Shown piece by piece: positions 1 through 64,000 of a DNA stretch of 64,000 nucleotides. The DNA lies in assembly GCA_964612105.1 (NCBI GenBank), contig CAZTEU010000005.1, positions 45,039 through 109,038 on the forward strand. Direction: 5' to 3'. The position numbers and the translations under genes were made by a program. The notes below the pieces were generated by a model that saw nothing but the letters and a program-made list of their open reading frames with translations, made no database searches and was not told where the DNA came from. Source of the stretch: an uncultured Gammaproteobacteria bacterium (GTDB lineage: Bacteria; Patescibacteriota; Patescibacteriia; Magasanikbacterales; UBA922). The first letter of the stretch is position 1. Every line of letters begins with the position of its first letter.

Positions 1-1308
1 TCTTGCTGCCATTGTTCCAAAAGTAATAATCTGTGCAACTTTATCCTGACCATATTTCTTTGTTACATACTCAATCATTTCATCTCTACGATCATCAGCA
101 AAGTCTGTATCAATATCAGGCGGACTAGGTCGAAATGGATTCAGAAAACGTTCAAACGGAAGTTTAAAACGAATTGGGTCAACTGTTGTAATACCTAATA
201 CATAAGAAACTAATGATCCAGCTGCAGAACCACGAGTGGATTCAACAATTCCATTTTCTTTTGCAAAACGAACATAGTCAGCAACACAAATAAAATATGG
301 GGCATATCCTTTCTTTTCTATAATTCCCAATTCGTAGTCCATTCTTTCCTTAAGTTCATCATTAATTTCACTATAATAATTTGGAGCTAACCTGTAAGCC
401 TCTTCCCTCAAAAACTCATCGTCTGTTTTCCCTTCCGGAATATCCACAGGAGCAAAATGCCAATCGTTCAAAGGTATTTCCACATTACAACGTTCAGCAA
501 TCTTACCTGTATTCTCAATTGCTTGTGGTACATGACGAAAACGAGAAGATATATCTTCTGGAAGATTCATGGAGCGATCTACATGACGATAATCCTCCCT
601 GTCAGTTTGGTCTACTCTCCAACCCTTTCCAATACACATCATAATATCCTGAGCTTCTGCATCATCAGGGTTTGTATAATGAACATCACGTGTAACCACA
701 AGAGGAATACCTGTATCCTCTGAAATCTTAATCAAATCATTATTTACACTGAGTTGACCTTCAACTGCAGGATGATCCTGCAACTCCAGAAAGAAATTAT
801 TTTTTCCAAGAATATTCTCAAACTCAATTGCTTTTTGTTTTGCCTCATCATATCTACCTTGTTTTAATAACTGAGGAATCTGACCACTGATATTTCCAGA
901 AAGAGCAATTAATCCTTTTGAATATTTTTTTAGTAAATCTGTATCAAAACGAGGGAATCCATTAAAAAAACCTTCAAGATGGCTTTCTGAGGTCAATCTC
1001 ATCAAATTTTGATAACCCTCAAAAGTTTCTGCTAAAAACACAAGCTGAAAAACATCCTTGTCCTCCTGATTATCCTTATCTGTCATTTTTCTGGGCCCAT
1101 GAAAAAGTTCTGCCCCCACTATTGGTTTTATCCCCGCATCCAAACACTTCTCATAGAACTGTATGATTCCATACATTCCACCTGTGTCTGTAAGCGCAAT
1201 TGCAGAAAATCCTCTCTCTTTTGTAGTATTAACCAAACGAGGGACTTTAGTAAGTCCCTTAAGGAAGGAGAAGTGTGAGTGCACATGAAGGTGTACAAAG
1301 TCTGCCAT
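1..1308 (-). CDS. dnaE: DNA polymerase III alpha subunit DnaE, N-terminal part (PHP domain); continues beyond window start
   Basis: Reverse translation from ATG at 1306-1308 gives MADFVHLHVHSHFSFLKGLTKVPRLV...ALTDTGGMYG... (PHP-domain His/Asp motifs), continuing into polymerase core with no stop before position 1. Confidence 0.85.
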   Translation of the reverse strand, partial: MADFVHLHVHSHFSFLKGLTKVPRLVNTTKERGFSAIALTDTGGMYGIIQFYEKCLDAGIKPIVGAELFHGPRKMTDKDNQEDKDVFQLVFLAETFEGYQNLMRLTSESHLEGFFNGFPRFDTDLLKKYSKGLIALSGNISGQIPQLLKQGRYDEAKQKAIEFENILGKNNFFLELQDHPAVEGQLSVNNDLIKISEDTGIPLVVTRDVHYTNPDDAEAQDIMMCIGKGWRVDQTDREDYRHVDRSMNLPEDISSRFRHVPQAIENTGKIAERCNVEIPLNDWHFAPVDIPEGKTDDEFLREEAYRLAPNYYSEINDELKERMDYELGIIEKKGYAPYFICVADYVRFAKENGIVESTRGSAAGSLVSYVLGITTVDPIRFKLPFERFLNPFRPSPPDIDTDFADDRRDEMIEYVTKKYGQDKVAQIITFGTMAAR

Positions 1309-1413
1309 AGTCCTTAAATAATAAATCAGATTGGATTAAAACGCAATGGCTGGTCAATTGACTATAGTAATCCTCAAGAGTATAATTAGAATACTAATTA
1401 TTATTTTTTTCAT

Positions 1414-1851
1414 ATGAAAAAACACTCTCTAGTTCGTACAATATATTTATATTTGTTCGCACTTATAGGACTTATCCTAATTGTGATTGGAACAGTGGAC
1501 TTTGTTGACATGGCTCTTAAAACATATGTATTCACAGAAGCAGATAATCAAGAACGAATACACGACTCACAACCTTTGATGGCTCCAAGAAAAGTTGCGC
1601 AAGTTGCAGCACTTGGACAAGTAGAACTAGATGGTGATTTAGAACTTACAGAAGAACAAATGAAAGAAGTTGAGGTTTGGTTAGTGGAATACAAGGAGTG
1701 GCAAGATAAGCAAGAAAAATTTGATGCTGTAAGGTCACGAAGACATAGAGACGCCTCAAGAAACTTAGCTTTCATGTTGGTAGGTCTTCCTTTATACCTT
1801 TACCACTGGTCTGTTATTAAGAGAGAAACAAAAGATAAGAAGAATGCTTAA
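1414..1851 (+). CDS. hypothetical small membrane protein (N-terminal TM helix, C-terminal TM)
   Basis: ORF track; hydrophobic N-terminus LYLFALIGLILIVIG; no recognised domain. Confidence 0.5.
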   Translation: MKKHSLVRTIYLYLFALIGLILIVIGTVDFVDMALKTYVFTEADNQERIHDSQPLMAPRKVAQVAALGQVELDGDLELTEEQMKEVEVWLVEYKEWQDKQEKFDAVRSRRHRDASRNLAFMLVGLPLYLYHWSVIKRETKDKKNA

Positions 1852-2281
1852 CAGTATGTTTAAGAAAATTTCATTGCTAATTGCAGGTTTTGCCGTGATT
1901 GCAATAGTTGGAGGTGGTTGCACATCTCAGGATGCAAAAATACAAACTGACGAATTATCAAAAGTAGAAGAGACAGGCGAAGTTTCACAACTAAATCTTA
2001 CACAGGAAGTTAAGGAATTTAGCATAATAGCAAAAAATTGGGAGTTTGAACCTTCTGAAATTAAAGTAAAAAAAGGAGATAAGGTTAAACTTACAATTAA
2101 AAGTATAGATGTGGAGCATGGATTTAGTATTCCGGACTTCAATGTATCAAAAAAACTAATACCAGACGAAACAGAAGTGATAGAATTTACTGCAGACAAG
2201 ACGGGTACATTTACGTTCTTCTGTAATGTGTGGTGTGGAGCAGGACACTCAACAATGAGTGGAAAACTAATAGTCGAATAA
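1844..2281 (+). CDS. cupredoxin-like (blue-copper/CuA-like) lipoprotein
   Basis: Lipobox-like GGC after signal peptide; C-terminal HGF...FFCNVWCGAGHSTMSG motif (H, C, H, M copper-ligand spacing typical of cupredoxin fold). Confidence 0.6.
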   Translation: MLNSMFKKISLLIAGFAVIAIVGGGCTSQDAKIQTDELSKVEETGEVSQLNLTQEVKEFSIIAKNWEFEPSEIKVKKGDKVKLTIKSIDVEHGFSIPDFNVSKKLIPDETEVIEFTADKTGTFTFFCNVWCGAGHSTMSGKLIVE

Positions 2282-2286
2282 TCATA

Positions 2287-2322
2287 TATTAAAAAATCCC
2301 CACACTGGGGATTTTTTTATTT
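2287..2322. terminator. bidirectional rho-independent terminator hairpin (AAAAAATCCCCACACTGGGGATTTTTTT)
   Basis: Perfect stem TCCCCA/TGGGGA flanked by A-run and T-run between convergent genes. Confidence 0.8.
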
Positions 2323-2329
2323 CTTGAAA

Positions 2330-2668
2330 TTATTTACTCTTCTTTTTGGTTTTCTTGGGGCTAGCCTTTTTCTTCGTAACACGCTTATCAAATTCCGCCC
2401 CCAACTTCCCTACAACCATTTTTTCTACTAATCCCCCAACTGCCCCACTTAGGAATCCCATTTTATTAGACACCTGATCAACCTTGTCTCGTATAAACTC
2501 TACAGCATCCGCAATAAGTTCTAGCTTCTCCATTAAGTTCTCAATAATATCATTAGCATTTTTAAGAACTCTTGCTGCTTGATACAAAAGCCAGCATAAA
2601 AATATAGTAAACCACAAAACTGACAATGAGAGTGCTATATACAGCAAATCTTGTGATGAATCAAACAT
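2330..2668 (-). CDS. hypothetical protein with N-terminal TM helix and Lys-rich C-terminus
   Basis: ORF track; TG-extended -10 promoter 35 nt upstream. Confidence 0.5.
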   Translation of the reverse strand: MFDSSQDLLYIALSLSVLWFTIFLCWLLYQAARVLKNANDIIENLMEKLELIADAVEFIRDKVDQVSNKMGFLSGAVGGLVEKMVVGKLGAEFDKRVTKKKASPKKTKKKSK

Positions 2669-2699
2669 AGACAGGCAATTAAAAGTAAAATTAAGTAAT

Positions 2700-2713
2700 A
2701 ATATTATAGCACA
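2700..2713 (-). promoter_or_regulatory. TG-extended -10 promoter (TTGTGCTATAAT on minus strand)
   Basis: Plus-strand TATTATAGCACAA; same 13-mer recurs at 10027-10040 and 38317-38330, each just upstream of a minus-strand gene. Confidence 0.55.
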
Positions 2714-2741
2714 ATTTGTTGATGAGATAAAATATCAACAA

Positions 2742-2990
2742 CTATATCAAACTATTCATTGTCTTTAACTCTTTTAGGTCCTTATTGTACTTATCTAATG
2801 TTTCTCCATGTCTACTTAAACCATGACGTATCATAATAACTTCCTGCTCAGTCCTTTTTACTATCCCAAGTATCTGATCCATAAAATCAACAACTACGTT
2901 GTGATCCTCTCTTTTAACCATGTTTTCCTCAATTCTATCCAATCTGTCTCTGTGGTTTAAGAGCATAAGGATAACTTTTTCCTCCTCCAT
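2742..2990 (-). CDS. hypothetical protein (82 aa)
   Basis: ORF track only. Confidence 0.35.
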   Translation of the reverse strand: MEEEKVILMLLNHRDRLDRIEENMVKREDHNVVVDFMDQILGIVKRTEQEVIMIRHGLSRHGETLDKYNKDLKELKTMNSLI

Positions 2991-3088
2991 AAATATATAG
3001 CTTATAAATTATATATCTATAATATCAACCCTATTATTCCAAGTCAAAAAAGTTGGCATTTATATACCAAAAGTAAACGAACTGTTTA

Positions 3089-5485
3089 CTAATCGCGAAT
3101 ATTAGCCCCAAACTTCTTCTTAAGTACTTCTTTTATTTTCTTCTCAATCTTACCAACCTCTTCTGTCTCTAATGTTTTCTCATCTGACCTATACTCTATA
3201 TGATATGCCATACTCTTTTTGCTTTCACCAAGTTTTTTACCTTCAAATACATCGAACAGCTCTGCGTTCACAACCAGATTATTTGATTTCAGTACTGTAT
3301 TCACAATCTGTGCATGTTCAACACTTTTGTCTACAACAAGAGCAATATCATGTATTACACTTGGGTATACAGGTAATCTAGAATATGACCCCTCTTCTAG
3401 CACTAGGCCTGATAGTACACTTAAATTAATTTCCGCAATTGCAACACGATTATCTATACCAAAAGCTTCCTGTGTTGCGGGGTGTAATTCTCCAACAAAA
3501 CCAACATCTGTACCATTTACTTTTATCTCAGCAAACCTACCAGGGTTTATAAATGGTAAACCTGTCTTACCAGATGTTGAAATTATTTCTATTTCTTTGT
3601 TATTTAATGAATCTGTAACAGCATTACTTACTTCATAGAAAGGAACATCATTTCCTTTCTGCGTAAACGCAACAGCAAGCATTGTATCTTGTCTTTCTAT
3701 ATTTTTATTATCAAATGTTCTTCCAATCTCAAACAGCTTTACTGAATTAAATCTATGAGCATTCATCTCTATTTTCTCCAGTAGGTTTGGAATTAGATGT
3801 TTTCTTAAATATGGTCGTTCTTTAGAAACCGGATTGTCTAATTCTAAATAGTCTTTTTTGTTAAGCCCTACTCTTACTATTGTCTGCCCTGACACGAAAG
3901 AATAATTATGAACCTCTGAGTATCCTTGCCCATAGGCTAATTGTTCTGTAATTTTCCTCTCCAGAGAGCGTATAGGATTATTAGCTGGTGGCTTTATTCC
4001 AAACGTAGGTAAAGTAGGTTGTATATTTTCATATCCATATATACGTGCAACTTCCTCAACTATATCTTCTGCAATAGAAATATCTTTAGTTGCTCTCCAA
4101 GATGGAACACTAACACTAAATACTCCACCTTTTACTTTCACACCAAAACCAAGCCTATCTAATATGTTCACCGCAATGCCCATTTCTATACTTTCTCCAA
4201 TTCTTTCCTCTATATAGGAGAAATCAATTTCAATAGGACCTTGATTAAGTTCAAAATTACTTTCATCAACAATATTACTACTCACTTCTGCACCAGGAAT
4301 TAATTCTTTCACTAGTTCTACTGCACGCCTAAGAGCAATTTCTGCATTGTTTGGATCTAAACTCTTTTCAAAACGAGATGATGAGTCTGTTCTTACACCA
4401 ATTGCTGTAGAAGTTTTCCTAACATTTGTAGAATCAAAATTTGCAGATTCAAAAACGATGTCTGTTGTTCCTTCTTCTACCTCACTATTTGCACCACCAA
4501 TTACCCCAGCAATTGCTATAGCTTTATTCTTGTCTGCAATAACAAGATTCTCACTTGTTAATGTTTGTTTTTGTCCGTCTAGAGTATCAATACCCTCTCC
4601 CTTTTTTGCATTCCTAATAATTATTTCATCCCCTATCTTACTTCCATCAAAAGCATGCATTGGCTGTCCAATATCCAACATTACATAATTTGTTATATCC
4701 ACTATATTGTTTATAGGACGCACGCCAACAGATTGCAATCTTGACTGCATCCAAGAAGGCGATGAGCCTATCTTAATTCCACTCATAGCAACAGCCATAT
4801 ATCGCGGACAAAGAATCTTATCTTTTACTTTTGCAGATAACTTACGCTTCCTTCCTGCTTTTATCTTTGCGGGTTTATATTCAATTAATTTTTTCTGATA
4901 AATTGCTGAGGCTTCGCGTGCTATTCCATAATGACCCCACAGGTCTGGGCGATGTGTCATTGATTTATTATCTACCTCCAAAACAACATCATCTTGTGCC
5001 AAAGCTTTCATTAATGGTGTCCCAATCTCAAAATCCAAATGACTTAAATCTATAATTTCCTTTTCGTCTTTCTGAGGAAAAAGTTCGCCTAAACCAATTT
5101 CTTCCGATGCACAAATCATTCCAAAACTTTCCACACCTCTTATTTTTGTTTTTTTGAGCTCTATTAATTCTTCTTCTCCGTGCCATTTTACTTTTGCACC
5201 AAGTTTTCCTAGTGCAACCTTCATCCCTTTTGTAACATTAGAACCACCGCACACAACTTGCACCTCTCCATTACCAATATCTACATGACATACTTTTAGT
5301 CTATCTGCGTCTGGATGTTTCTCTACTTTATTAACTAGACCAATTACAACATTGTGTAACAACTCCCCAAGAGTTGATACACCTTCAATTTCTACTGTTC
5401 TAATTGTGAGTTTCTCAGCTAAATCTTCCGGAGTTACCTTTTCCAGATTTACATAATCAGAAAGCCAATTTTTTGAAATCAACAT
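3089..5485 (-). CDS. pheT: phenylalanine--tRNA ligase beta subunit
   Basis: 798 aa; N-terminal MLISKNWLSDYV..., B3/B4 and FDX-ACB-like C-terminus; immediately downstream of pheS. Confidence 0.95.
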   Translation of the reverse strand: MLISKNWLSDYVNLEKVTPEDLAEKLTIRTVEIEGVSTLGELLHNVVIGLVNKVEKHPDADRLKVCHVDIGNGEVQVVCGGSNVTKGMKVALGKLGAKVKWHGEEELIELKKTKIRGVESFGMICASEEIGLGELFPQKDEKEIIDLSHLDFEIGTPLMKALAQDDVVLEVDNKSMTHRPDLWGHYGIAREASAIYQKKLIEYKPAKIKAGRKRKLSAKVKDKILCPRYMAVAMSGIKIGSSPSWMQSRLQSVGVRPINNIVDITNYVMLDIGQPMHAFDGSKIGDEIIIRNAKKGEGIDTLDGQKQTLTSENLVIADKNKAIAIAGVIGGANSEVEEGTTDIVFESANFDSTNVRKTSTAIGVRTDSSSRFEKSLDPNNAEIALRRAVELVKELIPGAEVSSNIVDESNFELNQGPIEIDFSYIEERIGESIEMGIAVNILDRLGFGVKVKGGVFSVSVPSWRATKDISIAEDIVEEVARIYGYENIQPTLPTFGIKPPANNPIRSLERKITEQLAYGQGYSEVHNYSFVSGQTIVRVGLNKKDYLELDNPVSKERPYLRKHLIPNLLEKIEMNAHRFNSVKLFEIGRTFDNKNIERQDTMLAVAFTQKGNDVPFYEVSNAVTDSLNNKEIEIISTSGKTGLPFINPGRFAEIKVNGTDVGFVGELHPATQEAFGIDNRVAIAEINLSVLSGLVLEEGSYSRLPVYPSVIHDIALVVDKSVEHAQIVNTVLKSNNLVVNAELFDVFEGKKLGESKKSMAYHIEYRSDEKTLETEEVGKIEKKIKEVLKKKFGANIRD

Positions 5486-5486
5486 A

Positions 5487-6497
5487 TTAAAACTGTTTCA
5501 AAAATCTTAAATCCCCACTCCTTAAGTGGCGTATGTCTTCAATATGATACTTAAGCATCACAAGACGATCAAAACCAATACCAAAGGCAAGTCCCTGATA
5601 CTCTGCTGGATCTAAACCAGCCTCACGAATAACATTCGGATGCATAAGGCCACAGCCTAACATTTCCATCCATTTTTCATTTCCGTTAACATCTGTATAT
5701 TTTATATCCAATTCAAAACCAGGCTCAACAAACGGGAAATAACCTGGACGCAACCTTACATCCATCTCTTTCCCATAAAAACCAGAGATAAGTTCCTTCA
5801 TAACCCCTATTAAATGCCCTACTGTTATATTTTTATCAACTACAAATGCTTCAAACTGTTCAAAAGTATGTTCGTGTGTTGAATCCAGAGCCTCATTACG
5901 ATATACACGACCTGGATAAGCTATGCGCAAAGGTGCACCATATTTTTTTAGCAAACGTACCTGCATGTTAGAAACATGAGGGCGCATGCACATTTTTTCA
6001 TTTCCTTTTATATAAAACGTGTCTTGACTATCTCTTGCAGGGTGGTACGCAGGAATATTTAACGCTTCAAAACAATAATAATCACTATCCAGCTCTGGAC
6101 CATCTTCCACCATAAAACCCATTCTCTTAGCCACATCTTCCATATGCCACATTGCTTGTGTAATAGTATGTATATTCCCCTGTTCTCTTCTTGGTACTAA
6201 AGGTTGAGTTACATCAATCTTTTCTGCCTTTGCTACATCATCCCACTTTTTTCTTTTAAGCTCTTGTTTCTTTTCTTCAATGCCTCCAACCATAATTTGT
6301 TTTATCTCATTGGCTGTTTTACCAACTTCTTTTCTCATATCCTCAGATAAGTCTTTCATCTCTTTCATAACTAAACTCATCTTTCCTGTCTTACGAGCAA
6401 AAAAATCTTGTTCTAACTCTTCTAGAACATTAAGAGTGCCAACCTTCTTTAATTGCTTAACGAATGAATCCTGAAGTTTTTTAAGTTTATTTTCCAT
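5487..6497 (-). CDS. pheS: phenylalanine--tRNA ligase alpha subunit
   Basis: 336 aa; class II aaRS motifs (FRNE..., GxGxGFDRLVML). Confidence 0.95.
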   Translation of the reverse strand: MENKLKKLQDSFVKQLKKVGTLNVLEELEQDFFARKTGKMSLVMKEMKDLSEDMRKEVGKTANEIKQIMVGGIEEKKQELKRKKWDDVAKAEKIDVTQPLVPRREQGNIHTITQAMWHMEDVAKRMGFMVEDGPELDSDYYCFEALNIPAYHPARDSQDTFYIKGNEKMCMRPHVSNMQVRLLKKYGAPLRIAYPGRVYRNEALDSTHEHTFEQFEAFVVDKNITVGHLIGVMKELISGFYGKEMDVRLRPGYFPFVEPGFELDIKYTDVNGNEKWMEMLGCGLMHPNVIREAGLDPAEYQGLAFGIGFDRLVMLKYHIEDIRHLRSGDLRFLKQF

Positions 6498-6897
6498 CTT
6501 TTCTTCTAAAAGGAATTACACTGTCCCCACCTTCTGCCCTAACTTCCGCACGAACTTCTTGCTCCTCCTCATTGTACATTCTTAACAACTCGTCTTTAAG
6601 TGCGTTTAGATATTTTGCCTTTTCTTTCACTAAGTGTTCTTGGGCAAGTATACCAAGATTTGCTTCATCAGAGCTGTCCAAATAATGCGTATAATGTTCT
6701 GCAAACCTGCGAAAAGCCTGTTCCACTTTCTCCTGGAATGAAAGTTCCGCTGTCTCTTTTTCCACACTTACATCATAAAAATCCGTTAGCAACCTCTCTG
6801 TCCAATTATCTGTGTCTTTCTGTATATAAGCCCCAAGTCTATCCACTTTGGATAACAGATTCTCAAACCTTCTCATTTGTACGGACACGACTGCCAT
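6487..6897 (-). CDS. hypothetical protein (136 aa), overlaps pheS start by 11 nt
   Basis: ORF track; acidic helical protein, no recognised domain. Confidence 0.45.
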   Translation of the reverse strand: MAVVSVQMRRFENLLSKVDRLGAYIQKDTDNWTERLLTDFYDVSVEKETAELSFQEKVEQAFRRFAEHYTHYLDSSDEANLGILAQEHLVKEKAKYLNALKDELLRMYNEEEQEVRAEVRAEGGDSVIPFRRKDGK

Positions 6898-6901
6898 ATT
6901 A

Positions 6902-8080
6902 TCAAATTAACTTTACAACATCTCTCCAAGTAACAACTATAATTAAAATCATAAGCAACACAAAACCTATCATATGTGCTGTCTGCTCATATTTCATTGG
7001 TACAGGTTTTTTTGTAATCTTCTCTATTATAACAAATAATAGGCGCCCACCGTCAAGTGCAGGGATTGGTAAAATATTTAATGCGGCCAAAGATAATGAA
7101 ATTACAGCACTAATGTGGATTAAATAGCTTATTCCCAACTTAGCACTTGCACCAATAACATTAGCTATACCAACAGGACCAGCAACCTCAAACAACAATC
7201 CTTGGCCTACAATAAGATTTTTAATTAACAAGAAAAATCCAATAAATATATTCACTAGCATTATGCCTGCTCCCATAAATCCTTTTACAATAGCTAGATG
7301 CCATGGGTAACGAACTATACCTGCGTTTCCAAGAATCACGCCAAGCTTTGGAACACTCTCTCCTTTTATCATAGCTGGGGCTATGGAATAGCTAATCTTT
7401 TCCTTTCCTCTTAATATTTCTAGTTCTATAGTATCAGAAGACGCTTCTGTATGCTCGTTAATATAACCAACCATTTCTGCCATGTCTTTAATCACCATTC
7501 CATTTATAGCAAGCACCTTATCTCCATATTGTATTCCAGCCTTATCTGCTGGAGTATCCACTTGCACCTGCTGTATCATTACAAAAGGACCCTCAACAAT
7601 AACTGCACTGTCATCAACACCACCACTAATATCTGTAGGTAAACCAATCATTAATCCTCCTGCTAGAAGCAACGCAGCAAGAATAAAATTCATTGTAACA
7701 CCAGCAACCAAAACCAAGGCTCTTTTCCATAACGAATGATACATAAAAGAGTCTTTCTCATTCCTTGCCTCACCATTCTCCCCTTTTATTTTTACAAAAC
7801 CACCTAGTGGTAACCAGTTAAAAGAATAAAGAGTCGTTGGATATTCCTGCTCTCTTTTCTCTCCACCAGCTGTTTGTTTTAATGAACTCTTTCCATTTCC
7901 CCACACCCACCTCCATTTTCCTGTTTTTGGATTCTTATAAACCCCACCAAGTCTTGGAGGAAAACCAAGACCAAATTCATATACTTTCATTCCGCTTTTG
8001 CGTGCAACAATAAAATGCCCCCATTCGTGGGCAATAACAAGTACAGATAATACCGCTAAGAAAATTATTAGTGTTAGCAT
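6902..8080 (-). CDS. rseP: RIP metalloprotease RseP / site-2 protease (M50) with PDZ domain
   Basis: HEWGHF (HExxH) in first TM, PDZ-like middle, C-terminal TMs. Confidence 0.85.
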   Translation of the reverse strand: MLTLIIFLAVLSVLVIAHEWGHFIVARKSGMKVYEFGLGFPPRLGGVYKNPKTGKWRWVWGNGKSSLKQTAGGEKREQEYPTTLYSFNWLPLGGFVKIKGENGEARNEKDSFMYHSLWKRALVLVAGVTMNFILAALLLAGGLMIGLPTDISGGVDDSAVIVEGPFVMIQQVQVDTPADKAGIQYGDKVLAINGMVIKDMAEMVGYINEHTEASSDTIELEILRGKEKISYSIAPAMIKGESVPKLGVILGNAGIVRYPWHLAIVKGFMGAGIMLVNIFIGFFLLIKNLIVGQGLLFEVAGPVGIANVIGASAKLGISYLIHISAVISLSLAALNILPIPALDGGRLLFVIIEKITKKPVPMKYEQTAHMIGFVLLMILIIVVTWRDVVKLI

Positions 8081-8208
8081 AATTAGAGAGATTATCTCAT
8101 ATAATTATGGATAATTCAACAAAACGTTTACTTCTTAGGATTTTCCTGAGTCCAATTTGAGTAATTCTCGGGTTTTAAGTATACTCTAAACATAATTGAT
8201 TAAAAATT

Positions 8209-8559
8209 ATGGATAAATACACAGTATGGCATAATCCCAGATGTGGAAATAGCCGAGGAACAATAGAACTGTTAAAAGAAAGAGGTATAGAGCCAGATAT
8301 AAAACTATATTTGGAGAACGTCCCAAGTGAAGATGAGCTAAAAAATGTTGCTAGACTTCTTAATAAAAAACCTATTGAGTTTACTAGAACAAAAGAGAAA
8401 GCGTTTAAAGAAGCAAATCTGAGAAAAGATAGTAGTGATGAAGAAATAATTAAGGCAATGAAAAAATATCCAATACTTATACAAAGACCAATTGTAATAA
8501 AAGACAATAAAACAGCAGTAATAAGTAGACCGCCAGAAACCGTGCTAGATTTCATATAA
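8209..8559 (+). CDS. ArsC/Spx-family protein (arsenate reductase-like, thioredoxin fold)
   Basis: MDKYTVWHNPRCGNSRGT... N-terminal Cys in ArsC/YffB-like context. Confidence 0.75.
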   Translation: MDKYTVWHNPRCGNSRGTIELLKERGIEPDIKLYLENVPSEDELKNVARLLNKKPIEFTRTKEKAFKEANLRKDSSDEEIIKAMKKYPILIQRPIVIKDNKTAVISRPPETVLDFI

Positions 8560-8560
8560 C

Positions 8561-8590
8561 AAAAAAAGCGCTATGCGCTTTTTTTAATAC
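8561..8590. terminator. rho-independent terminator (AAAAAAAGCGCTATGCGCTTTTTTT)
   Basis: Stem AAGCGC/GCGCTT with flanking A/T runs. Confidence 0.75.
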
Positions 8591-8679
8591 TAGACAAAAA
8601 GGTATGGGAGCGAACGAATCTTGTTTCTACGCCCCCTCAACCCCGCCCCAGATGGGACTAGTGTGGGACGGCGAGGCTA

Positions 8680-8916
8680 CTAACCCCTACTCGTGGTGTT
8701 GCTGTTCCAGACGAGGTCGAAGACCAGCGCCAGGAATAGGCTCATCGTGCAGATGCAGAACAGCACGATGCCGGTGTCGAACATCATGTGCTCGAAACCG
8801 TTCAGCCTGATACCATTGCAGCTGATGGCTGCACTTCGGTACATCGCGGATGCACCACCCACGATGAACAGAACTATGCAACCGATGAAGCAAGAACCAA
8901 ACAGCTTCCAGAACAT
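8680..8916 (-). CDS. small membrane protein (78 aa), island A gene 1
   Basis: Two hydrophobic helices; AAGGAGGGGAAA immediately upstream of ATG (rc of 8917-8932). Confidence 0.6.
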   Translation of the reverse strand: MFWKLFGSCFIGCIVLFIVGGASAMYRSAAISCNGIRLNGFEHMMFDTGIVLFCICTMSLFLALVFDLVWNSNTTSRG

Positions 8917-8990
8917 TTTCCCCTCCTTGAGGAATAGGTAACCTTACGGTCACCAGCGATAAGTACGTTCGCTCAACCTTTCTATCTAGT

Positions 8991-9040
8991 ATAGATTGTA
9001 AAGAGTTTTTGTTTTACCAAACAAAGAAGTGACGGGAGTG
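8991..9040 (+). repeat. intergenic repeat copy 1 (TTGTAAAGAGTTTTTGTTTT ... AAGAAGTGACGGGAGTGAA)
   Basis: Near-identical 20-mer plus related purine-rich 19-mer also at 9576-9628; third inverted partial copy at 9955-9975. Confidence 0.7.
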
Positions 9041-9084
9041 AATTGGATTCAGACTCGCCACCTCGCAGGCTCCTTCTCCTGCGA

Positions 9085-9498
9085 TCAGCGACGGCCCGTG
9101 TGTTGCTCGTCTGCGATCGTCGCCACCCCGGCGAACAGGATAGCGACACTGATGAGCCCAAGGATGGCCCACACCGTCGCCTCTGGATTCAGCACCATCT
9201 GGGCGCTGAATATTCCGCCGTACATGACGGCGGTGAAAACCATCCCAGCGAAGCTCGCCAACCAGACGAACATCCCCGTAACCAGGATTACCATCCCATC
9301 CCAGCGGGAGAAGGTCGACAGGTTGCAGATGCAACCCAAACCAGCCGCCACGAAGATGAAGGCGCCGATCAACAGCGCCAATGTCGCGAACTCGAGGAGG
9401 AACGGCAGGGTGAACACCCAGCCGAACACCTTCATGGCCACGCCCATGATGGTCGCGACTAGAGCCAAACTGACCGTCGGGATATCAAAGAAACGCAT
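9085..9498 (-). CDS. polytopic small membrane protein (137 aa), island A gene 2
   Basis: Four hydrophobic segments; CAAGGAGGAGAAAATG upstream. Confidence 0.6.
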   Translation of the reverse strand: MRFFDIPTVSLALVATIMGVAMKVFGWVFTLPFLLEFATLALLIGAFIFVAAGLGCICNLSTFSRWDGMVILVTGMFVWLASFAGMVFTAVMYGGIFSAQMVLNPEATVWAILGLISVAILFAGVATIADEQHTGRR

Positions 9499-9575
9499 TT
9501 TCTCCTCCTTGCTCGTCTACTGACGAGCTGTAGGCGTTTCGTCCAAAATTCACTCCACTTCTTTATTTGGTATAA

Positions 9576-9628
9576 GTTGTAAAGAGTTTTTGTTTTTCTA
9601 CTAAACAAGAAAGCGAGGAGGTGAACAT
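9576..9628 (+). repeat. intergenic repeat copy 2 (TTGTAAAGAGTTTTTGTTTTT ... AGAAAGCGAGGAGGTGAA)
   Basis: See copy 1. Confidence 0.7.
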
Positions 9629-9683
9629 AGTACGTTACAACCCCTCGCTGGAAACTGCTCCACAGGAAAAGGGTTGAAAGATC

Positions 9684-9920
9684 TCACTCGACGTCGTTGC
9701 ACACCGAGCGCACGGGCTCCTCATCGCTGTACCAGCCGAGGGGGGCTGCATAAACGACGAGGCCACCGATGCTCCCGAGGGAGGCCAGGGACAGACCCAG
9801 AATGGCCGTCTCCACCCGCCCCGCATCAGGGACGAGGAACAGGCCGGTGGCGAAGAGCCCCAGACCCACGAGGAGGAGGATGAAGAAACAGTGGGAATCA
9901 CGATCACGGCGACTACGCAT
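9684..9920 (-). CDS. small membrane protein (78 aa), island A gene 3
   Basis: Two hydrophobic helices; GGAG 8 nt upstream of ATG; TG-extended -10 promoter at 10027-10040. Confidence 0.5.
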   Translation of the reverse strand: MRSRRDRDSHCFFILLLVGLGLFATGLFLVPDAGRVETAILGLSLASLGSIGGLVVYAAPLGWYSDEEPVRSVCNDVE

Positions 9921-9954
9921 GGCAAACTCCAGCCTAGGTTACTTGAACGACGAT

Positions 9955-9975
9955 GTGTCGGACTTGTTCACCTCG
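9955..9975 (-). repeat. inverted partial repeat copy 3 (rc: AAGAAAGCGAGGTGAACA)
   Basis: Reverse complement matches purine-rich half of copy 2; lies about 40 nt upstream of island A gene 3. Confidence 0.6.
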
Positions 9976-10026
9976 CTTTCTTACTTAGTATATTTTAAGG
10001 TACTACTATCCTATTTTACCAACACA

Positions 10027-10040
10027 GTATTATAGCACAA
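10027..10040 (-). promoter_or_regulatory. TG-extended -10 promoter (TTGTGCTATAAT) pointing into island A
   Basis: Identical 13-mer to 2700-2713 and 38317-38330. Confidence 0.5.
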
Positions 10041-10042
10041 AA

Positions 10043-10070
10043 AACCCCTTTTGTCAAGGGGTTTTTATGG
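10043..10070. terminator. bidirectional terminator AAAAACCCCTTTTGTCAAGGGGTTTTT
   Basis: 10-bp perfect stem, loop TTGTC; related hairpin at 21637-21665. Confidence 0.8.
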
Positions 10071-10102
10071 TTTTTTGGCTTATTTTAGCTAAATTGTATA
10101 CT

Positions 10103-11485
10103 TTACTGTTTCTCAATAATACCCCTTATCTCCCCTATCCTACCACTCAAATCCTCTTTCTTCCATGTTTCCAGATTTAGGCGTAAAACAGGCTCAGTAT
10201 TACTCTTTCTTACATTAAACCATCCCCAGTTAAATTCCATCCATACACCATCTATATTATTACTAGAAATAGCCTCATTTTTGTATATTTCTCTTATTTT
10301 TTCCATCATTCCATCTTTATCCTCCACCTCAAAATTAATCTCTCCTGAGTGATAATATTTCTTTAATGGAGTTATAATCTCACTAAGAGATTTGCCTGCC
10401 TGCGAAATAAGCCTAAGTATGTACAAAAGTGATAGTTCTGTACATTCAATCTTGTACATTTCATCAAAATATAGGTGCAGAGAAAGCTCGGAGCCAAACA
10501 CTCCATTTTCCTCACTCATTATTTTTTTAATGTAAGTATGCCCAACCTGTGTCATTATAGTTTTTGCTCCTGCAGACTCATATGACTCTTTAACAATCCT
10601 ACTGGAACGAAGATCATACAGCATTGTTGCACCTGGATTATTTTTTAGCACTTCCAAACCAATAATTGTAGCAACAAAAGATGCATCCACCACTTCCCCC
10701 TTCTCATTAACAACACCTATCCTATCCGCATCTCCATCCAAAGCAAAACCAAAATCTGCACCAACCTCTATAACCTTTGCTTGTAAGTCTTTTAATGTTT
10801 CTGTCTTTAATGGATTAGCCTCATGGTTTGGAAAAGTGCCGTCCGGCTCTATATACATGTACTCAACATTCACTTGAGATAATTTTTCCAATAATCTTGG
10901 AAATGTTACTCCTCCCATTCCATTTGCAGAATCTATAACTATTTTTAATGGTTTAATATCTTCCGGCTTTACCAATTCTAGAATTCTCTCCTGGTACAGC
11001 GGAAACATATCTTTCTCTTCCACATTTCCTTTTTCTTCTTTTACTTCACCAAAATCATTTTTTATTACAGCATCACGAATCTCTTCCATACCGTTTACTT
11101 TACCAACAGCTAATCCATTCCCAAGAGCTAATTTAAAACCATTATATTCTGCCGGATTATGACTAGCTGTAACAATTACCCCCCCAGCATGCTCTTCTAA
11201 ATGAGCGCAGGAGAAATTAAAAAGTGGAGTTGTACTTTGTCCTATGTTTACAACATCCACACCCTCATCTGTAATACCTTTTATTACAGCTTCACTAAAA
11301 GGTTTACTGGTTGGTCTCATGTCCAACCCAACTACCATTTTTTTTGCAGAAAAATCCTCACCTTTATTTTTTAGGAAGTTTACATATGCACGCCCAAGTC
11401 TGTACGCCAAATCCTCACTAAGCTCACTATCTGCAAGCCCGCGAATATCGTATGACTTAAAGACATGTTCTGGAATATCTACCAT
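10103..11485 (-). CDS. phosphoglucomutase/phosphomannomutase family protein (alpha-D-phosphohexomutase)
   Basis: VTASHNPAEYNGFK active-site Ser motif, Mg-binding DGDADR; start probably at MVDIPEHVFKSYDIRG (ORF track start 11542 is upstream). Confidence 0.85.
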   Translation of the reverse strand: MVDIPEHVFKSYDIRGLADSELSEDLAYRLGRAYVNFLKNKGEDFSAKKMVVGLDMRPTSKPFSEAVIKGITDEGVDVVNIGQSTTPLFNFSCAHLEEHAGGVIVTASHNPAEYNGFKLALGNGLAVGKVNGMEEIRDAVIKNDFGEVKEEKGNVEEKDMFPLYQERILELVKPEDIKPLKIVIDSANGMGGVTFPRLLEKLSQVNVEYMYIEPDGTFPNHEANPLKTETLKDLQAKVIEVGADFGFALDGDADRIGVVNEKGEVVDASFVATIIGLEVLKNNPGATMLYDLRSSRIVKESYESAGAKTIMTQVGHTYIKKIMSEENGVFGSELSLHLYFDEMYKIECTELSLLYILRLISQAGKSLSEIITPLKKYYHSGEINFEVEDKDGMMEKIREIYKNEAISSNNIDGVWMEFNWGWFNVRKSNTEPVLRLNLETWKKEDLSGRIGEIRGIIEKQ

Positions 11486-11590
11486 ATAATTTTGTTGAAA
11501 AATAAGCGGATTTAGTATATAGTACGAGTATCTCATACGCAAGTTTCAGAGAGTTTTTATGTACAAAATCTATAAATAAGATATAGGATT

Positions 11591-14134
11591 ATGGACCCAA
11601 AACAACTTCTAGATCATTTCTCCTCTCACCTAAAAAATGTAATAGCAAAAGCAATTTCTGTATCTGCAAGCTTTTCTCATTCAGAAGTAATGCCTGCACA
11701 TTTACTTCTCGCACTAGTACAAGAAAAAGGATCTATTGCTTCTCAGTTACTGGAAAAGTCAGAAGTTTCTTCCAAGACTATTCTTTCTTACCTAAAATCT
11801 ATAACAAAACAACTTCCTGCAATGGACATAGCAACACGAGCGGCAATAGCCACTCTTCCAGAACTCAGTAAATCTTCTAAAAGAGTTTTGGAAAAAGCAA
11901 TGCTTACTGGTTATGAAAATGAACATACCCATGTTGGTACAGAACACTTGCTGTACGGATTATTACAAAGTAGAGATGTTGGAATAAAAGAGATACTATC
12001 CAAAACAAAAATTAAGAGAAAAGAGATGACACAGCAGTTGGAAATTATTTTTACAAGTACAAACAAATTTCCAGATGTGCAGGATATAGCAGAAGCAATG
12101 GGACATATAGAAGAATTGGCAGAAGGAGGTGGTGCGCTTGCAATTACTCCTGAAAAATCAAAAACTCAAAAGAAATCTAGAACACAAAAATACCAAGCAT
12201 TGTCTATGTTTGCTGTAGAATTGACAGATGTAGATGTGCAAAAAACAATTGATCCTGTAATTGGTCGTGAAAACGAAATAGAAAGACTAATCCATGTGCT
12301 TTCTCGCAGGAATAAAAATAACCCTATACTTGTTGGAGAGCCCGGGGTTGGTAAAACAGCAATTGTAGAGGGGCTTGCAAAAAGGGTTTCGGAAGGAAAG
12401 GTGCCGGCTGTATTACAGAACAAAAAAATATTTGCATTGGACTTAACATTACTTGTTGCAGGTACAATATATCGTGGGGAATTTGAGGCTCGTATTAAAC
12501 AGCTTGTAGATGAGGTGTCCAGTAGAAGTGATTTTATTCTTTTTATAGATGAAATCCACAATATAATAGGAACAGGTTCCAATCAAGGAACAATGGATGC
12601 AGCAAACATATTAAAGCCTGCACTTGCGCGTGGAAAACTTAGGTGTATTGGAGCTACAACTCATGATGAGTATAAGAAGTACGTTACAGCAGATCCTGCT
12701 CTGGAAAGACGTTTCCAGGCTGTTAATGTAGAAGAGCCTTCTCGCGAAGAGGCAATAGAAATATTAAAAGGTGTAAAAAAATATTACGATGAATTTCATG
12801 GTGCTTCTATCAGCGATTCAGCAATTACTACAGCAGTAGACTTATCCATGAGATATATTCATGATAATTACTTGCCAGATAAGGCAATTGACTTAATAGA
12901 CGAAGCATCTGCTTCTGTACGCACAAAGAAAAAACCAACTCCCCTACAAAAAAAGAGGTTGGGCATTATAAAAGAGTTAAACAGTATAAGAAAAGACAAA
13001 GATACAGCTATGGCAAGTGAAGACTTAGATTCAGCGACTGTTTTAAAGAAACGACTAGATGATTTAGAAGAAAAAATAGAATCTCTAGAAAAACAGACAA
13101 AGAAAACAAAGAAGGTGGCGAGATCACGTGTTACTAAGAGTGATGTAATAGAAGTACTAGCAAACAGATTGGGGCTAAATAAGAAACTATTGGAAGAAAA
13201 CCAATGGTCCAAATTACAAACTCTTTCGGATAGGCTTTCAAATCATATTGTAGGGCAGGACACTGTACTCAACAAACTAGAGAGAGTATTAAAACAAGCT
13301 CATCTAGGTATAAGAGATAAAAACAAACCGTTGTCGTCTTTGCTTTTTGTTGGTCCTAGTGGTGTAGGAAAAACAGAACTCGCAAAATCTTTGGCGAAGG
13401 AGCTATATCACGATGAAAAATCTCTTATTAGGTTGGACATGAGTGAGTTTGCAGAAGGGCATGGTGTATCTAAACTACTTGGCTCCCCTGCTGGATATGT
13501 GGGATACAAAGACAGAAACCACTTTATCGATAAGCTAAAACAAAGACCTTACTCAGTCGTATTGTTCGATGAGTTTGACAAAGCCCATCCGGATGTTATG
13601 AAATTATTATTACAGATTTTAGATGAAGGCACTTTGACAGATAGTAATGGTAAAAAAGTCCACTTCTGCCACTCAACTGTTATCCTTACAAGCAATGTTG
13701 GGGCGGAACTATATAAGAAGAGTGGTTTTGGTTTTGGTTCTTCCAAGCAAAAAAGTGTGGAAGGTACAAAAAAACGAGATGAAGCAATAAGCTCAAAATT
13801 AAGAGATGTGTTTGGAACTCCCCTTCTAGGAAGACTTCATGAGGTGTGTATCTTTTCTCCTTTGACTAATGAAAATATAATGGAAATAATTTCTAGACAC
13901 GCAATAAAAATTAGCTCAGACCTAAAAACACAGCAGGATATCGCCCTTACTCTTACAAAGACTGCTATTAAACAGCTTGCGATAGACTCTAAACATGATG
14001 ATCTTGGAGCAAGGAATGTTGAACGTATAGTAGATCATGTTATACAGGATTTAGTTGTAGGTGAATTACAAAAAGAAAGTAAGAAGAAACAATATAGACT
14101 ATCCCATAAACAATCTGCATACTATTTACAATAA
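11591..14134 (+). CDS. clpC: Clp/Hsp100 AAA+ chaperone, ClpC-like ATP-binding subunit
   Basis: Clp_N repeats, two Walker A motifs GEPGVGKTA and GPSGVGKTELAK, 847 aa. Confidence 0.9.
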   Translation: MDPKQLLDHFSSHLKNVIAKAISVSASFSHSEVMPAHLLLALVQEKGSIASQLLEKSEVSSKTILSYLKSITKQLPAMDIATRAAIATLPELSKSSKRVLEKAMLTGYENEHTHVGTEHLLYGLLQSRDVGIKEILSKTKIKRKEMTQQLEIIFTSTNKFPDVQDIAEAMGHIEELAEGGGALAITPEKSKTQKKSRTQKYQALSMFAVELTDVDVQKTIDPVIGRENEIERLIHVLSRRNKNNPILVGEPGVGKTAIVEGLAKRVSEGKVPAVLQNKKIFALDLTLLVAGTIYRGEFEARIKQLVDEVSSRSDFILFIDEIHNIIGTGSNQGTMDAANILKPALARGKLRCIGATTHDEYKKYVTADPALERRFQAVNVEEPSREEAIEILKGVKKYYDEFHGASISDSAITTAVDLSMRYIHDNYLPDKAIDLIDEASASVRTKKKPTPLQKKRLGIIKELNSIRKDKDTAMASEDLDSATVLKKRLDDLEEKIESLEKQTKKTKKVARSRVTKSDVIEVLANRLGLNKKLLEENQWSKLQTLSDRLSNHIVGQDTVLNKLERVLKQAHLGIRDKNKPLSSLLFVGPSGVGKTELAKSLAKELYHDEKSLIRLDMSEFAEGHGVSKLLGSPAGYVGYKDRNHFIDKLKQRPYSVVLFDEFDKAHPDVMKLLLQILDEGTLTDSNGKKVHFCHSTVILTSNVGAELYKKSGFGFGSSKQKSVEGTKKRDEAISSKLRDVFGTPLLGRLHEVCIFSPLTNENIMEIISRHAIKISSDLKTQQDIALTLTKTAIKQLAIDSKHDDLGARNVERIVDHVIQDLVVGELQKESKKKQYRLSHKQSAYYLQ

Positions 14135-14135
14135 T

Positions 14136-14495
14136 ATGGAGGATCAACAAAAACAGTGGGCAACAGAACTACAAAAAGCGATAAACAAAACAAAAAAGGA
14201 TTCTGGAGATACCGAAGGAAACACAAGAGTCATTAATAAAAAAATCGCAGAGAAAAAAGAGGAGATTATTAAGGTAGCAGAGAAAAAGGATATAGACGGA
14301 GCAAAGAAGCTCTTTTTTGAGTTAATACAACTTCGTGCAACACATACTGCGCTTGGAATAAAAAAGATGAAAGAAAATGGAAAACTAACAAAAGACCTTG
14401 CAGAAAAGGTTGCAGAATATTTTATTACAGACTGTATTAATCTAGCAATTGCGGTTGATTCAATACTAGGAATAAATTATGGTACTGACTCCTAA
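14136..14495 (+). CDS. hypothetical coiled-coil protein (about 120 aa; start taken at MEDQQKQ after clpC stop)
   Basis: In-frame continuation of ORF 14061..14495 but clpC stop at 14132-14134 makes 14136 the plausible start. Confidence 0.4.
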   Translation: MEDQQKQWATELQKAINKTKKDSGDTEGNTRVINKKIAEKKEEIIKVAEKKDIDGAKKLFFELIQLRATHTALGIKKMKENGKLTKDLAEKVAEYFITDCINLAIAVDSILGINYGTDS

Positions 14496-16206
14496 TATAA
14501 TAGCATCCAAGGGTTTGCTGTCATCCTTACTAAAAGGAAAGGTTGGTACTTTAGTTTTAACAAAGGCATTTGTTGCAGCCGGTCTTGGAGACATGGCTCC
14601 AATAGTTGCGCAGTTGATATCTCGAGATGGTGTATTAGATACATTACTCCCTGGTGTTCTGGCACAGGCTGATTCATACAGACAAAATGCGCAGGATTTT
14701 GTAAGAAATAAGTTTGCTTCTGTTGTAGAACCACCTGCTGGTGCATATGACCCAGGGCTTGCATATGCTGGAGGTCCACAAGAATTTGCTGTCGGTGATA
14801 GCTTCCTTAATGACGCAAAAAAACTTGCTAAGGAAAGCTCTGACTCTGTTAACAAGAATAAGCCAGTAGAATCTTCACCTGAAGTACAAAAAGATGATAT
14901 AATAGCTCCAGAAGCACAACCGCCGGTTGGTGGTGGTCTTGGTGGCGGAAAAACAACCCCTCAGGATGCACAAGAACAACAAGATAATGGTGTAGCGCCA
15001 GACAAATCACAGCAAGTTGGTTCACCAGATAAACAACCTCAAGAAGATGAGGAACAGGCACAGGAACCTGCTTCTAAGGAAAAGCCAGAGCCTAAACAAA
15101 AAGCTAGTGAAGGGCAAGCAAAAGGTGAAGATGCTCCCCAAATACCTATTAGTGTTACTCTGGATAAGCCTGAAGATAGTAGAACTATAAAACTAGATGA
15201 TGAAAGTGAGGGTGGAGCAGGGGGAGAACAGGCAGACGAGGTAGATCCAACAGAATCTCAACCTTCTGTATTAGATGATAAAGAACCCTCAGAAGAACCG
15301 GCTACAGAATCTCCTGAAGAGGGCGGTAAAGAAGGTGAGGAAATCCCCAAAACTAAAACACCAGAGGATAGAGAGAAAAAAGAAGAAGATGAAAAGGAGA
15401 AGGAAGATGATGAGGATAAAGAAGAAAGTGATAGTGATGAAGACGATGAGGATGAAGAAGGTACAGAAGAGGAAGATGATGGATTAGGTTTTGATAAACC
15501 AACAGATTTTAGCGCTCCCGCAGAAGACGATTCCTCTGGAGCAGAAGAGGAACAGAAAGACGATGATAAGAAAGATCCGGGGAAAGAAGCACAAACAGCA
15601 CAACAATTGAGTAAGGATAAGAATCTAGACGCAAAAGAGAAACGTGATAAGAAAGGAAAAGAATCCACTAAAGGTAAAGAAAAAAGACCGGATGCAGAAA
15701 GACATGGGTCATCTAGTAGCGTGATGGTTGTGCTATGGATGCTACACGATATAGTTGCTTTTGTTAACATGATTTTAATGTTAATTCCAGCACTAAATAT
15801 TTTGACCGGCTGGCTAGTCACACTGATGTTCCTTGGTCCAATACTATTTATGCCATTTGTAGACGGTGATATATTCTGGTTTACAGTTGCATATATAATA
15901 GGAAAAAGAACTCCTAGAGGGCCTGAGGATGAGAAGCAGAATGTTGTAGACAGATTCACAAAAGAAAAGAAAGAGCAGGTTGTAGACTTAGCAGAACAAG
16001 AAGGAAAGAGATTAGCAAAGGAGGCTATAAAGTCGTTGGGCTGGTATGCGCTAATAATACCTGGAATAATTATATTATTCCCTGTCGACTTAGTAATATA
16101 CTGGATAATCGTGATTAGATTTACAGCAGCAAAAAGGCCTACAGCTAAGAAATCAAAAGAGGTTGCATTCAGCATTCTAGAACAAGCAAAAATAGCAAAA
16201 AAATAA
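14479..16206 (+). CDS. hypothetical envelope protein with D/E/K-rich low-complexity centre and C-terminal TM helices
   Basis: 575 aa; about 200-aa acidic low-complexity tract (EEDEKEKEDDEDKEESDSDEDDEDEEG), three hydrophobic helices near C-terminus. Confidence 0.6.
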   Translation: MVLTPNIIASKGLLSSLLKGKVGTLVLTKAFVAAGLGDMAPIVAQLISRDGVLDTLLPGVLAQADSYRQNAQDFVRNKFASVVEPPAGAYDPGLAYAGGPQEFAVGDSFLNDAKKLAKESSDSVNKNKPVESSPEVQKDDIIAPEAQPPVGGGLGGGKTTPQDAQEQQDNGVAPDKSQQVGSPDKQPQEDEEQAQEPASKEKPEPKQKASEGQAKGEDAPQIPISVTLDKPEDSRTIKLDDESEGGAGGEQADEVDPTESQPSVLDDKEPSEEPATESPEEGGKEGEEIPKTKTPEDREKKEEDEKEKEDDEDKEESDSDEDDEDEEGTEEEDDGLGFDKPTDFSAPAEDDSSGAEEEQKDDDKKDPGKEAQTAQQLSKDKNLDAKEKRDKKGKESTKGKEKRPDAERHGSSSSVMVVLWMLHDIVAFVNMILMLIPALNILTGWLVTLMFLGPILFMPFVDGDIFWFTVAYIIGKRTPRGPEDEKQNVVDRFTKEKKEQVVDLAEQEGKRLAKEAIKSLGWYALIIPGIIILFPVDLVIYWIIVIRFTAAKRPTAKKSKEVAFSILEQAKIAKK

Positions 16207-16215
16207 ATAAAAAAT

Positions 16216-17451
16216 ATGGATAAAAAAAGAATCTTGTTTATCGTAGCATTCGTTATAGCAACAATAGTGATAGGCTTTGCTATGTATCGAGTGTTCTTTT
16301 ATACTCCAAAACCTGCAGAACGACCTGGAACTATTGCAACAGAACCATCCAAGTTCCCATCATCTGGAGAGGCAGGAGAAATAGACAGACCAACAATCCC
16401 ACCATCAGAAGTGTTACCTCCATCTGTCACAGCACCAAGTCAACCAGGAGTAGGTGATGGAATAGGAGTTGGAGAAGATGTACAAAAAATAGTGCAATCT
16501 GTTATAAACACACCTGTTGTTGGTATGGATATAAGTAATCAGAGTGGGCAGGCTAGATTCTATAACCAAGAAGACGGGAAGTTTTATTCTGTAGACGCAC
16601 TCGGACAACCAAGGGAACTAACAGACCAGGTTTTCTTTAACGTAGAAAATGTAACATGGTCCCCTACTCAAAGTGAGTCGATTATAGAATACCCAGACGG
16701 TGCAAATATTTATTATAATTTCAATACAAAAAAACAAGTTACATTACCAAAACACTGGGATTCTTTCTCATTTACAGATACAGGAGATAAAATAGCAGCA
16801 AAGAGTCTAGGGTTCTCTGAAGAAAACAGGTGGCTCATTAGTTCAGACCCAACAGGAAGTAATATAAACCTAATAGAGCCTCTTGGTAGTAACGCAGATA
16901 AAGTAATTGTAGACTGGTCTCCAAATAAACAGATTGTTGGGTTATCAGCTACTGGTGAAGAGCTTGGTTCTGATAGACAAGAGATATTATTTGTTGGACA
17001 GAATGGTGAGAATTTTAAATCAACAATAGTAGAAGGTAGAGATCTGAGGACAGAATGGTCAAAGACAGGTTCTAAACTATTGTACAGCGTTCATAATTCA
17101 CGAAATGATTTCAAGCCAGAGCTTTGGGTTGTAAAAGGTAGTGGAGAAAACTTGGGGGGAGGAAGAAAGCTACTTAATGTGGATACATGGGCAGATAAGT
17201 GTTCATTCTCAGATGATAGGTATGCCTATTGTGGAGTACCGCAAATACTAGAAAAAGGTTCTGGTTTTGCACCAGCCCTTGCGGACTCAACACCAGACGA
17301 CTTGTACAAGATAGATGTGGAGACAGGACTAAAGGTGCAAATACCTCTAGATGATTTCCATGTAATCGATACTATTTCATTAAGTCCGGACGGGAAGACA
17401 TTGTATTTTACAGACAAAAACATTCCAGGACTATATAAAGTACAGTTATAA
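16216..17451 (+). CDS. TolB-like beta-propeller (PD40/WD40-like) protein with N-terminal TM anchor
   Basis: N-terminal TM, Pro-rich linker, repeated ...W..SP.G..I.. propeller-like repeats, C-terminal LSPDGKTLYFTD. Confidence 0.6.
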   Translation: MDKKRILFIVAFVIATIVIGFAMYRVFFYTPKPAERPGTIATEPSKFPSSGEAGEIDRPTIPPSEVLPPSVTAPSQPGVGDGIGVGEDVQKIVQSVINTPVVGMDISNQSGQARFYNQEDGKFYSVDALGQPRELTDQVFFNVENVTWSPTQSESIIEYPDGANIYYNFNTKKQVTLPKHWDSFSFTDTGDKIAAKSLGFSEENRWLISSDPTGSNINLIEPLGSNADKVIVDWSPNKQIVGLSATGEELGSDRQEILFVGQNGENFKSTIVEGRDLRTEWSKTGSKLLYSVHNSRNDFKPELWVVKGSGENLGGGRKLLNVDTWADKCSFSDDRYAYCGVPQILEKGSGFAPALADSTPDDLYKIDVETGLKVQIPLDDFHVIDTISLSPDGKTLYFTDKNIPGLYKVQL

Positions 17452-17453
17452 AT

Positions 17454-18092
17454 ATGCCTAGTCACAAGCAATTATTAACTTTATTTGTACCAGCCCTTGC
17501 TGTTGTTGCTATTGGTTTAATAATTGCGATTATACAGTACGACCCTCTCTACCCAAAAGAGAACAATAATAAATCAGAGGCTTCTGATCTAATACCTATT
17601 TTTACAGAAGATCCAATTGTCGGATACAAGAAAGCTCCTATTACAATTATTGCGTTTGAAGACTTTGGTTGTGAAGGATGCAAAGCTCAATCAGATATTT
17701 TCGATCAAATAATGCTCAAACACCCAAAAAAAATAAAGGTTGTTTGGAAATCACTTACAGTAACAAGATTCCCAATTTCTACACAACGAGCTCATGAGTA
17801 TGGATTATGTGCAAACGAACAAGGTAAGTTTAGCGAATTCAAAGAACTTGCTTTTGTTAACGGGCTTAACCTGTCCCAAGGAATATTAGATTTAATAGTA
17901 GAAGAAACAGAAATGAGTGAACGCAAACTAACATCCTGCCTAAACTCAGCAAAACCTACAAAATATCTGTCACAAAACGAATCTCTAGCTAACCTGCTAA
18001 ACGTACAGGCAGTACCTACAATATTTATAGACAATGTACAGATTAATACACCTTCTAGTATAGAAGAATGGGAAATGGTCCTAGGATTATAA
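17454..18092 (+). CDS. DsbA-like thioredoxin-fold thiol:disulfide oxidoreductase
   Basis: N-terminal TM, CEGC (CxxC) motif. Confidence 0.75.
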   Translation: MPSHKQLLTLFVPALAVVAIGLIIAIIQYDPLYPKENNNKSEASDLIPIFTEDPIVGYKKAPITIIAFEDFGCEGCKAQSDIFDQIMLKHPKKIKVVWKSLTVTRFPISTQRAHEYGLCANEQGKFSEFKELAFVNGLNLSQGILDLIVEETEMSERKLTSCLNSAKPTKYLSQNESLANLLNVQAVPTIFIDNVQINTPSSIEEWEMVLGL

Positions 18093-18094
18093 TT

Positions 18095-19834
18095 ATGAAA
18101 TCAATACTCCCTAAAAAAATATTATTCTCACTGGGAATTTTTTTATTTGTTTTTGGAGTAATGAGTTATCCCCCACAAGCTAAGTCTGCAAAGTTAGACT
18201 TTGGAGCTGTTTGTACAGGAGATTCTCAATGCGATTCTGGAGAATGCGAAAACAGCACAAAAAAAGATGCGAAAGGACAGACAATAGCCTACTGTGTGTG
18301 TGAGGAAGAAGTTGTAGGAGAAGATGGTTTAGATTGTGCAAAGAAATATGGTGGAACATCTTCTGACTGGACTTGTGAAGATGGTGGAGATGCAAGTTGG
18401 AATATAAACTATTGTGTTAGTACAAAAGATGATAATGATAAGAGGTATGCTGTTCCAGTAAAGATACTAGGTGCTCTAAGTGGAGTTTCAGATGCAATCA
18501 TAAAATCCGGTACTGGAGTAACGAAAGACGAAATAGACACCTTAGTTACAACACCTCAACCTAGGATAAAAATCCCTGGATTAAACTTTACTAAAGTGGA
18601 AAACCTGCGAGATTTAGCTACCAAAGAACAAACTCCAGACGGTCGAGAAGAGTTATATATAAACATACCATTTTTTGGGGAATACATAGCTACTATATAT
18701 AGATTTGCAGTAATACTTGCTAGTATTTGGGCCATTGTATACATGATGGACGCTGGACTACTACTAATAATTGCTGGAGGTAATGCAGAAAAAATTCAAC
18801 AGGCAAAACATAAAATAGTACGGGGTTTCTCTGGATTGTTCATTATATTAGGATCATATGTGCTGTTATACACATTAAATCCAGAGTTGGTGACGTTTAA
18901 GAATCTAAGGATATTGTATGTAGAGACAGAGCCATATCCAGAGATAACACATGAAACTGCTCATCAGGGTCCAGGTGGAACTTTGCTTCCTGCGAATGGA
19001 TTAGTAGCAAAAAAAGTAACCTCATTTGGTGAGCTTACAGAACAAGATTTTACAAAAGATAAAATGAACGCAATAATGACTGACGGATGGAAAGTTTGGC
19101 AATCTTTTACACAAACAGAAAAACAGGAGGTTTTACCACATTTATTTAAGTATATTGGCGAATGCCCACAATCTTCTAGCTTAATTAACATGGGTATTAA
19201 TCATGCCAACTGGTCCAAGAAAAAAATCCACAAGGATGCACTTCCGGCAGCCCAGCTACTTGCAAAAATTGCAGATAGAGAAGGGTTCAGGATATATATA
19301 TCCTCTACTTATCGCACAACTTTGAGACAAACACAGATATGGAATACAGGAATAGTGGCGAGGTATAAGCAAAAAAGATCAGGATGGAAAAGAAATGAGG
19401 GTAAAATCGGACGCCCTTCGTGTGGTTCACCACATAACTCCGGAGCTGCAATGGATGTAAATCTGAAAATACCAGTAAAGAAAGGCGGTAAAATAACATA
19501 TAAGTGCGTGGCTTGTCAGAACGATAAAAAGTACTTTATAACAGCAAAGACCGACTCAGCGGCCATAAAACAATATGAACAACAGTATCTAGGTGGAAGC
19601 GATGGTGGACTATATAGATTAATACTGGAAGAGATGTTCAAAGAGGCTGGTTGGGTAAGATACTGTGATGAGTATTGGCATTTTGAGACTGCAGTTACAA
19701 CACGTTACAACAAGTGGGATAAAGCTCCAGAGACACGTTGTGTAAGACACTATAAAAATTGGAAGCCTGAAATAGAAGACAATATAAAGAAAAAAGCAAA
19801 CTCTCTTACAAAAACTGGCACATTGTTTAAATAA
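18095..19834 (+). CDS. secreted Cys-rich / pilin-like TM / peptidase M15 (VanY/LAS-type D,D-carboxypeptidase) fusion protein
   Basis: Signal peptide from MKSILPKK; 18-Cys N-domain; two-helix hydrophobic hairpin resembling TrbC/VirB2 pilins; C-terminal SPHNSGAAMDV (H-x6-D) and EYWHFE Zn-ligand motifs of M15 peptidases. Confidence 0.6.
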   Translation: MKSILPKKILFSLGIFLFVFGVMSYPPQAKSAKLDFGAVCTGDSQCDSGECENSTKKDAKGQTIAYCVCEEEVVGEDGLDCAKKYGGTSSDWTCEDGGDASWNINYCVSTKDDNDKRYAVPVKILGALSGVSDAIIKSGTGVTKDEIDTLVTTPQPRIKIPGLNFTKVENLRDLATKEQTPDGREELYINIPFFGEYIATIYRFAVILASIWAIVYMMDAGLLLIIAGGNAEKIQQAKHKIVRGFSGLFIILGSYVLLYTLNPELVTFKNLRILYVETEPYPEITHETAHQGPGGTLLPANGLVAKKVTSFGELTEQDFTKDKMNAIMTDGWKVWQSFTQTEKQEVLPHLFKYIGECPQSSSLINMGINHANWSKKKIHKDALPAAQLLAKIADREGFRIYISSTYRTTLRQTQIWNTGIVARYKQKRSGWKRNEGKIGRPSCGSPHNSGAAMDVNLKIPVKKGGKITYKCVACQNDKKYFITAKTDSAAIKQYEQQYLGGSDGGLYRLILEEMFKEAGWVRYCDEYWHFETAVTTRYNKWDKAPETRCVRHYKNWKPEIEDNIKKKANSLTKTGTLFK

Positions 19835-19889
19835 CGGATACATGTAATAATATAGGAACCTGTCGTGAGACAGGTTTTAATATACAAAT

Positions 19890-21224
19890 ATGACAAAAGA
19901 AACAATAATCTTCGTGTGCTCTAACTGCGACGCTCAATTCCAGAAATGGACTGGACAATGCTTCGAATGTGGTAAATGGGGTACAGTAGAAAACAAGACA
20001 GCAATCACAGATAACAAATCTGGAGACAGTAAAGTTATTGGTGTAGGTGTAAACACACAAAAGCTAGGTGAAATAAAAAATGTAGATTCTTTTAGGAACT
20101 CCTCAAAAATTGGAGAACTAGATCGTGTTCTTGGTGGTGGAATAGTACCAGGTAGTTTAATACTTCTTGGAGGAGAGCCTGGTATTGGAAAATCCACTCT
20201 TTCTTTGCAAATTGCAAACAATATGAAAAAGTCACTATACATTTCTGGAGAAGAATCAATAAATCAGATTAAGATGAGAGCAGACAGACTTGGTAATGCA
20301 AATGCAGATATGTTAGTTATGCATGAGAATGATATAGAAAATATATGCGCAACAATAAAAAAAGAGTCTCCGGAGATTGTAATAATAGACTCAATACAAA
20401 CAATGATATCCAATGACACAAGTGGAGAGCCTGGAAATGTAAATCAGGTGCGTGTGTGTGCAACAAAGCTTTTGGATTCTGCTAAGCAAAGTAAGAGTGC
20501 TATAGTTATTATTGGTCATGTTACAAAAGATGGTTCTGTTGCTGGACCAAAGACTCTGGAACATCTAGTAGATACTGTTTTGTACATTGAGGGAGATAGG
20601 TACTACCAAACAAGACTTTTGAGAACAATAAAAAATAGGTTTGGCTCTACAGATGAAGTAGGTGTCTTTGAAATGAACGAACTCGGTCTTAAGGAAGTAA
20701 AAAACCCATCATCTGCTTTCTTAGAAGAGCGTGCAGATGATACGCCTGGCAGTGTTGTTACTTGTCTTATAGAAGGCACTCGCCCACTACTAATTGAGGT
20801 GCAGGCATTAGTAAATAAAACTAGTTTTGGATATCCTGTACGCAAAGCAAGCGGTTTCGATCTAAATAGATTACATGTACTTGTAGCTGTACTACAAAAA
20901 AGAGCAGGACTGCAGTTAGGTCAGTATGATATCCATGTAAATGTAGTTGGAGGATTAAAAGCACAAGAGCCGGCTGCAGACTTAGCAGTATGTCTTGCTA
21001 TAGCAAGCTCTTTTAAGGACAAGGTACTTGGTGGAGATTTGGTAGTTTTTGGAGAAGTTGGATTAGGTGGAGAAGTAAGAAGAGTAAATCAGTCTCAAAA
21101 AAGAATAAAAGAGTGTGAGAAACTTGGTATGCAACGAGTAGTAACTTCCAAAAACCCAGGTAATGTTCATGGAACAAAGATTATAGAAGTAAAGAATATA
21201 GCAGAACTAATCCAGAAAACATAA
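19890..21224 (+). CDS. radA: DNA repair protein RadA (Sms)
   Basis: N-terminal C4 zinc finger (CSNCDAQFQKWTGQCFECGKWG), RecA-like Walker A GEPGIGKST, KNRFG motif, Lon-like C-terminus. Confidence 0.95.
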   Translation: MTKETIIFVCSNCDAQFQKWTGQCFECGKWGTVENKTAITDNKSGDSKVIGVGVNTQKLGEIKNVDSFRNSSKIGELDRVLGGGIVPGSLILLGGEPGIGKSTLSLQIANNMKKSLYISGEESINQIKMRADRLGNANADMLVMHENDIENICATIKKESPEIVIIDSIQTMISNDTSGEPGNVNQVRVCATKLLDSAKQSKSAIVIIGHVTKDGSVAGPKTLEHLVDTVLYIEGDRYYQTRLLRTIKNRFGSTDEVGVFEMNELGLKEVKNPSSAFLEERADDTPGSVVTCLIEGTRPLLIEVQALVNKTSFGYPVRKASGFDLNRLHVLVAVLQKRAGLQLGQYDIHVNVVGGLKAQEPAADLAVCLAIASSFKDKVLGGDLVVFGEVGLGGEVRRVNQSQKRIKECEKLGMQRVVTSKNPGNVHGTKIIEVKNIAELIQKT

Positions 21225-21244
21225 AACCACCTTGTGGGTGGAAT

Positions 21245-21610
21245 ATTGACCGCCGACCCGCCCGAACCACTCAGAAGCAAGCTTCTTTGTGATCCGGACA
21301 GGTCAGACGTGTGAGACTGGTTGAGAACTACACCATACCAACGTGGGCATTGGAGATTCCGATGGAACCCCTGATGATCTGGCCAGACGCTGTGAGGTTG
21401 TAGTTGGAACAGGCACGAACATACCCGCGGTAATTCTCACGGTCATCTTCCGTGCGATTACCGCTCAGAATCCACCTCGCGTAGTCCTGAGGGATTCTGT
21501 GCTCAACACGGAGCCTGGCAACAATCTGTCGCCCCTGTGAAAATTCGCTCTGATGGACACTCATGCTCTCTTTCCTCCTGTTTAGGGGTATTTACCCCTA
21601 AGAAATTGAA
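21245..21610. other. GC-rich micro-island B
   Basis: 60-nt sample 21251-21310 counts 36/60 G+C versus 20/60 in adjacent recG 3' end; flanked by hairpins CCACCTTGTGGGTGG and AGGGGTATTTACCCCT. Confidence 0.7.
21328..21564 (-). CDS. hypothetical 78-aa protein, island B
   Basis: CAGGAGGAAAGAGAGCATG upstream; no recognised domain. Confidence 0.5.
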   Translation of the reverse strand: MSVHQSEFSQGRQIVARLRVEHRIPQDYARWILSGNRTEDDRENYRGYVRACSNYNLTASGQIIRGSIGISNAHVGMV

Positions 21611-21636
21611 TTCGTCAAAAACTATATACTAAAATA

Positions 21637-21665
21637 TCCCTTTTGTCAAGGGATACTTTTTATTC
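21637..21665. terminator. terminator hairpin ATCCCTTTTGTCAAGGGAT + T-run
   Basis: Shares CCCTTTTGTCAAGGG core with 10043-10070. Confidence 0.7.
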
Positions 21666-23726
21666 CAAATGTACTGTCTTTTCCCACTCTTTTAACTTCT
21701 CCTTAATACTTGGTACCTTATCAAAATCTATATCCCTAGCTAATTCCCTAGCTGTCTTAATCAGCTCAACATCCTGCATAGTAGCAAACTGCAATTGCAT
21801 TAATCCACTTTGAGATGTCCCATATACTTCTCCCGGTCCTCGCATAGCAAGATCATATTCTGCAACATCAAAACCGTCTGTGTTTTTCTCAAAAAAACCA
21901 AGCCTGTCTTTTACAAAATCAGAATCACTGTCTGTAAATAAAAGACAAAATGATTGATGAGAACTTCTTCCAACCCTACCACGAAACTGATGAAGTTGTG
22001 CAAGACCAAACCTGTCCGCCCCCTCAATCATCATAACAGACGCATTTGGAATATCTACACCAACCTCAACAACAGACGTAGACACAAGAATATCTGTCTT
22101 CCCATTCGCAAAATCTTTCATTACCCTGTCCTTTTCCTCTGTCTTCATCTTTCCATGCAAATAATCCATGCTTAGTTTTGGAAAAATATCTCTGTTTAGC
22201 TTCTCATATTCTTGCATTACAGATTTCTTCTCAGCACCTTTTGTTGCGTCTATCATTGGACATATTACAAAAATCTGTCTACCTTTTTTTACCTGCTGTT
22301 CTATAAAATCATATGCCATTCCCCTATTCTTTGGTTCCACTAAACGAGTTTTAATAGGTTTTCTTCCTTGTGGCATTTCCTTAATTACAGATAAATCTAA
22401 ATCTCCATAAAGAGTAAGAGCAAAAGAACGAGGAATAGGTGTAGCTGTCATACTAAGAAAGTGCGGTTGAGTGTCCGGATCCCCTGACTTTTCCCTAAGT
22501 TTCTTCCTCTGTTTAACACCAAACCTGTGTTGTTCGTCTACAATTACCAATCCAAGATTGTGAAATACAACATCGTCAGAAAGTATAGCGTGGGTTCCTA
22601 CAAGCACATCTATATTCCCCTCCTCTATATTCCTATACAACTCTCTTTTCCTTCCTGCTTTTGTTTTTTCTTTTAATTCTATACCAATAGTCTCCAACTG
22701 AGAACGTGTAACAAGCGCAATAGCAATTTCTTTCCCTAAAACTTTCTGTAATGATTCAAAATGTTGTTTTGCAAGTATTTCCGTAGGTGCCATCATTATT
22801 GTCTGGAAATTACTCAAAACAGAATTATACATAACCAAACCAGCAACAACCGTCTTTCCAGAGCCTACATCCCCCTCCAAAAGCCTGTTCATTGGATTAG
22901 CCCTCCCTAAATCTTGCAATATATCCCATGCAGATACCTTTTGTGCATTAGTAAGATTAAAAGGAAGTCTTGCAACAAACTCTTTCACCTCCTTTTCCCT
23001 AAACTCAATTTGTGGAGCACTGTGTCTTTTTAATGACTGACGTAACATTTCTGCACGAAGCTGAAGAATAAAAAGTTCATCAAATTTGAGTCTTTTTTGC
23101 GCATGAGTTAGCTCATCCTTATCATCTGGAAAATGAATAGAGCGCACAGCTTCTGCATATGGCATTATATCCACCTCTTCTCTTATATCATCTGGAATCC
23201 AATCCTCCAAACTATCTGCTAGATGTACAACCTGACTCATTAAAAAACGTAATTGTTTCTGTGTAATACCGGCAGTAAGAGAATACATAGGGACAATTCT
23301 TCCTGTATGTACAGTTTCACTTTTCATTTTCTCATAACTGGGGCTTTTCATAACAGTACCAAACATATCTGTACTAACTTTTCCAGAGAAATAAACCATA
23401 TCACCGGATTTTATATTCTTAGAAATATATGGTTGCCCCCACCACACAATTCTCAATTGTTCCTCATCATCACTAACAACAGCTTCTGTTATTATTTTTC
23501 TCTTCTTATAACTTCTTTTACTATTAATTAATTCTACCCTTGCCAACACAGTTACCTGCTCTCCTTCAACAAGATTAGATATAGGGACAGTCTGACTAAA
23601 GTCTTCATAACGAAATGGAAAGTAAAACAACAAATCCCCTGCTGTCTCTATTCCAAGGCGTGACAGGCGGGTAGACAATGCTTTCCCTACTGTCTTAAGT
23701 GCAGATATTGGGGTTTGTTTATTCAT
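21660..23726 (-). CDS. recG: ATP-dependent DNA helicase RecG
   Basis: 688 aa; wedge domain, DEQHRFGV (DExH), helicase motifs. Confidence 0.95.
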   Translation of the reverse strand: MNKQTPISALKTVGKALSTRLSRLGIETAGDLLFYFPFRYEDFSQTVPISNLVEGEQVTVLARVELINSKRSYKKRKIITEAVVSDDEEQLRIVWWGQPYISKNIKSGDMVYFSGKVSTDMFGTVMKSPSYEKMKSETVHTGRIVPMYSLTAGITQKQLRFLMSQVVHLADSLEDWIPDDIREEVDIMPYAEAVRSIHFPDDKDELTHAQKRLKFDELFILQLRAEMLRQSLKRHSAPQIEFREKEVKEFVARLPFNLTNAQKVSAWDILQDLGRANPMNRLLEGDVGSGKTVVAGLVMYNSVLSNFQTIMMAPTEILAKQHFESLQKVLGKEIAIALVTRSQLETIGIELKEKTKAGRKRELYRNIEEGNIDVLVGTHAILSDDVVFHNLGLVIVDEQHRFGVKQRKKLREKSGDPDTQPHFLSMTATPIPRSFALTLYGDLDLSVIKEMPQGRKPIKTRLVEPKNRGMAYDFIEQQVKKGRQIFVICPMIDATKGAEKKSVMQEYEKLNRDIFPKLSMDYLHGKMKTEEKDRVMKDFANGKTDILVSTSVVEVGVDIPNASVMMIEGADRFGLAQLHQFRGRVGRSSHQSFCLLFTDSDSDFVKDRLGFFEKNTDGFDVAEYDLAMRGPGEVYGTSQSGLMQLQFATMQDVELIKTARELARDIDFDKVPSIKEKLKEWEKTVHLE

Positions 23727-23794
23727 ACTGAGTTATTGTACGGGATTTTTGTAATAAAAACAAAAAAACACCATTTTGGGTGTTTCTGGTCCGC

Positions 23795-24100
23795 TGGCTC
23801 GACCACTACTCCGTAGAGTGTGGCCAAGCCAGAGGACATGTTCTACCTCTCCTTCTGTGAACGTACAAACCGTCGTCGTGCTTTCGCAACGATTTCGGAA
23901 ATACGCATGAGTTCCTTGAGTCGACTGAGATCAACCCTGTTCGCTTGCCTTTTCGGTGTTTCAACCTTACCCAGGTATGAAACACCTGGACGATCAAAAC
24001 GAGTCTCTCCGTATGGTCCCCCCATGACTGGCCTCCTGATTGTGCTTCGTTTCTATGGGTTTTTATATCACTGTAGGACATGTCTGTCAATTTAAAAACA
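23795..24100. other. GC-rich micro-island C
   Basis: G+C-rich segment between two AAAAACACC...GGTGTTTT hairpins. Confidence 0.65.
23843..24025 (-). CDS. hypothetical highly basic 60-aa protein, island C
   Basis: AGGAGG 6 nt upstream of ATG; overlapping antisense ORFs lack RBS. Confidence 0.45.
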   Translation of the reverse strand: MGGPYGETRFDRPGVSYLGKVETPKRQANRVDLSRLKELMRISEIVAKARRRFVRSQKER

Positions 24101-24130
24101 AAAAAACACCCTTACAGGTGTTTTATTTTG

Positions 24131-24147
24131 TGCTCCCGACAGGAATA
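24131..24147. repeat. 17-nt direct repeat of tRNA-Arg 3' end (GTGCTCCCGACAGGAAT)
   Basis: Exact match to 24208-24224 inside the tRNA gene, about 60 nt away; att-like duplication. Confidence 0.75.
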
Positions 24148-24210
24148 CTGAGGTGTCCCTAGCTGGAATCACTCACATAAAAAAGTGTGCAAGCACACTT
24201 TTTTGCGTTC

Positions 24211-24282
24211 GTGCTCCCGACAGGAATCGAACCTATACCGATGGCTCCGCAAGCCACTGTTCTATCCATTAAACTACGGGAG
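24211..24282 (-). tRNA. tRNA-Arg (anticodon GCG by manual fold)
   Basis: rc folds as cloverleaf: acceptor GCTCCCG/CGGGAGC, anticodon stem GTGGC/GCCAT, loop TTGCGGA, T-loop TTCGATT; 72 nt, no encoded CCA. Confidence 0.8.
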
Positions 24283-24338
24283 CTTGATTGTTATCAACGC
24301 GAAAATTATATACCAAAAAACAGGTAGTGTCAACCTGT

Positions 24339-24842
24339 TTAATGAAACCTCCACTTCCTAGCGAAAGTGTCAGCATGAGGTTCGTTCTCTTTGTCTAGGT
24401 CTTCTTCTAGGTAGTGGCGTAGTGTTTTACGTATTTCTATTGGATTGTTATCCATAAGAGGCACTCTTAGCAAAGGACGTACGTTGGATTTTGTATCAAA
24501 GAATAGCATTTTTACTTCTGGTGGGTCATATATAATGTAAAAATCATATAATTCACTATATGTGTAAAACCTGTTTCCTACAATTACACCAAGGCTGGAT
24601 ATAGCAAAGGAAACATCCATTGGGTCTTGTTTGCCTTGTACAAACAATATAATTCCAGCTAATACAATAACAAGAGCAAATAGAAAGTTACCACTTATTA
24701 CTCCATAGAGCACTAAAAGTGACATGAGAATACCAACAACAACGTACCATGCCATTGGACGCTCATGTTTTTCGAACTCTTTTACTGTCCACTGATGCTC
24801 TATGTCACCAATGAGTGTAGATTCTGTTATTGCTTTTGGCAT
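24339..24842 (-). CDS. hypothetical membrane protein (start taken at MPKAITE)
   Basis: ORF track 24339..24917; two TM helices. Confidence 0.45.
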   Translation of the reverse strand: MPKAITESTLIGDIEHQWTVKEFEKHERPMAWYVVVGILMSLLVLYGVISGNFLFALVIVLAGIILFVQGKQDPMDVSFAISSLGVIVGNRFYTYSELYDFYIIYDPPEVKMLFFDTKSNVRPLLRVPLMDNNPIEIRKTLRHYLEEDLDKENEPHADTFARKWRFH

Positions 24843-24899
24843 GACAATATTATACCACAATTGCAAATATGGGGAAAATAGGCTATACTCAGCGCTAGT

Positions 24900-26333
24900 A
24901 TGCGACACGAGTACCATAATTTTGCCACTGAGAGGGAAAAACCATCACGCCCTAAATACTGGGGCTATTTCTTATTGTTTTTGGTATTCCTGTTCTTTAT
25001 GACAGGCTGTCTAAGATTTTTGTTTGGGTCTAGATTAATCTCAGAAGACCCTATGGCATATGATCCGGTAACTCTAGATCCAAAGCCACCTGAGGGACTT
25101 ATTAAAAGAATTGGTCATTTTGTTCTGAGTCGGGATGTCACCCTGTCCGGACAAAGAAAAGATCGTATTAATATATTGCTACTAGGTATGGGTGGAGAAG
25201 GTCATGATGGACCCTATCTTACAGATACAATAATTGTTGGGAGTGTAAAACCGTCTACGGGACAAGTCGCTCTTGTTTCTATCCCACGCGATCTTGGAGT
25301 AAAGATTCCGGGGAGAGGTGTAAGGAAAATTAATCATGCCAATGCGTATGGTGAAGCAAAAAAAACAGATTGGGGGGCAGCATTTGCTACAGAAGTAATA
25401 GAAGATACTTTTGATGTGGATATAAACTATTATATACGTTTAGATTTTAGTGCGTTTAAGCAAATTATTGATGAGGTTGGAGGTATTACGGTTAATGTAG
25501 AGAGAAGTTTTGCAGATCACACTTACCCAGCAGATAATAATGATTTCCAAACTGTTAGTTTTACAAAAGGTATTACAAAAATGGATGGAGACATGGCACT
25601 AAAGTATGCGCGCTCTCGTCACGGAAATAATGGAGAAGGTTCAGATTTTGCAAGAGCTCGTCGTCAACAAAAAATGCTATTAGCATTAAAGAAAAAAATA
25701 TTATCTTTTTCTACATTATCTAATCCTGTTCGTTTACACAACATCGTAAAAACACTAGATAAGCACATAACAACAAACATGGAGTTTTCAGATATAATAG
25801 CGTTTGTTAGGTTGGCAAGAGAAGCAGACACTGGTACCATGAAAACAGTGGTGCTGGACAGTTCTGTTAATGGTTTTTTACAAAATGGATATAGTCCAGA
25901 CGGAGCGTTTATCCTAGAATCCAAGACAGGATCATTTAAGGAGATAAGGAAGATGATAGATAATATATTCGAAGAAGATGTAGAGCTCGGAGTTGAGGGT
26001 GCCCCAACACCTATTCCTGTACAAGAAGAACCAGAGATTGCACAAGTAAACCTAGAGATACAAAATGGTACATGGAGAGCAGGACTTGCTGCAAGAATGA
26101 GAAAGAGGTTGCAGGATAAAGGATTTAAAGTAAGTAATATTGGAAACACAGAAGAAAGACCTCAATTTGCAAGTGGAATATATGACATTGTTGGCAATGA
26201 CGACTCTCACGAATTAGTGACAGCATTACAGGATGAATTACACATTCCTGTAAAACAAAAAGTTCCAGATGGATTAAGTGCAACAAGCACAACAGAAATT
26301 CTAATTATATTAGGGGAAGATATACAAGAGTGA
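24900..26333 (+). CDS. LCP family protein (LytR-CpsA-Psr) cell-envelope phosphotransferase
   Basis: N-terminal TM, INILLLGMGGEGHDGPYLTDTIIVGS...IPRDL LCP core, C-terminal LytR_C-like region. Confidence 0.85.
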   Translation: MRHEYHNFATEREKPSRPKYWGYFLLFLVFLFFMTGCLRFLFGSRLISEDPMAYDPVTLDPKPPEGLIKRIGHFVLSRDVTLSGQRKDRINILLLGMGGEGHDGPYLTDTIIVGSVKPSTGQVALVSIPRDLGVKIPGRGVRKINHANAYGEAKKTDWGAAFATEVIEDTFDVDINYYIRLDFSAFKQIIDEVGGITVNVERSFADHTYPADNNDFQTVSFTKGITKMDGDMALKYARSRHGNNGEGSDFARARRQQKMLLALKKKILSFSTLSNPVRLHNIVKTLDKHITTNMEFSDIIAFVRLAREADTGTMKTVVLDSSVNGFLQNGYSPDGAFILESKTGSFKEIRKMIDNIFEEDVELGVEGAPTPIPVQEEPEIAQVNLEIQNGTWRAGLAARMRKRLQDKGFKVSNIGNTEERPQFASGIYDIVGNDDSHELVTALQDELHIPVKQKVPDGLSATSTTEILIILGEDIQE

Positions 26334-26334
26334 T

Positions 26335-27729
26335 ATGGCAAAAGCAACAGAAATAACCCAAAGCAACTTACCTACTATTTGTTTAGTTGGTCGTGTTAAT
26401 GTTGGAAAATCTAGATTGTTTAACCGTCTTATTGAGAAGGAAAAAGCAATTGTAAGTGAAATTGGAGGAACAACTCGCACAAATAATGAAGGTATAGTTA
26501 TATGGAGAGGAAAGGAAATAAATATTGTAGACACAGGTGGACTAACATTCAAGGATGATGTTCCGTTTGAGGAGGACATAATTAAGCAAACAGAGTATGC
26601 AATTAAACATGCATCTCTGATTGTGTTTGTTACAGATGGTACAACAGGACTACTTTCTCAAGAAAGAGAGTTGGCAAAAAGACTGAGAAAGAAATCAATT
26701 CCTGTTATTGTTGTTGCAAACAAGATAGACAATGCAAAAAAAGCACAAGAATTAGTTAGTAAGGAGTGGATGGCACTTGGGTTTGGAGAACCTATTCCTG
26801 TTTCTGCTGCAAACGGAAGAAATGTTGGAGATTTCTTGGATATTGTCTGGAAAACCTTATCAAAACAAAAAGTGCGTCCGAAAAGTCCAAAAAAGACAAA
26901 AAAAGAGATGATAGAAGTTAGTATCATAGGCAAACCAAATGCTGGTAAATCCTCTCTTTTTAATAAACTTATAGGTCAGGAAAAAGTTATTGTGAGTGAT
27001 GTTGCCCACACAACACGTGAACCTCATGATACTCATGTTACATATTCATACAAAGTTGGTAAGAAAGATTTAAAACAAGAAATTAATTTCATAGACACCG
27101 CAGGTATAAGGCGCAAAGCAAAAGTAAAAGGTGGTTTAGAACATGCGGGTATAGGTAAAAGTATAGAATCCATAGAGGAGTCCGATATAATTCTTTTTGT
27201 AATAGATGGAAGTGAAACAATATCTAGTCAGGATAAGCAACTGGCTGGATTAATAGAAAAACGAGGTAAGAGTGTTATTATTTTAGTAAACAAATGGGAT
27301 CTTACAGAAGAAACTTCAGATAAATATCGTAATGATGTAACAAAAATGATTAGATCCCACTTCCCTCACCTAAGTTTTGCACCAATATTATATGTTAGCG
27401 GATTAACTGGATTAAAAGTACATGATATATTTCCGACAATAATGCATGCGTGGAGAACACGTCATATAGAAATACCAGAACATGCATTGGAAAAATTCTT
27501 AGAACAAACAACAAAACAACATAGGCCATCCAGAGGAAAAGGAACTAGACATCCAAAATTGCTTGGAATACATCAGATTGGAGTGTCCCCTCCTATATTT
27601 GAGATATTTGTTAAGTACAGGACATCCTTGCATCGTTCATATATAAACTTCTTAAAAAATAAACTAAGAGATCAGTTTGACTTTACAGGAACACCAGTTA
27701 TAATCAAATTAAAGAAACTTAAAAAATAG
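26335..27729 (+). CDS. der: ribosome-biogenesis GTPase Der (EngA)
   Basis: Two tandem GTPase domains (GRVNVGKSRLFN, GKPNAGKSSLFN) plus KH-like C-terminus. Confidence 0.95.
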   Translation: MAKATEITQSNLPTICLVGRVNVGKSRLFNRLIEKEKAIVSEIGGTTRTNNEGIVIWRGKEINIVDTGGLTFKDDVPFEEDIIKQTEYAIKHASLIVFVTDGTTGLLSQERELAKRLRKKSIPVIVVANKIDNAKKAQELVSKEWMALGFGEPIPVSAANGRNVGDFLDIVWKTLSKQKVRPKSPKKTKKEMIEVSIIGKPNAGKSSLFNKLIGQEKVIVSDVAHTTREPHDTHVTYSYKVGKKDLKQEINFIDTAGIRRKAKVKGGLEHAGIGKSIESIEESDIILFVIDGSETISSQDKQLAGLIEKRGKSVIILVNKWDLTEETSDKYRNDVTKMIRSHFPHLSFAPILYVSGLTGLKVHDIFPTIMHAWRTRHIEIPEHALEKFLEQTTKQHRPSRGKGTRHPKLLGIHQIGVSPPIFEIFVKYRTSLHRSYINFLKNKLRDQFDFTGTPVIIKLKKLKK

Positions 27730-27730
27730 C

Positions 27731-28276
27731 ATGAAATTAATAGTTGGGCTTGGTAATCCAGGGAAACAATACGAAAAGACACGTCATAATATTGGCTTTA
27801 TTGTTCTTGATGCACTTCATGAGAAATTAAAAGATAAAAACATATCAGAATGGTCATTAAGTAAAAAGTTTAACGCAAAAATTGCAGGCGGAACAATTGA
27901 TGGAGAAAAGATATTCCTCGCAAAGCCAATGACCTTTATGAATGATTCTGGACAAGCTGTGCAACTAATTGCAAAGTATTATAAGATACCTGTAAAGGAT
28001 ATTCTGATTGTACATGATGACAAAGATTTAGAACTTGGAAAAGTTAAGATGCAGGAAGACAGAGGGCATGCTGGACATAATGGTGTGCGCTCCATATTAG
28101 CTCTTCTTAAGACTAAGTCTTTCGCAAGAGTGAGGGTTGGTGTTGGAAATGAAAAAAAACAATCAAAGATGGGAACAACAAACTTTGTGTTGGGGCGTTT
28201 TGGAATCTTTGAAAAAAAATCTGTTCAGGCTGTAGTGGAAGAATCATTAAAATATATAACTGAATTCTTAAAATAA
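27731..28276 (+). CDS. pth: peptidyl-tRNA hydrolase
   Basis: MKLIVGLGNPG...TRHNIGF signature. Confidence 0.95.
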   Translation: MKLIVGLGNPGKQYEKTRHNIGFIVLDALHEKLKDKNISEWSLSKKFNAKIAGGTIDGEKIFLAKPMTFMNDSGQAVQLIAKYYKIPVKDILIVHDDKDLELGKVKMQEDRGHAGHNGVRSILALLKTKSFARVRVGVGNEKKQSKMGTTNFVLGRFGIFEKKSVQAVVEESLKYITEFLK

Positions 28277-28282
28277 TAGACT

Positions 28283-29161
28283 ATGACAATATCAAAGGAG
28301 GGGCTCGTTGCTTTTTATAGCAAAATAACTTATGGGCGATACTGTCAGATACAAAAAAACTTCTCCTCTTTTGAGGAGTTTTGGGGTGCTAGTCCTGACG
28401 AATTATTCTTGCGTCTTAGGTGGAAAGAAGATTTGATTTCTCACTTCTGCTCTTGGCGAAAAGATTTAGAGTACAATAAAATAGAAGAGTTAATGCAAGA
28501 ACAAGAAATGTATCTGGTTTTAATGGATGATAAGGACTATCCCCCACTACTAAAAGAGATACATAGCCCACCTATTGCACTTTTTGTTCGTGGAACATTG
28601 GAAAACATAAGAAAACCATTAGCTGTTGTTGGTACAAGGAAATGTTCTACGTACGGAAAACAGATTACAAGGACACTTGTGAGTGAACTAGCAAAAGAAG
28701 GAATCAGTATTATTAGCGGTCTAGCATATGGGATAGACGCAAGTGCTCATTATGCAACCCTACAAGCAAGTGGTAATACAATTGCTGTTCTGGGATCTGG
28801 ATGTGATGAAAACACAATAACCCCAGCCCCACATAGAAAACTAGCACAACAGATAGTAGAATCTGGAGGGGCTGTTATATCTGAGTACCCACCAGGTACT
28901 CATCCTACTAAATATTCTTTTCCAGAGAGAAACAGAATTATATCTGGAATTAGTATAGGGACACTTGTTATTGAGGCTCCTGAAAAATCTGGAGCATTAA
29001 TTACTTCTGATTTTGCACTTAACCAAAACCGAGAGGTCTTTGCTGTACCTCATAATATAACAAATATAAACGGGGCTGGTACAAATGAATTAATTAAAAA
29101 AGGTTCTCACGTTGTAACAAACTCAAGAGATATATTACATGTTTTTGAATCTAATCCATGA
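28283..29161 (+). CDS. dprA: DNA processing protein DprA (Smf)
   Basis: Rossmann-like LAVVGTRKCSTYG...SGLAYGIDASAH. Confidence 0.9.
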   Translation: MTISKEGLVAFYSKITYGRYCQIQKNFSSFEEFWGASPDELFLRLRWKEDLISHFCSWRKDLEYNKIEELMQEQEMYLVLMDDKDYPPLLKEIHSPPIALFVRGTLENIRKPLAVVGTRKCSTYGKQITRTLVSELAKEGISIISGLAYGIDASAHYATLQASGNTIAVLGSGCDENTITPAPHRKLAQQIVESGGAVISEYPPGTHPTKYSFPERNRIISGISIGTLVIEAPEKSGALITSDFALNQNREVFAVPHNITNINGAGTNELIKKGSHVVTNSRDILHVFESNP

Positions 29162-29264
29162 ATTAAAATATAAAATAGGAATAACTATAGAGCTTTGACA
29201 CTTTGCTCTATTATGTGCTATTCTTATCTAGATTAAAATATATATAAATAAATATATAAAATAT

Positions 29265-29948
29265 ATGAAACATATAAAGAAAGAAAAGGTGGTGTTTTTT
29301 GTTCTATTCGTAGTGGTAGGACTTCTTAGCATGAAGGTTCCATTTAGCCAAATGGTAGGTGCAGAAAACATGAGATTTAATCTGTTCGACTTCTTTGGGC
29401 CTATTGCAGGTGCATTTGTAGGTCTTTGGGGACTACTTACAGTACTAGTAATGCAACTAATAAATTGGGGAGCAAATGGTTTTGCCACAGAAGCAACCTC
29501 AATTATACGTATGATTCCAGTACTATTTGCTGTACTATACTTTTCAAAGAATTTCCGTAAACTAACACTTATAGTGCCAGTTATTGCAATGTTGGTGTTC
29601 TGGGCTCACCCAGAAGGGCGTGCAGCTTGGTACTATGCACTTTACTGGTTAATTCCATTGGTTTCTTACCTATTCGCAGATAAGTATGTATTTGCACGTG
29701 CTCTTGGAGCAACATTTACACAACATAGTGTTGGTGGAGCAATGTGGATTTGGGCAACAGGAATGAAAAGTACATTATGGATTTCTTTAATCCCTATTGT
29801 GTGGAGAGAAAGATTGCTTATGGCAATTGGAATTATGGTCACATTTATTGCAGTAAACTACTTACTAAGCATAGTAAGAGAAAAAACAAGCTGGAAACTT
29901 TCATTCGCATCTATAAACAAGAAATACGCGATTGGACACAAATCATAA
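29265..29948 (+). CDS. hypothetical polytopic membrane protein (possibly ECF-type transporter S component-like)
   Basis: Six hydrophobic segments; no confident family assignment. Confidence 0.45.
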   Translation: MKHIKKEKVVFFVLFVVVGLLSMKVPFSQMVGAENMRFNLFDFFGPIAGAFVGLWGLLTVLVMQLINWGANGFATEATSIIRMIPVLFAVLYFSKNFRKLTLIVPVIAMLVFWAHPEGRAAWYYALYWLIPLVSYLFADKYVFARALGATFTQHSVGGAMWIWATGMKSTLWISLIPIVWRERLLMAIGIMVTFIAVNYLLSIVREKTSWKLSFASINKKYAIGHKS

Positions 29949-29981
29949 TAAACATATCCTAAACCCCCACATTGGGGGTTT

Positions 29982-31259
29982 TTGCTTTCTATGACCTTTT
30001 CTCAAGCAGAACAATTTCTATATTCACTCATGAACATGCCGAGGCGTGAATATATGAAAGATGCAAGCATGTGTGATGTCTATCTAAAACGACTGCAGTT
30101 CTTTTTGGATATACTAAACAATCCTGAAAGGAAAATACCTCACTATATTCATGTTGGAGGAACAAGTGGAAAGGGATCTATTGTAAACATGTTACATGGT
30201 GTTCTACTGGCAGATGGTAAAAAAGTAGGCTCTCATATTTCTCCACACGCAACACAGATTACAGAACGATGGAGAATTGGGAACAGAGAAATGAGTAAGA
30301 AAGAGTTTGTTAATCTTGTTAAGAAAATAAAACCAGCATTAGACGAATATATACGGACATCTCCTTATGATATGCTCTCTTTTTTCGAACTTAATGTTGC
30401 AATGACCTATCTGTATTTTGCAGAAAACAAAGTTAAGTGGGCTGTTATAGAGGTTGGCTGTGGTGGAAGATATGAAGGAACAAATATAATGCCGTATAAA
30501 GATGTTGCCATAATAACTAACATAGGAAAAGATCATACTCATATTCTAGGGAATACAAAAAAACAAATAGCGTATGAGAAGGCTGGTATTATAAAGAAAG
30601 GCTGTCATGTGTTCACAATGGAAAAAAATAGTAAAATCCTTGATATCCTCAAAAAAGAAGCTGAGACAGTAAAAGCAAAATCATTTACTCAAATTAAATA
30701 CAAGGATAAGCAAGGTCTCAAACTAAAATCAATTGGAGAACATCAGAAGAAAAATGCATTCCTTGTACTCAGTGTCGCCAAGAAAATAGGTATAAGTGAA
30801 AAAAACGCACTAAAAGGGCTTTCTTCTGTAAAACAGCCTCTACGCTTGGAAGTGGTATCAGATAAGCCAATGACAATACTAGATAGTGCGCATAATACTG
30901 ACAAGATGAAAACAACAGTTACTGCTTTGGAAAAAATAGGAGAGAAAAAAGAAGTAAATTTAGTTTTAGGGTTCAGCCAAAACAAAGAGTGGAAGAAGAT
31001 GATTGATTTACTTTTGGAGTTGAAACCAAAAAAAATATTTTGCACAAGGCAAACACAAAATATATATCGTACTGTAGTCACCCCACAAGATATTTCTAAT
31101 TATATTAAAAGCAAGAAAAGTGACATAAAAACAGAAATATATATTGATCCAGTGGATGCATTTGATCAAGCAAAGAAAAAGACAAAGAAATCTGATATAA
31201 TACTTCTCACTGGTTCACTGTTCTTAAGTGGCGAAATAAAACCACACTTGACAAGCTAG
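29982..31259 (+). CDS. Mur ligase family protein (folylpolyglutamate synthase FolC-like)
   Basis: HVGGTSGKGS P-loop of Mur ligase/FPGS family; 425 aa. Confidence 0.8.
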   Translation: MLSMTFSQAEQFLYSLMNMPRREYMKDASMCDVYLKRLQFFLDILNNPERKIPHYIHVGGTSGKGSIVNMLHGVLLADGKKVGSHISPHATQITERWRIGNREMSKKEFVNLVKKIKPALDEYIRTSPYDMLSFFELNVAMTYLYFAENKVKWAVIEVGCGGRYEGTNIMPYKDVAIITNIGKDHTHILGNTKKQIAYEKAGIIKKGCHVFTMEKNSKILDILKKEAETVKAKSFTQIKYKDKQGLKLKSIGEHQKKNAFLVLSVAKKIGISEKNALKGLSSVKQPLRLEVVSDKPMTILDSAHNTDKMKTTVTALEKIGEKKEVNLVLGFSQNKEWKKMIDLLLELKPKKIFCTRQTQNIYRTVVTPQDISNYIKSKKSDIKTEIYIDPVDAFDQAKKKTKKSDIILLTGSLFLSGEIKPHLTS

Positions 31260-31285
31260 CTATATTGCAATAGAATCGCATTTAT

Positions 31286-33568
31286 ATGAAAAAACTGGTA
31301 ATCGTAGAGAGTCCAACAAAAGCTAAGACAATAACAAAATTTCTAGGAAAGGACTATGTCGTTGAGTCCTCTTTTGGTCATGTACGTGACTTACCAAAAA
31401 GTAAGATGGGTGTTGATATTGATGCAGGAACTTTTGAACCCACATATGTTGTTCCAAAAGATAAAGCTAAAAGAGTAAAAGATTTAAAATCTCTAGCAAA
31501 AAAATCAGATGAAATTATCTTTGCTACTGATTCAGATAGAGAAGGAGAGGCAATTTCCTGGCACCTAACTAAACTACTTGATATCGATCCAGAAAAAGCT
31601 AAGCGCATTGTCTTTCATGAAATAACAAAACATGCGATTGACGAAGCATTAGAAGAACCTCGCCACCTAAACCAAAACCTTGTAGATGCACAACAGGCAA
31701 GGCGTGTTCTCGATCGTCTTGTTGGATACGAACTATCTCCCCTACTATGGAAAAAGATAACTAGAGGATTGTCTGCAGGACGTGTACAATCTGTTGCTGT
31801 ACGTCTAATTGTAGAACGGGAGAGAGAAATACAAGATTTTAAATCCGATGAATATTGGAAGATAGAAGGTCTGTTTACTCCAGAAAAAGAGAAGGAAAAA
31901 GAATTTCCTGCTTTTCTTCACTCAATAGATTCAAAAAAACTAGACAAATTAGCAATTGGAGGAAAAAGTGAAGTAGATAAAATAGTAAAAGATCTTAAAG
32001 ACGTAAAATACTCCATAAAAAAGATAACAAAAAAGGAAACCAAACGCACACCCCCTCCTCCATTTACGACATCTACGCTTCAGCAAAATGCTCATAATAA
32101 GTTAGGTTATTCTTCCAAGCAAATAATGAGACTGGCTCAACAATTATATGAAGGAATAGAACTTCATGGTGAGGAGCATGTTGGTTTAATTACATACATG
32201 CGTACAGATTCCACAAATCTATCAAAAAAATTCTTGGATGAAACAGGAGCGTTTGTAAAAGAAAAATACGGAAAAGAATATAGTTTAGATAAACCAAAAG
32301 TATTTAAAACCAAAAGCAAAGGAGCGCAAGAAGCCCACGAAGCAATCCGTCCAACAGATCCTACACGCACTCCAGAGTCGATAGAAAGCAAGCTTACCCC
32401 TCAACAGCACAAACTGTATTCTCTTATCTGGAAGCGTGCGGTAGCAACGCAGATGGCTCCAGCAAAGCTGGACAAAACATCAATAGACATAGAAGCTAAG
32501 AAGTACATGTTCCGTGCTACAGGACAAACAATGATATTCCCTGGTTGGCTTACATTATATCCTCAAGCTGTTAAAGAAAGCATGCTACCAGAAATGAAAG
32601 AGGGAGAAAATGTAAACCTAAAGGAACTAACACCATCACAGCACTTCACAGAACCTCCTGCTAGATATTCAGATGCTACACTTGTTAAATCTCTGGAAGA
32701 GTTTGGAATTGGGCGACCATCTACGTATGCACCAACAATTGCAACCATAGAAGCACGTGGATATGTAGAAAGAAATGATGATAAAAGATTACAGCCTCAG
32801 AGCGTAGCTTTCCTGGTTAACGATCTTCTTGTAGAACACTTTAAAGATATTGTGGATTACAAGTTTACAGCCAAAGTAGAAGATGATTTCGATGAAATAG
32901 CCCATGGTAAAATGGACTGGCATAAGATGATTAGTGATTTCTATAAACCATTTCACAAGAACCTGGAAGAAAAGACAGAGTCAATAGACAGAGAAGATGT
33001 AATGCATATTCGTGAAGTAGGAATAGACCCTGAAACAAAAAAACCAATCTTTTCTAGAATTGGAAGGTATGGTCCTTTTGTACAACTAGGTTCAAAAGAT
33101 GATGAAGAAAAACCCAAGTTTGCAGCATTAGAGAAAGGGCAGACAACAGAAAGTGTTACATTGGAAGAAGCGTTAAAATTATTGAGTCTTCCAAAGATTG
33201 TAGGTCAAGACGAGGAAGGAAATGACATGCTTGTAGATCGTGGTAGGTTTGGTCCATATGTAAAGGTATTAAAGAAATACTATTCAATAAAAGAAATAGA
33301 TCCATATACAATAACAAAGGAGCAGGCACTAAAAGTAATAAAAGATAAAAAAGAGGCAGACGCTAAAAAAGAAATTAAAACTTTCGAGGGAGAAGATATA
33401 CAAATACTAGATGGCAGATACGGTCCATATGTAAAGGACTCAAAGAACAAGAAAAATGCTAGAATACCAAAAGAGACAGATCCAAAAACACTTACTTTAG
33501 AACAGTGTAAAGAATTACTAGAAAAAGCACCTGCTAAAAAGCGCAGACCTAGAAAGAAAAAAGAATAA
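31286..33568 (+). CDS. topA: DNA topoisomerase I
   Basis: Toprim MKKLVIVESPTKAKTI, active-site region, C-terminal zinc-ribbon-like repeats (GRYGPYV x3). Confidence 0.95.
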   Translation: MKKLVIVESPTKAKTITKFLGKDYVVESSFGHVRDLPKSKMGVDIDAGTFEPTYVVPKDKAKRVKDLKSLAKKSDEIIFATDSDREGEAISWHLTKLLDIDPEKAKRIVFHEITKHAIDEALEEPRHLNQNLVDAQQARRVLDRLVGYELSPLLWKKITRGLSAGRVQSVAVRLIVEREREIQDFKSDEYWKIEGLFTPEKEKEKEFPAFLHSIDSKKLDKLAIGGKSEVDKIVKDLKDVKYSIKKITKKETKRTPPPPFTTSTLQQNAHNKLGYSSKQIMRLAQQLYEGIELHGEEHVGLITYMRTDSTNLSKKFLDETGAFVKEKYGKEYSLDKPKVFKTKSKGAQEAHEAIRPTDPTRTPESIESKLTPQQHKLYSLIWKRAVATQMAPAKLDKTSIDIEAKKYMFRATGQTMIFPGWLTLYPQAVKESMLPEMKEGENVNLKELTPSQHFTEPPARYSDATLVKSLEEFGIGRPSTYAPTIATIEARGYVERNDDKRLQPQSVAFLVNDLLVEHFKDIVDYKFTAKVEDDFDEIAHGKMDWHKMISDFYKPFHKNLEEKTESIDREDVMHIREVGIDPETKKPIFSRIGRYGPFVQLGSKDDEEKPKFAALEKGQTTESVTLEEALKLLSLPKIVGQDEEGNDMLVDRGRFGPYVKVLKKYYSIKEIDPYTITKEQALKVIKDKKEADAKKEIKTFEGEDIQILDGRYGPYVKDSKNKKNARIPKETDPKTLTLEQCKELLEKAPAKKRRPRKKKE

Positions 33569-33569
33569 A

Positions 33570-33600
33570 ATCATGTACACAAAAGCCCCCATAAACTGGG
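33570..33600. terminator. terminator AAAAGCCCCCATAAACTGGGGGCGTTT
   Basis: 6-bp GC stem after topA stop. Confidence 0.7.
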
Positions 33601-33869
33601 GGCGTTTGTGTAGCGGAGAGGAGGTAACCTCAATGCCTGTGGTAATATAAAGGCCCTCAACCCGCTACAAAATACAGGATATCAGAAAAAAGGAGAAAAT
33701 ACAAGAAAAAGAAAAGTCCCGAATAATTTCGGGATTTTTCTCGGCCTTGGGATTACCCTACCTCTATATTACCTACGGACAATTATAGCAATAAAATATA
33801 GATTTGTCAAGTAGGAGTGTAAATAAATCGGAAAAATAAAAAATCATCCTTTTTTAGGATGAATCGTTT

Positions 33870-35060
33870 CACCCTGCCCAGCGTTTCTTGCTGAGCAGGG
33901 TGTGCCTCCTTTTTTGGTAAGGTCATGAGAGACCGAGTGTCCGAGGAACCAAGTTCCACTACCCGAGAGCCAAGGAACCTAGCATCCTAGGGCTGACGCT
34001 TGCTACGGACGAGAAAACGAGAGCGGTCACCCCAGCCGCCGTCAAACCAGCGGAGATAAGTTAAGAGGTGCTGACCGTTGCCGTCGCTCCAGACACACGG
34101 GCAGCCCCGGTCACCGTTCAGGTCCTGCCAGACGCTTCCGAGCGCGACCAGTGGCCATTCCAGACCGACTTCTTGATGTTCGGCGCAGTATACGAGCAAA
34201 TCGCGCAACGAGGCGACCTCGTAGCCTTGTTTCTTGATCTCATCCAGCACTGCTGTGGTGTGCAAACGCTTGTTGAAATGCAAAACCTCGAGACTGTACT
34301 CGTAGTCAGGCTGGTCATCCGGAAGGGGGAAATTCTCGGTAGTGATGTTATATTCGACGTAACCGAACCCACATGCCCCAATGAGCTGTTGTAATTCATC
34401 CGGAGAGGTCTCTTCATCAGAAACGGTCTTCTTACGACGGACCAGGAAACGGTAGTAGTTGATCCACCTGCTCTCAAGCCAGTCGAAATCCAGACGCCGA
34501 CCGTTTCTATCACGCCAGACAAACGGACAACACTGGCCACCGTGCACATTCTGCCAAGTACTCCCGAGTGCGGACAATGGCCAGTCCAGGCCGACTTTGG
34601 AATGTTCGGCGCAGTATACGAGCAAATCGCGCAACGAGGCGACCTCGTAGCCCTGCTTCTTGATCTCATCCAGCACTTCCGTGGTGGTCAGACCCTTGTT
34701 GAGGTGCAGAACCTCGAGACTGTACTCGTAGTCAGGCTGGTCATCCTCGAGCGGGAATTTCTCGCCCATGATGTTATCATCCACTGAGTGGAACTTGCAT
34801 GCTCCAATGAGCTGTTGCAGTTCGTCCGAGATAGGCACTTCGACCAGCTTGTCGAACCGCCCTTCCACAATCGCTTGGAGCGCTTTTTTGACCAGAGCTG
34901 GGTCGTACGGGCACCCCCTCTTCTGCCGAAGCAACCTCTTGATCTCGTGGAGCTGACCATCAATCTCGAAATACAGATCGCCTGCAACGCTAAACGCCAT
35001 GACAATCTCCTCTTTTCTAAGCTACAAATGCCAACGCACTCGCGCCAACACTCTTGCCTG
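33870..35060. other. GC-rich micro-island D
   Basis: Sharp compositional shift; single long minus-strand ORF with RBS, multiple overlapping antisense ORFs typical of high-GC DNA. Confidence 0.7.
33987..35000 (-). CDS. hypothetical 337-aa protein built from two tandem ~150-aa repeats (unrecognised domain), island D
   Basis: AAGAGGAGA upstream of ATG; internal repeat SDELQQLIGAC.F...DDQPDYEYSLEVLH.NK..TT.VLDEIKKQGYEVASLRDLLVYCAEH..VGL.WPL.ALGS.WQ....G..CP.VW.D.NG present twice. Confidence 0.6.
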   Translation of the reverse strand: MAFSVAGDLYFEIDGQLHEIKRLLRQKRGCPYDPALVKKALQAIVEGRFDKLVEVPISDELQQLIGACKFHSVDDNIMGEKFPLEDDQPDYEYSLEVLHLNKGLTTTEVLDEIKKQGYEVASLRDLLVYCAEHSKVGLDWPLSALGSTWQNVHGGQCCPFVWRDRNGRRLDFDWLESRWINYYRFLVRRKKTVSDEETSPDELQQLIGACGFGYVEYNITTENFPLPDDQPDYEYSLEVLHFNKRLHTTAVLDEIKKQGYEVASLRDLLVYCAEHQEVGLEWPLVALGSVWQDLNGDRGCPCVWSDGNGQHLLTYLRWFDGGWGDRSRFLVRSKRQP

Positions 35061-35157
35061 TTTTGGAACTGGATAAAGCATACCAAAATATCACTATATG
35101 TCAAGTATGGTGCTAGAACTTGCCAAAATAGTAAAAAATGGTTAAAGTAAATGGGCT

Positions 35158-36636
35158 ATGGCTAGAAGAATTACAGGCACAATCGAAGATCTTATTGAGA
35201 AAGTTGGTGAATATGCACCAGCTGCGGATTTAGATATGCTTCGTTTAGCATATGATTTTGCTGCAAAGGCTCACAAAGGACAAGTACGTAAATCTGGGGA
35301 GCCATACATAACTCACCCACTAGCGTCTGCTCACATACTTGCAGATATGCGTATAGATCCTGTAATTGTAACAGCCACACTTCTTCATGATGTTCCAGAA
35401 GATACTGATGTTACTTTGGAAGAAATAGAAAAGAATTTTGGTAAGGATATCAAATCAATGGTTGAGGGTATTACAAAGCTTGGAAAACTAAAATATCGTG
35501 GTGTAGAAAGATATATAGAAAATCTTCGTAAAATGTTTGTTGCAATGGCAGAAGATATACGTGTCATGATTATTAAGTTTGCAGATCGTAGCCATAATCT
35601 TACAACACTTGGGGCACTACCGCCTCAGAAACAATATCGTATTGCTTTGGAAAGTCTAGAAATATATGCACCGATAGCAAACAGACTTGGAATGGACGAA
35701 ATGAAGGGGCAGTTGGAGGACTTGGCATTCCAATATGTATATCCAAAAGAATTTCAGAGAGTAAAAAAACTTAGAGATGAAAAACTAAAAGGAAAAGAGA
35801 AATTTTTTAAGATGATGGAAAACAAGGGAGAAAAAGAATTAAAGCAGGCAGGAATTCCTATCAAATACATTAAAGGAAGAAACAAAAGACTATACAGTTT
35901 TTATAAAAAATTACTAAGAAAAGACAATCAGGTAGCAAAAATATATGACTTAGTGGCACTGAGAATTGTTGTCCCAACAGTAGCAGATTGTTATGCAACG
36001 CTTGGAATATTACATAAGATATGGAAACCTGTAAAAGGAAGGATAAAAGACTATATTTCCCAACCAAAACCAAATGGATATCAGTCATTACATACGACTG
36101 TTTTTGCAGAGGGAGGAGAGGTTGTAGAGTTCCAAATACGTACACCAGAAATGCACGAGGAAGCTCAGTTCGGTTTTGCAGCTCACTGGCATTATGATGA
36201 GCATGGTTCACGTTTGCCTGCACGTGAAGTAAAGTGGGCAAAAGAGCTTGCGGAGATTCAGAAGGACATGCTCAACAAACTAACAGATCTTGAAGAAATA
36301 AAAGTTAATTTTCTACAATCTCGTATATTTGTATTTACACCAAAAGGTGATGTTATAGATTTACCAGAAGCAGCAACACCGGTAGACTTCGCGTATCACA
36401 TTCACACAGAAATAGGCAATACATGTGCAGGTGCTATTGTAAATGATAAGATGACAAGTCTAGATACAGAACTAAAGAATGGAGATGTTGTGGAGATTAC
36501 AACAGATAGAAACCGCAAGGGGCCGAATCCTGAATGGTTAGAATTTGTGAAAACAAATACAGCCAAGACTCATATAAAAGCGCAACAAAAAACAAAGATA
36601 GCTAGTTGGTTAAAGTCAGTACTACCAAAACAATAA
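35158..36636 (+). CDS. rel: RelA/SpoT-family (p)ppGpp synthetase/hydrolase (HD + synthetase + TGS domains)
   Basis: HD motif region (HDVPED), synthetase domain, TGS-like C-terminus; 492 aa. Confidence 0.85.
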   Translation: MARRITGTIEDLIEKVGEYAPAADLDMLRLAYDFAAKAHKGQVRKSGEPYITHPLASAHILADMRIDPVIVTATLLHDVPEDTDVTLEEIEKNFGKDIKSMVEGITKLGKLKYRGVERYIENLRKMFVAMAEDIRVMIIKFADRSHNLTTLGALPPQKQYRIALESLEIYAPIANRLGMDEMKGQLEDLAFQYVYPKEFQRVKKLRDEKLKGKEKFFKMMENKGEKELKQAGIPIKYIKGRNKRLYSFYKKLLRKDNQVAKIYDLVALRIVVPTVADCYATLGILHKIWKPVKGRIKDYISQPKPNGYQSLHTTVFAEGGEVVEFQIRTPEMHEEAQFGFAAHWHYDEHGSRLPAREVKWAKELAEIQKDMLNKLTDLEEIKVNFLQSRIFVFTPKGDVIDLPEAATPVDFAYHIHTEIGNTCAGAIVNDKMTSLDTELKNGDVVEITTDRNRKGPNPEWLEFVKTNTAKTHIKAQQKTKIASWLKSVLPKQ

Positions 36637-36665
36637 AAGAACCCCGGAAATCCGGGGTTTTATGA
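36637..36665. terminator. bidirectional terminator AACCCCGGAAATCCGGGGTTTT
   Basis: Perfect 7-bp stem between convergent rel and parB. Confidence 0.8.
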
Positions 36666-37529
36666 TAGTTCTTCTATAAGCCGCTTTAGTTCATCGCTTG
36701 AATGATAGTGTATTGTGATTCTTCCTTTTGCACCTTTCTGTGTTATTTCTACTTTTGTACCAAGACGATCCTCTAGAAGCATCTCCTGAGCACGTATATT
36801 TGGATCTCTACGAGTAGAACCCTTACGAGAAGAGGCTGGTTGATTATGATAAACTTCTCTTTCTACTTCTGCAGATGTCATACCCTTGCCAATCATGGAC
36901 TTAAACATGCTAAGTTGGTCCTTAGTACTCTTAAGACTAACTAATGCTCTAGCCTTTCCAACATTTATTTTCCCATCAATAAGCGCCTTTTGTATTTCTT
37001 CAGGTAAATCTAGTAGACGAATAGCGTTACTTACAACCGGCCTTGATTTTCCAACCTTTTGTGCTATTTCATCATGAGAAAGAGAAAACTCCTCATGTAA
37101 TCTTTTATACGAAAAAGCTTCCTCGATTGGGTTTAGGTTCTCTCTTTGTATGTTTTCTATAAGAGCAAGCTCTAGCTTGTTTTGTTGTGTTGCGCTACGC
37201 ACTAAAGCCGGAACAGTAGAGAGTCCAGCAATCTGTGATGCTCTTAAACGCCTTTCTCCTGCAATAAGTTCATAACCACCATCTTCCTTTTCTGTTACAG
37301 TTAATGGCTGTAAAATACCATGTTCTTTTATGGACATTACAAGACCTTCCATCTCATCATGACCAAAAGTCTTTCTTGGTTGCTCTGAGTTTGGAACAAT
37401 CTCTGAGATGGGAATATGCCATATCTTATCTTTAGAATTCTCGGCAGGACCAGAAGAGGTCTGTGAACGACTCTTCTTTTTTGATTTAGTAGGTGGAATC
37501 AATGATTGTAGACCTTTACCCAATGCCAT
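36660..37529 (-). CDS. parB: chromosome partitioning protein ParB/Spo0J
   Basis: ParB box GERRLRASQIAGL, HTH. Confidence 0.9.
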   Translation of the reverse strand: MALGKGLQSLIPPTKSKKKSRSQTSSGPAENSKDKIWHIPISEIVPNSEQPRKTFGHDEMEGLVMSIKEHGILQPLTVTEKEDGGYELIAGERRLRASQIAGLSTVPALVRSATQQNKLELALIENIQRENLNPIEEAFSYKRLHEEFSLSHDEIAQKVGKSRPVVSNAIRLLDLPEEIQKALIDGKINVGKARALVSLKSTKDQLSMFKSMIGKGMTSAEVEREVYHNQPASSRKGSTRRDPNIRAQEMLLEDRLGTKVEITQKGAKGRITIHYHSSDELKRLIEELS

Positions 37530-37530
37530 A

Positions 37531-38307
37531 TTAATATATTGATGTAGTGTGAATATCTAAAACTTCTCTTGCAAGACGCTCGTATGCTTTTGCCCCCCTG
37601 CTTCTAGGGTCATAATGAAAAATACTTTGTCCAAAGCTTGGGGCTTCTGCAAGTCTTACAGTCCTTGGGATTACAGAACGAAATATTGTATTTGGAAAAA
37701 ACCTATACAACTCCCCCATTACATCATCTGCTAACTTTGTGCGCTTATCAAACATTGTTATCACTGCTCCAAGTACAGATAATTCCGGTTTTAGGTGAGT
37801 TTGTACGAGCTGTATTGTCTGTAATAACTGCCCTAGTCCTTCCAAAGCATAATATTCCGCCTGTACAGGAATGAGTAGCTCATCTGCTGCCACAAGCGCA
37901 TTCACAGTCAACAATCCAAGTGATGGAGGGCAATCGATAATAATATAATCATACGCATGACGTACCTCTTCCAATATGTCTGATAACTGGTGCTCTCGTC
38001 TCTCCATTCCAACTAATTCTATATTTGCTCCAGCTAGATGATGGTTACATGGGATAATTCTTAAACCTTCGTGTGCTGTATTGTGTACTACATCATGTAT
38101 TCTTTTCTGTCGTGCCATTGCTTCATAGAGACTGTTGTCTAGCTCATTTCTTTGTATCCCATATCCACTAGATGCATTACCTTGAGGATCCATATCTACC
38201 AATAAGACAAAACGGCCACTCTCAGCAAGTGCGGCAGCCAGATTCATTGAAGTTGTCGTTTTCCCCACTCCACCTTTTTGGTTCACTACGGCGATAATTT
38301 TGCTCAT
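37531..38307 (-). CDS. parA: chromosome partitioning ATPase ParA/Soj
   Basis: Deviant Walker A KGGVGKTTTSMNLAAALAE. Confidence 0.9.
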   Translation of the reverse strand: MSKIIAVVNQKGGVGKTTTSMNLAAALAESGRFVLLVDMDPQGNASSGYGIQRNELDNSLYEAMARQKRIHDVVHNTAHEGLRIIPCNHHLAGANIELVGMERREHQLSDILEEVRHAYDYIIIDCPPSLGLLTVNALVAADELLIPVQAEYYALEGLGQLLQTIQLVQTHLKPELSVLGAVITMFDKRTKLADDVMGELYRFFPNTIFRSVIPRTVRLAEAPSFGQSIFHYDPRSRGAKAYERLAREVLDIHTTSIY

Positions 38308-38316
38308 ATTTACGCG

Positions 38317-38330
38317 TATTATAGCACAAT
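38317..38330 (-). promoter_or_regulatory. TG-extended -10 promoter (TTGTGCTATAAT) about 10 nt upstream of parA start; implies leaderless/near-leaderless mRNA
   Basis: Same 13-mer as 2700-2713 and 10027-10040. Confidence 0.5.
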
Positions 38331-38374
38331 ATTGACAAAGGAGCTACTCTAGAATATAATTATCAACACCGCAT

Positions 38375-38456
38375 GCCCGAGTGGCGGAACTGGTAGACGC
38401 GCACGACTCAAAATCGTGTTCCTTCGGGAGTGAGAGTTCGAGTCTCTCCTCGGGCA
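38375..38456 (+). tRNA. tRNA-Leu (anticodon CAA), type II with long variable arm
   Basis: GCCCGAG...CTCGGGC acceptor, anticodon loop CTCAAAA, T-loop TTCGAGT; followed by terminator. Confidence 0.9.
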
Positions 38457-38490
38457 CAAAAAAAACACCCTTGTTTGGGGTGTTTTATAT
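38457..38490. terminator. terminator AAAAAAAACACCCTTGTTTGGGGTGTTTT
   Basis: Member of recurring AAAAACACC...GGTGTTTT hairpin family. Confidence 0.75.
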
Positions 38491-38985
38491 TATAGCTCTT
38501 ATTGTACCCCCAGCAAAAAGAGTGATTAGTGTAACAAGGGTGGCTGCAATACAAATACCGATTGCTATCAAAGGTACAGATTTTTTGAAAGGTATATTAA
38601 AAACAAAAGAAGCAAGTGAGCCTGTCCATGAGCCTGTAAACGGAAGAGGTATACCAACGAATATAACGAGTCCAATAGCACCATATTTCGAGTACTTGCC
38701 TGCAAAAGCCTTTTCTGCTTTTCTTAGGTGGTGAGAAAGTACAGGTCCTAGTATTCTACGCTTCATCACCCAATCATGTAAAAGTGGCATTAAATATAGT
38801 ATTGCCAGTGCTGGAATTAAATCACCAATAACAGCAATTATCCATGTTTTCCATATTTCTAGACCGTATATCTCAATACCAATTGGAATAGATGCGCGTA
38901 ATTCTGTTACAGGAATCATAGATAATAACAAAACAGCTAGTTCTGGACTCATGTTAGAAAAAAGTTGTATAAAATAATCTGCCAT
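38485..38985 (-). CDS. small multidrug-export-like membrane protein (COG2426-like); start taken at MADYFIQ
   Basis: Polytopic; conserved PVTELR motif region. Confidence 0.5.
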   Translation of the reverse strand: MADYFIQLFSNMSPELAVLLLSMIPVTELRASIPIGIEIYGLEIWKTWIIAVIGDLIPALAILYLMPLLHDWVMKRRILGPVLSHHLRKAEKAFAGKYSKYGAIGLVIFVGIPLPFTGSWTGSLASFVFNIPFKKSVPLIAIGICIAATLVTLITLFAGGTIRAII

Positions 38986-38986
38986 A

Positions 38987-40003
38987 CTATTCGGGCCACT
39001 TATATGAATTATATACTGCAAGAGCAATGTCTCTTGCTTCTGTGAAGCGAGCTTCGTGCTGGTTTGCCCCTAAAATCACTATGTCTAGTATTATACCATC
39101 TTCATTAGAAACTCTTGTAGTGAAATTGTAACCAGAAGCATCTATATATCCGGTTTTTCCACCATGCATATTTAAATTATTTGGAATCCAACCAAGTAAC
39201 ATCCAGTTAGTGTTCCACATACCATGCCTTTTTTTCCTCTCATTAGAATATAATGTATGCTCCCTTCTCTTTAGTGTGTCTCTAATTTTTTTCTCACCCA
39301 ACGCTTCGTAAAGAAGTATTGCAATATCTGATGCTGTAGAAACATTATTAGGACTTAAACCTGTCGGTTCTTCAAAAACAGTCTGTGTCATACCTAGTTC
39401 CAAGGCCTTTTCATTCATCTTTTGAACAAATTCTGGTTTTGCTAGACCACTAGATCTAGCCAGGGTTAGGATTGCCTTATTAGACGAACCAATTAATGCA
39501 GAGCGCCACAAGTCTTCCAAAGTGAATGTGTCCCCTGCATACATATGTGTATCCATCACGTCATCAGTTACAACTTTCACCTTTTCTTTCCAGTCAGGAT
39601 TCTCTTTTAGAAATATCAAAGAGCTCATTAATTTAGTAATACTAGCAGAGGCACGTTCTTCATATTGAGACTTACCAAACAGAACAACACCTGTTTCATA
39701 GTCTTTTACTATAATTGCTCTAGCGCTAAATGAAGACGGATCAGGGAGCTCATTGACAAGCTCTGGTATTGGCGGAGCTGGTGGCTCTACTATGACATCA
39801 CCCTCTTGTTGTACACTTTCTTCCACTGCCAATGTAATATGAGCTTCTTTAGATGCAACCTCATCAGAAGGAGCGTAATTATTATATGCTACAACTCCAA
39901 TCCCTCCACCAAAAAAAATAATAAAAATGAAAAAAATGTTTCTCCATATATTAGAGAGATTGTTATTTGTCTCTATGTCTAAAAAATTACTGGACATACT
40001 CAC
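38987..40003 (-). CDS. D-alanyl-D-alanine carboxypeptidase (serine-type, peptidase S11/PBP5-like)
   Basis: N-terminal TM; SITK (SxxK) active-site motif, SGN-like motif region. Confidence 0.8.
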   Translation of the reverse strand: MSMSSNFLDIETNNNLSNIWRNIFFIFIIFFGGGIGVVAYNNYAPSDEVASKEAHITLAVEESVQQEGDVIVEPPAPPIPELVNELPDPSSFSARAIIVKDYETGVVLFGKSQYEERASASITKLMSSLIFLKENPDWKEKVKVVTDDVMDTHMYAGDTFTLEDLWRSALIGSSNKAILTLARSSGLAKPEFVQKMNEKALELGMTQTVFEEPTGLSPNNVSTASDIAILLYEALGEKKIRDTLKRREHTLYSNERKKRHGMWNTNWMLLGWIPNNLNMHGGKTGYIDASGYNFTTRVSNEDGIILDIVILGANQHEARFTEARDIALAVYNSYKWPE

Positions 40004-40533
40004 TCTTCCAATGCTAATTGGACATTTTCATGCTGTGATAGCGTCTCATAGTTTGGAAGTTCATTTATAGACTTAATTCCTAGGTGCGCCAATGCTTTTA
40101 CAGAAACCTCATACACTGGCAATAGCTTGTTTTTATCTTCTCTGTCTGTAATTAATCCTCTAACCATTAGATTTCTTAGGATTACAGCACAATTGACTCC
40201 ACGTATTTGTTCTAACTCTGGTCTTGTTACTGGGGCTTGATACGCAATAACAGTCAGTGTTTCCAGCTGAGCCTTTGTTAGTTCATCTGTAACTTCCTGC
40301 TTAACAAAACCTTTTATAACCTCTGAGTGTTCTGGGTTTGCACCCATACGAATCATATCACCAGATATTAAAATATGAATACCGCTGTCATCGCGATTAT
40401 ACTTCATCCTTAATGTTTCTATAGCTTCTTCTACTTCACCTTCATTCTTACCAACAGCCTTAGCAACTCTCTTTATCTTTAATGGTTGAGAAGCTACGAA
40501 TAGTATTGATTCTATTTGGGAAATTATAGACAT
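40000..40533 (-). CDS. scpB: segregation and condensation protein B
   Basis: Tandem winged-helix ScpB signature; adjacent to scpA. Confidence 0.85.
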   Translation of the reverse strand: MSIISQIESILFVASQPLKIKRVAKAVGKNEGEVEEAIETLRMKYNRDDSGIHILISGDMIRMGANPEHSEVIKGFVKQEVTDELTKAQLETLTVIAYQAPVTRPELEQIRGVNCAVILRNLMVRGLITDREDKNKLLPVYEVSVKALAHLGIKSINELPNYETLSQHENVQLALEE

Positions 40534-40534
40534 G

Positions 40535-41227
40535 CTATGAGCGAGTAATTATTATATCTTTAAACTGATTATTTTGTTGCAAATGTACTTCTTGTTTTTT
40601 TACAAGTTCTAATAATGCAAGAAAGCCAATTATTACTTCTGTTTTATTAGAAGAAGATTTTATTGTGTCTTGGAAATTCACCTTCTTTTTCTTTTTTAAC
40701 ATGGATTGAATCCGCTTTATTGTTTGTTTTAGCGTTACGCTTCTATCAATTTCTGTACTAGCAATTTGCTTCGGTGGTTCTAAACGACTCAACAATTGTA
40801 CCATACTTTGGTGCATTAGCTCTAGGGATAGATTCTTTGGAGCTACAAATTCGTCTGGTACATGTGGAGGCTCCACATGGAAGTGTGCTCTGTGTTTTGA
40901 TTCCCACCGTTTGTTTATTTCTTTACTCGCCTCCAAAAACCCCTTATATCTCTTTAGCTGTTCTTCTAAAGTAGGACCTTCATCTTCATCTGGTAGGAAC
41001 TGCGGAAGTAGTGAGCTGGATTTTAGTAATAGTAGCCTTGCAGCCACAACAAGAAAATCTGACAAGCTTACAACATCTGTCTCCTCCATCTTTTCTACAT
41101 ACTCAATATATTGTTCTGTAACTTCTGAGAGAGCCAGCTCTGATATCTCAAGTTTGTTACTGCCAATAAGATTTAGGAGTAATTCCAAAGGACCTGAAAA
41201 TTGTTTTAGCCTAACATCTATATTCAT
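40535..41227 (-). CDS. scpA: segregation and condensation protein A
   Basis: ScpA family N-terminal LELLLNLI... ; operon with scpB. Confidence 0.85.
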   Translation of the reverse strand: MNIDVRLKQFSGPLELLLNLIGSNKLEISELALSEVTEQYIEYVEKMEETDVVSLSDFLVVAARLLLLKSSSLLPQFLPDEDEGPTLEEQLKRYKGFLEASKEINKRWESKHRAHFHVEPPHVPDEFVAPKNLSLELMHQSMVQLLSRLEPPKQIASTEIDRSVTLKQTIKRIQSMLKKKKKVNFQDTIKSSSNKTEVIIGFLALLELVKKQEVHLQQNNQFKDIIITRS

Positions 41228-42930
41228 ATTTGTTTTGCACGGAATACAACATAATGCCCATTCTCGTGTACTTTTTCAAAATATTCACTCTGAAATAATT
41301 CCTTAGAGAATAGTAATGTCTCCTCTTTTAGTCCATTTGGGAAATTATCTAAATGGAAATACAGAGGATATCCTTCATTCACACCTTTGTAAAAAACAAA
41401 GTAATTTATCTCTCCCCATTCAGAACTCTGCGTTACCTCCCATAATTTTTTAGAACTATCAATCTGTGTAGCATCCTTTATGTAGTAGAAACGCTGTGAG
41501 AAGTTTGCTCCTGGGTGTGAATAATGCTGATTATAATACAAAAAATCATCTACTGGAAGAGTTGCGTGTAATTCTGGAATTCCAGATGTTAGTATTCTAC
41601 TATTTCTTAAATCTACGCCCTCAAAAAAACCTATCAACTTCACTATACCAGGACGAAATTCTTTAGCGCGATTATGAACACCCAAAACCTCATAGCTGTT
41701 CGAGAAAGTACCAAAAATGAGTTGTGTTCCAACCAATATTAATCCAATAACTGTAACTACTGTTCTCCATTCCTCACTTCTAGTCACAGCATACTTATTC
41801 CATATTCTTTCTATACCATACCCAACAGCAAGTGCTAGTACTGCCCCATTCCAAAACATAAACCCTTTAGACTCCTGCAATGGTGACGCAAAAAACAAAA
41901 TAGTAAAAAGCCCTATAGTTTGCCAAATATACGGAATAGAAAATAGAACTAGTACTGATCTTGCATAAACTTTTTTTACATAGAAAACTAAAGTTCCAAA
42001 CCCAAACAAAGCAAGTATTCCCTTGATGCTCAACTCAACAAAAGGAGCGTGCAATAAAAGTCTTTCTATTGTCGTGTAACCAAGCTGGAAATTCTCTGCT
42101 CCACTTGTTAAGTATATTTTAGCTAAAGGAAACCAGAACGGAGAACTAAAAAGTAATATTAGAAAACCCACAAGAAAAGTATGTAAATATTGCTTGCCTG
42201 TAATTTTCTTTCCAGAAAATAAGTTAAACACAGCCACACCAATCGCAGAAAAGAAGAACCAAAAATAAAAAGACATAAACAACAAACCCCCAGTAATTCC
42301 AAGAACAATAATATTTTTTCTATTTAGTTTGTTGCTGTGTAGCAAATGTATAAAAAAGATTGTCCACAACACCACAAGAGAAGCAGAAACAAATTCATAT
42401 TGCTTTAGTATTATTGCATCAGTATCCACAAACACAAATAATAATAATGCAGACACAAACCAAGCTATACTTCCAGGGGTATTATTACTTTTATGTTTTT
42501 TCCAAAATAATTCCTGTATGTAATAAAAGATTACTGGAAAAAAGAAAAATACAGAAAGGTTAGCTAGTTTTGCTATTTGTATTCCGTTCCAATCAAAGAT
42601 TTTTCCAAAAATTCCAAAGAACCAGAAAAATAGTGGTGGGTAGAACGCCGGTAAATTGGAGTAAGCAAAGTCTGCAAAAAAACTACTGTGTGCTCCTGCA
42701 TAATATAATGCAGAAATAAAATTCTCATCACCTTGCATCCCCCAGAACATTAATTGTGTTCCTTGAGACAGTGCAAAATATGCGCGTGCCAATAACATTC
42801 CAATAATAAACAAGAATGGTCCATAATCTATCTTCTTCCGAATTGCAAATATTCCAAATACAATAAAAATAAAAAATACCACTTTTATTGCGATAATTTG
42901 TTGCAGATCTGCAAATGACAATATTTCCAT
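41224..42930 (-). CDS. large polytopic membrane protein, GT-C-like glycosyltransferase candidate (hypothetical)
   Basis: 568 aa, more than 10 TM helices plus periplasmic C-terminal domain; family not recognised with confidence. Confidence 0.4.
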   Translation of the reverse strand: MEILSFADLQQIIAIKVVFFIFIVFGIFAIRKKIDYGPFLFIIGMLLARAYFALSQGTQLMFWGMQGDENFISALYYAGAHSSFFADFAYSNLPAFYPPLFFWFFGIFGKIFDWNGIQIAKLANLSVFFFFPVIFYYIQELFWKKHKSNNTPGSIAWFVSALLLFVFVDTDAIILKQYEFVSASLVVLWTIFFIHLLHSNKLNRKNIIVLGITGGLLFMSFYFWFFFSAIGVAVFNLFSGKKITGKQYLHTFLVGFLILLFSSPFWFPLAKIYLTSGAENFQLGYTTIERLLLHAPFVELSIKGILALFGFGTLVFYVKKVYARSVLVLFSIPYIWQTIGLFTILFFASPLQESKGFMFWNGAVLALAVGYGIERIWNKYAVTRSEEWRTVVTVIGLILVGTQLIFGTFSNSYEVLGVHNRAKEFRPGIVKLIGFFEGVDLRNSRILTSGIPELHATLPVDDFLYYNQHYSHPGANFSQRFYYIKDATQIDSSKKLWEVTQSSEWGEINYFVFYKGVNEGYPLYFHLDNFPNGLKEETLLFSKELFQSEYFEKVHENGHYVVFRAKQI

Positions 42931-42934
42931 AATA

Positions 42935-43231
42935 CTATTTGAGAGGTAAACGTTTTTGTTTTTCCATTATTATTTTCTGAGCCTGCTTTTTTCCTTTTGC
43001 TGTTAACTTAATATGAGTGATAAACCACTTCTGCTCTGTTCTCCTTCCATATCCTACCATATATCCACTAGAAATTAACCTCTCTAAACTCTTAGTAACA
43101 TTGTTAGTTTGGTTTTTAATGTCCTTACCTCGGTCTGTTTTATAGAACCCTAAAAACACCTCACGATCCACTCGCCCCCCTTTATTCATTGAGGTAAGTA
43201 AAATGTGGCGCTGTAGTGCCCTAATTGCCAT
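42935..43231 (-). CDS. hypothetical basic 98-aa protein (possible winged-helix)
   Basis: ORF track only. Confidence 0.4.
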   Translation of the reverse strand: MAIRALQRHILLTSMNKGGRVDREVFLGFYKTDRGKDIKNQTNNVTKSLERLISSGYMVGYGRRTEQKWFITHIKLTAKGKKQAQKIIMEKQKRLPLK

Positions 43232-43436
43232 ATTTTTGGCTTAGTTGAGCTAAATTTCTATTGTAATTATATCATAATTCTGCTTGTAATATCAAGGAAT
43301 AGTCAAGTTGACAGGCATACTTTTTTGTGCAACAATGAAAAAACCAGCGTCGTTATGGCGGGGTCATCCCAATGCGGGATTAGGGTGTCTTCTTCTTCCA
43401 CACCAACAAAGGAAGATTTTTCAAGGAGGTGTCGTT

Positions 43437-43799
43437 ATGGCATCTAGACAGTATGAGTTTTTGGACAAGACCGGAGAGACTTGGTACCACATCGTAGAAG
43501 GTATGTGTCCCGGCATTTGGGACCTGATTATCAACTCACTTGTGCGCGGTAACCAGTGCACTGTGATAATCTACACCCAAAGCCAAGCCTCTGGACAAAG
43601 ACTGGGCATCGAGCTGACACACCTGAAGAGTGTCACCAACCTCACGTCGTACGTCGACAAAGAGTGCGAAGAGTGGGCACTCGTTGCAACAACCCCGTGG
43701 AACTGGGTAACCGTGCGGTTCAACACCAAGACGCGACATGGACGCCTCCGGTTCCTGACGAAAGAGGAAGAGAGGGTGTGCACCACGCTCATGGAGTAG
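43437..43799 (+). CDS. hypothetical 120-aa protein, island E (start at MASRQYEF after AAGGAGG)
   Basis: CAAGGAGGTGTCGTTATG; ORF track's longer 43308 start lacks RBS. Confidence 0.5.
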   Translation: MASRQYEFLDKTGETWYHIVEGMCPGIWDLIINSLVRGNQCTVIIYTQSQASGQRLGIELTHLKSVTNLTSYVDKECEEWALVATTPWNWVTVRFNTKTRHGRLRFLTKEEERVCTTLME

Positions 43800-43821
43800 A
43801 GGTAACCCCACACAGACGACA

Positions 43822-43862
43822 AGACCCCCGTTCCTGCAAGGTTCGGGGGTCAATTCTTTTTT
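43822..43862. terminator. terminator GACCCCCGTTCCTGCAAGGTTCGGGGGTC + TTTTTT
   Basis: 8-bp GC stem. Confidence 0.75.
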
Positions 43863-43868
43863 ATAAGA

Positions 43869-45641
43869 TTATTTCTTTTTCTCTTTTCTTTTCTCTAAAC
43901 CTAACTCTTCCAACTGTTCTTTGTCTACCTCTGCAGGACTTCCCATCATTGGTTCTTCTGCTTTCTGGTTTTTAGGGAATGGCACAACAGAACGGATATT
44001 GTTTTCTCCAAGTAGTAACATTGCCAATCTTTCTATTCCAGGTGCAAAACCGCAATGAGGAGGTGCTCCATATTCAAAAGCATCTATCATGTGTCCAAAC
44101 TTTTTGTCTACATCATCTTTGGAATAACCTGCAATTTCAAAAGCTTTGTACATAATCTCCGGATCCTTGTTTCGTACAGCTCCAGATGATAATTCTAATC
44201 CGTTTGCAATAATATCATACTGATAACCCAGTATATCCAATGGGTCTTTATTTTCTAGCGCCTCCATTCCACCTTGTGGCATAGAGAATGGATTATGACT
44301 AAAGTCTATCTTGCCTGTTTCTTTGTCTTTTTCATACATTGGAAAATCTACAATCCAAGCCCACGCAATCATGTTTGGATCTGCTAGTTCCATGTTCTTT
44401 CCAACAAGATGACGAACAGCACCTAGTGCTTCACAACTCACCTTCCAACTGTCTGCAACAAAAAACACAATACTCCCCTCCTCTGGTTCTAATCTTTCTT
44501 GTAAGTCATTTAATGCTACGCCTGTAAAGAGTTTCTTAATTGGTCCACTAAATCCACCATGCTCGAATTTCATCCAAGCAAGACCTTTTGCATGATTTCG
44601 CTTTGCTACATCTTCATATTCATCAGTTATATCTTTTCTAGAAAATGAAGCTCCACCTGGAACATACAATGCTTTTATACTCTCTGCTTCTTTAAAAATA
44701 TTAAAATCTGTTGCATTTCCCCAGTCTGTAAGATCTATTAGTTCCAAATCGTAACGCAAGTCTGGACGATCTGAACCATATCTGTCCATTATTTCTGTAA
44801 ATGCTAACCGAGGTATTTTTTTATCTTTTAATTTCTTTTTAGCAACCTTCGTTGTAAGTTCTATAAAAAGAGGTTCCATTAAATCGAAAAACTCATCCTG
44901 TGTCATAAAGCTTACTTCACAATCTAGCTGATAAAACTCTCCTGGCGAACGGTCTGCTCGCGGATCTTCGTCTCTCATACAAGGCGCAATCTGATAATAT
45001 TTATCAAAACCTGCAACCATTAGTAATTGCTTGTATTGTTGAGGCGCCTGAGGCAGAGCATAAAATTTTCCTGGATGAATTCTACTTGGAACCAAAAAAT
45101 CTCTAGCACCTTCTGGAGAGCTCACTGTAAGAAGAGGTGTGGCAATATTTATGAAATCATTCTTTTCCATATAATTGCGAATATGCTTTTCCATTTTCGA
45201 TCGAAACAATACGTTATTCTTCAACTTCTCACGTCGCAATTCAAGGAAACGATACTTTAGACGCAACTCCTCTTCCTCTTCACCCTTACCAGAGTCGAAA
45301 ATCTCAAACGGCATTGTTTTTGCCTCACTTAAAATCTCTAGCTCGCTAGCTAAAACTTCAATCTCTCCTGTTTTTAATTTTTTATTTACTGTTTTTGAAT
45401 CTCTTTTTACAACCTTTCCAGTAATTTTTATTATAAATTCATATTTTAAAGTCTCTGCCAAACCAAAGTCTGATACTTTGTCAGGATTAAATACAACCTG
45501 AGTAATTCCATAGCGATCTCTTAAATCAACAAAAATAAGACCACCTAGGTCTCTGCGCTTATGCACCCATCCGGCCAAAGAAACCTCTTTGCCTGTGTTT
45601 TTTTTGCTTAATTCTGCGCAATTGTGAGTTCTATATGACAT
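43869..45641 (-). CDS. aspS: aspartate--tRNA ligase (bacterial type with GAD insertion)
   Basis: 590 aa, anticodon-binding OB fold N-terminus, class II motifs, FRDE/GGSIR-type region. Confidence 0.9.
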   Translation of the reverse strand: MSYRTHNCAELSKKNTGKEVSLAGWVHKRRDLGGLIFVDLRDRYGITQVVFNPDKVSDFGLAETLKYEFIIKITGKVVKRDSKTVNKKLKTGEIEVLASELEILSEAKTMPFEIFDSGKGEEEEELRLKYRFLELRREKLKNNVLFRSKMEKHIRNYMEKNDFINIATPLLTVSSPEGARDFLVPSRIHPGKFYALPQAPQQYKQLLMVAGFDKYYQIAPCMRDEDPRADRSPGEFYQLDCEVSFMTQDEFFDLMEPLFIELTTKVAKKKLKDKKIPRLAFTEIMDRYGSDRPDLRYDLELIDLTDWGNATDFNIFKEAESIKALYVPGGASFSRKDITDEYEDVAKRNHAKGLAWMKFEHGGFSGPIKKLFTGVALNDLQERLEPEEGSIVFFVADSWKVSCEALGAVRHLVGKNMELADPNMIAWAWIVDFPMYEKDKETGKIDFSHNPFSMPQGGMEALENKDPLDILGYQYDIIANGLELSSGAVRNKDPEIMYKAFEIAGYSKDDVDKKFGHMIDAFEYGAPPHCGFAPGIERLAMLLLGENNIRSVVPFPKNQKAEEPMMGSPAEVDKEQLEELGLEKRKEKKK

Positions 45642-45738
45642 ATTTTAATATACCTACGAATAGCATTATTTTACCAATAATACAGGGCAAATGCAAGAAC
45701 CCAGCATTCTTATAGCTTTGTGATATAATATATCTATT

Positions 45739-46749
45739 ATGAGGCTATTTCTTGCTATAACTACCATTTTTGCTGTCATTGCGGCAGCTATTTTTGTTGT
45801 TTTCAAATTTGGAAATATTGAGAGTTACGTAGTAGAAATTCCTCCAGCAGTACAACAAGAGCAAGAAGTGGTTAAAAAAGAAAAACTACCTGTAGCAGTA
45901 AAAAGACCAGTCAAACAACCAGAACCACCAATTATTGAGCCTGTGGTTCCAGAAACGAAAGCAGAACTAGTAGAAATACCAGAAAAAGAGGTGGTAAAAA
46001 AGATTGAAGAAGTCGCTAAAATTTCAATCCCAGAAAAAGAAACTAACGCTCCCACTCCAATTGTATATAAAATTGTAAAAGCAGGCTCAAGCTCTTTTCT
46101 TTCTTATGATGGAGTTTTCACCCTGACAAACAGTCATAGAGCACAAAATGGACACGGACCACTTGAGCATAACTCTCTTTTGGACAGCGCGGCACAAATG
46201 AAACTGCAGGACATGTTTGATCAACAATATTTTGCACATGTAGGACCAGACGGAAAAGAACCTTCCACATGGGTAAACGCAGCTGGATACAATTACAAAA
46301 CAACAGGGGAAAATCTTGCACAGGGAAATTTTGAAACAGATGCAGTTTTGGTTCAAGGGTGGATGGACAGCCCTGGACATCGTGCAAACATATTAAACAC
46401 AACTTTTACTCAAATAGGAATTGCTGTTGGCAAAGGCATGTTCGAGGGTCAAGAAACATGGTTGGCAGTACAGGTTTTTGGTAAACCAATGCCAATTTGT
46501 GACCAGCCCGAGCAAGTATTAAAAGATCAAATAGAAGCAGAGAATGTAAAAATAGATCAAACGCAACAAAAAATAAATGGTCTACAAAACGAAATCGACT
46601 CCACTTCTGACGTGGAACTACATAATCAAAAAGTAGATGAATATAATGCGCTTATTCCAATATTCAACGATCTAATTGAAAAAACAAAAGCGCTGACAAG
46701 TAAATTCAACGCTCAAGTTAATGTTTATAATCTATGTATTGATCAGTAA
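45739..46749 (+). CDS. CAP/SCP/PR1-like domain protein with N-terminal TM and C-terminal coiled coil
   Basis: CAP signature HRAQNG...GENLAQG...GW.DSPGHRANIL. Confidence 0.7.
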   Translation: MRLFLAITTIFAVIAAAIFVVFKFGNIESYVVEIPPAVQQEQEVVKKEKLPVAVKRPVKQPEPPIIEPVVPETKAELVEIPEKEVVKKIEEVAKISIPEKETNAPTPIVYKIVKAGSSSFLSYDGVFTLTNSHRAQNGHGPLEHNSLLDSAAQMKLQDMFDQQYFAHVGPDGKEPSTWVNAAGYNYKTTGENLAQGNFETDAVLVQGWMDSPGHRANILNTTFTQIGIAVGKGMFEGQETWLAVQVFGKPMPICDQPEQVLKDQIEAENVKIDQTQQKINGLQNEIDSTSDVELHNQKVDEYNALIPIFNDLIEKTKALTSKFNAQVNVYNLCIDQ

Positions 46750-47493
46750 CTAAAAAGTTTCTATATCAAATGAATCGACTCCATTCCATTTCATTCTAAG
46801 TATATCAATACCAGAAATAACTTCTTCTGCTCTTATTACAACCCCATACCTGGGAAGAATATAAAGATAATTTCTAACATTTTGCTCATTATTTTCTTCT
46901 AATCCTTTTTTTTCTAGGATTGACCAAAATAAATCTTCAACAGCCTCAACCTCTATTTTTGGAACAAGATCCTTTCTCTCTACCCAAACACCTTTATTAT
47001 TTTCAATAAAATACAACTCCTGTGAGCACATAGGACCACACCCAGCGAACTCGATTGCCACAACCCCGAGCTTAGGACCTCTTGTAAACACAGTCATTGT
47101 GTACCAAGATTCAGAGCCAGTTAATCTTATATAATAATTATCTTTATCAACAATTGGATCAGAACCAGGAAACTGTTCGTAACCTTTTTTTAATAATTCT
47201 AACCTGTTCTCTTTAGTATCTTCAATATACCCCCATTTTATTTCTGGAATATATTTAGCAGGTATATTTAAAAAATAATCTTCTATTTCCCAAGTAGCGG
47301 ACTTCTCTACTGCTTCAGTGCTTTTTTTTAAAATCTCCTCTACTTCTGCTTTTTCAACTTGCCCACTTAAATTCACCTCATTTTTAACTTGATTATCAGA
47401 TAACGATACTTCTACCTCACTTGACTTATTTTGCGAACAACCAAAGCCTAGTAAAGCGAAAAAGGCCAATAGTATAAATATTTTATTTCTCAT
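46750..47493 (-). CDS. hypothetical lipoprotein
   Basis: Signal peptide with lipobox LGFGCSQ. Confidence 0.5.
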   Translation of the reverse strand: MRNKIFILLAFFALLGFGCSQNKSSEVEVSLSDNQVKNEVNLSGQVEKAEVEEILKKSTEAVEKSATWEIEDYFLNIPAKYIPEIKWGYIEDTKENRLELLKKGYEQFPGSDPIVDKDNYYIRLTGSESWYTMTVFTRGPKLGVVAIEFAGCGPMCSQELYFIENNKGVWVERKDLVPKIEVEAVEDLFWSILEKKGLEENNEQNVRNYLYILPRYGVVIRAEEVISGIDILRMKWNGVDSFDIETF

Positions 47494-47496
47494 ATA

Positions 47497-48789
47497 TTAG
47501 GGCTTTACCCTGTTTACTAATCTTGGAAATGGAATACACTCACGAATGTGTTCTGTACCAGAAATCCAGCGCACCATTCGCTCCAATCCAATTCCAAATC
47601 CAGAATGCGGCACACTGCCGTATTTTCTTAAATCCAAATACCATTCATACTCTTTTTCATCCAATCCTTCTTTACGAATTCTTTCAAGTAAAATCTCATA
47701 ACTGTCTTCACGTTGTGATCCGCCAGAAATCTCCCCCGCCCCCTCTATTCCTATTAAATCATTATTTAAAACATAGTCAGAATTTTCTGGATCTATTTTC
47801 ATATAAAATGGTTTAATATTTTTTGGCCATCGTTCTATAAAAACAGGAACCTCACTATCCTTTGTAAGAATTCCTTCGTCGTCATTTCCTAAGTCCTCTC
47901 CATGCTTTATGTCTGAACCAAGCTCATTTAATTTTTTAATCGCGTCGTCATATTTTAGTCGGGCAAAAGGTTTGTCTAACATGTTTTTAAGTGCAGTCGT
48001 GTCCCTACCAAGAACCTCAAATTCTTTTACACACTTACCTAGACACTCTTTTACAATTGCTTTCACTAACCCCTCTTGAATGTCCATATTTTCTTCATGC
48101 TCAACAAATGCAGCCTCTGCATCCATCATCCAAAATTCTGTAAGATGGCGCTTTGTTGTGGACTTCTCACTCCTAAAAGTTGGCCCAAAGTCATAGCACC
48201 TCCCTACAGAGCCTATTAGGGCTTCTAGGTATAATTGGCCAGTTTGTGCTAAATAAGCCTCTCCAAGGTCAAAATAAGGCACAGAGAACAGCGTGGTAGT
48301 ACCTTCTGCAGAGTTTGGGGTGAATATTGGAGAATCTGTCCTTACAAAGCTATTTTCGTACATATACATCCCAATAGCCATCTGTACAGTACTGCGTATT
48401 TTGAGGATAGCCCATTGTCTCCTTGAGCGTAACCACAGGTGCCTGTTGTTGAGTAGAAAATCTGGACCATGTTCTTTCTTTGTAATAGGAAACTCTACCG
48501 CCCCATGAAGCAATTCTATTTTACTAACTTGTAGTTCAAAAACATCTTCCTTCTTTGGGTGTTTACTTACAGAACCTGTAACAATTACTGATGACTCCTG
48601 AGTTATTTCATTTACAGTATTAAAAGCTTCTTCAGAAGCACTCTGAGACACAATAGCTTGTACAAAACCAGAACCATCCCTAATCTGCAAGAAAGAAATT
48701 TTACCTGACGAACGGAGATTATATACCCAACCACGTATGGTAACATCTTTACCTACATGCTCGGAAATTTTGGATATTTGTATATTCAT
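47497..48789 (-). CDS. asnS: asparagine--tRNA ligase (class IIb; archaeal-type AspRS not excluded)
   Basis: 430 aa, OB-fold N-terminus, class II motifs, C-terminal GFGIGLERMV. Confidence 0.8.
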   Translation of the reverse strand: MNIQISKISEHVGKDVTIRGWVYNLRSSGKISFLQIRDGSGFVQAIVSQSASEEAFNTVNEITQESSVIVTGSVSKHPKKEDVFELQVSKIELLHGAVEFPITKKEHGPDFLLNNRHLWLRSRRQWAILKIRSTVQMAIGMYMYENSFVRTDSPIFTPNSAEGTTTLFSVPYFDLGEAYLAQTGQLYLEALIGSVGRCYDFGPTFRSEKSTTKRHLTEFWMMDAEAAFVEHEENMDIQEGLVKAIVKECLGKCVKEFEVLGRDTTALKNMLDKPFARLKYDDAIKKLNELGSDIKHGEDLGNDDEGILTKDSEVPVFIERWPKNIKPFYMKIDPENSDYVLNNDLIGIEGAGEISGGSQREDSYEILLERIRKEGLDEKEYEWYLDLRKYGSVPHSGFGIGLERMVRWISGTEHIRECIPFPRLVNRVKP

Positions 48790-48819
48790 AACGGTTTAAT
48801 ACTAGCTTATAATTATATA

Positions 48820-49554
48820 TTAGGCAAGACGACTAATACGACCCCAATCTGGAATGTGTCTCTCATGATAGAATCGCACAAACGAATATATACAGCTGTG
48901 AACTATATAATACTGTTGAGGGGTGAGATTTAGGCGCATTGCTATATCTGGTTTGTTTACAAGAATCTTTAATACCTTTTGTGCTCCCGGACCACACGGC
49001 AATATTTTTTCTCCTCTAGATATTTCTCCACCACGACAGTTAGAACAAATAACTCCCCCTCCAGAAATAATGAAGCCGTGTAACTTTTTCTTTTCTAAAC
49101 ACATCACACAGTGATCTAAAGTTGGACATAATCCAAAGTGCGAATATAGTTGCAATACAAACGTATCTAAATTAACAACTTTTGGTTTTTTACTCTGAGC
49201 CAACTCTTTTAGCCACGCAATCAAGAAGTCATACACAAAAGGATCTGGTGCGTTAGTCTCCAAGAGCCTGTTTACAATTACTAGTGCGTAAGATGCTAAT
49301 AATCTTTTCTTTAAATCTTTCTGAATCAACAAAAAACTTTCCACTGGGATCGCTCTTGTAAGATGGTCTACTCGCTTACCTGGAATAATATCCACATTTG
49401 CTATACGACACTGACCTAAACAAGAAGAGTTTTTACTTGTAATTTTTTTTATTCCACGAGCAAGAACATGGCGTTTGCCATGCTCCTTTGTAATTAGGGT
49501 TATCATTTGATCTGACTCACGAATATCGTAACGTGCAAGTACAAGAGCGTGCAT
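48820..49554 (-). CDS. recO: DNA repair protein RecO
   Basis: OB fold N-terminus, C4 zinc motif CVMC...CSNC. Confidence 0.85.
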   Translation of the reverse strand: MHALVLARYDIRESDQMITLITKEHGKRHVLARGIKKITSKNSSCLGQCRIANVDIIPGKRVDHLTRAIPVESFLLIQKDLKKRLLASYALVIVNRLLETNAPDPFVYDFLIAWLKELAQSKKPKVVNLDTFVLQLYSHFGLCPTLDHCVMCLEKKKLHGFIISGGGVICSNCRGGEISRGEKILPCGPGAQKVLKILVNKPDIAMRLNLTPQQYYIVHSCIYSFVRFYHERHIPDWGRISRLA

Positions 49555-49555
49555 A

Positions 49556-49939
49556 TTATTTTTTCAAGTAACTCTGTAAGATTACCATAGCAGATTTTTC
49601 ATCGCGAGTAGCCTCCCCTCCCATTTCATCTGCTTCAGCAGAGCTAAACCTTTCATCTACAAACTCAACAGGAATATCTATGTCTTTTTTTAGCTCTTCT
49701 ACAAAAGCACGGACTCGCTTTGTGTTTTCGTTTTCTTCAACATCACTGTCTGCACTAATTGGTAAACCTACCACTAACTTGTCCGCTCTTTCTTCTTTTA
49801 TTAAATTAACAAGTTGCTCATGTCGGGATTCACCTGGTTTTTCTTCTACCACACCATACGGTAAAACAACTCCAAGTTCTTTTTGCACCCATGCTAACCC
49901 AATCTTTTTTGTACCAAAATCTATTGCAAGTATATTCAT
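49556..49939 (-). CDS. ruvX: Holliday-junction resolvase-like YqgF/RuvX
   Basis: MNILAIDFGTKKIGLA signature. Confidence 0.9.
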   Translation of the reverse strand: MNILAIDFGTKKIGLAWVQKELGVVLPYGVVEEKPGESRHEQLVNLIKEERADKLVVGLPISADSDVEENENTKRVRAFVEELKKDIDIPVEFVDERFSSAEADEMGGEATRDEKSAMVILQSYLKK

Positions 49940-49940
49940 A

Positions 49941-51458
49941 TTATTTTAGGAATACGTCTATGTTAACTATCCCACTCTTTTCATCCTCCTCAGTAAATTT
50001 CTTGTTTATACTTTTCTTTTCTAAACCATCTTTCTCCACAACAAGAGTAAAATCCCCGACAGCTACAGGCAAAAAATATCTACCAAACATATCTGTAACT
50101 GTGTATGCTATTCTTTTCTCATACGGTTTCTTAAACAAAGACACCACGGCCCCAGATATTGCTTTGTTATCTTTCGTGTATATCTTTCCAAATTTCTTAC
50201 GTTTATCTTTTCTTGTAAGTCTGAGGAATATAATTAAGAGTACAACGTGCACAGCAACAAGTACCCATACCCACCATGAACGAACAAAGAGTAAGGCCAG
50301 AGCAGAAAGGAATGGCGCAATATAACCAACTGTACGACCAATTCTCCTTTGCCATTTTTTTAACTTAAACCTACCAACGCTCGGCTTACCTTCATCTGGA
50401 TCTAAAGGAACTTGTTTGTCTATAACCACTTCCTTATTCTTAACATCCACACTTCCTCCTAAATAATTCTCTGGATTATCTTTTCCAAATACAGACGGAA
50501 AGGAAAAGCTTTGTTTACTTGCCTCTAACTCATACACTCCCGGAGGAGTAAGGAATAAGTAGTTTCCATTCTTGCCTGTAACAGCACTTTTAATAACTTT
50601 CTTTGTATTAGAATCTATAAGCCTTACAGAACTTAGGTCTAATGGATTTTTTGTAATGGAATTAAATACTGTTCCCCAAGTCTTATACTTTCTTCTCCTT
50701 AATAACAGCAATGGTTGTGCAAGTACAAATTGACCAAACAGTATGGTTGTATGTATGCCACTTGCAAAAGGAATGTTTAACACAGCTAGCCCCGCAATGA
50801 CAGGGGCTGTCTTTTTAATGACACACTGTTCTACGTATGAGTAGTCTTTTTCTGTTGGGTTTGTTATTAAGGTTGTAATGTCTGCAACATTATTAACTTC
50901 TAAAGATTCTTTTGCACAGTCTATAACAACTGCTGTCTTACCATACGTATTTGCAAGACTTTCTAAACCAACAGATCCAAAACAATTAGAAATTTCATTC
51001 TGCACCTCTGCGCTTATAGCCCCAGAAAGATTATATGTATTGTTTAGTCTTTCTATACATTCACCCACCTCTTTTGACTGCTCATTTGTAATATTACTTA
51101 AATCTGAATACTGAGCAGAAAGCGTGTCCTTTAGTACAGGTAATTCCCAAACTTTGTTTAATGATTGCTCTTCATAGCACGCAGATAACTCTTTCTGATA
51201 CTCCTGATACAACCTACCCTGACTACAATCTGCCAGTAGTACTATGTATTCTGGATTAGAGGTATCATCCGCATACTTATCATTTACTCCAGCTATACAC
51301 TCCTGCGAAGAGGCGCTGTATTCTTCTGTTACACGCTTAATACAATCTGCAGATGCCTGCTGTCCATCATTCTGTGCATGTACCACACCAAAAGACACAA
51401 AAAAAGAGCCAAAAAGGACAGCAAACAGTAAAAGAGATGTTTTGATGTGTTGTCTCAT
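49941..51458 (-). CDS. hypothetical secreted Cys-rich protein with TM and C-terminal transthyretin/CarboxypepD_reg-like beta domain
   Basis: Signal peptide; Cys-rich N-domain; GKNGNYLF...PGVYEL beta-sandwich-like motif. Confidence 0.45.
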   Translation of the reverse strand: MRQHIKTSLLLFAVLFGSFFVSFGVVHAQNDGQQASADCIKRVTEEYSASSQECIAGVNDKYADDTSNPEYIVLLADCSQGRLYQEYQKELSACYEEQSLNKVWELPVLKDTLSAQYSDLSNITNEQSKEVGECIERLNNTYNLSGAISAEVQNEISNCFGSVGLESLANTYGKTAVVIDCAKESLEVNNVADITTLITNPTEKDYSYVEQCVIKKTAPVIAGLAVLNIPFASGIHTTILFGQFVLAQPLLLLRRRKYKTWGTVFNSITKNPLDLSSVRLIDSNTKKVIKSAVTGKNGNYLFLTPPGVYELEASKQSFSFPSVFGKDNPENYLGGSVDVKNKEVVIDKQVPLDPDEGKPSVGRFKLKKWQRRIGRTVGYIAPFLSALALLFVRSWWVWVLVAVHVVLLIIFLRLTRKDKRKKFGKIYTKDNKAISGAVVSLFKKPYEKRIAYTVTDMFGRYFLPVAVGDFTLVVEKDGLEKKSINKKFTEEDEKSGIVNIDVFLK

Positions 51459-51489
51459 AATGGATGTAGTTTAGCAGAATGAGAGTAAA

Positions 51490-52060
51490 TAGCAAAACAA
51501 AAAAACACCATATTAGTGTTCTTTTGAATTGGGCCGAGATTTTGTATAGGTACTCGGCCGTTTAACCTATGTTGTCGTACTCCCCTTACTCGGTAGGCAT
51601 CTCGACATCGCTGACGTCGACACCTAGAGCCAAGGCGCATACTTGGTAGTCCGCGACGCGATTCTGGTAGATCGACCCTCCAACGCATCGCACGAAGCGC
51701 GTAACGAAGTCCTTGAACCCGTGGTCCAGGTCCATGGCAGTACAGATGATGTGAGATGCCGCATACCTGAAGTCTTCGTCGACCATACCATACATGAAGT
51801 TCTGCAGGGCACTCTCGCAGAGTCCACCACACAGTGAGTCAGCCAGAGGGATGTCCTTCCAGGCGATGTAGGTACGGTTATTGTAGCCACGTTCCTCGTG
51901 AAAGAGTGTTTCATATGAGACCCCCTTCTCTTGAATCGCCGCTTTATTGAGGAGCCAAACCTTCAGACACTTGCTGACCTGGGCTTGCAGATACTGATTC
52001 ATTTCCATCTCCTTGTAAAGAGCCTCTATTTTGTCCTCCACCACGCCTTTTTGTGATTTC
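51490..52060. other. GC-rich micro-island F
   Basis: Compositional shift bounded by hairpins (AACACCATATTAGTGTT, GGCCGAG...CTCGGCC). Confidence 0.65.
51586..52002 (-). CDS. hypothetical 138-aa Cys-containing protein, island F (start at MNQYLQ after AAGGAG)
   Basis: CAAGGAGATGGAAATG; ORF track GTG start further upstream lacks RBS. Confidence 0.5.
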   Translation of the reverse strand: MNQYLQAQVSKCLKVWLLNKAAIQEKGVSYETLFHEERGYNNRTYIAWKDIPLADSLCGGLCESALQNFMYGMVDEDFRYAASHIICTAMDLDHGFKDFVTRFVRCVGGSIYQNRVADYQVCALALGVDVSDVEMPTE

Positions 52061-52205
52061 AGAACGCCTTAATATACCACGAAATGGAGCGTATGTCAAT
52101 GGTTATATAATGCCATAGGTCTGTTATAAGGCTATACATAGCCCTTTTTGTTAATGTTGTCAGAAGTATTGACATATCAAGCATATTATGCTATACTATA
52201 TACAT

Positions 52206-53021
52206 ATGATTGCAGAACGCCATTTAATACAATTAGGCCTTTCTGAGAAGGAATCTCAGCTATATATCTCTACTCTTAAACTTGGATCTGGAACAGTGCA
52301 GGAAATAGCTAAAAATGCCTCTATTAAGCGCCCTACTGCCTATGTTGTGTTGGATCAGCTGGTAGAAAAAGGTCTTGTATCTAAAAAACTAGGCAGTTCT
52401 GGTACCTCATATATTGCAGAAAATCCGGATAAGTTAGAAGGTCTTGTAGATAAACAGAAGTTTGCACTTTCTAATGCTCTCCCTCTACTAAAAGACATAT
52501 ACAAAGAAGAGGTAAATAAACCCCATGTAAAGATATATGAAGGAATAGAGGGAATGAAAAAAGTATATTTTGATACTGTATGGAAAAGTAAGTCAGAAAT
52601 ATTATACTTTGCTTCTATAAGAAAAATAGATCAACTATACCCTGGACTGTTAGATCAGTGGGTAAAGAACTTTAAGACAAAGTATGATTTTCAGCCGGTG
52701 GCTAGAGAATTAATTAATCCAGACAAGGAAGATTTAGAATACGGTGTTGAATTTTCTTTATCAGATAAGAATAGACAAACACGTGTTATTCCAAAGGGCT
52801 TCCCTACTAAATTTGTTGGTACGGATAATGCTATTTTTGATGACAAGGTTATGTTTGTCTCTCTGGAAGGAAAGTTGTTTACAACCCTAATACAAAATAA
52901 GATATTAGCAGACACTATGCGTACGCTCTATGAACTTGCCTGGAGTGCTTCTGTTCCTATTGAAGAGTACATAGAAAAAAATAAAGAGGAATTCCCTGAT
53001 TTGTATAAAAAACTCAAATAA
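52206..53021 (+). CDS. TrmB-family HTH transcriptional regulator
   Basis: N-terminal HTH LSEKESQLYISTLKLGSGTVQEIAK, TrmB-like C-domain; start at MIAERH. Confidence 0.7.
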   Translation: MIAERHLIQLGLSEKESQLYISTLKLGSGTVQEIAKNASIKRPTAYVVLDQLVEKGLVSKKLGSSGTSYIAENPDKLEGLVDKQKFALSNALPLLKDIYKEEVNKPHVKIYEGIEGMKKVYFDTVWKSKSEILYFASIRKIDQLYPGLLDQWVKNFKTKYDFQPVARELINPDKEDLEYGVEFSLSDKNRQTRVIPKGFPTKFVGTDNAIFDDKVMFVSLEGKLFTTLIQNKILADTMRTLYELAWSASVPIEEYIEKNKEEFPDLYKKLK

Positions 53022-53088
53022 TTATGAACAAACAAAAAGAGCTTCTTTTACTAGATGCTCTTTTTTGTATTTTATTTTCTCTCGTTTC

Positions 53089-53898
53089 CTATTTCTCACC
53101 AGGTCGCCTTGTTACAACAAGAGGTCCTTTAGCGTCGATTATGATCGTATGCTCTGCATGCGCACTCAAACTTCCGTCTTTAGTGCTAATGCTCCATCCG
53201 TCGTCTGCAGTAGTAACTTCATGATTACCTAACGTAATCATAGGTTCTAGAGCAAGCACCACACCTTCTTTTAGTTCCCACTGTTCCATTTCTTCGCTGT
53301 AATAGTTTGGTACATGTGGCTCTTCATGAACATCATGCCCAACACCATGTCCCACTAAATCTCTTACAATTCCATATCCCTGTGGCTTAACATAATCTTC
53401 TACAGCTCTTCCAATATCTGCGATTGTACCTCCAGGCTGACATGCTTCTATTGCAAGTTCCAATGCTTTGTTTGTTACAGAAACTAATTGTTTTGTCTTT
53501 TCATCTACTTCCCCAACTAGAACTGTGGTGGCTGTGTCTGTAAAGAAACCATTTCCATTTTTTCCTTCACCTTTGTTTGCTGGCCATTGCATGCCAATAT
53601 CTATACTAAAAATATCCCCGCTTTTGAGTACTTTTTCTTTTGATGGAATACCATGAACAATTTCCTCGTTGATACATGCACAAATAGCTCCAGGAAACGG
53701 ACTACCACTGCCACCGGAGTATCCCTTAAAAGCAGGTAAACCTCCAACCTTTTCTATTAGTTCTACGGCTCTTTCATCTATTTTTAGTGTAGCGACACCA
53801 GGCTTTGCCATGCGACCAAGCTCCTCTAGAATCTCACCAATAAGCTTACCACCTTGTGTTAGTAGTTTTATTTCTCTTTTGCTTTTAGTATAGGACAT
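53089..53898 (-). CDS. map: methionine aminopeptidase type I
   Basis: Pita-bread fold metal ligands (D, D, H, E, E spacing); 269 aa. Confidence 0.9.
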   Translation of the reverse strand: MSYTKSKREIKLLTQGGKLIGEILEELGRMAKPGVATLKIDERAVELIEKVGGLPAFKGYSGGSGSPFPGAICACINEEIVHGIPSKEKVLKSGDIFSIDIGMQWPANKGEGKNGNGFFTDTATTVLVGEVDEKTKQLVSVTNKALELAIEACQPGGTIADIGRAVEDYVKPQGYGIVRDLVGHGVGHDVHEEPHVPNYYSEEMEQWELKEGVVLALEPMITLGNHEVTTADDGWSISTKDGSLSAHAEHTIIIDAKGPLVVTRRPGEK

Positions 53899-53933
53899 AT
53901 AAAATCCACTCTATCAGGAGTGGAGGGAAAAAT

Positions 53934-54062
53934 CAAGTAATGTATTTCAGAAGTAGAAAAGCAATAATACCAAGGAAAAGAAAGAATAGGAACAACAGAT
54001 CATTGCTGTAATGTTGTTTTTCTTTATGATGATGTGGTGAAACTATGTGTTCGTCCATCATA
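53934..54062 (-). CDS. candidate small ORF (42 aa) MMDEHIVSPHHHKEKQHYSNDLLFLFFLFLGIIAFLLLKYIT: His-rich N-terminus + single TM
   Basis: Manual translation of map-adk gap; below ORF-track length cutoff; no RBS. Confidence 0.25.
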
Positions 54063-54101
54063 TCTTATGAGTATAGCAAAATGTATACAAGAATGCACAC
54101 C

Positions 54102-54770
54102 TTACTCATCTTTATGCAATACTTCCTCTATTAAATCGTCTACTTCTGATATTTCCAAACTTCCATCAACGCTTACTAAAATACCTAATTCTTTGTAATA
54201 ATTTACAATTGGAGATAGTGCAGTATTACCCTGCTCTTTTATTCTCTTCTGTATTATTTCTGGCTTATCATCATGGCGAACCTGCAACTTAGCTCCACAC
54301 TCTGTACACTCTTCTACAAGATGATTGTCTGGTGAGTAAGGAATTATATGTCCACACTTTTCACAAACTTTACGCTTTGTAAGTCTCTTATGACTTGTTT
54401 CATCATCTAAGCGCATTTCTATCGCAATGACTTCACCTTCCACACCTTTTTCTACAAAGAACTCCTGATATTTCTTTGCCTGCTCTACAGAACGAATTGC
54501 CCCATCTAGAATAACTCCTTTACTGTCTGAAAAGTTTTTTTCAATCTCTGCAAAAGCAAGTTTATACACTAAATCATCTGAAACTAATTTTCCAGATTTC
54601 ATATCTTCCAGCATTTTCTTATCATTAGGATCTGCATTTTCATCTGCACCTAGTGCACGCAATAGATCACCGGTAGATATTTGTCCATAACCATAGCGAT
54701 CTACTAACAATCTTGCTTGTGTCCCCTTTCCACTGCCAGGCACACCCAGGAGGATAATTATTTTTTTCAT
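54102..54770 (-). CDS. adk: adenylate kinase (zinc-lid type)
   Basis: GVPGSGKGTQ P-loop; CEKCGH...CTECG lid. Confidence 0.95.
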   Translation of the reverse strand: MKKIIILLGVPGSGKGTQARLLVDRYGYGQISTGDLLRALGADENADPNDKKMLEDMKSGKLVSDDLVYKLAFAEIEKNFSDSKGVILDGAIRSVEQAKKYQEFFVEKGVEGEVIAIEMRLDDETSHKRLTKRKVCEKCGHIIPYSPDNHLVEECTECGAKLQVRHDDKPEIIQKRIKEQGNTALSPIVNYYKELGILVSVDGSLEISEVDDLIEEVLHKDE

Positions 54771-54772
54771 AA

Positions 54773-55111
54773 CTATTTCTTACTAAAGTATTTTTCAAAC
54801 TGTTTTACAATTCCTTTACGATCGAACTCACTTATTTTTCTTTGATTTTGTAGTTTATATAATGTTTCATCTACCTGCCGTAACGATATCTTTCCATCTC
54901 CTTTTCTTCGCTTTATAATTGCATTCTCTATAATAACTTCTTCACGGGCATCTAAACTCTTCGTTGTAACAGAAGAAACTAGTTCTTTTATTTTTTCACT
55001 TGTAACAGAATATTCTTTCTGAGAATACTTACTACCTGTGCCAAATATTTCACTTAATATGCCCATATTTTTTAGTTTAATAACTATACCAGAGGGATAA
55101 CCTAAAATCAA
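54773..55111 (-). CDS. hypothetical protein (112 aa) between secY and adk
   Basis: ORF track only. Confidence 0.4.
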   Translation of the reverse strand: MILGYPSGIVIKLKNMGILSEIFGTGSKYSQKEYSVTSEKIKELVSSVTTKSLDAREEVIIENAIIKRRKGDGKISLRQVDETLYKLQNQRKISEFDRKGIVKQFEKYFSKK

Positions 55112-55159
55112 GAGTTAAAAAAAGGCCATATTGGCCAATATTCCTATGACCTACCCATG

Positions 55160-56455
55160 TTACACACGATCGTATTCATGCATCATTATTTGTGCATCTA
55201 TTTGTTTTGCAACCTCAATTGCCACACTTACAACAATAAGCATACTCATACCACCAATTGCTAAAGACTGTATTCCAGACACCATCTGCACTATTACAGG
55301 CATGACAGCAATAGCACTCAAGAAGGTTGCTCCTGTAAACACAAGTCTTCCCATAATTTTACTTAGGTACTGTTCTGTCTGCTTACCCGGACGAATTCCA
55401 GGAATAAATCCACCTTGTCTTTGTAAGTTTTCTGCTATTTTGTCTGGTTTGAAAATAATTGCAGTATAGAAATATGTAAAACCAAATACCAGTAGGAAAT
55501 AAATTAAAGCGTAGATTATCTGATTACTAAATGCTGTACTTACTACTTTTGCAATACTTCCAATTACATCTGGACGATTTATAAAAAATTGTGCAATCAT
55601 TGGTGGGAACAACACAAGTGATACAGCAAAGATAATTGGAATAACACCTGCCATATTTACACGCAATGGAAGATGGGAGTTAGAACCCTGCCCCCTTACA
55701 CCTCTTGCCTTTGCATAACTAATAGGAATATTTCTCTGTCCTTCTGTTACAAATATTACTCCCACAATTGTAATAACTGCAATTACCAAAAAGAGAATAT
55801 AAGTGTATAAGTCAGCTGGATTATAGTTTACTATCAGATTCTGAGTTGTTGTAGGTAAAGCAGAAACAATAGCTGCAAAGATAAGAAGAGAAATACCATT
55901 TCCTACATTCTTTTCTGTGATAAGCTCACCAATCCACATAAGGAAAACAGTACCTGCTGTTACAGATAACAGCATGAACACAAATTGTAGGGTTGAGTTA
56001 CTGCCTAATATTCCTTGTGTTCCTTGTAATAGTTTAATAAGACTAAAAGCCTGTAACAATGCCAAAGGTATTGTAGATAAACGAGTATACATGTTTATCT
56101 TCTGCTGGCCGGACTCACCCTCTTTTGATAATTCTTCTAGCTGAGGAACAACCATAACAAGAAGCTGGAATATAATAGAGGCTGTAATGTATGGAGCAAC
56201 ACCAAGCATTACAATGGAAAAGTTTTCAATAGTACCACCAGAGAATAGGTTAAGCAGTCCTAGAATCTGGTTTCCAGAAAGTACATTCTTTAGTGCTTCC
56301 GCATCAACACCTGGCATTGGAATATGTGCTGTAAGACGGAATATGGTTAACATTGCAACCACAAAGAGTACGCGGTTGCGTACATCTTTAATTTTCCAGA
56401 TTTTCTCAAGTTTATCAAACATGTTAGAAGGTAACTTTTCCACCCTTCTTTTCAA
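55160..56455 (-). CDS. secY: preprotein translocase subunit SecY
   Basis: 10 TM helices, conserved SecY signature regions. Confidence 0.95.
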   Translation of the reverse strand: MKRRVEKLPSNMFDKLEKIWKIKDVRNRVLFVVAMLTIFRLTAHIPMPGVDAEALKNVLSGNQILGLLNLFSGGTIENFSIVMLGVAPYITASIIFQLLVMVVPQLEELSKEGESGQQKINMYTRLSTIPLALLQAFSLIKLLQGTQGILGSNSTLQFVFMLLSVTAGTVFLMWIGELITEKNVGNGISLLIFAAIVSALPTTTQNLIVNYNPADLYTYILFLVIAVITIVGVIFVTEGQRNIPISYAKARGVRGQGSNSHLPLRVNMAGVIPIIFAVSLVLFPPMIAQFFINRPDVIGSIAKVVSTAFSNQIIYALIYFLLVFGFTYFYTAIIFKPDKIAENLQRQGGFIPGIRPGKQTEQYLSKIMGRLVFTGATFLSAIAVMPVIVQMVSGIQSLAIGGMSMLIVVSVAIEVAKQIDAQIMMHEYDRV

Positions 56456-56867
56456 TTATTTCAAGGGCTTTTTTTGTTACAACACATCCTTTAAGGTTTA
56501 CTGAATGAGATAACTCACCACCTGCTACAACCTTTACTCCATTTCTTGCTTTCTTAATTACTCCAAGCTTTTCTAACATATATGGAGTAACTGTCTCGCC
56601 TTCTTTAGAAACACGGGAGAGAACAGCAAGTGTAACTGTTTGTTTTGGTGGTTTGATAGATTTAAAACCGCGTACTTTAGGAACTTTCTGTAATGCCTGT
56701 TTTAATCCTCTTACTTTTAAACCACCTTTACCACCAGAACGAGACCTCTGTCCTTTAAGACCACGAGTTGAATAAGTACCTCTTCCTGAGGCATTACCAC
56801 GACCAACTCGCTTCTTAGTTTTGCGAGATCCTTTTGCACTCTTAATTGTACTTGCTGAAAGTGTCAT
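56424..56867 (-). CDS. rplO: 50S ribosomal protein L15
   Basis: Gly/Arg-rich N-terminus typical of L15. Confidence 0.9.
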   Translation of the reverse strand: MTLSASTIKSAKGSRKTKKRVGRGNASGRGTYSTRGLKGQRSRSGGKGGLKVRGLKQALQKVPKVRGFKSIKPPKQTVTLAVLSRVSKEGETVTPYMLEKLGVIKKARNGVKVVAGGELSHSVNLKGCVVTKKALEIIEKKGGKVTF

Positions 56868-56876
56868 AGTCTAGTA

Positions 56877-57485
56877 TTATTTTGTACCCTTAACTTCCTT
56901 TACTTCTTCTACTTTTGGAGTATCTGTTACTGTCTTTTGCTTTGTATTTTTCTTTTGTGAATCAGCAATTTTCTTTGCTTTCGCTACAGCCTTAGGTCTA
57001 AACATTCCAAGTGCTTTAAACACTGTCTTTACATTTGTAATCTTATTATTAGTTTTTCCAACCATTTTGGAACTTGCATTTGGTACACCTGCCAATTCTA
57101 GGATTGTACGGATAGAACTACCTGCAATTATACCAGATCCTCTCGGTGCTGGCTTTAGTAGAATTCTACCTGCCTTAAACTTTGTTTCTATTCTATGAGG
57201 AATAGTGTCGTTCACAATTGGAATACGAATCATGTTCTTTTTTGCTTGACGCACAGCTTTCTCAACAGCAATTTGCACATCTTTTCCTTTTTGTACTCCA
57301 TATCCAACACGCCCTTTGCGATCACCAATTAGAATACAAACCCTAAAACTTAGTTGCTTTCCACCTTTTGTAACACGTGTAACACGAGCAAGGTCAACAA
57401 TTTGCTGATCAAACTCAGGCTTCTCTTTTTTAAACTTTGAGCCTCTGTGATTACGTTTATTACGTTTTCCTTGCTGTTTTTCCAT
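56877..57485 (-). CDS. rpsE: 30S ribosomal protein S5 (with K-rich C-terminal extension)
   Basis: S5 dsRBD and C-domain signatures. Confidence 0.9.
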   Translation of the reverse strand: MEKQQGKRNKRNHRGSKFKKEKPEFDQQIVDLARVTRVTKGGKQLSFRVCILIGDRKGRVGYGVQKGKDVQIAVEKAVRQAKKNMIRIPIVNDTIPHRIETKFKAGRILLKPAPRGSGIIAGSSIRTILELAGVPNASSKMVGKTNNKITNVKTVFKALGMFRPKAVAKAKKIADSQKKNTKQKTVTDTPKVEEVKEVKGTK

Positions 57486-57493
57486 AATTTCTA

Positions 57494-57868
57494 TTAAAAT
57501 TTCAGACCACCATCACGAGCGCCTTCTGCTACAGCCTGCACTCGCCCATGATAGGCATTTCCACCACGATCAAAAACTACAGTGGAGATTTTTTCTTGCT
57601 GTGCCTTTTCTGCAATAACCTTACCCAAAAGATATGCAACAGCTACTTTTCCAGTTCTCTCGCCAGCGTCTCCCTTACCTGCGTCTTTCTTTGAATTAAC
57701 ACTTACTATAGTTTTTCCTGATGTGTCATCAATAAGCTGTACATATAGTCCCTTAAGACTTCTTCCAACGTGGAGTCTTGGACGACTAGATGTTCCACTA
57801 ACAACCGCACGTACACGTGCGTGACGTCTTTGTCGTCTTTTGGATTTTGTCTGAGGTATTTTGCTCAT
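57494..57868 (-). CDS. rplR: 50S ribosomal protein L18
   Basis: Homology pattern. Confidence 0.9.
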   Translation of the reverse strand: MSKIPQTKSKRRQRRHARVRAVVSGTSSRPRLHVGRSLKGLYVQLIDDTSGKTIVSVNSKKDAGKGDAGERTGKVAVAYLLGKVIAEKAQQEKISTVVFDRGGNAYHGRVQAVAEGARDGGLKF

Positions 57869-57874
57869 ATTATA

Positions 57875-58420
57875 TTATTCTGCAGTTTTAGCAGTTTTTC
57901 CAGCTTTGCGACGGATTACTTCATCAATATATTTAATTCCTTTACCTTTGTATGGTTCTGGTTTACGGATACTTCTAATTTCTGCAGCAACCTGCCCAAC
58001 CAACTCTTTGTCTGCTCCGTTGATTGTAATTACATTTTTTTCAACTTCTGCTTTAATTCCTTCTGGAACTTTATAAATAACAGGGTGAGAAAAACCAACT
58101 TCTATTTTTAGATCTGTCCCCTGTGGAGCTACACGATAACCAACTCCATTTATTTCTAATTGTTTTTTAAAACCTTCTGATACTCCAACTACCATGTTCT
58201 TAAGATGAGAAGCAAAAGTACCCCACAATGCGCGTTGTACCTTATCTTCTTTGTCTGGAACATCAACAGTAGCAATACCATCTGCAACATTTACTGTAAC
58301 TGGTTCTACAATCTTGCGCTCAAGAGTGTCCTTTGGTCCTTGCACCTTTAACAAACCATCAGCTACGCTTACGGTTACACCTTGCGGAATTGCTATTTCT
58401 TGTTTTCCTATACGTGACAT
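57875..58420 (-). CDS. rplF: 50S ribosomal protein L6
   Basis: Homology pattern. Confidence 0.9.
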   Translation of the reverse strand: MSRIGKQEIAIPQGVTVSVADGLLKVQGPKDTLERKIVEPVTVNVADGIATVDVPDKEDKVQRALWGTFASHLKNMVVGVSEGFKKQLEINGVGYRVAPQGTDLKIEVGFSHPVIYKVPEGIKAEVEKNVITINGADKELVGQVAAEIRSIRKPEPYKGKGIKYIDEVIRRKAGKTAKTAE

Positions 58421-58421
58421 A

Positions 58422-58811
58422 TTAGTAGATTGAACAAATTACTTCTCCTCCAATTCCTTGTTTCTTTGCATCCTTATTTGTCATTAAACCTTTTGATGTA
58501 GAAACAATAGCTATACCATATCCGTTTAATACTGTAGGAAGTTCATCAGCTTTTCTGTACACTCTGTGTCCAGGCTTACTCTCTCTCTTTATAGAAGCAA
58601 TAGCTGGTTGTTTATCTTCATACTTCAATTCAACCACTAGCTGTACTGGCAATCCATCTTGTTCTGATATTTTTCCTACATAACCCTCATTGCTCAAAAT
58701 CTCAACAACTGCTCTTTTCACTTTTGATGCAGGAATTAAAACCTCACGCTTCTTTGAAAGTTGAGCGTTACGGATTCTTGTTAACATGTCTGCTATTGGA
58801 TCGGTCATCAT
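58422..58811 (-). CDS. rpsH: 30S ribosomal protein S8
   Basis: Homology pattern. Confidence 0.9.
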   Translation of the reverse strand: MMTDPIADMLTRIRNAQLSKKREVLIPASKVKRAVVEILSNEGYVGKISEQDGLPVQLVVELKYEDKQPAIASIKRESKPGHRVYRKADELPTVLNGYGIAIVSTSKGLMTNKDAKKQGIGGEVICSIY

Positions 58812-58820
58812 ATGTTTATT

Positions 58821-59006
58821 TTACCAGCTGGATTTACGAACACCTGGTAACTTTCCTTGATTAGCTAATTCTCTAAAACAAATACGGCATAAACCAAACT
58901 TGCGCATATATCCACGCTTTCTACCACATTTCCAACATCTGCGAGATTCGCGTGTGCTGAACTTTGGCTTTCTGTTTGATTGTGCAATCTTTGCCTTTGT
59001 TGCCAT
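58821..59006 (-). CDS. rpsZ: 30S ribosomal protein S14 type Z (zinc-binding)
   Basis: [20 protein letters not shown]. Confidence 0.9.
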
Positions 59007-59008
59007 AT

Positions 59009-59554
59009 TTATTTCTTTTTAAATGGGAAACCTAGTCTAGATAGTAACGCTAGTCCTTGTTCATTATTATCCGCTGTAGTTGAAATAACTACTTCCATTC
59101 CATGAATCCTTTCCATACCTTCTGCATTTACTTCTGGAAATGCTATGTTTTCCTTAAAACCAATTGTATAGTTTCCTTTTCCATCAAAACTCTTTGGACT
59201 AATTCCTCTAAAATCACGAACACGCGGAAGAGCAACATTCACCATTCTGTACAGAAATTCGTACATCTTATCTCCACGTAAAGTTACAGATGCTCCGATT
59301 GGCATTCCTTCACGAATCTTAAAGTTAGAAATAGATTTCTTTGCTTTATTATGTACAGGTTTTTGTCCTGTAATTACTGTAAGCGTGTTATCTACATTTT
59401 CTATAAATGACTTGTCCTTGTTGTGACGACCGTATCCAACATTAACAACAACCTTACTTATCTTTGGTACTTCCATTATGTTGCTCTTTCCTAACTCCTC
59501 TTTTAGGGCAGGTACAACATCTTTTATATATTGTTTGTATAGGTTGCTTTTCAT
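59009..59554 (-). CDS. rplE: 50S ribosomal protein L5
   Basis: Homology pattern. Confidence 0.9.
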
Positions 59555-59555
59555 A

Positions 59556-59876
59556 TTAACTTATAAACTCTCCACTTACACGAGAAATTCTTTTCTTGTC
59601 TGAACCTTCTTTTTTGAACCCAACTCGTGTTGGCTTGTTTGATTTTGGATCTATTAACTGAACATTACTAACATCCATAGGAGCCGGAAGTTCTATAATC
59701 TGTCCTTTTTCACCGCGGTTTCTTGTTCGTAGGTGCTTCTTTAGTATGTTTAGTTTGTCTACAACTATTGATACTTTGTTATTTTTCTTGTTTTTTAGTA
59801 CCTGAACAACCTTACCAGTTTTTCCGCGGTCCTTACCTACTAATATCTTTACTTTGTCGCCTGATTTAATCTTCAT
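59556..59876 (-). CDS. rplX: 50S ribosomal protein L24
   Basis: KOW motif. Confidence 0.9.
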   Translation of the reverse strand: MKIKSGDKVKILVGKDRGKTGKVVQVLKNKKNNKVSIVVDKLNILKKHLRTRNRGEKGQIIELPAPMDVSNVQLIDPKSNKPTRVGFKKEGSDKKRISRVSGEFIS

Positions 59877-59877
59877 A

Positions 59878-60249
59878 TTATAATACTTCCGGTGCTAATG
59901 AAATAATCTTTTGAAAACCTTTGGTTCTAAGCTCTCTTGCAACAGGTCCAAAAATACGAGTAGCTTTTGGTTCTTTAGTCTTACGATCTATAACTACAGC
60001 TGCATTTTCATCAAAACGAATATATGTGCCATCTTTACGTCTCATTTCTTTTCTTTGACGAACAATTACAGCATGGATAACCTCACCTTTTTTAACATTT
60101 GTACGTGGCTCTGCTTCTTTTACAGAACAAGTTACAATATCTCCGATTCTTGCAAAGCGTTTTTTGTAACCACCAAGAACACGAATACATTTAAGTTTCT
60201 TTGCTCCAGAGTTATCTGCTACTTTTAGCATGCTTTGATCTTGAATCAT
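59878..60249 (-). CDS. rplN: 50S ribosomal protein L14
   Basis: Homology pattern. Confidence 0.95.
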
Positions 60250-60258
60250 ATTCTTAGA

Positions 60259-60537
60259 TTAGATGGCTTCTTTTACAACCTTAGTTAATCTCCATCTCTT
60301 TGTCTTACTTAATGGTCTACATTCTTGAAACTTTACAGTATCACCAACATTTGCTTCATTCTTTTCATCGTGTATAGCATATTTCTTAATTGTTACATAC
60401 TGTTTGCGGTATTTTGAATGCATTTTAGTGGTACGAACAGCCACATGAATTGTTTTGTCTTCTTTTACACTAACAACAACTCCATCAAATTCTCTCTTGA
60501 TAGTTTCTCTTTTTGGTTGTATTTTTTTATCTTCCAT
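60259..60537 (-). CDS. rpsQ: 30S ribosomal protein S17
   Basis: Homology pattern. Confidence 0.9.
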   Translation of the reverse strand: MEDKKIQPKRETIKREFDGVVVSVKEDKTIHVAVRTTKMHSKYRKQYVTIKKYAIHDEKNEANVGDTVKFQECRPLSKTKRWRLTKVVKEAI

Positions 60538-60539
60538 AC

Positions 60540-60758
60540 TTATGATGTTGTTTCATTTTTCTGAGGCTCCATAATAGCATGAGAACCAAGTGCCGTCAAT
60601 AACTGTGCAATGTTCTTTCTTGTCTTTCTTATTGCACGCACATCTTTTAACTGATTTTCTCCAGCATGAAAACGAAGCTCACGTAACTTTGCGCGTTGCT
60701 CTGTTAGCAATTCATTCAATTCTTTCTTATTTTTGTGCTTGATTTCTTTAGAATCCAT
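60540..60758 (-). CDS. rpmC: 50S ribosomal protein L29
   Basis: Homology pattern. Confidence 0.85.
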   Translation of the reverse strand: MDSKEIKHKNKKELNELLTEQRAKLRELRFHAGENQLKDVRAIRKTRKNIAQLLTALGSHAIMEPQKNETTS

Positions 60759-60764
60759 ACTTCT

Positions 60765-61178
60765 TTATTTACGTTCCACAATTTTTGCCTGAACTGGCAA
60801 TTTGTGTCTAGCTTTGTCCAATGCCTCACGTGCCTTGTCTTCTGGAATCCCACCTATTTCAAACATAATTGTTCCAGGTTTCACTACTGTCATATAATAT
60901 TCTGGTGCACCTTTTCCTTTTCCCATGGGTACCTCAGAACCTTTCTTAGTTACTGGATGATCTGGAAATAGACGAATCCATACTTTTCCACCACGACGCA
61001 CGTAACGTGTCAAAACACGACGTGTTGCCTCTATCTGTCTAGAATTAACCCAAGCATGTCCAACTGATTTCAATCCGTGAGAGCCAAAAGAAACCTTGGT
61101 CATTCGCGTAGCGACACCCTTGTTCATTCGTCTTGGCTTGTGCCATTTTCTATGTTTTACCTTTTTTGGAATTAACAT
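60765..61178 (-). CDS. rplP: 50S ribosomal protein L16
   Basis: Homology pattern. Confidence 0.95.
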   Translation of the reverse strand: MLIPKKVKHRKWHKPRRMNKGVATRMTKVSFGSHGLKSVGHAWVNSRQIEATRRVLTRYVRRGGKVWIRLFPDHPVTKKGSEVPMGKGKGAPEYYMTVVKPGTIMFEIGGIPEDKAREALDKARHKLPVQAKIVERK

Positions 61179-61180
61179 AC

Positions 61181-61936
61181 TTATTTATCAGTCTTTTGTG
61201 TTTTACTTGCTTCTTGCTTGTTATCACCTGATCTATTTTTTCTGTGTGATCTCTTTGGTTTTCTACCTTCCTTTTGTTCACCTTGTTCAAAATGATTCTT
61301 TCTTCCAAAAACTTCCCCGTGGTAGATCCATACCTTAATTCCAATTACACCGTATACAGTATTAGCTTCCACTGCTGCGTACTCAATATCACTACGAAGT
61401 GTGATTAGGGGAATCTTTCCTGCTGAAATAGTTTCTGTACGTGCAATGTCTGCTCCATTAAGACGACCAGCCATAGATACCTTTATACCCTTTGCGTTCG
61501 CCTTCATTGTACGATCAATTGCTTGTTTCATTACACGACGGAATGGAATACGTCTTTCTATGTCTGAAGCCATTGATTGAGCCATAACCTGTGAAGAAAG
61601 AGATGGGTTTCTAACTTCTTGCACATTTAGTTTCACTTTTAATGAAAACTTAAGGATCTGTCTTTCAATGTGCTTTCTTACTAATTCCAACCCCTGTCCA
61701 CCACGACCTATAATAAATCCAGGTTTTGCAGCTTGTACAGTGATTGTCATGTTTTTTGGACCACGTTCAACACGGATAGCATCAATTCTTGCATCTTTAA
61801 ACTTCTTTCCAAGAAATTCACGGATACGAATATCCTCTTTAGCAAACTTTGCATAGTTCTTTCTTGAGAACCAACGTGAGTGCCAAGTGTAAATTACTTG
61901 TGTGCGATGAATTGTGGGGTGGACTTTGTGACCCAT
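61181..61936 (-). CDS. rpsC: 30S ribosomal protein S3 (with basic C-terminal extension)
   Basis: KH domain + S3 C-domain. Confidence 0.95.
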   Translation of the reverse strand: MGHKVHPTIHRTQVIYTWHSRWFSRKNYAKFAKEDIRIREFLGKKFKDARIDAIRVERGPKNMTITVQAAKPGFIIGRGGQGLELVRKHIERQILKFSLKVKLNVQEVRNPSLSSQVMAQSMASDIERRIPFRRVMKQAIDRTMKANAKGIKVSMAGRLNGADIARTETISAGKIPLITLRSDIEYAAVEANTVYGVIGIKVWIYHGEVFGRKNHFEQGEQKEGRKPKRSHRKNRSGDNKQEASKTQKTDK

Positions 61937-61938
61937 AA

Positions 61939-62496
61939 TTATTTATTACCTTTACGTATTGCTTGTGTTTGTTTCTTTGAGGCAGTATTGGGTTTGCTGT
62001 GCTTTCCTGTGTCTATATTATGACGTTTAGGAACTGATGCCTGCTTCTTTTCTGAATCTTCTTCTTTGTTTTCTACTTTCTCACTTTCGTTGTTATTTTC
62101 AGCTTTGGATTTTTCTTTTTTCTTCTCAGCTTCAGCTTTCTTCAATGCTTTTTCATCTACATCACCTTCTAGGACTAGTGTAATGTGGGATGTTCTTTTG
62201 CGTAATGGTGTAGCACGTCCAAACGCACGTGGCATCCAACGGTGAAATGTTGGTCCGCCATCTACCATAATTGTTTTTACAACTAAACTATCTTCTACCA
62301 TGCTGTGATTGTGAATTGCATTTGCAATCGCACTTCTTATAAGTTTTTCTACTGGACGAGCAGCATGTTTTTTTGAAAACTGTAATTGCAACAAAGCTTT
62401 CTTTGTATCCATACCACGAACAAGATCAGCAATAAGGCGAACCTTTCTAGGGCTAATTCTCAATCGTCTTAATTTTGCTGTTGTTTGCAATTTCAT
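61939..62496 (-). CDS. rplV: 50S ribosomal protein L22 (with K/E-rich C-terminal extension)
   Basis: Homology pattern. Confidence 0.9.
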   Translation of the reverse strand: MKLQTTAKLRRLRISPRKVRLIADLVRGMDTKKALLQLQFSKKHAARPVEKLIRSAIANAIHNHSMVEDSLVVKTIMVDGGPTFHRWMPRAFGRATPLRKRTSHITLVLEGDVDEKALKKAEAEKKKEKSKAENNNESEKVENKEEDSEKKQASVPKRHNIDTGKHSKPNTASKKQTQAIRKGNK

Positions 62497-62499
62497 ATA

Positions 62500-62778
62500 T
62501 TATTTTTGTCCCTTTGCAAGTTTACCTCCATGACCTTTAAAGGTTCTTGTTGGGGAAAACTCACCAAGTTTGTGTCCTACCATATTTTCATCAACAAGAA
62601 TATCAATAAACTTGCGCCCATTGTGGACTGCAAAGTACAACCCTACCATTTCTGGTGTTATTGTTGATGCTCTTGCCCATGTCTTGATAGGTTTCTTATC
62701 TCCAGTAGCCTTAGCTGCTGCAACCTTTTTCATGAGCTTTTCATCTATAAATGGTCCTTTTTTTAAACTACGTGACAT
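62500..62778 (-). CDS. rpsS: 30S ribosomal protein S19
   Basis: Homology pattern. Confidence 0.95.
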
Positions 62779-62780
62779 AT

Positions 62781-63629
62781 TTATGATCTTTTCTTCTTTT
62801 TACGTGGTGACACAATAAACTTGTTACTTGATTTTCCTTTCTTTCTTGTCTTAACACCCAAAGCTTTCTTACCCCATGGAGTTTTTGGTCCACCTTTTAG
62901 ACCAATAGGCTGTGCACCTTCTCCACCTCCATGCGGGTGATCTACTGGGTTCATAGCTTTACCTCTAACAGTAGGTCTCCAACCCATGTGGCGTCTACGA
63001 CCAGCTTTTCCAAGTCTTACTAATTTGTAATCTGAGTTACTAACTTTACCAATAGTAGCAAGATTTTCCTTTTTTACAAGTCTTACCTCTCCAGACGGAA
63101 GTTTGAGTTGAGCAAATTTTCCTTCCACAACCTGTAACTGAGCACCATTTCCTGCTCCACGTACCATCTGACCACCTTTACCAGGAGTAATTTCCAAATT
63201 GTATACAAATAAACCTGTTGGGATGTGCTCTAGTGGCATACGGTTTCCAACCACAGCTTCTATCTTCTTGTCAGAAGAAAGCACCTTATCACCAACCTTC
63301 ATGCCTGCAGCCGCTAATATATAGCTCTTCTTACCGTCTTCGTATTGGATAAGAGCAATTCTAGGTCCACGATTTGGGTCGTACTCAATAGCAATTACTT
63401 CTGCTTGTTTATCAAAAGCATATCTCTTGAAATCTATAATACGATATAGTTTCTTTGCTCCACCACCACGGTGACGTACCATAATTTTACCAGTGTTATT
63501 GCGTCCACTGTGTCTTTTTAGGCGTTCAACAAGTGATTTCTCTGGTCTCTTTTTTGTTACATCAGAAAAATCCTGTACGCTTGCGCCACGTCGTCCCGGA
63601 GTTGTTGGTTTGTATTTCTTTACTGCCAT
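62781..63629 (-). CDS. rplB: 50S ribosomal protein L2
   Basis: Homology pattern. Confidence 0.95.
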
Positions 63630-63638
63630 ATATTAGTA

Positions 63639-63914
63639 TTAAACACCGGAGTGAACATCAATAGTCTTCCCTTTCGGTAATGTAATAATTGCCTTTTTCC
63701 AGTCTTTACGTTTTCCTCTAATTCTTCCTGTGCTTGTCTTTTTTCCATCCATGTGAATTACACGAACTTTTACTGGTAAAACTCCATACACATCCTTAAC
63801 TGCGTTCTTTATTTCAACCTTAGAAGACTCTCTGTTAACTACAAAAGTATATTTTCCAAATATTTCTTCGGATGTAGCCTTTTCTGTAACATGTGGTTTG
63901 ATCAGAACTGAGTG
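63639..63914 (-). CDS. rplW: 50S ribosomal protein L23 (start codon not identified; frame stays open upstream)
   Basis: Manual translation ...RAHSVLIKPHVTEKATSEEIFGKYTFVVNRESSKVEIKNAVKDVYGVLPVKVRVIHMDGKKTSTGRIRGKRKDWKKAIITLPKGKTIDVHSGV* ; stop TAA at 63639-63641. Confidence 0.75.
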   Translation of the reverse strand, partial: HSVLIKPHVTEKATSEEIFGKYTFVVNRESSKVEIKNAVKDVYGVLPVKVRVIHMDGKKTSTGRIRGKRKDWKKAIITLPKGKTIDVHSGV

Positions 63915-64000
63915 AGCTCTACTATGTGAAAGAGGTTTTTTGGATACACTTGTCTTTTTCTCTGCTTCCTTCTTGATCTCTTCCTTTTTTTCTTCTTTCT
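63915..64000 (-). CDS. rplD: 50S ribosomal protein L4, C-terminal part (continues beyond window); frame relative to L23 unresolved
   Basis: Conserved operon order L4-L23-L2; K/E-rich open frame to window end. Confidence 0.4.

Follow-up and report, generated by a model that had tools for sequence, protein, structure and literature searches.

Six G+C-rich transcription units between housekeeping genes of an AT-rich Candidatus Magasanikbacteria genome resemble imported single-gene cassettes

The stretch of DNA analysed here (the window; 64 kb) has 37.8% G+C overall and harbors six blocks of 49% to 55% G+C, islands A to F, that lie about 16 points above their AT-rich surroundings (Table 1). We interpret these blocks as horizontally acquired, recombinase-free single-gene expression cassettes akin to phage morons or "minimal mobile elements", a reading to which we give somewhat better than even chances. 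A previous sequence-only reading had already singled out the six blocks as foreign inserts, and its interpretation as a whole is partly supported by our results.

Scanning with 200-nt windows and a threshold of 0.48 returned these blocks as the sole extended G+C-rich segments, and beyond them only a single window at 14901 just touched 0.48; island A reaches 54% across 8600–10000. A sample count of 36/60 G+C at 21251–21310 given in the earlier reading is exact, and the neighboring radA 3' end gives 17/60 where 20/60 had been stated for recG, which leaves the contrast intact; island B lies between the 3' ends of both genes. Compared with native GC3 (0.260 ± 0.040; 58 genes), seven of eight island ORFs lie more than nine standard deviations higher and ORF C about four. 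This concentration of the G+C excess at third codon positions indicates that the proposed frames are real coding frames and bears out the view that the blocks are coding, though only eight credible ORFs were found where about ten had been claimed. Codon choice is inverted relative to native genes, with leucine encoded by CTG or CTC in 77% of cases (native, 10%) and isoleucine by ATC in 74% (native, 7%), while CpG observed/expected is 0.94 versus 0.53 and the encoded proteins are richer in cysteine (2.8% versus 0.6%) and poorer in lysine (3.4% versus 8.7%). Pooled over 13 island coding sequences of this genome, GC1/2/3 is 56.9/41.7/63.3, which is the internally consistent profile of an ordinary genome of ca. 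49% to 56% G+C and near that of genes on contig L094 (56.5% G+C; 58.0/40.1/69.6). The foreign composition claimed for the blocks is thus evident in G+C, GC3, CpG, codon use, amino-acid use, and use of Shine-Dalgarno (SD) sites.

Concerning the latter, GGAGG, AGGAG, or GAGGAG is found 5 to 10 nt upstream of the ATG in seven of eight island ORFs, with ORF A3 and its CTGGAG as the exception, and the same test is passed by 1/58 native ORFs (Fisher p = 8e-8). The SD contrast drawn before is confirmed: The host chromosome is AT-rich and does not use SD sites in its native genes. In five of 58 native genes, the last position of a TGnTAnnnT motif is 5 to 13 nt ahead of the start codon, as had been noticed for native starts near TG-extended -10 boxes, and this is consistent with leaderless starts.

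Table 1. Coordinates of the islands and their predicted parts in the window.
Feature	Coordinates	Strand	Details
G+C-rich segments (scan)	8551–10000, 21201–21600, 23751–24050, 33851–35100, 43351–43900, 51501–52000		
Island A	8561–10068	-	three cassettes; bidirectional terminator hairpins 8561–8585 and 10040–10066 at ends
Promoter A	10029–10057	-	TTGACA, 17-nt spacer, TGcTATAAT
ORF A3	9684–9920	-	78 aa, two hydrophobic segments, GC3 0.77, weak SD CTGGAG
ORF A2	9085–9498	-	137 aa, four or five hydrophobic segments, GC3 0.81, SD AAGGAGGAG
ORF A1	8680–8916	-	78 aa, two hydrophobic segments, GC3 0.77, SD AAGGAGGGG
Cistron unit A1	8585–8994	-	own 5' and 3' ends paired in 26-bp helix
Cistron unit A2	9010–9577	-	26-bp end helix, arms 9012–9044 and 9547–9575, -37.3 kcal/mol
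Cistron unit A3	9597–9992	-	29-bp end helix, arms 9599–9618 and 9971–9990, -37.2 kcal/mol
Junction core, copy 1	8996–9014	-	AAACAAAAACTCTTTACAA
Junction core, copy 2	9577–9595	-	AAACAAAAACTCTTTACAA
Island B	21227–21655	-	one unit
Promoter B	-35 at 21644–21649; -10 ending at 21621	-	-35 inside hairpin CCCTTGACAAAAGGG; -10 TATAGT
ORF B	21328–21564	-	78 aa, GC3 0.62, SD CAGGAGGAAA
3' end B	hairpin 21255–21304; terminator 21227–21241	-	G+C hairpin
Island C	23764–24090	-	one unit, directly downstream of tRNA-Arg(GCG) 24211–24283 and its terminator
Promoter C	24085–24090 (TTGACA)	-	17-nt spacer, TATAAA
ORF C	23843–24025	-	60 aa, basic, GC3 0.43, SD CAGGAGG
3' end C	hairpin 23789–23837; terminator 23764–23787	-	
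Island D	33844–35104	-	one unit
Promoter D	35077–35104	-	TTGACA, 16-nt spacer, TGgTATGCT
ORF D	33987–35000	-	337 aa, GC3 0.67, SD AGAGGAG
3' end D	hairpin 33870–33902; terminator 33844–33862	-	11-bp G+C hairpin
Island E	43308–43860	+	one unit
Promoter E	43308–43336	+	TTGACA, 17-nt spacer, TGcAACAAT; followed by 100-nt leader
ORF E	43437–43799	+	120 aa, strict orphan, GC3 0.69, SD CAAGGAGG
Terminator E	43830–43850	+	followed by T run
Island F	51498–52099	-	one unit
Promoter F	52071–52099	-	TTGACA, 17-nt spacer, TGgTATATT
ORF F	51586–52008	-	140 aa, strict orphan, GC3 0.67, SD AAGGAG
3' end F	hairpin about 51533–51560; terminator 51498–51526	-	G+C hairpin

Judged by its signals, each block reads as a complete transcription unit of near-consensus promoter, leader (40 to 100 nt), SD, ORF, G+C hairpin, and terminator. 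All lie between native genes and end at an intrinsic-terminator-like hairpin, so that the intergenic, hairpin-bounded placement reported earlier was recovered by a terminator-hairpin scan, except for the last hairpin of island A (8561–8585; GCGC-TAT-GCGC plus T7), whose shortness put it below the reach of the scan and which was identified by eye. The island A promoter matches the consensus at 12/12 positions with an extended -10, and its -35 box lies within the loop of the 15-nt hairpin CCCTTGACAAAAGGG, which is located at the upstream border of island A, of island B, and of both out-of-window paralogues of island D and has no further copies elsewhere in the 64 kb. One identical 33-nt promoter precedes unrelated cargo at different loci of three species whose core genes are 62% to 73% identical in DNA. 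Since promoter modules recur at islands only, they are probably carried by the units; of the "promoter-captured cassettes" considered before, the cassette with its own promoter and terminator fits and the capture probably does not.

Island A is an array in which the two ends of each cistron pair with each other. The arms of unit A1 were located by a repeat finder at 8587–8603 and 8976–8992, with pairing to 8617 and from 8966 seen by eye and folding, and its own-end duplex (-36.8 kcal/mol) compares with -15.2 and -23.3 kcal/mol for duplexes with the other two units' 3' ends and -18.3 and -18.0 kcal/mol for their 5' ends. Related junction modules set the unrelated ORFs apart; their core AAACAAAAACTCTTTACAA occurs in two copies only (0.12 expected by chance), of which copy 1 lies inside a 48-nt direct repeat (8968–9015 and 9549–9596; 81% identical). 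The arms of the three units covary through compensatory changes and have no single sequence in common. The D-family 3' hairpin likewise shows compensatory changes, and from both cases pairing at the level of RNA (or of single strands) appears to be conserved. No flanking repeats were found around islands B to F.

The island D protein comprises two tandem domains of C-type-lectin-like fold (426-nt repeat period), and the dN/dS of 0.37 between the repeats shows that it is under protein-level constraint. Only five proteins match the family among 5.8e9 clusters, with homologues at 35% to 49% identity. Two diverged paralogues (46% to 49% identity; dS saturated) lie elsewhere in this genome, and all three units of this genome are G+C-rich with a common homologous 3' non-coding module, which could reflect long residence without amelioration. 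Contig L094 carries two copies of one of the five adjoining type I RM and CBASS genes. Each copy has a TTGACA promoter to itself, followed by a long structured leader and by AGGAGG, so that the island layout recurs in G+C-rich surroundings; this is the sole context of a D relative readable outside Magasanikbacteria-type contigs.

Exact-protein look-ups were made for islands D and E and for a ribosomal protein whose flank covers island F. In each, 21 to 24 contigs assembled from many samples (JGI, ENA, and Logan) were read, up to 390 kb long and with the same neighboring genes at every place shown. Islands D, E, and F were present in every population contig retrieved and are thus fixed, with no presence/absence polymorphism within the species among these contigs. 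The picture is different between species (RelA is 77% identical to that of the nearest GTDB species representative; the genome belongs to Candidatus Magasanikbacteria), and at the sites of D, E, and C siblings proved to have empty orthologous gaps, as the foreign-insert view had predicted. The topA-relA gap measures 1590 nt here versus 43 to 167 nt in L014, L017, L029, L030, L037, and L056, the g98-aspS gap 638 nt versus 54 to 57 nt in L018 and L021, and the gap between tRNA-Arg and recG is empty in L081. In L078, the topA-relA gap is filled by an unrelated G+C-rich, SD-led gene (247 aa; TauE-like), and L014 has an unrelated G+C-rich, SD-led, Cys-rich ORF of ca. 78 aa behind tRNA-Arg. Across 45 relatives' loci, 11/34 GC3-high genes have an SD versus 48/765 other genes (p = 1e-5), and at least one GC3-high gene was found in 19/45 loci, with the same architecture as in the islands.

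Recent insertion is nevertheless not the whole story. An island family next to tRNA-Leu keeps its locus in four species (L024, L025, L027, and L028) with GC3 0.21 to 0.31 above native, though dS of core genes is saturated, and such lasting G+C richness is not what one would expect if a single insertion had simply decayed. In the closest species pair (RelA 93% identical), the island proteins are only 34% identical, whereas a more distant pair has island proteins 66% identical. This discordance with species distance is easier to reconcile with replacement from a pool than with clock-like descent.

Homologue searches found no donor. Homologues of E and F were absent from 1.84e9 representatives and 5.8e9 clusters, no close relative of an island GCS2-like gene was found, and there were no island matches in phage, plasmid, or IMG/VR collections. 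The actinobacterial source suggested earlier is unsupported: The lineage has no known actinobacterial host, and nothing points to Actinobacteria. In agreement with the sequence-only reading, family and Pfam tables for the window genes, covering most native ORFs, list no integrase or transposase, nor a reverse transcriptase.

We therefore envisage that self-sufficient single-gene cassettes, three of them in tandem in island A, would come from a gene pool of ca. 50% to 56% G+C with SD-led translation and settle without a recombinase in intergenic gaps of an otherwise syntenic Magasanikbacteria chromosome. Incoming DNA may insert through illegitimate recombination or through homology in its flanks (dprA is present in the window), with a few permissive sites as targets: downstream of terminators, adjacent to tRNA genes, or between convergent genes. 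The resident RNA polymerase would then transcribe the cassettes from promoters as good as its tRNA promoters, presumably yielding small membrane proteins (A1 to A3), small soluble or basic proteins (B, C, E, and F), and a tandem lectin-fold protein (D), i.e., accessory genes of a kind found in defense or mobile regions.

Alternatively, the islands might be an intrinsic class of fast-evolving, lineage-specific Magasanikbacteria genes whose G+C-rich, structured, SD-led mRNAs are kept by selection, for instance because they make the mRNA more stable or because the AU-rich, SD-independent or leaderless initiation of native genes is not available to G+C-rich messages, and the apparent insertions would be differential loss or turnover. 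We consider this unlikely, though it would account for the lasting G+C richness of the tRNA-Leu family and of the three D paralogues, the orphan cargo without known donor, and the apparently conserved pairing in the D-family 3' hairpin and the island A helices. It would also fit the extension of the G+C shift over leaders and 3' UTRs, i.e., the whole transcript, and the resemblance of island promoters to the genome's own tRNA promoters (T-tract and TGn extended -10). However, orthologous gaps are empty in several siblings or hold unrelated cargo; CpG, codon choice, and amino acids shift jointly to resemble an ordinary genome of ca. 55% G+C; a D homologue is at home in the 56.5% G+C contig L094; the ribosomal-protein genes have no such codon shift (GC3 0.15 to 0.29); and the divergence of the four-species family is discordant with species distance.

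A dedicated, undescribed mobile micro-element appears distinctly improbable. Its cassettes would have common portable end modules (a promoter or hairpin upstream, a G+C hairpin with a linker downstream, and the island A inverted repeats) and be moved by a transposase, hairpin-acting recombinase, or reverse transcriptase encoded elsewhere. The island-specific hairpin CCCTTGACAAAAGGG, the 33-nt promoter, the 3' module of the D-family units, and the 26- to 29-bp inverted repeats and junction modules of island A are what such an element might leave behind, but these common pieces are exactly functional promoter and terminator parts, and the covariation of the island A arms argues for pairing and against transposase recognition. 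Furthermore, no end sequence common to all islands was found, no target-site duplication was seen, islands B to F are free of flanking repeats, and the gene tables, covering most native ORFs, list none of the enzymes. In AT-rich genomes, G+C-rich blocks usually stem from structured RNAs, and the tRNA-like strong promoters and many hairpins would suit structured non-coding RNAs with spurious ORFs, yet this is hardly credible given the third-position G+C excess, the correctly spaced SD before seven of eight ORFs, the constraint on D and its protein homologues, and the lack of any Rfam match for the blocks even at E = 1. Assembly chimeras or contaminant inserts, suggested by the abrupt composition change over short blocks, are effectively refuted by the junctions around D, E, and F reproduced in more than 20 independent assemblies (JGI, ENA, and Logan), the coincidence of block boundaries with promoters and terminators, and a 98%-identical strain that has island D with one repeat cleanly lost.

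Considered as imported cassettes, the islands share with phage morons (Hendrix and colleagues; reviewed in 'The moron comes of age', PMC3594210), which are extra single genes with their own promoter and terminator and deviant G+C, the position between neighbors that are adjacent in relatives and a composition implying horizontal transfer. But morons are defined in phage and prophage genomes, whereas the islands are flanked by chromosomal housekeeping genes (topA/relA, radA/recG, aspS, and pgm-like), lack phage genes nearby or phage database matches, and deviate upward by ca. 16 G+C points in an AT-rich host together with a switched translation-initiation signal. By the definition of Neisseria minimal mobile elements (Saunders and Snyder 2002; Snyder 2007) as quoted in PMC3082526, these are likewise whole-gene cassettes that carry no mobility gene and sit between a pair of conserved genes, where other genomes have a different cassette or none, in a host that, as is probable here from dprA, takes up DNA. 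Within that definition, they vary between strains of one species and are exchanged via homologous flanks, whereas variation of the islands was seen only between species ca. 75% identical in protein and their population is monomorphic.

Integron cassettes usually lack a promoter and have at their end an attC site that IntI recognizes. Like them and integrase-less attC clusters, the islands have short, mostly orphan cargo of heterogeneous composition, and island A resembles integron arrays in its unrelated ORFs between related, partly palindromic junctions. However, strong promoters stand before all island units, the gene tables, covering most native ORFs, show no IntI, and in island A it is the two ends of each cistron that are complementary, not parts of one junction. 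Only island A, with terminal inverted repeats around a passenger and promoter-like junctions, recalls mobile insertion cassettes, MITE-like elements, and the Neisseria Correia element (CREE), whose inverted repeats are RNase III substrates once transcribed (PMC2649163). The differences are that the island A arms vary by compensatory changes without a common transposase-binding sequence, no related IS or target duplication was seen, and the other five islands have no repeats.

Horizontal transfer, also of individual genes, and genomic islands of up to 13% of the genome are documented in Patescibacteria (PMC12455944), and our islands would match these in being acquired by streamlined CPR genomes with competence as the proposed route, though that work includes neither sub-kilobase single-gene units with their own promoters nor a contrast of SD-positive and SD-negative genes. 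In this AT-rich CPR bacterium, G+C-rich, self-contained units among housekeeping genes have the appearance of single-gene cassettes brought in from elsewhere, and similar G+C-rich units occur in related species.

Against a G+C content of 37.8% for the window as a whole, a 200-nt scan with a threshold of 0.48 recovers six extended segments at 49% to 55% G+C (see table), beyond which a single isolated scan window at 14901 barely reaches the threshold. These are the blocks that a sequence-only reading had proposed as foreign micro-islands, and its sample count of 36 G+C in 60 nt is exact on recount; it was also right that the islands bear ORFs, though of its about ten island proteins we retain eight credible ones by sequence reading and frame extraction. 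G+C content at the third codon position (GC3) is 0.43 to 0.81 in these ORFs, with seven of the eight at 0.62 or higher, versus 0.260 ± 0.040 in 58 native ORFs, and because the G+C excess sits at codon position 3 in just these frames, these frames are genuinely coding. Codon preference is reversed, with CTG and CTC making up 77% of leucine codons in islands versus 10% in native genes and ATC 74% versus 7% of isoleucine codons. Amino-acid use differs as well, and the observed/expected ratio of CpG, a signature independent of G+C content, is 0.94 in islands versus 0.53 in native sequence; G+C, GC3, CpG and codon choice all set the islands apart from neighboring genes. We note that the latter CpG value marks native window DNA as strongly CpG-depleted. 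Pooled over 13 island coding sequences of this genome, GC1/2/3 is 56.9/41.7/63.3, which matches expectation for a genome of 49% to 56% G+C and is close to the genes of L094 (58.0/40.1/69.6), a 56.5% G+C contig that holds a homolog of the island D protein.

A strong Shine-Dalgarno (SD) site at the right distance precedes seven of the eight island ORFs but only one of 58 native ORFs (Fisher p = 8e-8), and no gene of the ribosomal-protein operon has one, which bears out the earlier claim that SD-led islands lie among native genes without SD. Native genes had also been described as starting close to TG-extended -10 boxes, and a strict test finds 5 of 58 native starts 5 to 13 nt past such a box, consistent with leaderless mRNAs. 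Both the composition and the SD observation are confirmed and statistically strong. An anti-SD motif has been reported in only 48% of Parcubacteria (PMC9297842), and SD function in this organism hinges on the 3' end of its 16S rRNA, which no retrieved locus contains.

Judged by its signals, every block is a complete predicted transcription unit. The predicted promoters of islands A, B, D, E, and F match the consensus type at 10-12/12, while that of island C, read by eye, consists of TTGACA, a 17-nt spacer, and TATAAA. A strict search of the 64 kb for TTGACA, 16 to 18 nt, and TAnnnT yields ten sites, of which four belong to islands A, B, D, and F, two to tRNA genes, three to native genes, and one to a short transcript without annotation at 33810(-); at islands C and E the promoter is one position off this pattern. 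A generic promoter scanner ranks island and tRNA promoters top, with a total count no higher than in shuffles. Downstream follow a leader of 40 to 100 nt with intermediate G+C content, the SD site, the ORF (ending in TAG in five of eight cases), a G+C-rich hairpin, and an AT-richer terminator hairpin with a T run. The bounding rho-independent hairpins reported earlier were recovered as terminator-like structures by scans for islands B to F and by eye for the last hairpin of island A. No Rfam family was found on any island at the gathering threshold or at E <= 1, and only two tRNAs were matched. In most units, ATTC (as AATTC, CAATTCA, or GATTCA) occurs within a few bases past the G+C-rich 3' hairpin; the motif, noticed post hoc and without proper statistics, could point to a junction or to processing.

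Between topA and island D, the promoter at 33810(-) matches the consensus at 12/12 with a TG extension and is followed by a terminator-like hairpin ca. 50 to 60 nt downstream and by a second terminator, and the predicted unit may encode a small RNA that lacks annotation. The plus strand has GAGGAGG ahead of a 5-codon mini-ORF inside a GTAGCGG...CCGCTAC stem, and the region has no Rfam match.

Coordinates of islands, related units, and other features (G+C-rich segments of islands A to F from the 200-nt scan)
Feature	Sequence	Coordinates	ATTC site	Product or remark
Island A	window	8551-10000		A1, A2, A3: small proteins, two to five hydrophobic segments each (frame extraction)
Island B	window	21201-21600	~21245-21251	78 aa
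Island C	window	23751-24050		60 aa, basic
Island D	window	33851-35100	~33863-33868	337 aa, internal 426-nt tandem repeat
Repeats of D	window	34070-34795
Island E	window	43351-43900	43851-43855	120 aa
Island F	window	51501-52000	~51528-51534	140 aa
Further G+C-rich SD-led unit	L090 (same genome)	2245-3656
Further G+C-rich SD-led unit	L090	6001-6948
Further G+C-rich SD-led unit	L090	7927-8235
Further G+C-rich SD-led unit	L134 (same genome)	715-1200	
Unit 3' end	L134		~1255
Further G+C-rich SD-led unit	L134	1987-2511		D paralog upstream of tuf
One-repeat D allele	L095 (strain)	1895-2482		195 aa
Leader hairpin	L094	7885-7945		ahead of D homolog
Leader hairpin	L094	8928-8990		ahead of D homolog
CT-repeat-spacer core promoter	L033 (relative)	18932-18962		identical in all three
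CT-repeat-spacer core promoter	L036 (relative)	14890-14921
CT-repeat-spacer core promoter	L041 (relative)	16680-16711
tRNA Arg-GCG	window	24211-24283
tRNA Leu-CAA	window	38375-38457
dprA	window	28283-29161		PF02481
Region of possible small RNA	window	33600-33830
Its promoter	window	33810 to 33782 (-)
Its terminator-like hairpin	window	33717-33734(-)
Second terminator	window	33585-33603
Mini-ORF	window	ATG ~33633		plus strand, 5 codons
Leaderless-type native gene	window	37531-38307		TGnTAnnnT box 6-10 nt before start
Leaderless-type native gene	window	45739-46749		as above
topA	window			as above
G+C-rich block	L052 (relative)	151-1800		large serine recombinase

In island A, three ORFs unrelated to one another lie in an array with related junctions between them, the exact 19-nt core of which occurs in two copies, both in island A and none elsewhere. 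Each cistron is closed by a helix of 26 to 29 bp joining its own ends, with a duplex energy of -37 kcal/mol compared with -15 to -23 kcal/mol across units, and this helix appears in the minimum-energy fold of every unit. The arms covary between units, which argues that pairing and not sequence is conserved. As local hairpins, the junctions are no better than shuffles (z -0.4 to -1.5) and were rejected as such, and similar closure of 5' and 3' ends sought in islands B to F showed no own-unit specificity. Island A would be transcribed as a single precursor from the promoter at 10057, with helices that may be RNase III-type processing or stabilizing structures.

Scans of the eight island proteins with Pfam, PHROGs, and PADLOC gave nothing significant. 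For F, a deep HMMER search of 1.84e9 representatives returned only the protein itself, as did a word-indexed search of 5.8e9 clusters for E, and the AlphaFold model of F (pLDDT 41) is unusable. Protein D matches five proteins, i.e., itself, the one-repeat allele of the near-identical strain L095, the paralog P0003, and two outside proteins. No match was obtained by tblastn of D against phages and plasmids, with the D-family profile against PDB sequences, or in scans of IMG/VR that used the D-family alignment, F, E, and a CT-spacer promoter found in relatives. P0003, likewise of this genome, is encoded by a G+C-rich, SD-led gene flanked by uvrD and ndk, and a third paralog lies upstream of tuf. 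The outside relative P0004 sits in contig L094 beside type I restriction-modification and CBASS genes; L094 has two P0004-type copies, and ahead of each lie a TTGACA promoter, a long leader with a conserved hairpin, and an AGGAGG site. Rfam has no match for this hairpin of ca. 60 nt (GAGACGAGCGC...GCGCTCGTCTC), which may act as a regulatory RNA element. The repeats of D are 80% identical overall and near-identical over their central ca. 170 nt, which suggests gene conversion, and strain L095 (98.2% to 98.7% identical) has island D minus exactly one 426-nt repeat. DGR-type mutagenesis, considered on account of the lectin fold, was rejected since the repeat mismatches are not adenine-specific. 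Three D-family units have a homologous 3' module, the 11-bp hairpin of which shows six compensatory pairs, as counted from three sequences only. In 16 kb of this genome outside the window we found at least five more G+C-rich, SD-led units, two of them D paralogs, and the islands are therefore genome-wide at roughly one per 5 to 10 kb. Besides further orphans, these other islands encode a divergent ligase of the GCS2 family, preceded by a 28-codon ORF; a search for a donor clade with this GCS2-like protein of L090 returned only itself.

Orthologous gaps in relatives were compared at the D, E, and C sites, and the expectation that they would be empty holds at all of them. The gap between topA and relA, 1590 nt long here, measures 43 to 167 nt and is AT-rich in six loci (L014, L017, L029, L030, L037, and L056), while in L078 it harbors an unrelated G+C-rich, SD-led gene of 247 aa with a TauE-like N-terminus. 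Between g98 and aspS, 638 nt compare with 54 to 57 nt in L018 and L021. The site between tRNA-Arg(GCG) and recG, occupied by island C here, holds an unrelated SD-led, Cys-rich ORF of ca. 78 aa in L014 and is empty in L081. The same sequences at the same loci, which would have spoken against foreign inserts, were not found, and 80 relatives' loci contain no homolog of any of the eight island proteins. We note that tRNA Arg-GCG and tRNA Leu-CAA are island hot spots in one species or another, and that tRNA-linked islands (in the window and in L024, L025, L027, L028, and L014) always lie just past the tRNA terminator, with no integrase or att-like repeat.

The best supported reading, and one that we favor with moderate confidence, is that the islands are imported, recombinase-free, self-contained orphan cassettes. 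Their source would be an SD-using gene pool of roughly 55% G+C, probably the accessory, defense, or mobile fraction of other bacteria, and insertion may have proceeded via DNA uptake, for which the window encodes dprA, plus illegitimate or flank-homology recombination. The foreign-cassette idea of the sequence-only reading is largely right, while its suggestion of an actinobacterial host as donor is without support. The same layout of terminator or tRNA, consensus promoter, leader, SD, G+C-rich orphan ORF, hairpin, and terminator recurs in relatives, with cargo mostly lacking Pfam matches. Using a uniform gene-picking rule on 45 relatives' loci, we found SD sites in 11 of 34 GC3-high genes versus 48 of 765 others (p = 1e-5), and 19 of the 45 loci have at least one GC3-high, SD-led gene. 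A tracking of host G+C by island G+C across relatives was set aside as partly an artifact of the detection threshold.

Several features do not fit a simple recent insert and therefore keep two rivals alive, of which an intrinsic, selectively maintained class of G+C-rich genes seems unlikely and a dedicated mobile micro-element with its enzyme encoded elsewhere quite improbable. Among these features is a homologous island gene behind tRNA-Leu in four species (L024, L025, L027, and L028; 31% to 66% amino-acid identity), the GC3 of which stays 0.21 to 0.31 above the native level despite saturation at the synonymous sites of relA; the closest species pair (RelA 93%) has island proteins only 34% identical, while a more distant pair reaches 66%. 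Another is that promoter modules travel with islands. The hairpin CCCTTGACAAAAGGG, with the -35 box in its loop and a T run that doubles as promoter spacer, is found in the window only at the upstream edges of islands A and B, and it also marks the upstream edge of the two D paralogs outside the window, while the 33-nt promoter TCTTGACAACTCTCTCTCTCTTTGCTATAAT, with its CT-repeat spacer, is identical before apparently unrelated G+C-rich, SD-led ORFs at different loci of three distant Magasanikbacteria; in the one pair compared (L036 and L041), core-gene DNA identity is only 62% to 73%. Each copy precedes a different small ORF, in L033 a 44-aa hydrophobic peptide. The homologous 3' module of the D family and the junctions and end-closing helices of island A belong to the same set of features.

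A non-coding RNA reading is effectively excluded, and so are assembly chimeras, given independent assemblies that keep the same neighbors at D, E, and F. For each look-up by exact protein, 21 to 24 contigs were read; they stem from many samples in JGI, ENA, and Logan assemblies and show D, E, and (via uL14) F in unchanged surroundings, on contigs of up to 390 kb; the 126-aa neighbor of island A had no record. Island-lacking strains were sought by exact g98 and uL14 look-ups, which returned only the same near-clonal population, and a metagenome scan with ClpC for intermediate relatives gave only relatives at 52% identity or less. The best RelA matches are 56% to 77% identical and come from MAGs labeled Candidatus Magasanikbacteria or Patescibacteria, across which the gene order folC-topA-relA-parB is conserved.

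Among known mobile units, classical genomic islands carry an integrase and tRNA-adjacent att repeats over many kilobases, whereas our blocks span 0.3 to 1.5 kb without integrase and only island C adjoins a tRNA. Integron cassettes have IntI and attI nearby, are promoterless, and carry attC (R''-L''...L'-R', with RYYYAAC/GTTRRRY cores) after each ORF. By contrast, every island has a strong predicted promoter, no attC-type core sites were seen by eye at the island A junctions, where pairing spans the cistron instead, and the family and Pfam tables for the 64-kb genes, which leave a minority of native ORFs outside the scan, list neither IntI nor any other tyrosine recombinase; in the same tables, the earlier statement that integrase and transposase are absent stands. 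Terminal inverted repeats as in mobile insertion cassettes or MITEs are present around A1 to A3 (26 to 29 bp) and absent around B to F. No IS-shared repeats or target-site duplications were seen, the arms in island A differ by compensatory changes, the junction core is confined to island A, and no transposase was found. As an observation on a relative's locus, a block of 64.6% G+C at the end of L052 (47.5% G+C) encodes a large serine recombinase with Resolvase, Recombinase, and Zn-ribbon domains, and at least some G+C-rich DNA in the clade therefore arrives with a recombinase. In architecture, the islands resemble phage morons (PMC3594210) as apparently independent units with their own predicted promoter and terminator, a composition unlike adjoining genes, and absence between the same neighbors in relatives at the D, E, and C sites, but they are flanked by core housekeeping genes rather than residing in a phage or prophage, and they gave neither significant PHROG matches nor hits in phage or IMG/VR collections. 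In genomic behavior, they resemble the minimal mobile elements of Neisseria, as defined in PMC3082526, with no mobility genes carried and differing whole-gene cassettes between the same conserved genes, here between species and not strains. By analogy, the islands can be regarded as a variant of moron-like and minimal mobile element-like cassettes in a CPR chromosome, and general documentation of horizontal transfer into Patescibacteria exists (PMC12455944). In the literature searched, SD-positive cassettes among SD-negative native genes, promoter modules common to cassettes and to species, and a cross-species conserved family whose G+C richness persists seem to be undescribed.

CPR genomes are tiny and streamlined, yet ca. 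6% of these 64 kb is orphan cargo with strong predicted promoters and deviant composition and translation signals. If the islands are imports, they show recombinase-free gene flow feeding accessory genes, likely with roles in membrane, defense, or host interaction, into episymbiont-type genomes, and their composition would help to identify the partner gene pool and possibly the hosts. Given the SD contrast, one may ask whether ribosomes of an essentially SD-less lineage can read SD-led messages; if so, SD use might set island genes apart. More speculatively, and with considerable doubt on our part, recombinase-free, composition-stable, SD-only "plug-in" expression cassettes moving between species and loci may form a lineage-wide pool that is maintained in Magasanikbacteria and possibly in other Patescibacteria. 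In each cassette, a G+C-rich orphan ORF with an SD site would be joined to a portable promoter module and to a structured 3' module; their G+C-rich, CpG-normal composition would outlast synonymous-site saturation, and they would be the sole SD-initiated genes in these genomes. If true, this would amount to a separately regulated or separately translated accessory compartment or a new mobile element rather than ordinary decaying imports, and island A would add a new mRNA architecture with each cistron closed by a long-range helix of ca. 27 bp. The standard picture of amelioration would be challenged if lasting G+C richness and the sharing of promoter modules were confirmed.

Follow-up and report, generated by a model that had tools for sequence, protein, structure and literature searches.

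Three predicted small membrane-protein genes, each enclosed by its own imperfect inverted repeat, form a putative accessory operon between pgm and arsC in a presumed candidate phyla radiation bacterium

Integrons (IntI, attI, Pc, attC) carry promoterless, co-oriented cassettes, mostly with cargo of little-known function, each with its own ribosome-binding site and all behind one head promoter. Their imperfect palindromes have extrahelical bases and conserve structure over sequence, and their content differs between related genomes. Small acquired genes are also found in the recombinase-associated acquired interbacterial defence (rAID-1) clusters of Bacteroidales, in which co-directional genes of skewed GC are accompanied by repeated intergenic sequences 'reminiscent of integrons'; what defines these clusters is a 5'-terminal XerD-like recombinase together with many homologues of T6SS immunity genes, and they are expressed and protective (bioRxiv 10.1101/471110).

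Further likenesses are offered by RNA and phage systems. The RNase III stems of 16S/23S rRNA and of T7 early mRNA are helices that pair the two sides of a unit over at least 20 bp and contain an asymmetric internal loop, with single-stranded linkers between units, phage morons and genomic islets are autonomous promoter-gene-terminator units of deviant GC placed between conserved genes, and the hok/sok mRNAs combine a small hydrophobic product with long-distance pairing between the 5' and 3' parts of the mRNA. We know of no described class in which stems surround individual protein cistrons with exchangeable cargo. Bacteria of the candidate phyla radiation (CPR, Patescibacteria) combine a tiny genome with dependence on other cells; to our knowledge, the gain and expression of accessory genes in them is poorly understood, and no literature on cassette systems in CPR bacteria was found.

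The locus analysed here, island A, lies at positions 8587-9990 of a 64-kb window (the whole stretch of DNA that was analysed, 64,000 nucleotides), where it is flanked by pgm and arsC and neighboured by rseP and clp, in a genome of about 38% GC that we take to be of CPR type. It shares with integrons each of the features listed above, and differs from them in the lack of an integrase within the window, in having arms on both sides of each ORF, where attC is compact and lies 3' of it, in the lack of conserved R boxes (GTTGAGC occurs in the arms of unit 1, U1, and of the related genome L006, and is absent from those of units 2 and 3, U2 and U3), and in the array itself, which is tiny (three units), confined to one locus and the same throughout the population sampled. 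Like the rAID-1 clusters, island A is co-directional, skewed in GC and furnished with repeated intergenic sequences, but no XerD-like recombinase was found in the window and its cargo has no family match. Known RNase III stems enclose rRNAs or are local intergenic hairpins, whereas the stems of island A are predicted ones around protein cistrons. In contrast to phage morons, island A has a host that is not a prophage, a host-type promoter fused to a host terminator, and several cassettes, each with paired arms. In contrast to hok/sok, the encoded proteins are two to three times larger and have several helices, the Shine-Dalgarno (SD) sites are left unpaired by the arms, and a consensus promoter scan found no antisense RNA gene.

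The locus is genuine: several assemblies made independently (JGI, ENA, Logan) supply 13 contigs that are collinear with the window over the array at 99.8-100% identity, and the samples behind SRR8062333, SRR8062341 and JGI 3300009375/6 are among those that carry the organism; the array was identical and in a single orientation in 13/13 of these population contigs. Variation across the contigs amounted to five SNPs (two synonymous, two non-synonymous and one in a UTR), and this low number precluded a selection test. The GC content of the island is 0.54 as against 0.38 for the window, and GC3 is 0.77-0.81 in its ORFs as against 0.20-0.28 in host genes. The foreign composition has sharp borders at the arms, the UTRs within them having a GC content of 0.47-0.63 and the junctions between units 0.26. 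The SD sites are a second mark of foreignness. Of some 40 host ORFs with a length of 150 aa or more, none has a 5-mer SD site, and in several a TGnTATAAT motif precedes the ATG by about 10 nt, while nearly every gene of the GC-rich islands has an AGGAGG-type SD, A3 with GGAG alone being the exception. The host genome may otherwise use leaderless, SD-free translation.

As the first-pass annotation had it, the island holds three co-oriented minus-strand ORFs of 78, 137 and 78 aa; all begin with ATG and lie where that annotation had placed them, each has an SD of its own that can be read directly from the sequence (Table 1), and the two products of equal length, A1 and A3, are unrelated in sequence. 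GC-rich DNA of this kind holds long ORFs in several frames. The codon-position composition was coding-like in the minus frames (G1 0.27-0.41, T2 0.37-0.46), whereas the antisense ORFs, which had been put forward as the possible alternative and which also carry the GC3 signal, have a G1 of only 0.13-0.24 and neither SD sites nor helices, so that the minus-strand frames, on this in silico evidence, are supported as the coding ones. Kyte-Doolittle windows gave two, four and two hydrophobic helices for A1, A2 and A3, in agreement with the earlier description, and none for competing ORFs of either strand. A single-sequence AlphaFold model of A2 has four helices (residues 5-29, 32-58, 65-94 and 105-134) at a mean pLDDT of 69, and A3 has a basic N-terminus and an acidic C-terminus. 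These predictions support the products as membrane proteins of two or four helices.

Table 1. Positions of the features of island A and its flanks in the window (strand "." where a feature is not assigned to one strand)
Feature	Position	Strand	Details
Likely terminator of the operon and of converging arsC	8561..8585	.	perfect 11-bp hairpin (inverted repeat I12) between A and T runs
Unit 1 3' arm, with 4-nt internal loop	8587..8616	-	near-identical in L006
A1, 78 aa, 2 predicted helices, five cysteines	8680-8916	-	ATG; SD AAGGAGG 8921-8927; GC3 0.77
Unit 1 5' arm, ATACTAGATAGAAAGGTTGAGCGAACG	8966..8992	-	inverted repeat I6
Junction J2, core as in J1	8993..9011	-	direct repeat D1
Unit 2 3' arm, with 4 extra bases (bulge)	9012..9044	-	inverted repeat, fold, covariation
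A2, 137 aa, 4 predicted helices	9085-9498	-	ATG; SD AAGGAGGAG 9502-9510; GC3 0.81
Unit 2 5' arm	9547..9575	-	inverted repeats I1, I4
Junction J1, AT-rich, predicted single-stranded linker containing AAAACAAAAACTCTTTACAA	9576..9598	-	GC 0.26
Unit 3 3' arm, with 3 extra bases (bulge)	9599..9627	-	inverted repeat, fold, covariation
A3, 78 aa, 2 predicted helices	9684-9920	-	ATG; SD GGAG 9929-9932; GC3 0.77
Unit 3 5' arm, mRNA sense TACTAAGTAAGAAAGCGAGGTGAACA	9965..9990	-	inverted repeat I3
Predicted 5' leader	9991..10021	-	from the predicted transcription start to the first arm
Operon promoter	10029..10057	-	TTGACA 10057-10052, 17-nt spacer, TGcTATAAT (-10 at 10034-10029)
Terminator-promoter adaptor hairpin (pgm terminator)	10040..10066	.	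-35 box within the loop

Relatives of the island proteins were sought widely. A2 returned only itself in a word-indexed search of 5.8 billion clustered proteins and in a full HMMER search of 1.84 billion representatives; this lack of homologues is a third mark of foreignness, and it leaves the proposed Actinobacterial source without support. No credible match to the island proteins was obtained in Pfam, PHROGs, PADLOC or NCBIfam, nor were an endolysin, a spanin or other phage or lysis genes found near the island, and the identification of the products as holins, toxins or transporter accessories is not borne out. In IMG/VR, A1, A2, A3 and the protein of island C gave chance matches only; one of them, a word match of A1 to a phage head protein, was rejected. 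Searches of plasmids and phages, GenBank phages included, by blastn and tblastn gave no match, and Rfam gave nothing relevant for the window at the gathering threshold or for the island at an E-value of 1 or less.

Upstream of the array, the TTGTGCTATAAT box at 10029-10040, which the first-pass annotation had rightly recognised as a host-type extended -10, proved to be the -10 half of a complete TTGACA-17-TATAAT promoter that matches the consensus at 12/12 positions and includes the TG. Perfect matches of this kind occur four times in the window as against 0.08 expected; two lie upstream of tRNA genes and another at the head of a candidate small RNA. A bidirectional terminator had been placed just beyond the promoter. 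The hairpin that terminates pgm has, in plus-strand sense, a stem of 11 bp and then a T run; a shorter stem with a T run is also called on the minus strand, and the -35 box lies in the loop. This hairpin is conserved at the orthologous site of L006, and its adaptor core, CCTTGACRAAARGG, was found again only at GC-rich islands. The predicted leader, whose start is placed from the position of the -10 box, opens with GGTAAAA and so resembles the ends of the 3' arms. At the far end of the array, the shared hairpin was found by the inverted-repeat search and is conserved in L006; the terminator scan did not list it. As there is one upstream promoter, and a consensus scan found no promoter-like or convincing terminator-like site between the cistrons, a single operon is the simplest reading of the sequence, and the three cistrons would then be co-transcribed. 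The view that a foreign cassette stands behind a host-type promoter likewise agrees with the GC3 contrast and the single upstream promoter as read in silico; the span of 8590-10040 given for the island in that annotation is corrected to the one used here.

Each cistron has its own enclosing imperfect inverted repeat of 26-30 bp. In all four units, the three of the window and that of L006, the stem comprises a 17-bp outer helix, a bulge of 3-5 nt on the 3' arm and a 9-bp inner helix, and the bulge occupies the same alignment columns. The two arms of a unit stand 352-524 nt apart on either side of the ORF, and the segments that they flank are about 400-560 bp long; the 5' arms lie 44-54 nt before the start codons and leave the SD sites uncovered. 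Within the arms, each cassette has some 50 nt of GC-rich 5' UTR that include the SD, then the small ORF and a 3' UTR of 40-60 nt (about 90 nt in L006). The 20-mer core shared by J1 and J2 occurs twice in the window as against 0.09 expected. The first-pass annotation had overlooked the enclosing repeats and the conserved junction, as it had the different cargo of L006 and the SD-free host genes.

All three stems were kept in the MFE and centroid folds of the whole 1.47-kb transcript. Duplexes of cognate arms scored z = -4.4 to -6.5 against shuffles and paired better than non-cognate combinations, the exception being U1 with L006, whose arms are orthologous. Between units the arms differ at 15/26 aligned pairs, mostly by compensating changes; 11/26 pairs differ on both sides while 98.1% of cells remain paired, in a set of four units from two genomes in which the counts are not independent events, since the three window units are paralogues. 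Alignments that had been slid paired in 40-47% of cells, and 0/500 shuffles attained the observed values. The paired cells that are not Watson-Crick fall in four pair columns, all of them G·U on the mRNA-sense strand, which favours pairing of RNA, or of that one DNA strand, on an asymmetry of four columns with p ~0.06. A process at the DNA level that maintains complementarity would yield equal covariation.

Further copies of the arms or junction were found neither in the 64-kb window nor in 21 kb from the same organism, and nhmmer searches with arm profiles gave no additional copies in the window, L072, L006 or L007. A metagenome scan with the junction 19-mer returned 49 single, unrelated matches, with one such match, L031, rejected on inspection, and the junction 19-mer and an arm 16-mer gave chance matches only in IMG/VR. 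Enclosing inverted repeats were also sought around the other GC-rich islands, and none were found. A mobile insertion cassette or MITE-type element with terminal inverted repeats was considered and set aside: the arms vary between units, there are no flanking direct repeats, and no dispersed copies occur in the window, L072 or L006.

The comparison with L006 concerns a site in the same place. The two genomes share 73% identity in PGM, 72% in RseP and 60% in ArsC, the flanking housekeeping genes are syntenic, and the terminator-promoter, the 5' and 3' arms and the terminator between pgm and arsC are all arranged as in the window; the U1 5' arm is 89% identical to its L006 counterpart. The L006 arms enclose an unrelated ORF of 108 aa with two helices and a GC3 of 0.78. 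Because arms at the equivalent site hold a different gene, the locus resembles a system of slots in which accessory genes are swapped, and the common arms and different cargo of U1 and L006 place the exchange inside the arms, not at J. In one distant genome, L077, arsC and a pgm-like gene converge with nothing between them; other contigs with arsC homologues were not usable for sampling the locus, being from distant organisms (some with an alternative genetic code) or too short.

The reading we prefer, tentatively and at a probability of roughly 0.45, is that the three promoterless cassettes form an accessory operon whose stems serve both as insulators for RNA processing and stability and as slots for the exchange of cargo. 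One sigma-70-type promoter inside the pgm terminator hairpin would drive the array, and the hairpin shared with arsC would close it. The arms would pair in the transcript, closing each cistron into a domain of its own, and the stems, with the single-stranded AU-rich linkers, would act as processing and stabilising signals. The stems might be cut like the RNase III stems of rRNA operons and T7 early mRNAs, the linkers might be cut by RNase E, Y or J, or both might occur; no rnc gene was found in the 64-kb window. The outcome would be three independent mRNAs with protected ends, each translated via its own SD. The arms would at the same time mark slots whose cargo has been exchanged between lineages, the slot having been duplicated twice in the lineage of the window, and the products would be small inner-membrane proteins, made constitutively and belonging to the accessory genome.

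Exchange of cargo itself requires a DNA mechanism. On a rival reading the arms act at that level, and the array would be an integron-like platform for cassette capture, in which circles are taken up at a hairpin site made of 3' arm, J and 5' arm, with the crossover within J and with the arms and their extra bases folding into single-strand recombination sites comparable to attC. We regard this as possible yet doubtful. Promoterless, co-oriented cassettes with their own ribosome-binding sites behind one promoter, an identical 20-nt core between units, palindromes conserved in structure, bulged bases included, rather than in sequence, compositionally foreign cargo lacking detectable relatives and the other cargo at the same site in L006 all suit it, and folded single-stranded DNA tolerates G·T wobble as well. 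However, no recombinase, integrase, transposase or invertase family was found in the 64-kb window (the 20 unassigned ORFs were compared with Pfam, and the others read as housekeeping), the arms enclose the ORFs rather than follow them, GTTRRRY/RYYYAAC boxes are restricted to the U1/L006 type of arm, the scans of the window and the additional 21 kb, the metagenomes and the viral sequences gave no extra arm or junction copies, all 13 population contigs have the identical array, and the exchange is placed inside the arms and not at J. A little more doubtful still is a combined form, a hairpin-defined cassette platform of CPR bacteria in which mRNA-like units from GC-rich, SD-using neighbours or hosts are captured into palindrome centres and the arms double as insulators; if true, it would be a functional analogue of the integron with no linked integrase, and an entry route for SD-dependent foreign genes into a leaderless, SD-free genome. 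Inverted repeats of 26-30 bp around some 400-560 bp, downstream of a fixed promoter, could also be invertase sites that flip cassettes on or off relative to that promoter. With 13/13 contigs in one orientation, no invertase in the window, and an indel of 3-5 nt at a fixed place together with covariation between units, neither of which is expected of protein-bound crossover sites, such phase variation is very improbable indeed.

The small hydrophobic products, the flanks of each cistron that pair over a long range from 5' to 3' in silico, and the SD sites of U1 and L006, partly buried in local structure, recall type I toxin modules, in which a membrane toxin is encoded by an mRNA kept inert by a hok-like fold-back until it is processed. 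We think this unlikely. Known toxins have at most about 60 aa and one helix, whereas these products have 78-137 aa and two to four helices; the arms leave the SD sites uncovered, there is no antisense promoter over the translation starts (the sole plus-strand candidate, at 9967-9994 and matching 9/12 positions, points away from A3), and a cell could hardly tolerate three unrelated tandem toxins expressed from a perfect constitutive promoter. The lead of the first-pass annotation, that the proteins are holins of a phage-derived lysis or moron remnant, draws on a size and a topology of two to four helices that suit holin classes, on the charged termini of A3 and on the resemblance of a self-contained promoter-gene-terminator unit of deviant GC to a phage moron. 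It is very improbable, as neither PHROGs nor Pfam returned a holin, no endolysin, spanin or other phage gene lies nearby, IMG/VR and the GenBank phages hold no relative, and the island is flanked by housekeeping genes in synteny with L006. Scarcely credible is the view that there are no genes here at all, and that the island is a GC-rich structured RNA, an assembly chimera or a stop-poor sequence in which ORFs arise by chance. The presence of long ORFs in several frames and the lack of homologues by which conservation could be seen would fit it, but gene-like codon-position composition is found only in the minus frames with ATG and SD, helix-length hydrophobic segments are confined to those frames, Rfam is blank, and independent assemblies of several samples give an identical locus.

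Foreign genes here come as complete translation units behind a recurring terminator-promoter adaptor, and the cargo inside the conserved paired arms between pgm and arsC differs between two lineages. Should the arms be RNA insulators, nature would here have its own version of the processing elements that are added to operons in synthetic biology; as recombination sites, they would make up a cassette-capture system of a new kind. SD sites, present in the islands and absent from the host's own genes, offer a simple sequence marker for recent gene imports in these organisms.

Candidate roles for A1-A3 lie at the interface between symbiont and host or with phages. The promoter is a perfect consensus one, the SD sites are strong and no regulator is visible, which speaks against a lethal product; our guess is that the function is protective, of an immunity or exclusion type, rather than lytic or toxic. 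The SD sites of U1 and of the L006 cargo lie in small local hairpins, and expression may for this reason be less constitutive than assumed.

Island A, a GC-rich block of 1.4 kb (54% GC), is flanked by arsC (8209-8559, plus strand) and pgm (10103-11542, minus strand) and contains several overlapping ORFs on both strands; stop codons are scarce in GC-rich DNA. Three minus-strand ORFs with Shine-Dalgarno (SD) sites, A1, A2 and A3, were found at exactly the positions and sizes described in the first-pass annotation. The minus frames combined a GC3 of 0.77-0.81 with G1 of 0.27-0.41 and T2 of 0.37-0.46, while G1 of the antisense ORFs in the same GC3 register reached only 0.13-0.24, and an ATG with an SD site 5' of it occurred in the minus frames only. 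Kyte-Doolittle windows gave two, four and two helix-length hydrophobic segments for A1, A2 and A3 and essentially none for the alternative frames. A single-sequence AlphaFold model of A2 contained four helices (5-29, 32-58, 65-94 and 105-134; mean pLDDT 69). Codon-position composition, start signals and helices thus all single out the minus frames, and not the antisense ORFs, as the genes, and the reading of their products as membrane proteins holds; the refuting condition set out in the first-pass annotation therefore did not arise. Across the array, 13 contigs from several independent assemblies were collinear with the window at 99.8-100% identity, and the locus is therefore no assembly artefact.

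Coordinates of island A, its enclosing arms, terminator-promoter adaptors and other GC-rich islets (window positions unless a contig is named)
Feature	Coordinates	Strand	Remarks
A1	8680-8916	-	78 aa, ATG start, SD site
A2	9085-9498	-	137 aa, ATG start, SD site
A3	9684-9920	-	78 aa, ATG start, SD site
U1 arms	3' arm 8587-8616; 5' arm 8966-8992		
U2 arms	3' arm 9012-9044; 5' arm 9547-9575		
U3 arms	3' arm 9599-9627; 5' arm 9965-9990		
Terminator-promoter adaptor, window	10046-10059, 21638-21651	-	
Terminator-promoter adaptor, L072	9874-9887		
Terminator-promoter adaptor, L006	7423-7436		
Islet B	21240-21600		
Islet D	23790-24080		
Islet C	33880-35010		
Islet E	43340-43860	+	
Islet F	51540-52010		
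L072 islets	6284-7740, 9899-11059, 11892-12327, 20455-20826		

On the minus strand, the TTGTGCTATAAT box supplies the -10 element of a promoter (10057->10029) that matches TTGACA-17-TATAAT perfectly. The window holds four such perfect matches, where 0.08 would be expected; of the other three, two lie 5' of tRNA genes and one heads a candidate small RNA. The -35 hexamer of the island A promoter lies in the loop of the hairpin at 10040-10066, the pgm terminator. TGnTATAAT is frequent ~10 nt 5' of the ATG in host genes, which makes the earlier description of this promoter as host-type a fair one. A consensus scan detected no minus-strand promoter-like site between the cistrons, and the terminator-like sites found there were weak and within the A2 coding sequence. 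On the side facing arsC, the block is closed by a perfect hairpin of 11 bp (8561-8585) with A and T runs on its flanks. With one upstream promoter and no promoter-like site between cistrons, a single transcript of ~1.47 kb would be the simplest reading, and the proposed operon stands on that footing.

Every cistron of island A is boxed by its own inverted repeat, a feature that the first-pass annotation missed, and the AT-rich linkers between the resulting units (U1, U2 and U3) share an identical 20-nt core, AAAACAAAAACTCTTTACAA (two copies against 0.09 expected). The arms, or halves of each repeat, were aligned for U1, U2, U3 and a fourth unit from L006, a relative with its own cassette. In all four, an outer helix of 17 bp and an inner one of 9 bp are separated by a bulge, with 3-5 nt on the 3' arm against 0-1 nt on the 5' arm. 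Standard pairs occupied 98.1% of 103 cells and both sides had changed in 11 of 26 pairs, values reached by none of 500 shuffles; sliding the partner by 1-3 columns lowered pairing to 40-47% and compensated pairs to 0-1. Duplexes of cognate arms scored z = -4.4 to -6.5 against shuffles and were better than non-cognate pairings, and all three stems were kept in both the MFE and centroid folds of the whole 1468-nt transcript. Non-Watson-Crick paired cells, which fell in four pair columns, read G·U in every case on the mRNA-sense strand, where the opposite strand would have A·C, an asymmetry that would favour pairing in RNA, or in that one DNA strand, at p ~0.06 only. This evidence comprises sequence from four units in two genomes. 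Arm profiles found no further copies in the window, in 21 kb of L072 (a second contig of the same organism), in L006 or in L007, a Candidatus Magasanikbacteria MAG, and the arms are thus confined to this locus rather than dispersed as a repeat. To our knowledge, and in the literature searched, no class of covarying stems that enclose single cistrons and hold exchangeable cargo has been described for a genome of the candidate phyla radiation (CPR).

The window has 38% GC and a housekeeping content of pheST, rseP, an arsC-family gene, pgm, clp, radA, recG, topA, relA, parAB, secY and ribosomal protein genes. Its phosphoglucomutase is nearest to that of L006 (OZ246405.1, a 1.23-Mb MAG chromosome; 73% identity), followed by that of L007 (60%), relationships which point to a host of CPR (Patescibacteria) type. 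OZ246405.1, the closest complete relative, has 37% GC; its label, 'uncultured Gammaproteobacteria bacterium', appears to be wrong in view of the chromosome's gene content and similarity to the Magasanikbacteria MAG.

The gene order in L006 is that of the window (pgm, cassette, arsC). Word-7 blastn aligned the pgm end, the terminator-promoter hairpin, the 5' arm, the 3' arm, the terminator and arsC, and gave no alignment for the DNA between the arms. The 5' arms agree at 32 of 36 positions (TTACAATCTAT..TAGA.A.AAAGGTTGAGCGAACG), and the arms are more conserved than the flanking coding DNA (~71% identical). L006 carries a different ORF (108 aa, two helices, GC3 0.78, against 0.20-0.25 in its host genes), and there was no significant similarity among the four cargo proteins. 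The arms therefore seem to act as the conserved borders of slots whose cargo can be exchanged, and U2 and U3 would be two extra, diverged slots inserted between the promoter and U1 in the window lineage. In L077, a genome further removed, nothing lies between arsC and a convergent pgm-like gene. The arsC-rseP interval of L006 also holds ORFs of 86 and 60 aa (8377-8837) and a 466-aa gene, all missing from the window; we take the 86-aa product to be a RelE/ParE-type toxin and the 60-aa ORF its possible antitoxin. On account of these extra genes, the rseP-pgm interval appears to be an accessory-gene hotspot in both genomes. One short metagenome contig (L109) joins 256 nt of unrelated, very AT-rich sequence (1-256) to the array region at window 10190, inside pgm, which is probably an assembly chimera and possibly a rearranged variant.

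A foreign origin of island A was upheld. The GC3 of its genes compares with 0.20-0.28 in host genes, and its internal UTRs have a GC of 0.47-0.63 against a host-like 0.26 in the linkers. Among ~40 host ORFs 150 aa or longer (for example those starting at 38307, 45739 and 24900), none had a 5-mer SD site, and in several SD-free host genes TGnTATAAT lies ~10 nt 5' of the ATG, so that the host seems to rely on leaderless, SD-free initiation. AGGAGG-type sites precede A1, A2 and nearly all genes of the other GC-rich islands; A3 has GGAG only. Neither among 5.8 billion clustered proteins nor in a complete HMMER search of 1.84 billion representatives did A2 match any sequence but its own, the island proteins had no match in Pfam, PHROGs, PADLOC or NCBIfam, and no relatives were found in IMG/VR, GenBank phages or PLSDB plasmids. 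Codon composition, SD sites and the lack of relatives are thus three independent measures separating island A from its host.

We propose that one promoter would yield a tricistronic RNA, folded by the arms into one closed domain per cistron, with AU-rich, single-stranded linkers between the domains. Arms and linkers would then act as processing and stabilising insulators, giving three mRNAs with protected ends, each translated via its own SD site in a host otherwise using SD-free, often leaderless, initiation. This role is proposed because the arms have the geometry of the RNase III processing stems around rRNAs and in T7 early mRNAs, asymmetric internal loops included, and because arms and linkers also share the layout of RNase E/Y/J entry sites. 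Strong local hairpins lie 5' of the SD sites in U1, U2 and L006; the SD sites of U1 and L006 are themselves within small hairpins, which may temper translation. Exchange of cargo would need a mechanism at the DNA level, possibly capture into the middle of a long palindrome or homologous replacement via conserved flanking DNA; dprA (28283-29161), a transformation recombination mediator, is present in the window.

Together with RNase III stems, the closest analogues of island A are integron and rAID-1 arrays. An integron-like DNA platform, with circular cassettes bearing a 3' arm-linker-5' arm hairpin and crossover in the linker, would account for the array as well as for its conserved junction and foreign cargo. 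However, no recombinase was found in the 64-kb window, the arms surround the ORFs, R boxes are not conserved, the array shows no population variation, and U1 and L006 have common arms yet unlike cargo, so that we regard such a platform as unlikely, if deserving of some weight. Invertible segments, which inverted repeats might bring to mind, are highly improbable given a single orientation in 13 of 13 contigs and no invertase, and a non-coding or artefactual block, opposed by composition, start signals, hydropathy and independent assemblies, is the least credible reading of all.

As to function, fold-back toxins of the hok type are improbable, as protein size and helix number do not fit, the SD sites are uncovered and the consensus scan gave no antisense promoter at a translation start. 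A holin or phage remnant is very improbable, with no holin family match, no lysis or phage gene in the neighbourhood and no relative in phage collections. The perfect promoter and strong SD sites without a partner gene likewise argue against holins or toxins; A1-A3 would better fit constitutively made protective or envelope proteins, and an immunity or exclusion role is our best, though doubtful, guess. Thus the operon, host-type promoter, foreign origin and membrane proteins of the first-pass annotation are retained, and its holin or toxin interpretation is not.

At least five further GC-rich islets occur in the window and more on L072, all between housekeeping genes and with a GC3 of 0.59-0.71. 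In each, a promoter that combines a TTGACA -35 box with a TATAAT-like -10 box is accompanied by a strong SD site and a terminator; no enclosing inverted repeats were found around them, and their ORFs lack detectable relatives, a GCS2 gene (Pfam) on L072 being the one exception. Island A, island B, the L006 cassette and the P0005 island on L072 are the only sites of the terminator-embedded promoter core CCTTGACRAAARGG. This adaptor, a hairpin (CCC-TTGACRAAA-GGG) followed by a T run and TG-n-TAnnnT, was confined to the heads of GC-rich islands in the sequences examined. The 337-aa island C protein (33987-35000) contains one domain twice in tandem, and a same-species contig (L114, 1895-2482) encodes a single-copy, 195-aa version between proteins 100% identical to those of the window, which would represent a strain-level duplication or deletion. 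A paralogue on L072 is 49% identical, and a distant homologue (38%) lies beside type I restriction-modification and CBASS genes on a contig of 57% GC (L076), so that relatives of at least some island genes exist in GC-rich organisms.

A perfect TTGACA-17-TATAAT promoter (33810->33782, minus strand) is followed ~45 nt on by a hairpin with a T run (~33712-33745), with no ORF between them, and marks a candidate small RNA of ~75 nt (~33700-33810, minus strand) between topA and island C, for which Rfam gave no match. A weak promoter-like site, TTCACC-16-TATATT (9/12; 9967-9994, plus strand), lies inside the U3 5' arm, aimed at the hairpin at 10040-10066, and could give a short RNA antisense to the operon leader, although such a site is within chance expectation. 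Three copies of the 14-mer AACAAAAAAACACC, the start of a terminator hairpin, are present (23759-23772, 24097-24110 and 51496-51509), where 0.11 would be expected; two form direct repeats on either side of island D and the third lies at the edge of island F, and they may reflect a duplicated terminator or an insertion scar.

Follow-up and report, generated by a model that had tools for sequence, protein, structure and literature searches.

Island A is a GC-rich insertion between arsC and the phosphomannomutase gene, at positions 8561-10066 of the 64,000-nucleotide stretch of DNA analysed here (the window). An AT-rich element is repeated in its gene spacers, and the question raised by the locus is what this element does. 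A sequence-only reading had described two direct copies and an inverted partial copy, and had suggested internal promoters, RNA processing or stability sites, or the ends or repeat units of a small mobile cassette. By comparison with a distant relative, in which arsC directly adjoins a phosphomannomutase-family gene, Island A is an insertion. The closest arsC relative (62% identical) is without it. Several GC-rich islands occur in the genome, mostly with ORFan genes, between housekeeping genes and behind host-type promoters. Their GC3 is 0.43-0.81 (mostly at least 0.62) versus ~0.25 for host genes.

Island A has a single host-type promoter, a single terminator and three ORFs on the minus strand, listed here in the order of transcription.

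10029-10057, minus strand: sole Island A promoter; -35 box TTGACA at 10057-10052, 17-nt spacer, -10 box TATAAT at 10034-10029.
9684-9920, minus strand: g3, 78-aa ORF with 2 predicted transmembrane segments; SD GGAG 6 nt 5' of the ATG; GC3 0.77.
9085-9498, minus strand: g2, 137-aa ORFan with ~4 predicted transmembrane segments; strong SD AAGGAGGAG; GC3 0.81.
8680-8916, minus strand: g1, 78-aa ORF with 2 predicted transmembrane segments; strong SD AAGGAGGGG; GC3 0.77.
8561-8585, both strands: bidirectional intrinsic terminator, A7GCGC-TAT-GCGCT7, common to arsC (plus strand) and the island operon (minus strand).

In the promoter scan, the site at 10057-10029 had 12/12 consensus matches and a TG preceding the -10 box. 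The promoters of this genome are near-perfect TTGACA-17-TATAAT, and this near-consensus type is also used by host and tRNA genes. The -35 box lies in the loop and stem of a hairpin at 10040-10066, and this hairpin resembles a terminator for the upstream phosphomannomutase gene as well. The terminator at 8561-8585 is the final hairpin in the fold of the minus-strand transcript; it was not listed by the rule-based scan because its T run sits within the stem. The same scan found no terminator-like or promoter-like site in the coding-strand spacers. Island A is predicted to be a single minus-strand transcription unit from 10057-10029 to 8585-8561, in which the three genes would be co-transcribed.

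The three genes have a GC3 of 0.77-0.81 versus a GC2 of 0.43-0.47, strong SDs and hydrophobic products (GRAVY 0.53-1.30). No paralogy is detectable among g1, g2 and g3. Eight island ORFs, g3 among them, gave nothing above noise against Pfam, PHROGs, NCBIfam and PADLOC, and viral scans with g3 and a 337-aa ORF gave no match. The only homologs of g2 among 5.8e9 clusters and 1.84e9 representatives were itself and a 99% variant.

The two direct copies of the repeat were confirmed as an exact 20-mer, TTGTAAAGAGTTTTTGTTTT, at 8996-9015 and 9577-9596. A search of the window allowing up to 3 mismatches gave these two matches and no others (0.09 expected from shuffles). The repeat extends to the left of the 20-mer, giving 48 nt of 81% identity (8968-9015 and 9549-9596). 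Spacer and flank repeats around the units are 81-94% identical, and two repeat families share a start-to-start distance of 581-582 nt. Purine blocks do follow the repeat, AAGAAAGCGAGGAGGTGAA at 9608-9626 and AAAGAAGTGACGGGAGTGAA at 9023-9042, and the inverted repeat at 9015-9045 and 9545-9575 was recovered in the repeat search. The inverted partial copy also exists, but its placement at 9955-9975 was 7-10 nt off; the reverse complement of AAGAAAGCGAGGTGAACA lies at 9965-9982. As the sequence-only reading had stated, no usable start codon follows the purine block on the plus strand: the sole candidate is a GTG abutting the SD-like run. A plus-strand mini-ORF from this in-frame GTG was rejected for its zero spacing to that run. 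The resemblance of the purine block to an SD was misread, because the block is on the non-coding strand. Since the genes are on the minus strand, what the mRNA carries there is the complement of the block, a pyrimidine-rich 3' arm.

What had been taken for a free-standing direct repeat is a bracket junction, an arm plus a linker. There are three arm pairs, each bracketing exactly one ORF, and each arm has its cognate partner across one ORF. The third pair, around g1 (8587-8616 with 8966-8992), had been missed. Each bracket consists of an outer helix of 16-17 bp, a bulge of 3-4 nt on the 3' arm and an inner helix of 9-10 bp, and the 20-mer is the A-rich linker joining consecutive brackets. The arms and linkers are as follows, from the 5' end of the predicted transcript.

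10014-10027, minus strand: 3'-arm-like sequence at the predicted transcript 5' end, possibly the remnant of an arm; the plus strand, TTTTACCAACACAG, resembles TTTTACCAAACAAAG of the unit 2 3' arm.
9965-9990, minus strand: unit 3, 5' arm, the former third inverted partial copy; outer strand 9990-9975, inner strand 9974-9965.
9599-9627, minus strand: unit 3, 3' arm, including CACCUCCUC; outer 9614-9599, 3-nt bulge 9617-9615, inner 9627-9618; read on the plus strand, it is the purine block of the copy at 9577-9596.
9573-9598, minus strand: linker between units 3 and 2, with the 20-mer at 9577-9596; the mRNA reads GAAAAACAAAAACUCUUUACAACUUA, single-stranded by prediction.
9548-9572, minus strand: unit 2, 5' arm; outer strand 9572-9557, inner strand 9556-9548.
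9015-9043, minus strand: unit 2, 3' arm, the purine block of the copy at 8996-9015; outer 9030-9015, 4-nt bulge 9034-9031, inner 9043-9035.
8993-9014, minus strand: linker between units 2 and 1, with the 20-mer at 8996-9015, of which base 9015 is the outermost pair of the unit 2 3' arm.
8966-8992, minus strand: unit 1, 5' arm; outer 8992-8976, unpaired U 8975, inner 8974-8966.
8587-8616, minus strand: unit 1, 3' arm; outer 8603-8587, 4-nt bulge 8607-8604, inner 8616-8608.

The bulge is on the same strand and at the same position in all three units, despite diverged bulge sequences and inner helices. TA dinucleotides bound every arm pair on both sides; TA is palindromic in itself and here is part of the helix. 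At the gathering threshold, Rfam matched only two tRNAs, both elsewhere, and an Rfam E-value scan of 8500-10150 gave sub-threshold matches only, on terminators.

Duplex energy could not be used as a genome-wide statistic, as GC-rich coding sequence goes below the AT-rich arms in energy. Therefore, composition-matched shuffles, the comparison of cognate with non-cognate arms, and pair counts were used. Cognate arm duplexes had energies of -36.8 to -38.6 kcal/mol versus -15.2 to -23.4 kcal/mol for the six non-cognate combinations. Shuffled partners averaged -12 to -14 kcal/mol (sd ~3, minimum -26), and local hairpins across the linkers reached -12 to -15 kcal/mol at most. In the three-unit alignment, 98.7% of cells were paired, versus 40-51% when the partners were slid by 1-3 columns. 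Compensatory changes on both sides were found in 10 of the 26 pairs (slid controls, 0-1), a covariation that comprises few independent events because the three units are paralogous copies within one locus. The paired fraction and double changes of the real arms were reached by 0 of 500 shuffles. The complementarity of the arms is far above chance.

The pairing is also biased to one strand. The five non-Watson-Crick cells are all G.U or U.G on the minus strand, that of the mRNA, and none is A.C. One U.G is invariant across the three units and was probably inherited; therefore, about three independent wobble events lie behind the strand-bias argument. Folded as plus-strand RNA, the arm helices lose 3-8 kcal/mol of stability. 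The 1463-nt minus-strand transcript gave the same arrangement in its MFE and centroid folds: one domain per ORF, closed by the arms of that unit, and then the terminator hairpin.

Because the repeat is half of a matched inverted-repeat set that brackets each gene, three closed loops are expected in the fold of the shared mRNA. The reading that we favor, and to which we give about an even chance, is that 5'/3' helices close the tricistronic mRNA cistron by cistron and act as RNase III-type processing or stability sites. RNA processing or stability was among the options first proposed, and the unit-specific, covarying long-range helices on the mRNA strand argue for it, with a function that stays putative. 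In this model, one minus-strand mRNA, running from the promoter at 10057-10029 to the terminator at 8585-8561, would encode three unrelated small membrane proteins. A long-range helix of ~26 bp would enclose each cistron together with its own 5' UTR, SD and 3' UTR. The modeled helix has an A/U-rich outer part of 16-17 bp, a C-rich bulge of 3-4 nt on the 3' strand and a unit-specific inner part of 9-10 bp. The repeated element would be the junction of two brackets, formed by the 3' arm of one unit and a conserved, unstructured A-rich linker of 20-26 nt. The tricistronic mRNA would thereby fold into three closed domains with single-stranded linkers between them. Such helices would be long enough to serve as substrates for a double-strand-specific RNase, for example RNase III, as with rRNA precursor stems and the icaR duplex. 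Alternatively or additionally, the A-rich linker may be cut by an endonuclease, after which the helices would shield both ends of each cistron, as in hbs. Both routes would turn the operon into three mRNAs that are insulated from one another and stable on their own. The arms, their preference for the cognate partner, the covariation, the strand bias and the operon signals are read directly from sequence and computation; co-transcription, formation of the helices in the cell, cleavage and stabilization are what the model proposes. In the 64-kb window, no RNase III signature of the ERLEFLGD type was found.

Related arrangements are known. In icaR of S. aureus, pairing of the 5' and 3' UTRs makes an RNase III substrate (PMC3868564), and in hbs of B. 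subtilis, a 14-bp 5'/3' duplex limits RNase Y cleavage (PMC5737220). As in both, the 5' and 3' UTR segments of one coding unit in Island A would pair with the entire ORF lying between them. Island A shares with icaR a C/U-rich 3' segment and an SD-like 5' segment, and with hbs an A/U-rich duplex. Two marks of an icaR/hbs-type interaction, extended 5'/3' UTR complementarity and compensatory changes, are found in Island A, the latter across three paralogous copies. Unlike icaR and hbs, Island A has three predicted closures in series in one operon, built from a repeated module and a conserved linker, and the real SD lies outside the duplex. The predicted duplexes, of 25-27 bp and -32 to -39 kcal/mol, exceed that of hbs (14 bp, -19).

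RNase III cuts the stems flanking 16S and 23S rRNA (PMC6582327). As in these precursors, long helices formed from both flanks loop a segment out of a polycistronic RNA, with spacers between units, whereas Island A would enclose protein-coding cistrons of 350-520 nt. An rRNA-type stem has a flanking helix of at least ~20 bp, and Island A provides 16-17 plus 9-10 bp, coaxial across the 3-4 nt bulge. Phage T7 carries intercistronic RNase III sites in its polycistronic RNA. Helices of ~25 bp with an asymmetric internal bulge, lying between cistrons, are common to these sites and Island A. Correia elements of Neisseria are repeat-derived hairpins that can act as RNase III substrates (PMC2649163). 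The T7 and Correia structures are local hairpins of 50-150 nt, whereas each Island A helix encloses a gene. Correia elements number in the hundreds and are dispersed, but the Island A element is at a single locus. Dispersed repeats of the MITE, REP or Correia-like kind have many copies, and the 20-mer has two, both in Island A.

The alternative that fares best, although we judge it unlikely, is a translational lock of the type I toxin kind, in which the bracket would hold the mRNA of a potentially toxic small membrane protein in a stable but translationally inert state, to be released by nuclease trimming of the 3' arm. In hok/Sok and aapA/IsoA (PMC6733600, PMC8594479), pairing between the two ends of the mRNA encloses the reading frame of a small hydrophobic protein, as it would in Island A, whose products are small and very hydrophobic (GRAVY 0.53-1.30; 2-4 predicted transmembrane segments). 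Type I toxin mRNAs have CU-rich anti-SD-like elements and local SD-sequestering hairpins, and often lie in tandem loci. In Island A, CU-rich anti-SD-like runs are present in the 3' arms (CACCUCCUC, CACUCCC and GCUCCC) and SD-like runs in the 5' arms. The SD of g1, AAGGAGGGG, is partly sequestered through local pairing with UUCCUC upstream of it (pairing probability ~0.99), and that of g2 is partly sequestered too. Tandem loci and long-distance 5'-3' interactions are also known type I features (PMC8594479, PMC6733600). Against such a lock, the proteins, at 78-137 aa, exceed typical type I toxins, which are usually under 60 aa. The long-range helices pair decoy SD-like runs 35-50 nt 5' of the real SDs and leave the real SDs uncovered; these are only partly paired, and by local hairpins. 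No antisense-RNA promoter is detectable in or near the units, where the best plus-strand promoter-like site (9/12) is directed out of the island. The three genes share one promoter rather than having one each, and no Rfam toxin or antitoxin family was matched. Island A lacks the toxin size, a detectable antisense antitoxin promoter and the SD-sequestering 5'-3' interaction of type I systems.

A second alternative, which we consider quite unlikely, concerns the DNA. The arms could be the terminal inverted repeats of transposase-less cassettes (mobile insertion cassettes or MITE-like elements), or recombination sites, with RNA pairing as a by-product. Such inverted repeats might just as well be sites that act in the DNA, which speaks against closure of the mRNA, and the TA on both sides of each arm pair recalls the target duplications of IS630/Tc1-type elements. 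Three unrelated ORFs with conserved flanks are framed exactly by inverted repeats, the ORFs have a foreign-looking GC3, and the island is an insertion relative to the adjoining arsC and phosphomannomutase-family gene of the distant relative. Passenger cassettes flanked by inverted repeats are known (PMC4337579), and Correia repeats can be RNase III substrates (PMC2649163). As in arrays of integron or mobile insertion cassettes, unrelated promoterless ORFans of non-host composition lie in the same orientation behind one promoter, separated by related imperfect palindromes.

The genome itself argues against the DNA-level alternative. The 64-kb window and ~18 kb of its flanks contain no further copy of the 20-mer or arm core, and no matching-ended element for the arm inverted repeats was found in the window. 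The exact 20-mer had 13 matches in genome contigs (596 Gb), 4 in viral sequences (IMG/VR) and 19 in metagenomes, sets that evidently do not include contigs of the organism itself; all were single copies in unrelated organisms with dissimilar flanks. With no copy in a matching context elsewhere in the sequence searched, a dispersed mobile element lacks support. In favor of the mRNA reading, the bracket is specific to this multi-gene island: none surrounds the five single-gene GC-rich islands of the window, two more islands in the 18 kb of flanks, or prs; inverted pairs at other islands are only terminator look-alikes or matches of 72-79%. Ten ORFs scanned within ~15 kb include no recombinase, transposase or integrase, with 4 of the 10 having no Pfam match; the Pfam-matched neighbors include radA, recG, lytR, der and dsbA-like genes. 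The population is clonal: 17 distinct contigs from many samples match the window at 99.8-100% identity, with at most 2 single-base differences each within the island. All 17, as consensus assemblies, are collinear with the window, without inversion, loss or gain. Because the population is clonal and g2 has no other homologs, there is no orthologous locus for comparison. In the collection, arsC is indexed in 33 blocks.

The arms themselves also speak against DNA-level elements. Among units they differ at 10 of 26 positions, yet within each unit they stay complementary, a pattern that a single common transposase would not leave; every mismatch is a G.U on the mRNA strand, and the flanking TA is palindromic anyway and lies within the helix. 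Unlike integrons, Island A has no integrase or transposase among the ten ORFs, no GTTRRRY/RYYYAAC core in its spacers, three units only and no variation among assemblies. Unlike in attC, the complementarity spans the ORF rather than the spacer, where hairpins have only -12 to -15 kcal/mol; integron cassettes would have an attC after each ORF and an intI, neither of which was found. An inverton would show both orientations and an invertase, and the 17 collinear consensus assemblies show one orientation, with no recombinase among the ten ORFs scanned. The mobile-cassette option of the sequence-only reading gained no positive support. BHB motifs, retron a1/a2 sequences and attC sites were ruled out on anatomy.

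It is also improbable that the arrangement is the fossil of a local duplication, in which a spacer and its gene were duplicated in tandem and the inverted arms were inherited without a present function. The restriction of the element to one locus, the 581-582 nt start-to-start spacing of two repeat families, which suggests unit-wise duplication, and the possible arm remnant at 10014-10027 are consistent with it. However, the ORFs are not detectably homologous while their flanks are 81-94% identical, the reverse of neutral decay. For ten double substitutions to compensate each other and leave essentially no pair broken, there must have been either selection on pairing or some mechanism of copying.

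A more speculative idea, to which we give little credence, is that the conserved AT-rich arms and linker form the standard frame of a cassette-capture and expression platform in a CPR-type bacterium, in which unrelated GC-rich ORFs, foreign or arisen de novo, would be slotted between matched arms through some recombination or RNA-mediated process and expressed as self-closing mRNA capsules. If true, this platform would be functionally integron-like without an integrase or attC, and a possible source of the many GC-rich ORFan islands of the genome. The three units may have had a cassette-like origin.

Internal or antisense promoters, with TTGTAA in the 20-mer as the -35 box of plus-strand RNAs or TTTACA/TATAC as a promoter for each gene, are scarcely credible: the spacers are AT-rich, TTGTAA matches TTGACA at 4/6 and TATACT starts each 5' arm, but the scan found no promoter-like site on either strand of either spacer (at most 4/6 plus 3/6, the -10 box without its final T), -10 candidates at 16-18 nt spacing reach 1-3/6 and also miss the final T, TTTACA and TATAC are merely 3-4 nt apart, and the genome's near-perfect promoter type is represented on the coding strand only by the 12/12 site at 10057-10029.

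Cistron-by-cistron closure of the mRNA, the reading that we prefer, is probably a repeated, modular variant of the 5'/3'-UTR control of mRNA known in bacteria, by which mRNAs would be cut apart or stabilized gene by gene. If the helices work as proposed, this bacterium resolves an operon into individually closed mRNAs by means of a repeated modular RNA device, one that resembles the processing stem of rRNA precursors and is applied to protein-coding cistrons. It would place three 5'/3'-UTR interactions in tandem, where such interactions have so far been known only in single genes, such as icaR and hbs. The device would then be a natural counterpart of synthetic 'insulator' parts, and its arm, bulge, arm and linker would offer a sequence-defined handle for studying how an uncultivated lineage, probably of the CPR type, processes its mRNAs. 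The setting among GC-rich ORFan islands raises the separate question of how a reduced genome gains and domesticates genes.

The window belongs to an AT-rich bacterial genome (GC ~36%) whose promoters are near-perfect TTGACA-17-TATAAT. Island A (~8561-10066; 52-57% GC) lies between an arsC-family gene, preceded by the housekeeping genes pheT, pheS, and rseP, and a phosphomannomutase gene, with clpC also on the right. In the nearest relative found (arsC 62% identical), arsC directly adjoins a convergent phosphomannomutase-family gene with zero intervening DNA; hence, Island A is an insertion. Its three minus-strand ORFs (g1, g2, and g3) are each surrounded by their own inverted repeat, and ORF, 5' arm, and 3' arm together form a unit (U1, U2, and U3).

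Features of Island A and its neighbours (window coordinates)
8209-8559, plus strand: arsC-family gene, left of Island A
8585-8561, minus strand: sole coding-strand terminator of Island A, end of the predicted transcript
8587-8616, minus strand: U1 3' arm
8680-8916, minus strand: g1, 78 aa
8966-8992, minus strand: U1 5' arm
9015-9043, minus strand: U2 3' arm
9085-9498, minus strand: g2, 137 aa
9548-9572, minus strand: U2 5' arm
9599-9627, minus strand: U3 3' arm
9684-9920, minus strand: g3, 78 aa
9965-9990, minus strand: U3 5' arm
10057-10029, minus strand: sole coding-strand promoter of Island A, 12/12 consensus, -35 box within hairpin 10040-10066
10103-11542, minus strand: phosphomannomutase gene, right of Island A

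The three ORFs are considered coding because of their period-3 signal (GC3 0.77-0.81 vs GC2 0.43-0.47). Strong SDs (CAAGGAGGNGAAAATG) are present on g1 and g2. Hydrophobic products are predicted, those of g1, g2, and g3 having 2, ~4, and 2 transmembrane-like segments, respectively; no relatedness among the three was detectable, and no g2 homologue was found among 5.8e9 clusters or 1.84e9 representatives. Hairpins 10040-10066 and 21637-21657 each hold the -35 TTGACA of an island promoter and have a 15-mer in common (CCCTTTTGTCAAGGG). They look like neighbour-gene terminators too, which would make them compact terminator-promoter composites. A weak plus-strand promoter-like site (TTCACC-16-TATATT, 9/12) at 9967-9994 overlaps the U3 5' arm and is directed toward hairpin 10040-10066; it could drive a short transcript opposite the leader of the operon, in antisense, and is probably due to chance. 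Several contigs terminate at 10095-10146, just outside the Island A promoter, and one 1.1-kb contig (L023; 1-256 joined to window 10190) departs from the window inside the phosphomannomutase 3' end into unrelated, very AT-rich DNA. Possible causes are a strain variant, a repeat, or an assembly chimera.

The ~50-nt AT- and purine-rich element that the sequence-only reading described in the spacers is real and highly non-random. The 20-mer TTGTAAAGAGTTTTTGTTTT is exact at 8996-9015 and 9577-9596, with no third match in the window at ≤3 mismatches (shuffles expect 0.09). The repeat containing it reaches 48 nt at 81% identity (8968-9015 vs 9549-9596), and a second repeat of 16 nt (94%) covers the ribosome-binding sites (8914-8929 vs 9496-9511). 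At 9015-9045 and 9545-9575 the inverted repeat matches its description, as do the purine blocks; the third, inverted copy also exists, at 9965-9982 rather than 9955-9975. The described repeat combines the linker (the A-rich stretch between successive arm pairs, or brackets) with one 3' arm, that of U2 or U3; its inverted partial copy is the U3 5' arm, and the adjacent inverted repeat is the U2 5' arm. A gene of another GC-rich island (51540-52010) has its SD directly preceded by the linker's first 10 nt (TTGTAAAGAG, or CUCUUUACAA on the mRNA), at 52013-52022 (+). With ~0.1 chance matches expected in the window, this may be coincidence.

Arm anatomy, cognate specificity, covariation, and strand bias are all evident in the three units. 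In the MFE and centroid folds predicted for the 1463-nt minus-strand transcript, each arm pair seals one of three closed domains, unpaired linkers connect these domains, and the terminator hairpin stands at the end. Cognate arm duplexes reach -36.8 to -38.6 kcal/mol, compared with -15.2 to -23.4 for the six non-cognate combinations and means of -12 to -14 with shuffled partners; where adjacent non-cognate arms form a hairpin across a linker, the energy is no better than -12 to -15 kcal/mol. Every helix has an outer A/U-rich part of 16-17 bp, a C-rich bulge of 3-4 nt on the 3' strand, and an inner part of 9-10 bp whose sequence differs from unit to unit. In the alignment of the three units, which belong to one locus of a clonal population without an orthologous locus, 98.7% of cells are standard pairs, and double-sided changes affect 10 of the 26 pairs. 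None of 500 shuffles matched this, and sliding the partners by 1-3 columns left 40-51% paired with 0-1 double changes. On the minus strand, the five cells that deviate from Watson-Crick pairing are without exception G.U or U.G, with no A.C; thus, the helices are 3-8 kcal/mol weaker when read as plus-strand RNA. This bias favours pairing on the mRNA strand and is only suggestive (~3 independent events), since one U.G is invariant across the units and was probably inherited. Between units, only the arms and the linker are conserved in sequence; inner UTRs and ORFs are not. Single-base differences among 17 contigs occur inside Island A only at 8999 (linker 20-mer; one contig), 9182 and 9460 (g2; non-synonymous and synonymous, respectively), and 9524, which disrupts a pair in the U2 5'-UTR hairpin in a possibly chimeric contig.

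The best-supported interpretation is a tricistronic mRNA that would fold into three cistron-sized closed domains; we infer both co-transcription and folding in vivo. RNase III cleaves the stems flanking 16S and 23S rRNA (PMC6582327) and the duplex of the icaR 5' and 3' UTRs (PMC3868564), and in Bacillus subtilis a 14-bp A/U-rich 5'/3' duplex of hbs mRNA limits RNase Y cleavage (PMC5737220). Given these precedents and helices of 25-27 bp, plausible substrates of double-strand-specific RNases, the brackets are proposed by analogy to be processing and/or stability elements. Of the options first suggested for the repeat, RNA processing or stability is the one that arm pairing on the mRNA strand supports. 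Nuclease cleavage would fall either within the helix or within the single-stranded, A-rich linker (AAAACAAAAACUCUUUACAA), and each cistron would then keep both ends base-paired, insulated from its neighbours.

A translational lock like that of type I toxins is an attractive alternative. The products are predicted small membrane proteins, CU runs in the 3' arms resemble anti-SD sequences, the g1 SD is predicted to be locally sequestered, and both 5'-3' interactions and tandem loci are known from type I systems (PMC6733600, PMC8594479). However, the products are 78-137 aa long, the helices enclose the real SDs at a distance of 35-50 nt, one promoter serves all three genes, and neither an antisense promoter nor an Rfam match was detectable. 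TA on both flanks of every arm pair and unrelated, cassette-like ORFs within conserved flanks make a DNA-level origin possible (terminal-inverted-repeat, invertible, or integron-like cassettes). This origin, like the mobile cassette suggested earlier, has no positive support: no further copies occur in the window or the further sequence searched, a scan of ten neighbouring ORFs (four without Pfam match) showed no recombinase, the attC core is absent, and the 17 contigs, which come from many samples, are all collinear and differ very little. Moreover, one shared transposase would not yield compensatory divergence between units. Internal promoters, another early suggestion, are not supported, as the coding-strand scan found no promoter-like or terminator-like site in the spacers. 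A neutral relic of duplication is contradicted by the compensatory changes and by the unrelated ORFs within conserved flanks.

Many short GC-rich islands (49-59% GC vs ~36%) occupy intergenic gaps between housekeeping genes, each combining a strong SD with a TTGACA-17-TATAAT promoter of the host type.

GC-rich islands
Window: 8600-9990, 21250-21600, 23790-24050, 33900-35020, 43340-43830, 51540-52010
Outside the window: L049:4200-4600, L049:5400-6000, L060:1300-2900 (contigs L049 and L060)

Island ORFs have GC3 of 0.62-0.81 (one, 0.43) vs 0.20-0.28 in host genes, and no match in Pfam, PHROGs, NCBIfam, or PADLOC; they are GC-rich ORFans behind native AT-rich signals. A 337-aa ORF (window 33987-35000, -) holds a ~150-aa domain twice in tandem, as an internal duplication. 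Each of its repeats is 40-42% identical to a 174-aa ORF (L049:5367-5891, +) in a GC-rich island ~5 kb past the right end of the window, which indicates a paralogous family. The PRPP synthetase gene prs (L060:4082-5044) lies in a stretch of up to 58% GC, so that in at least one GC-rich segment a known function can be assigned; this suggests that a GC-rich donor was the source, by horizontal transfer. A stretch of ~50% GC that resembles an rRNA gene is interrupted by a LAGLIDADG gene (L049:300-2700), dnaE contains an intein with a LAGLIDADG domain (L060:5126-9895), and no L30 gene was called between S5 and L15 in the ribosomal-protein operon at the right end. These traits, typical of CPR, fit a CPR/Patescibacteria-type organism without proving it.

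The bracket was not found at any of the window's five GC-rich islands with a single gene or at two further islands in flanking DNA. Among the islands compared, it occurs only at the multi-gene Island A, a distribution that fits a role in resolving polycistronic RNA. In kind the feature is already known, as the 5'/3' long-range mRNA helix or the flanking stem of rRNA type; here it is modular and arranged in series, at a single locus of a single uncultivated organism.
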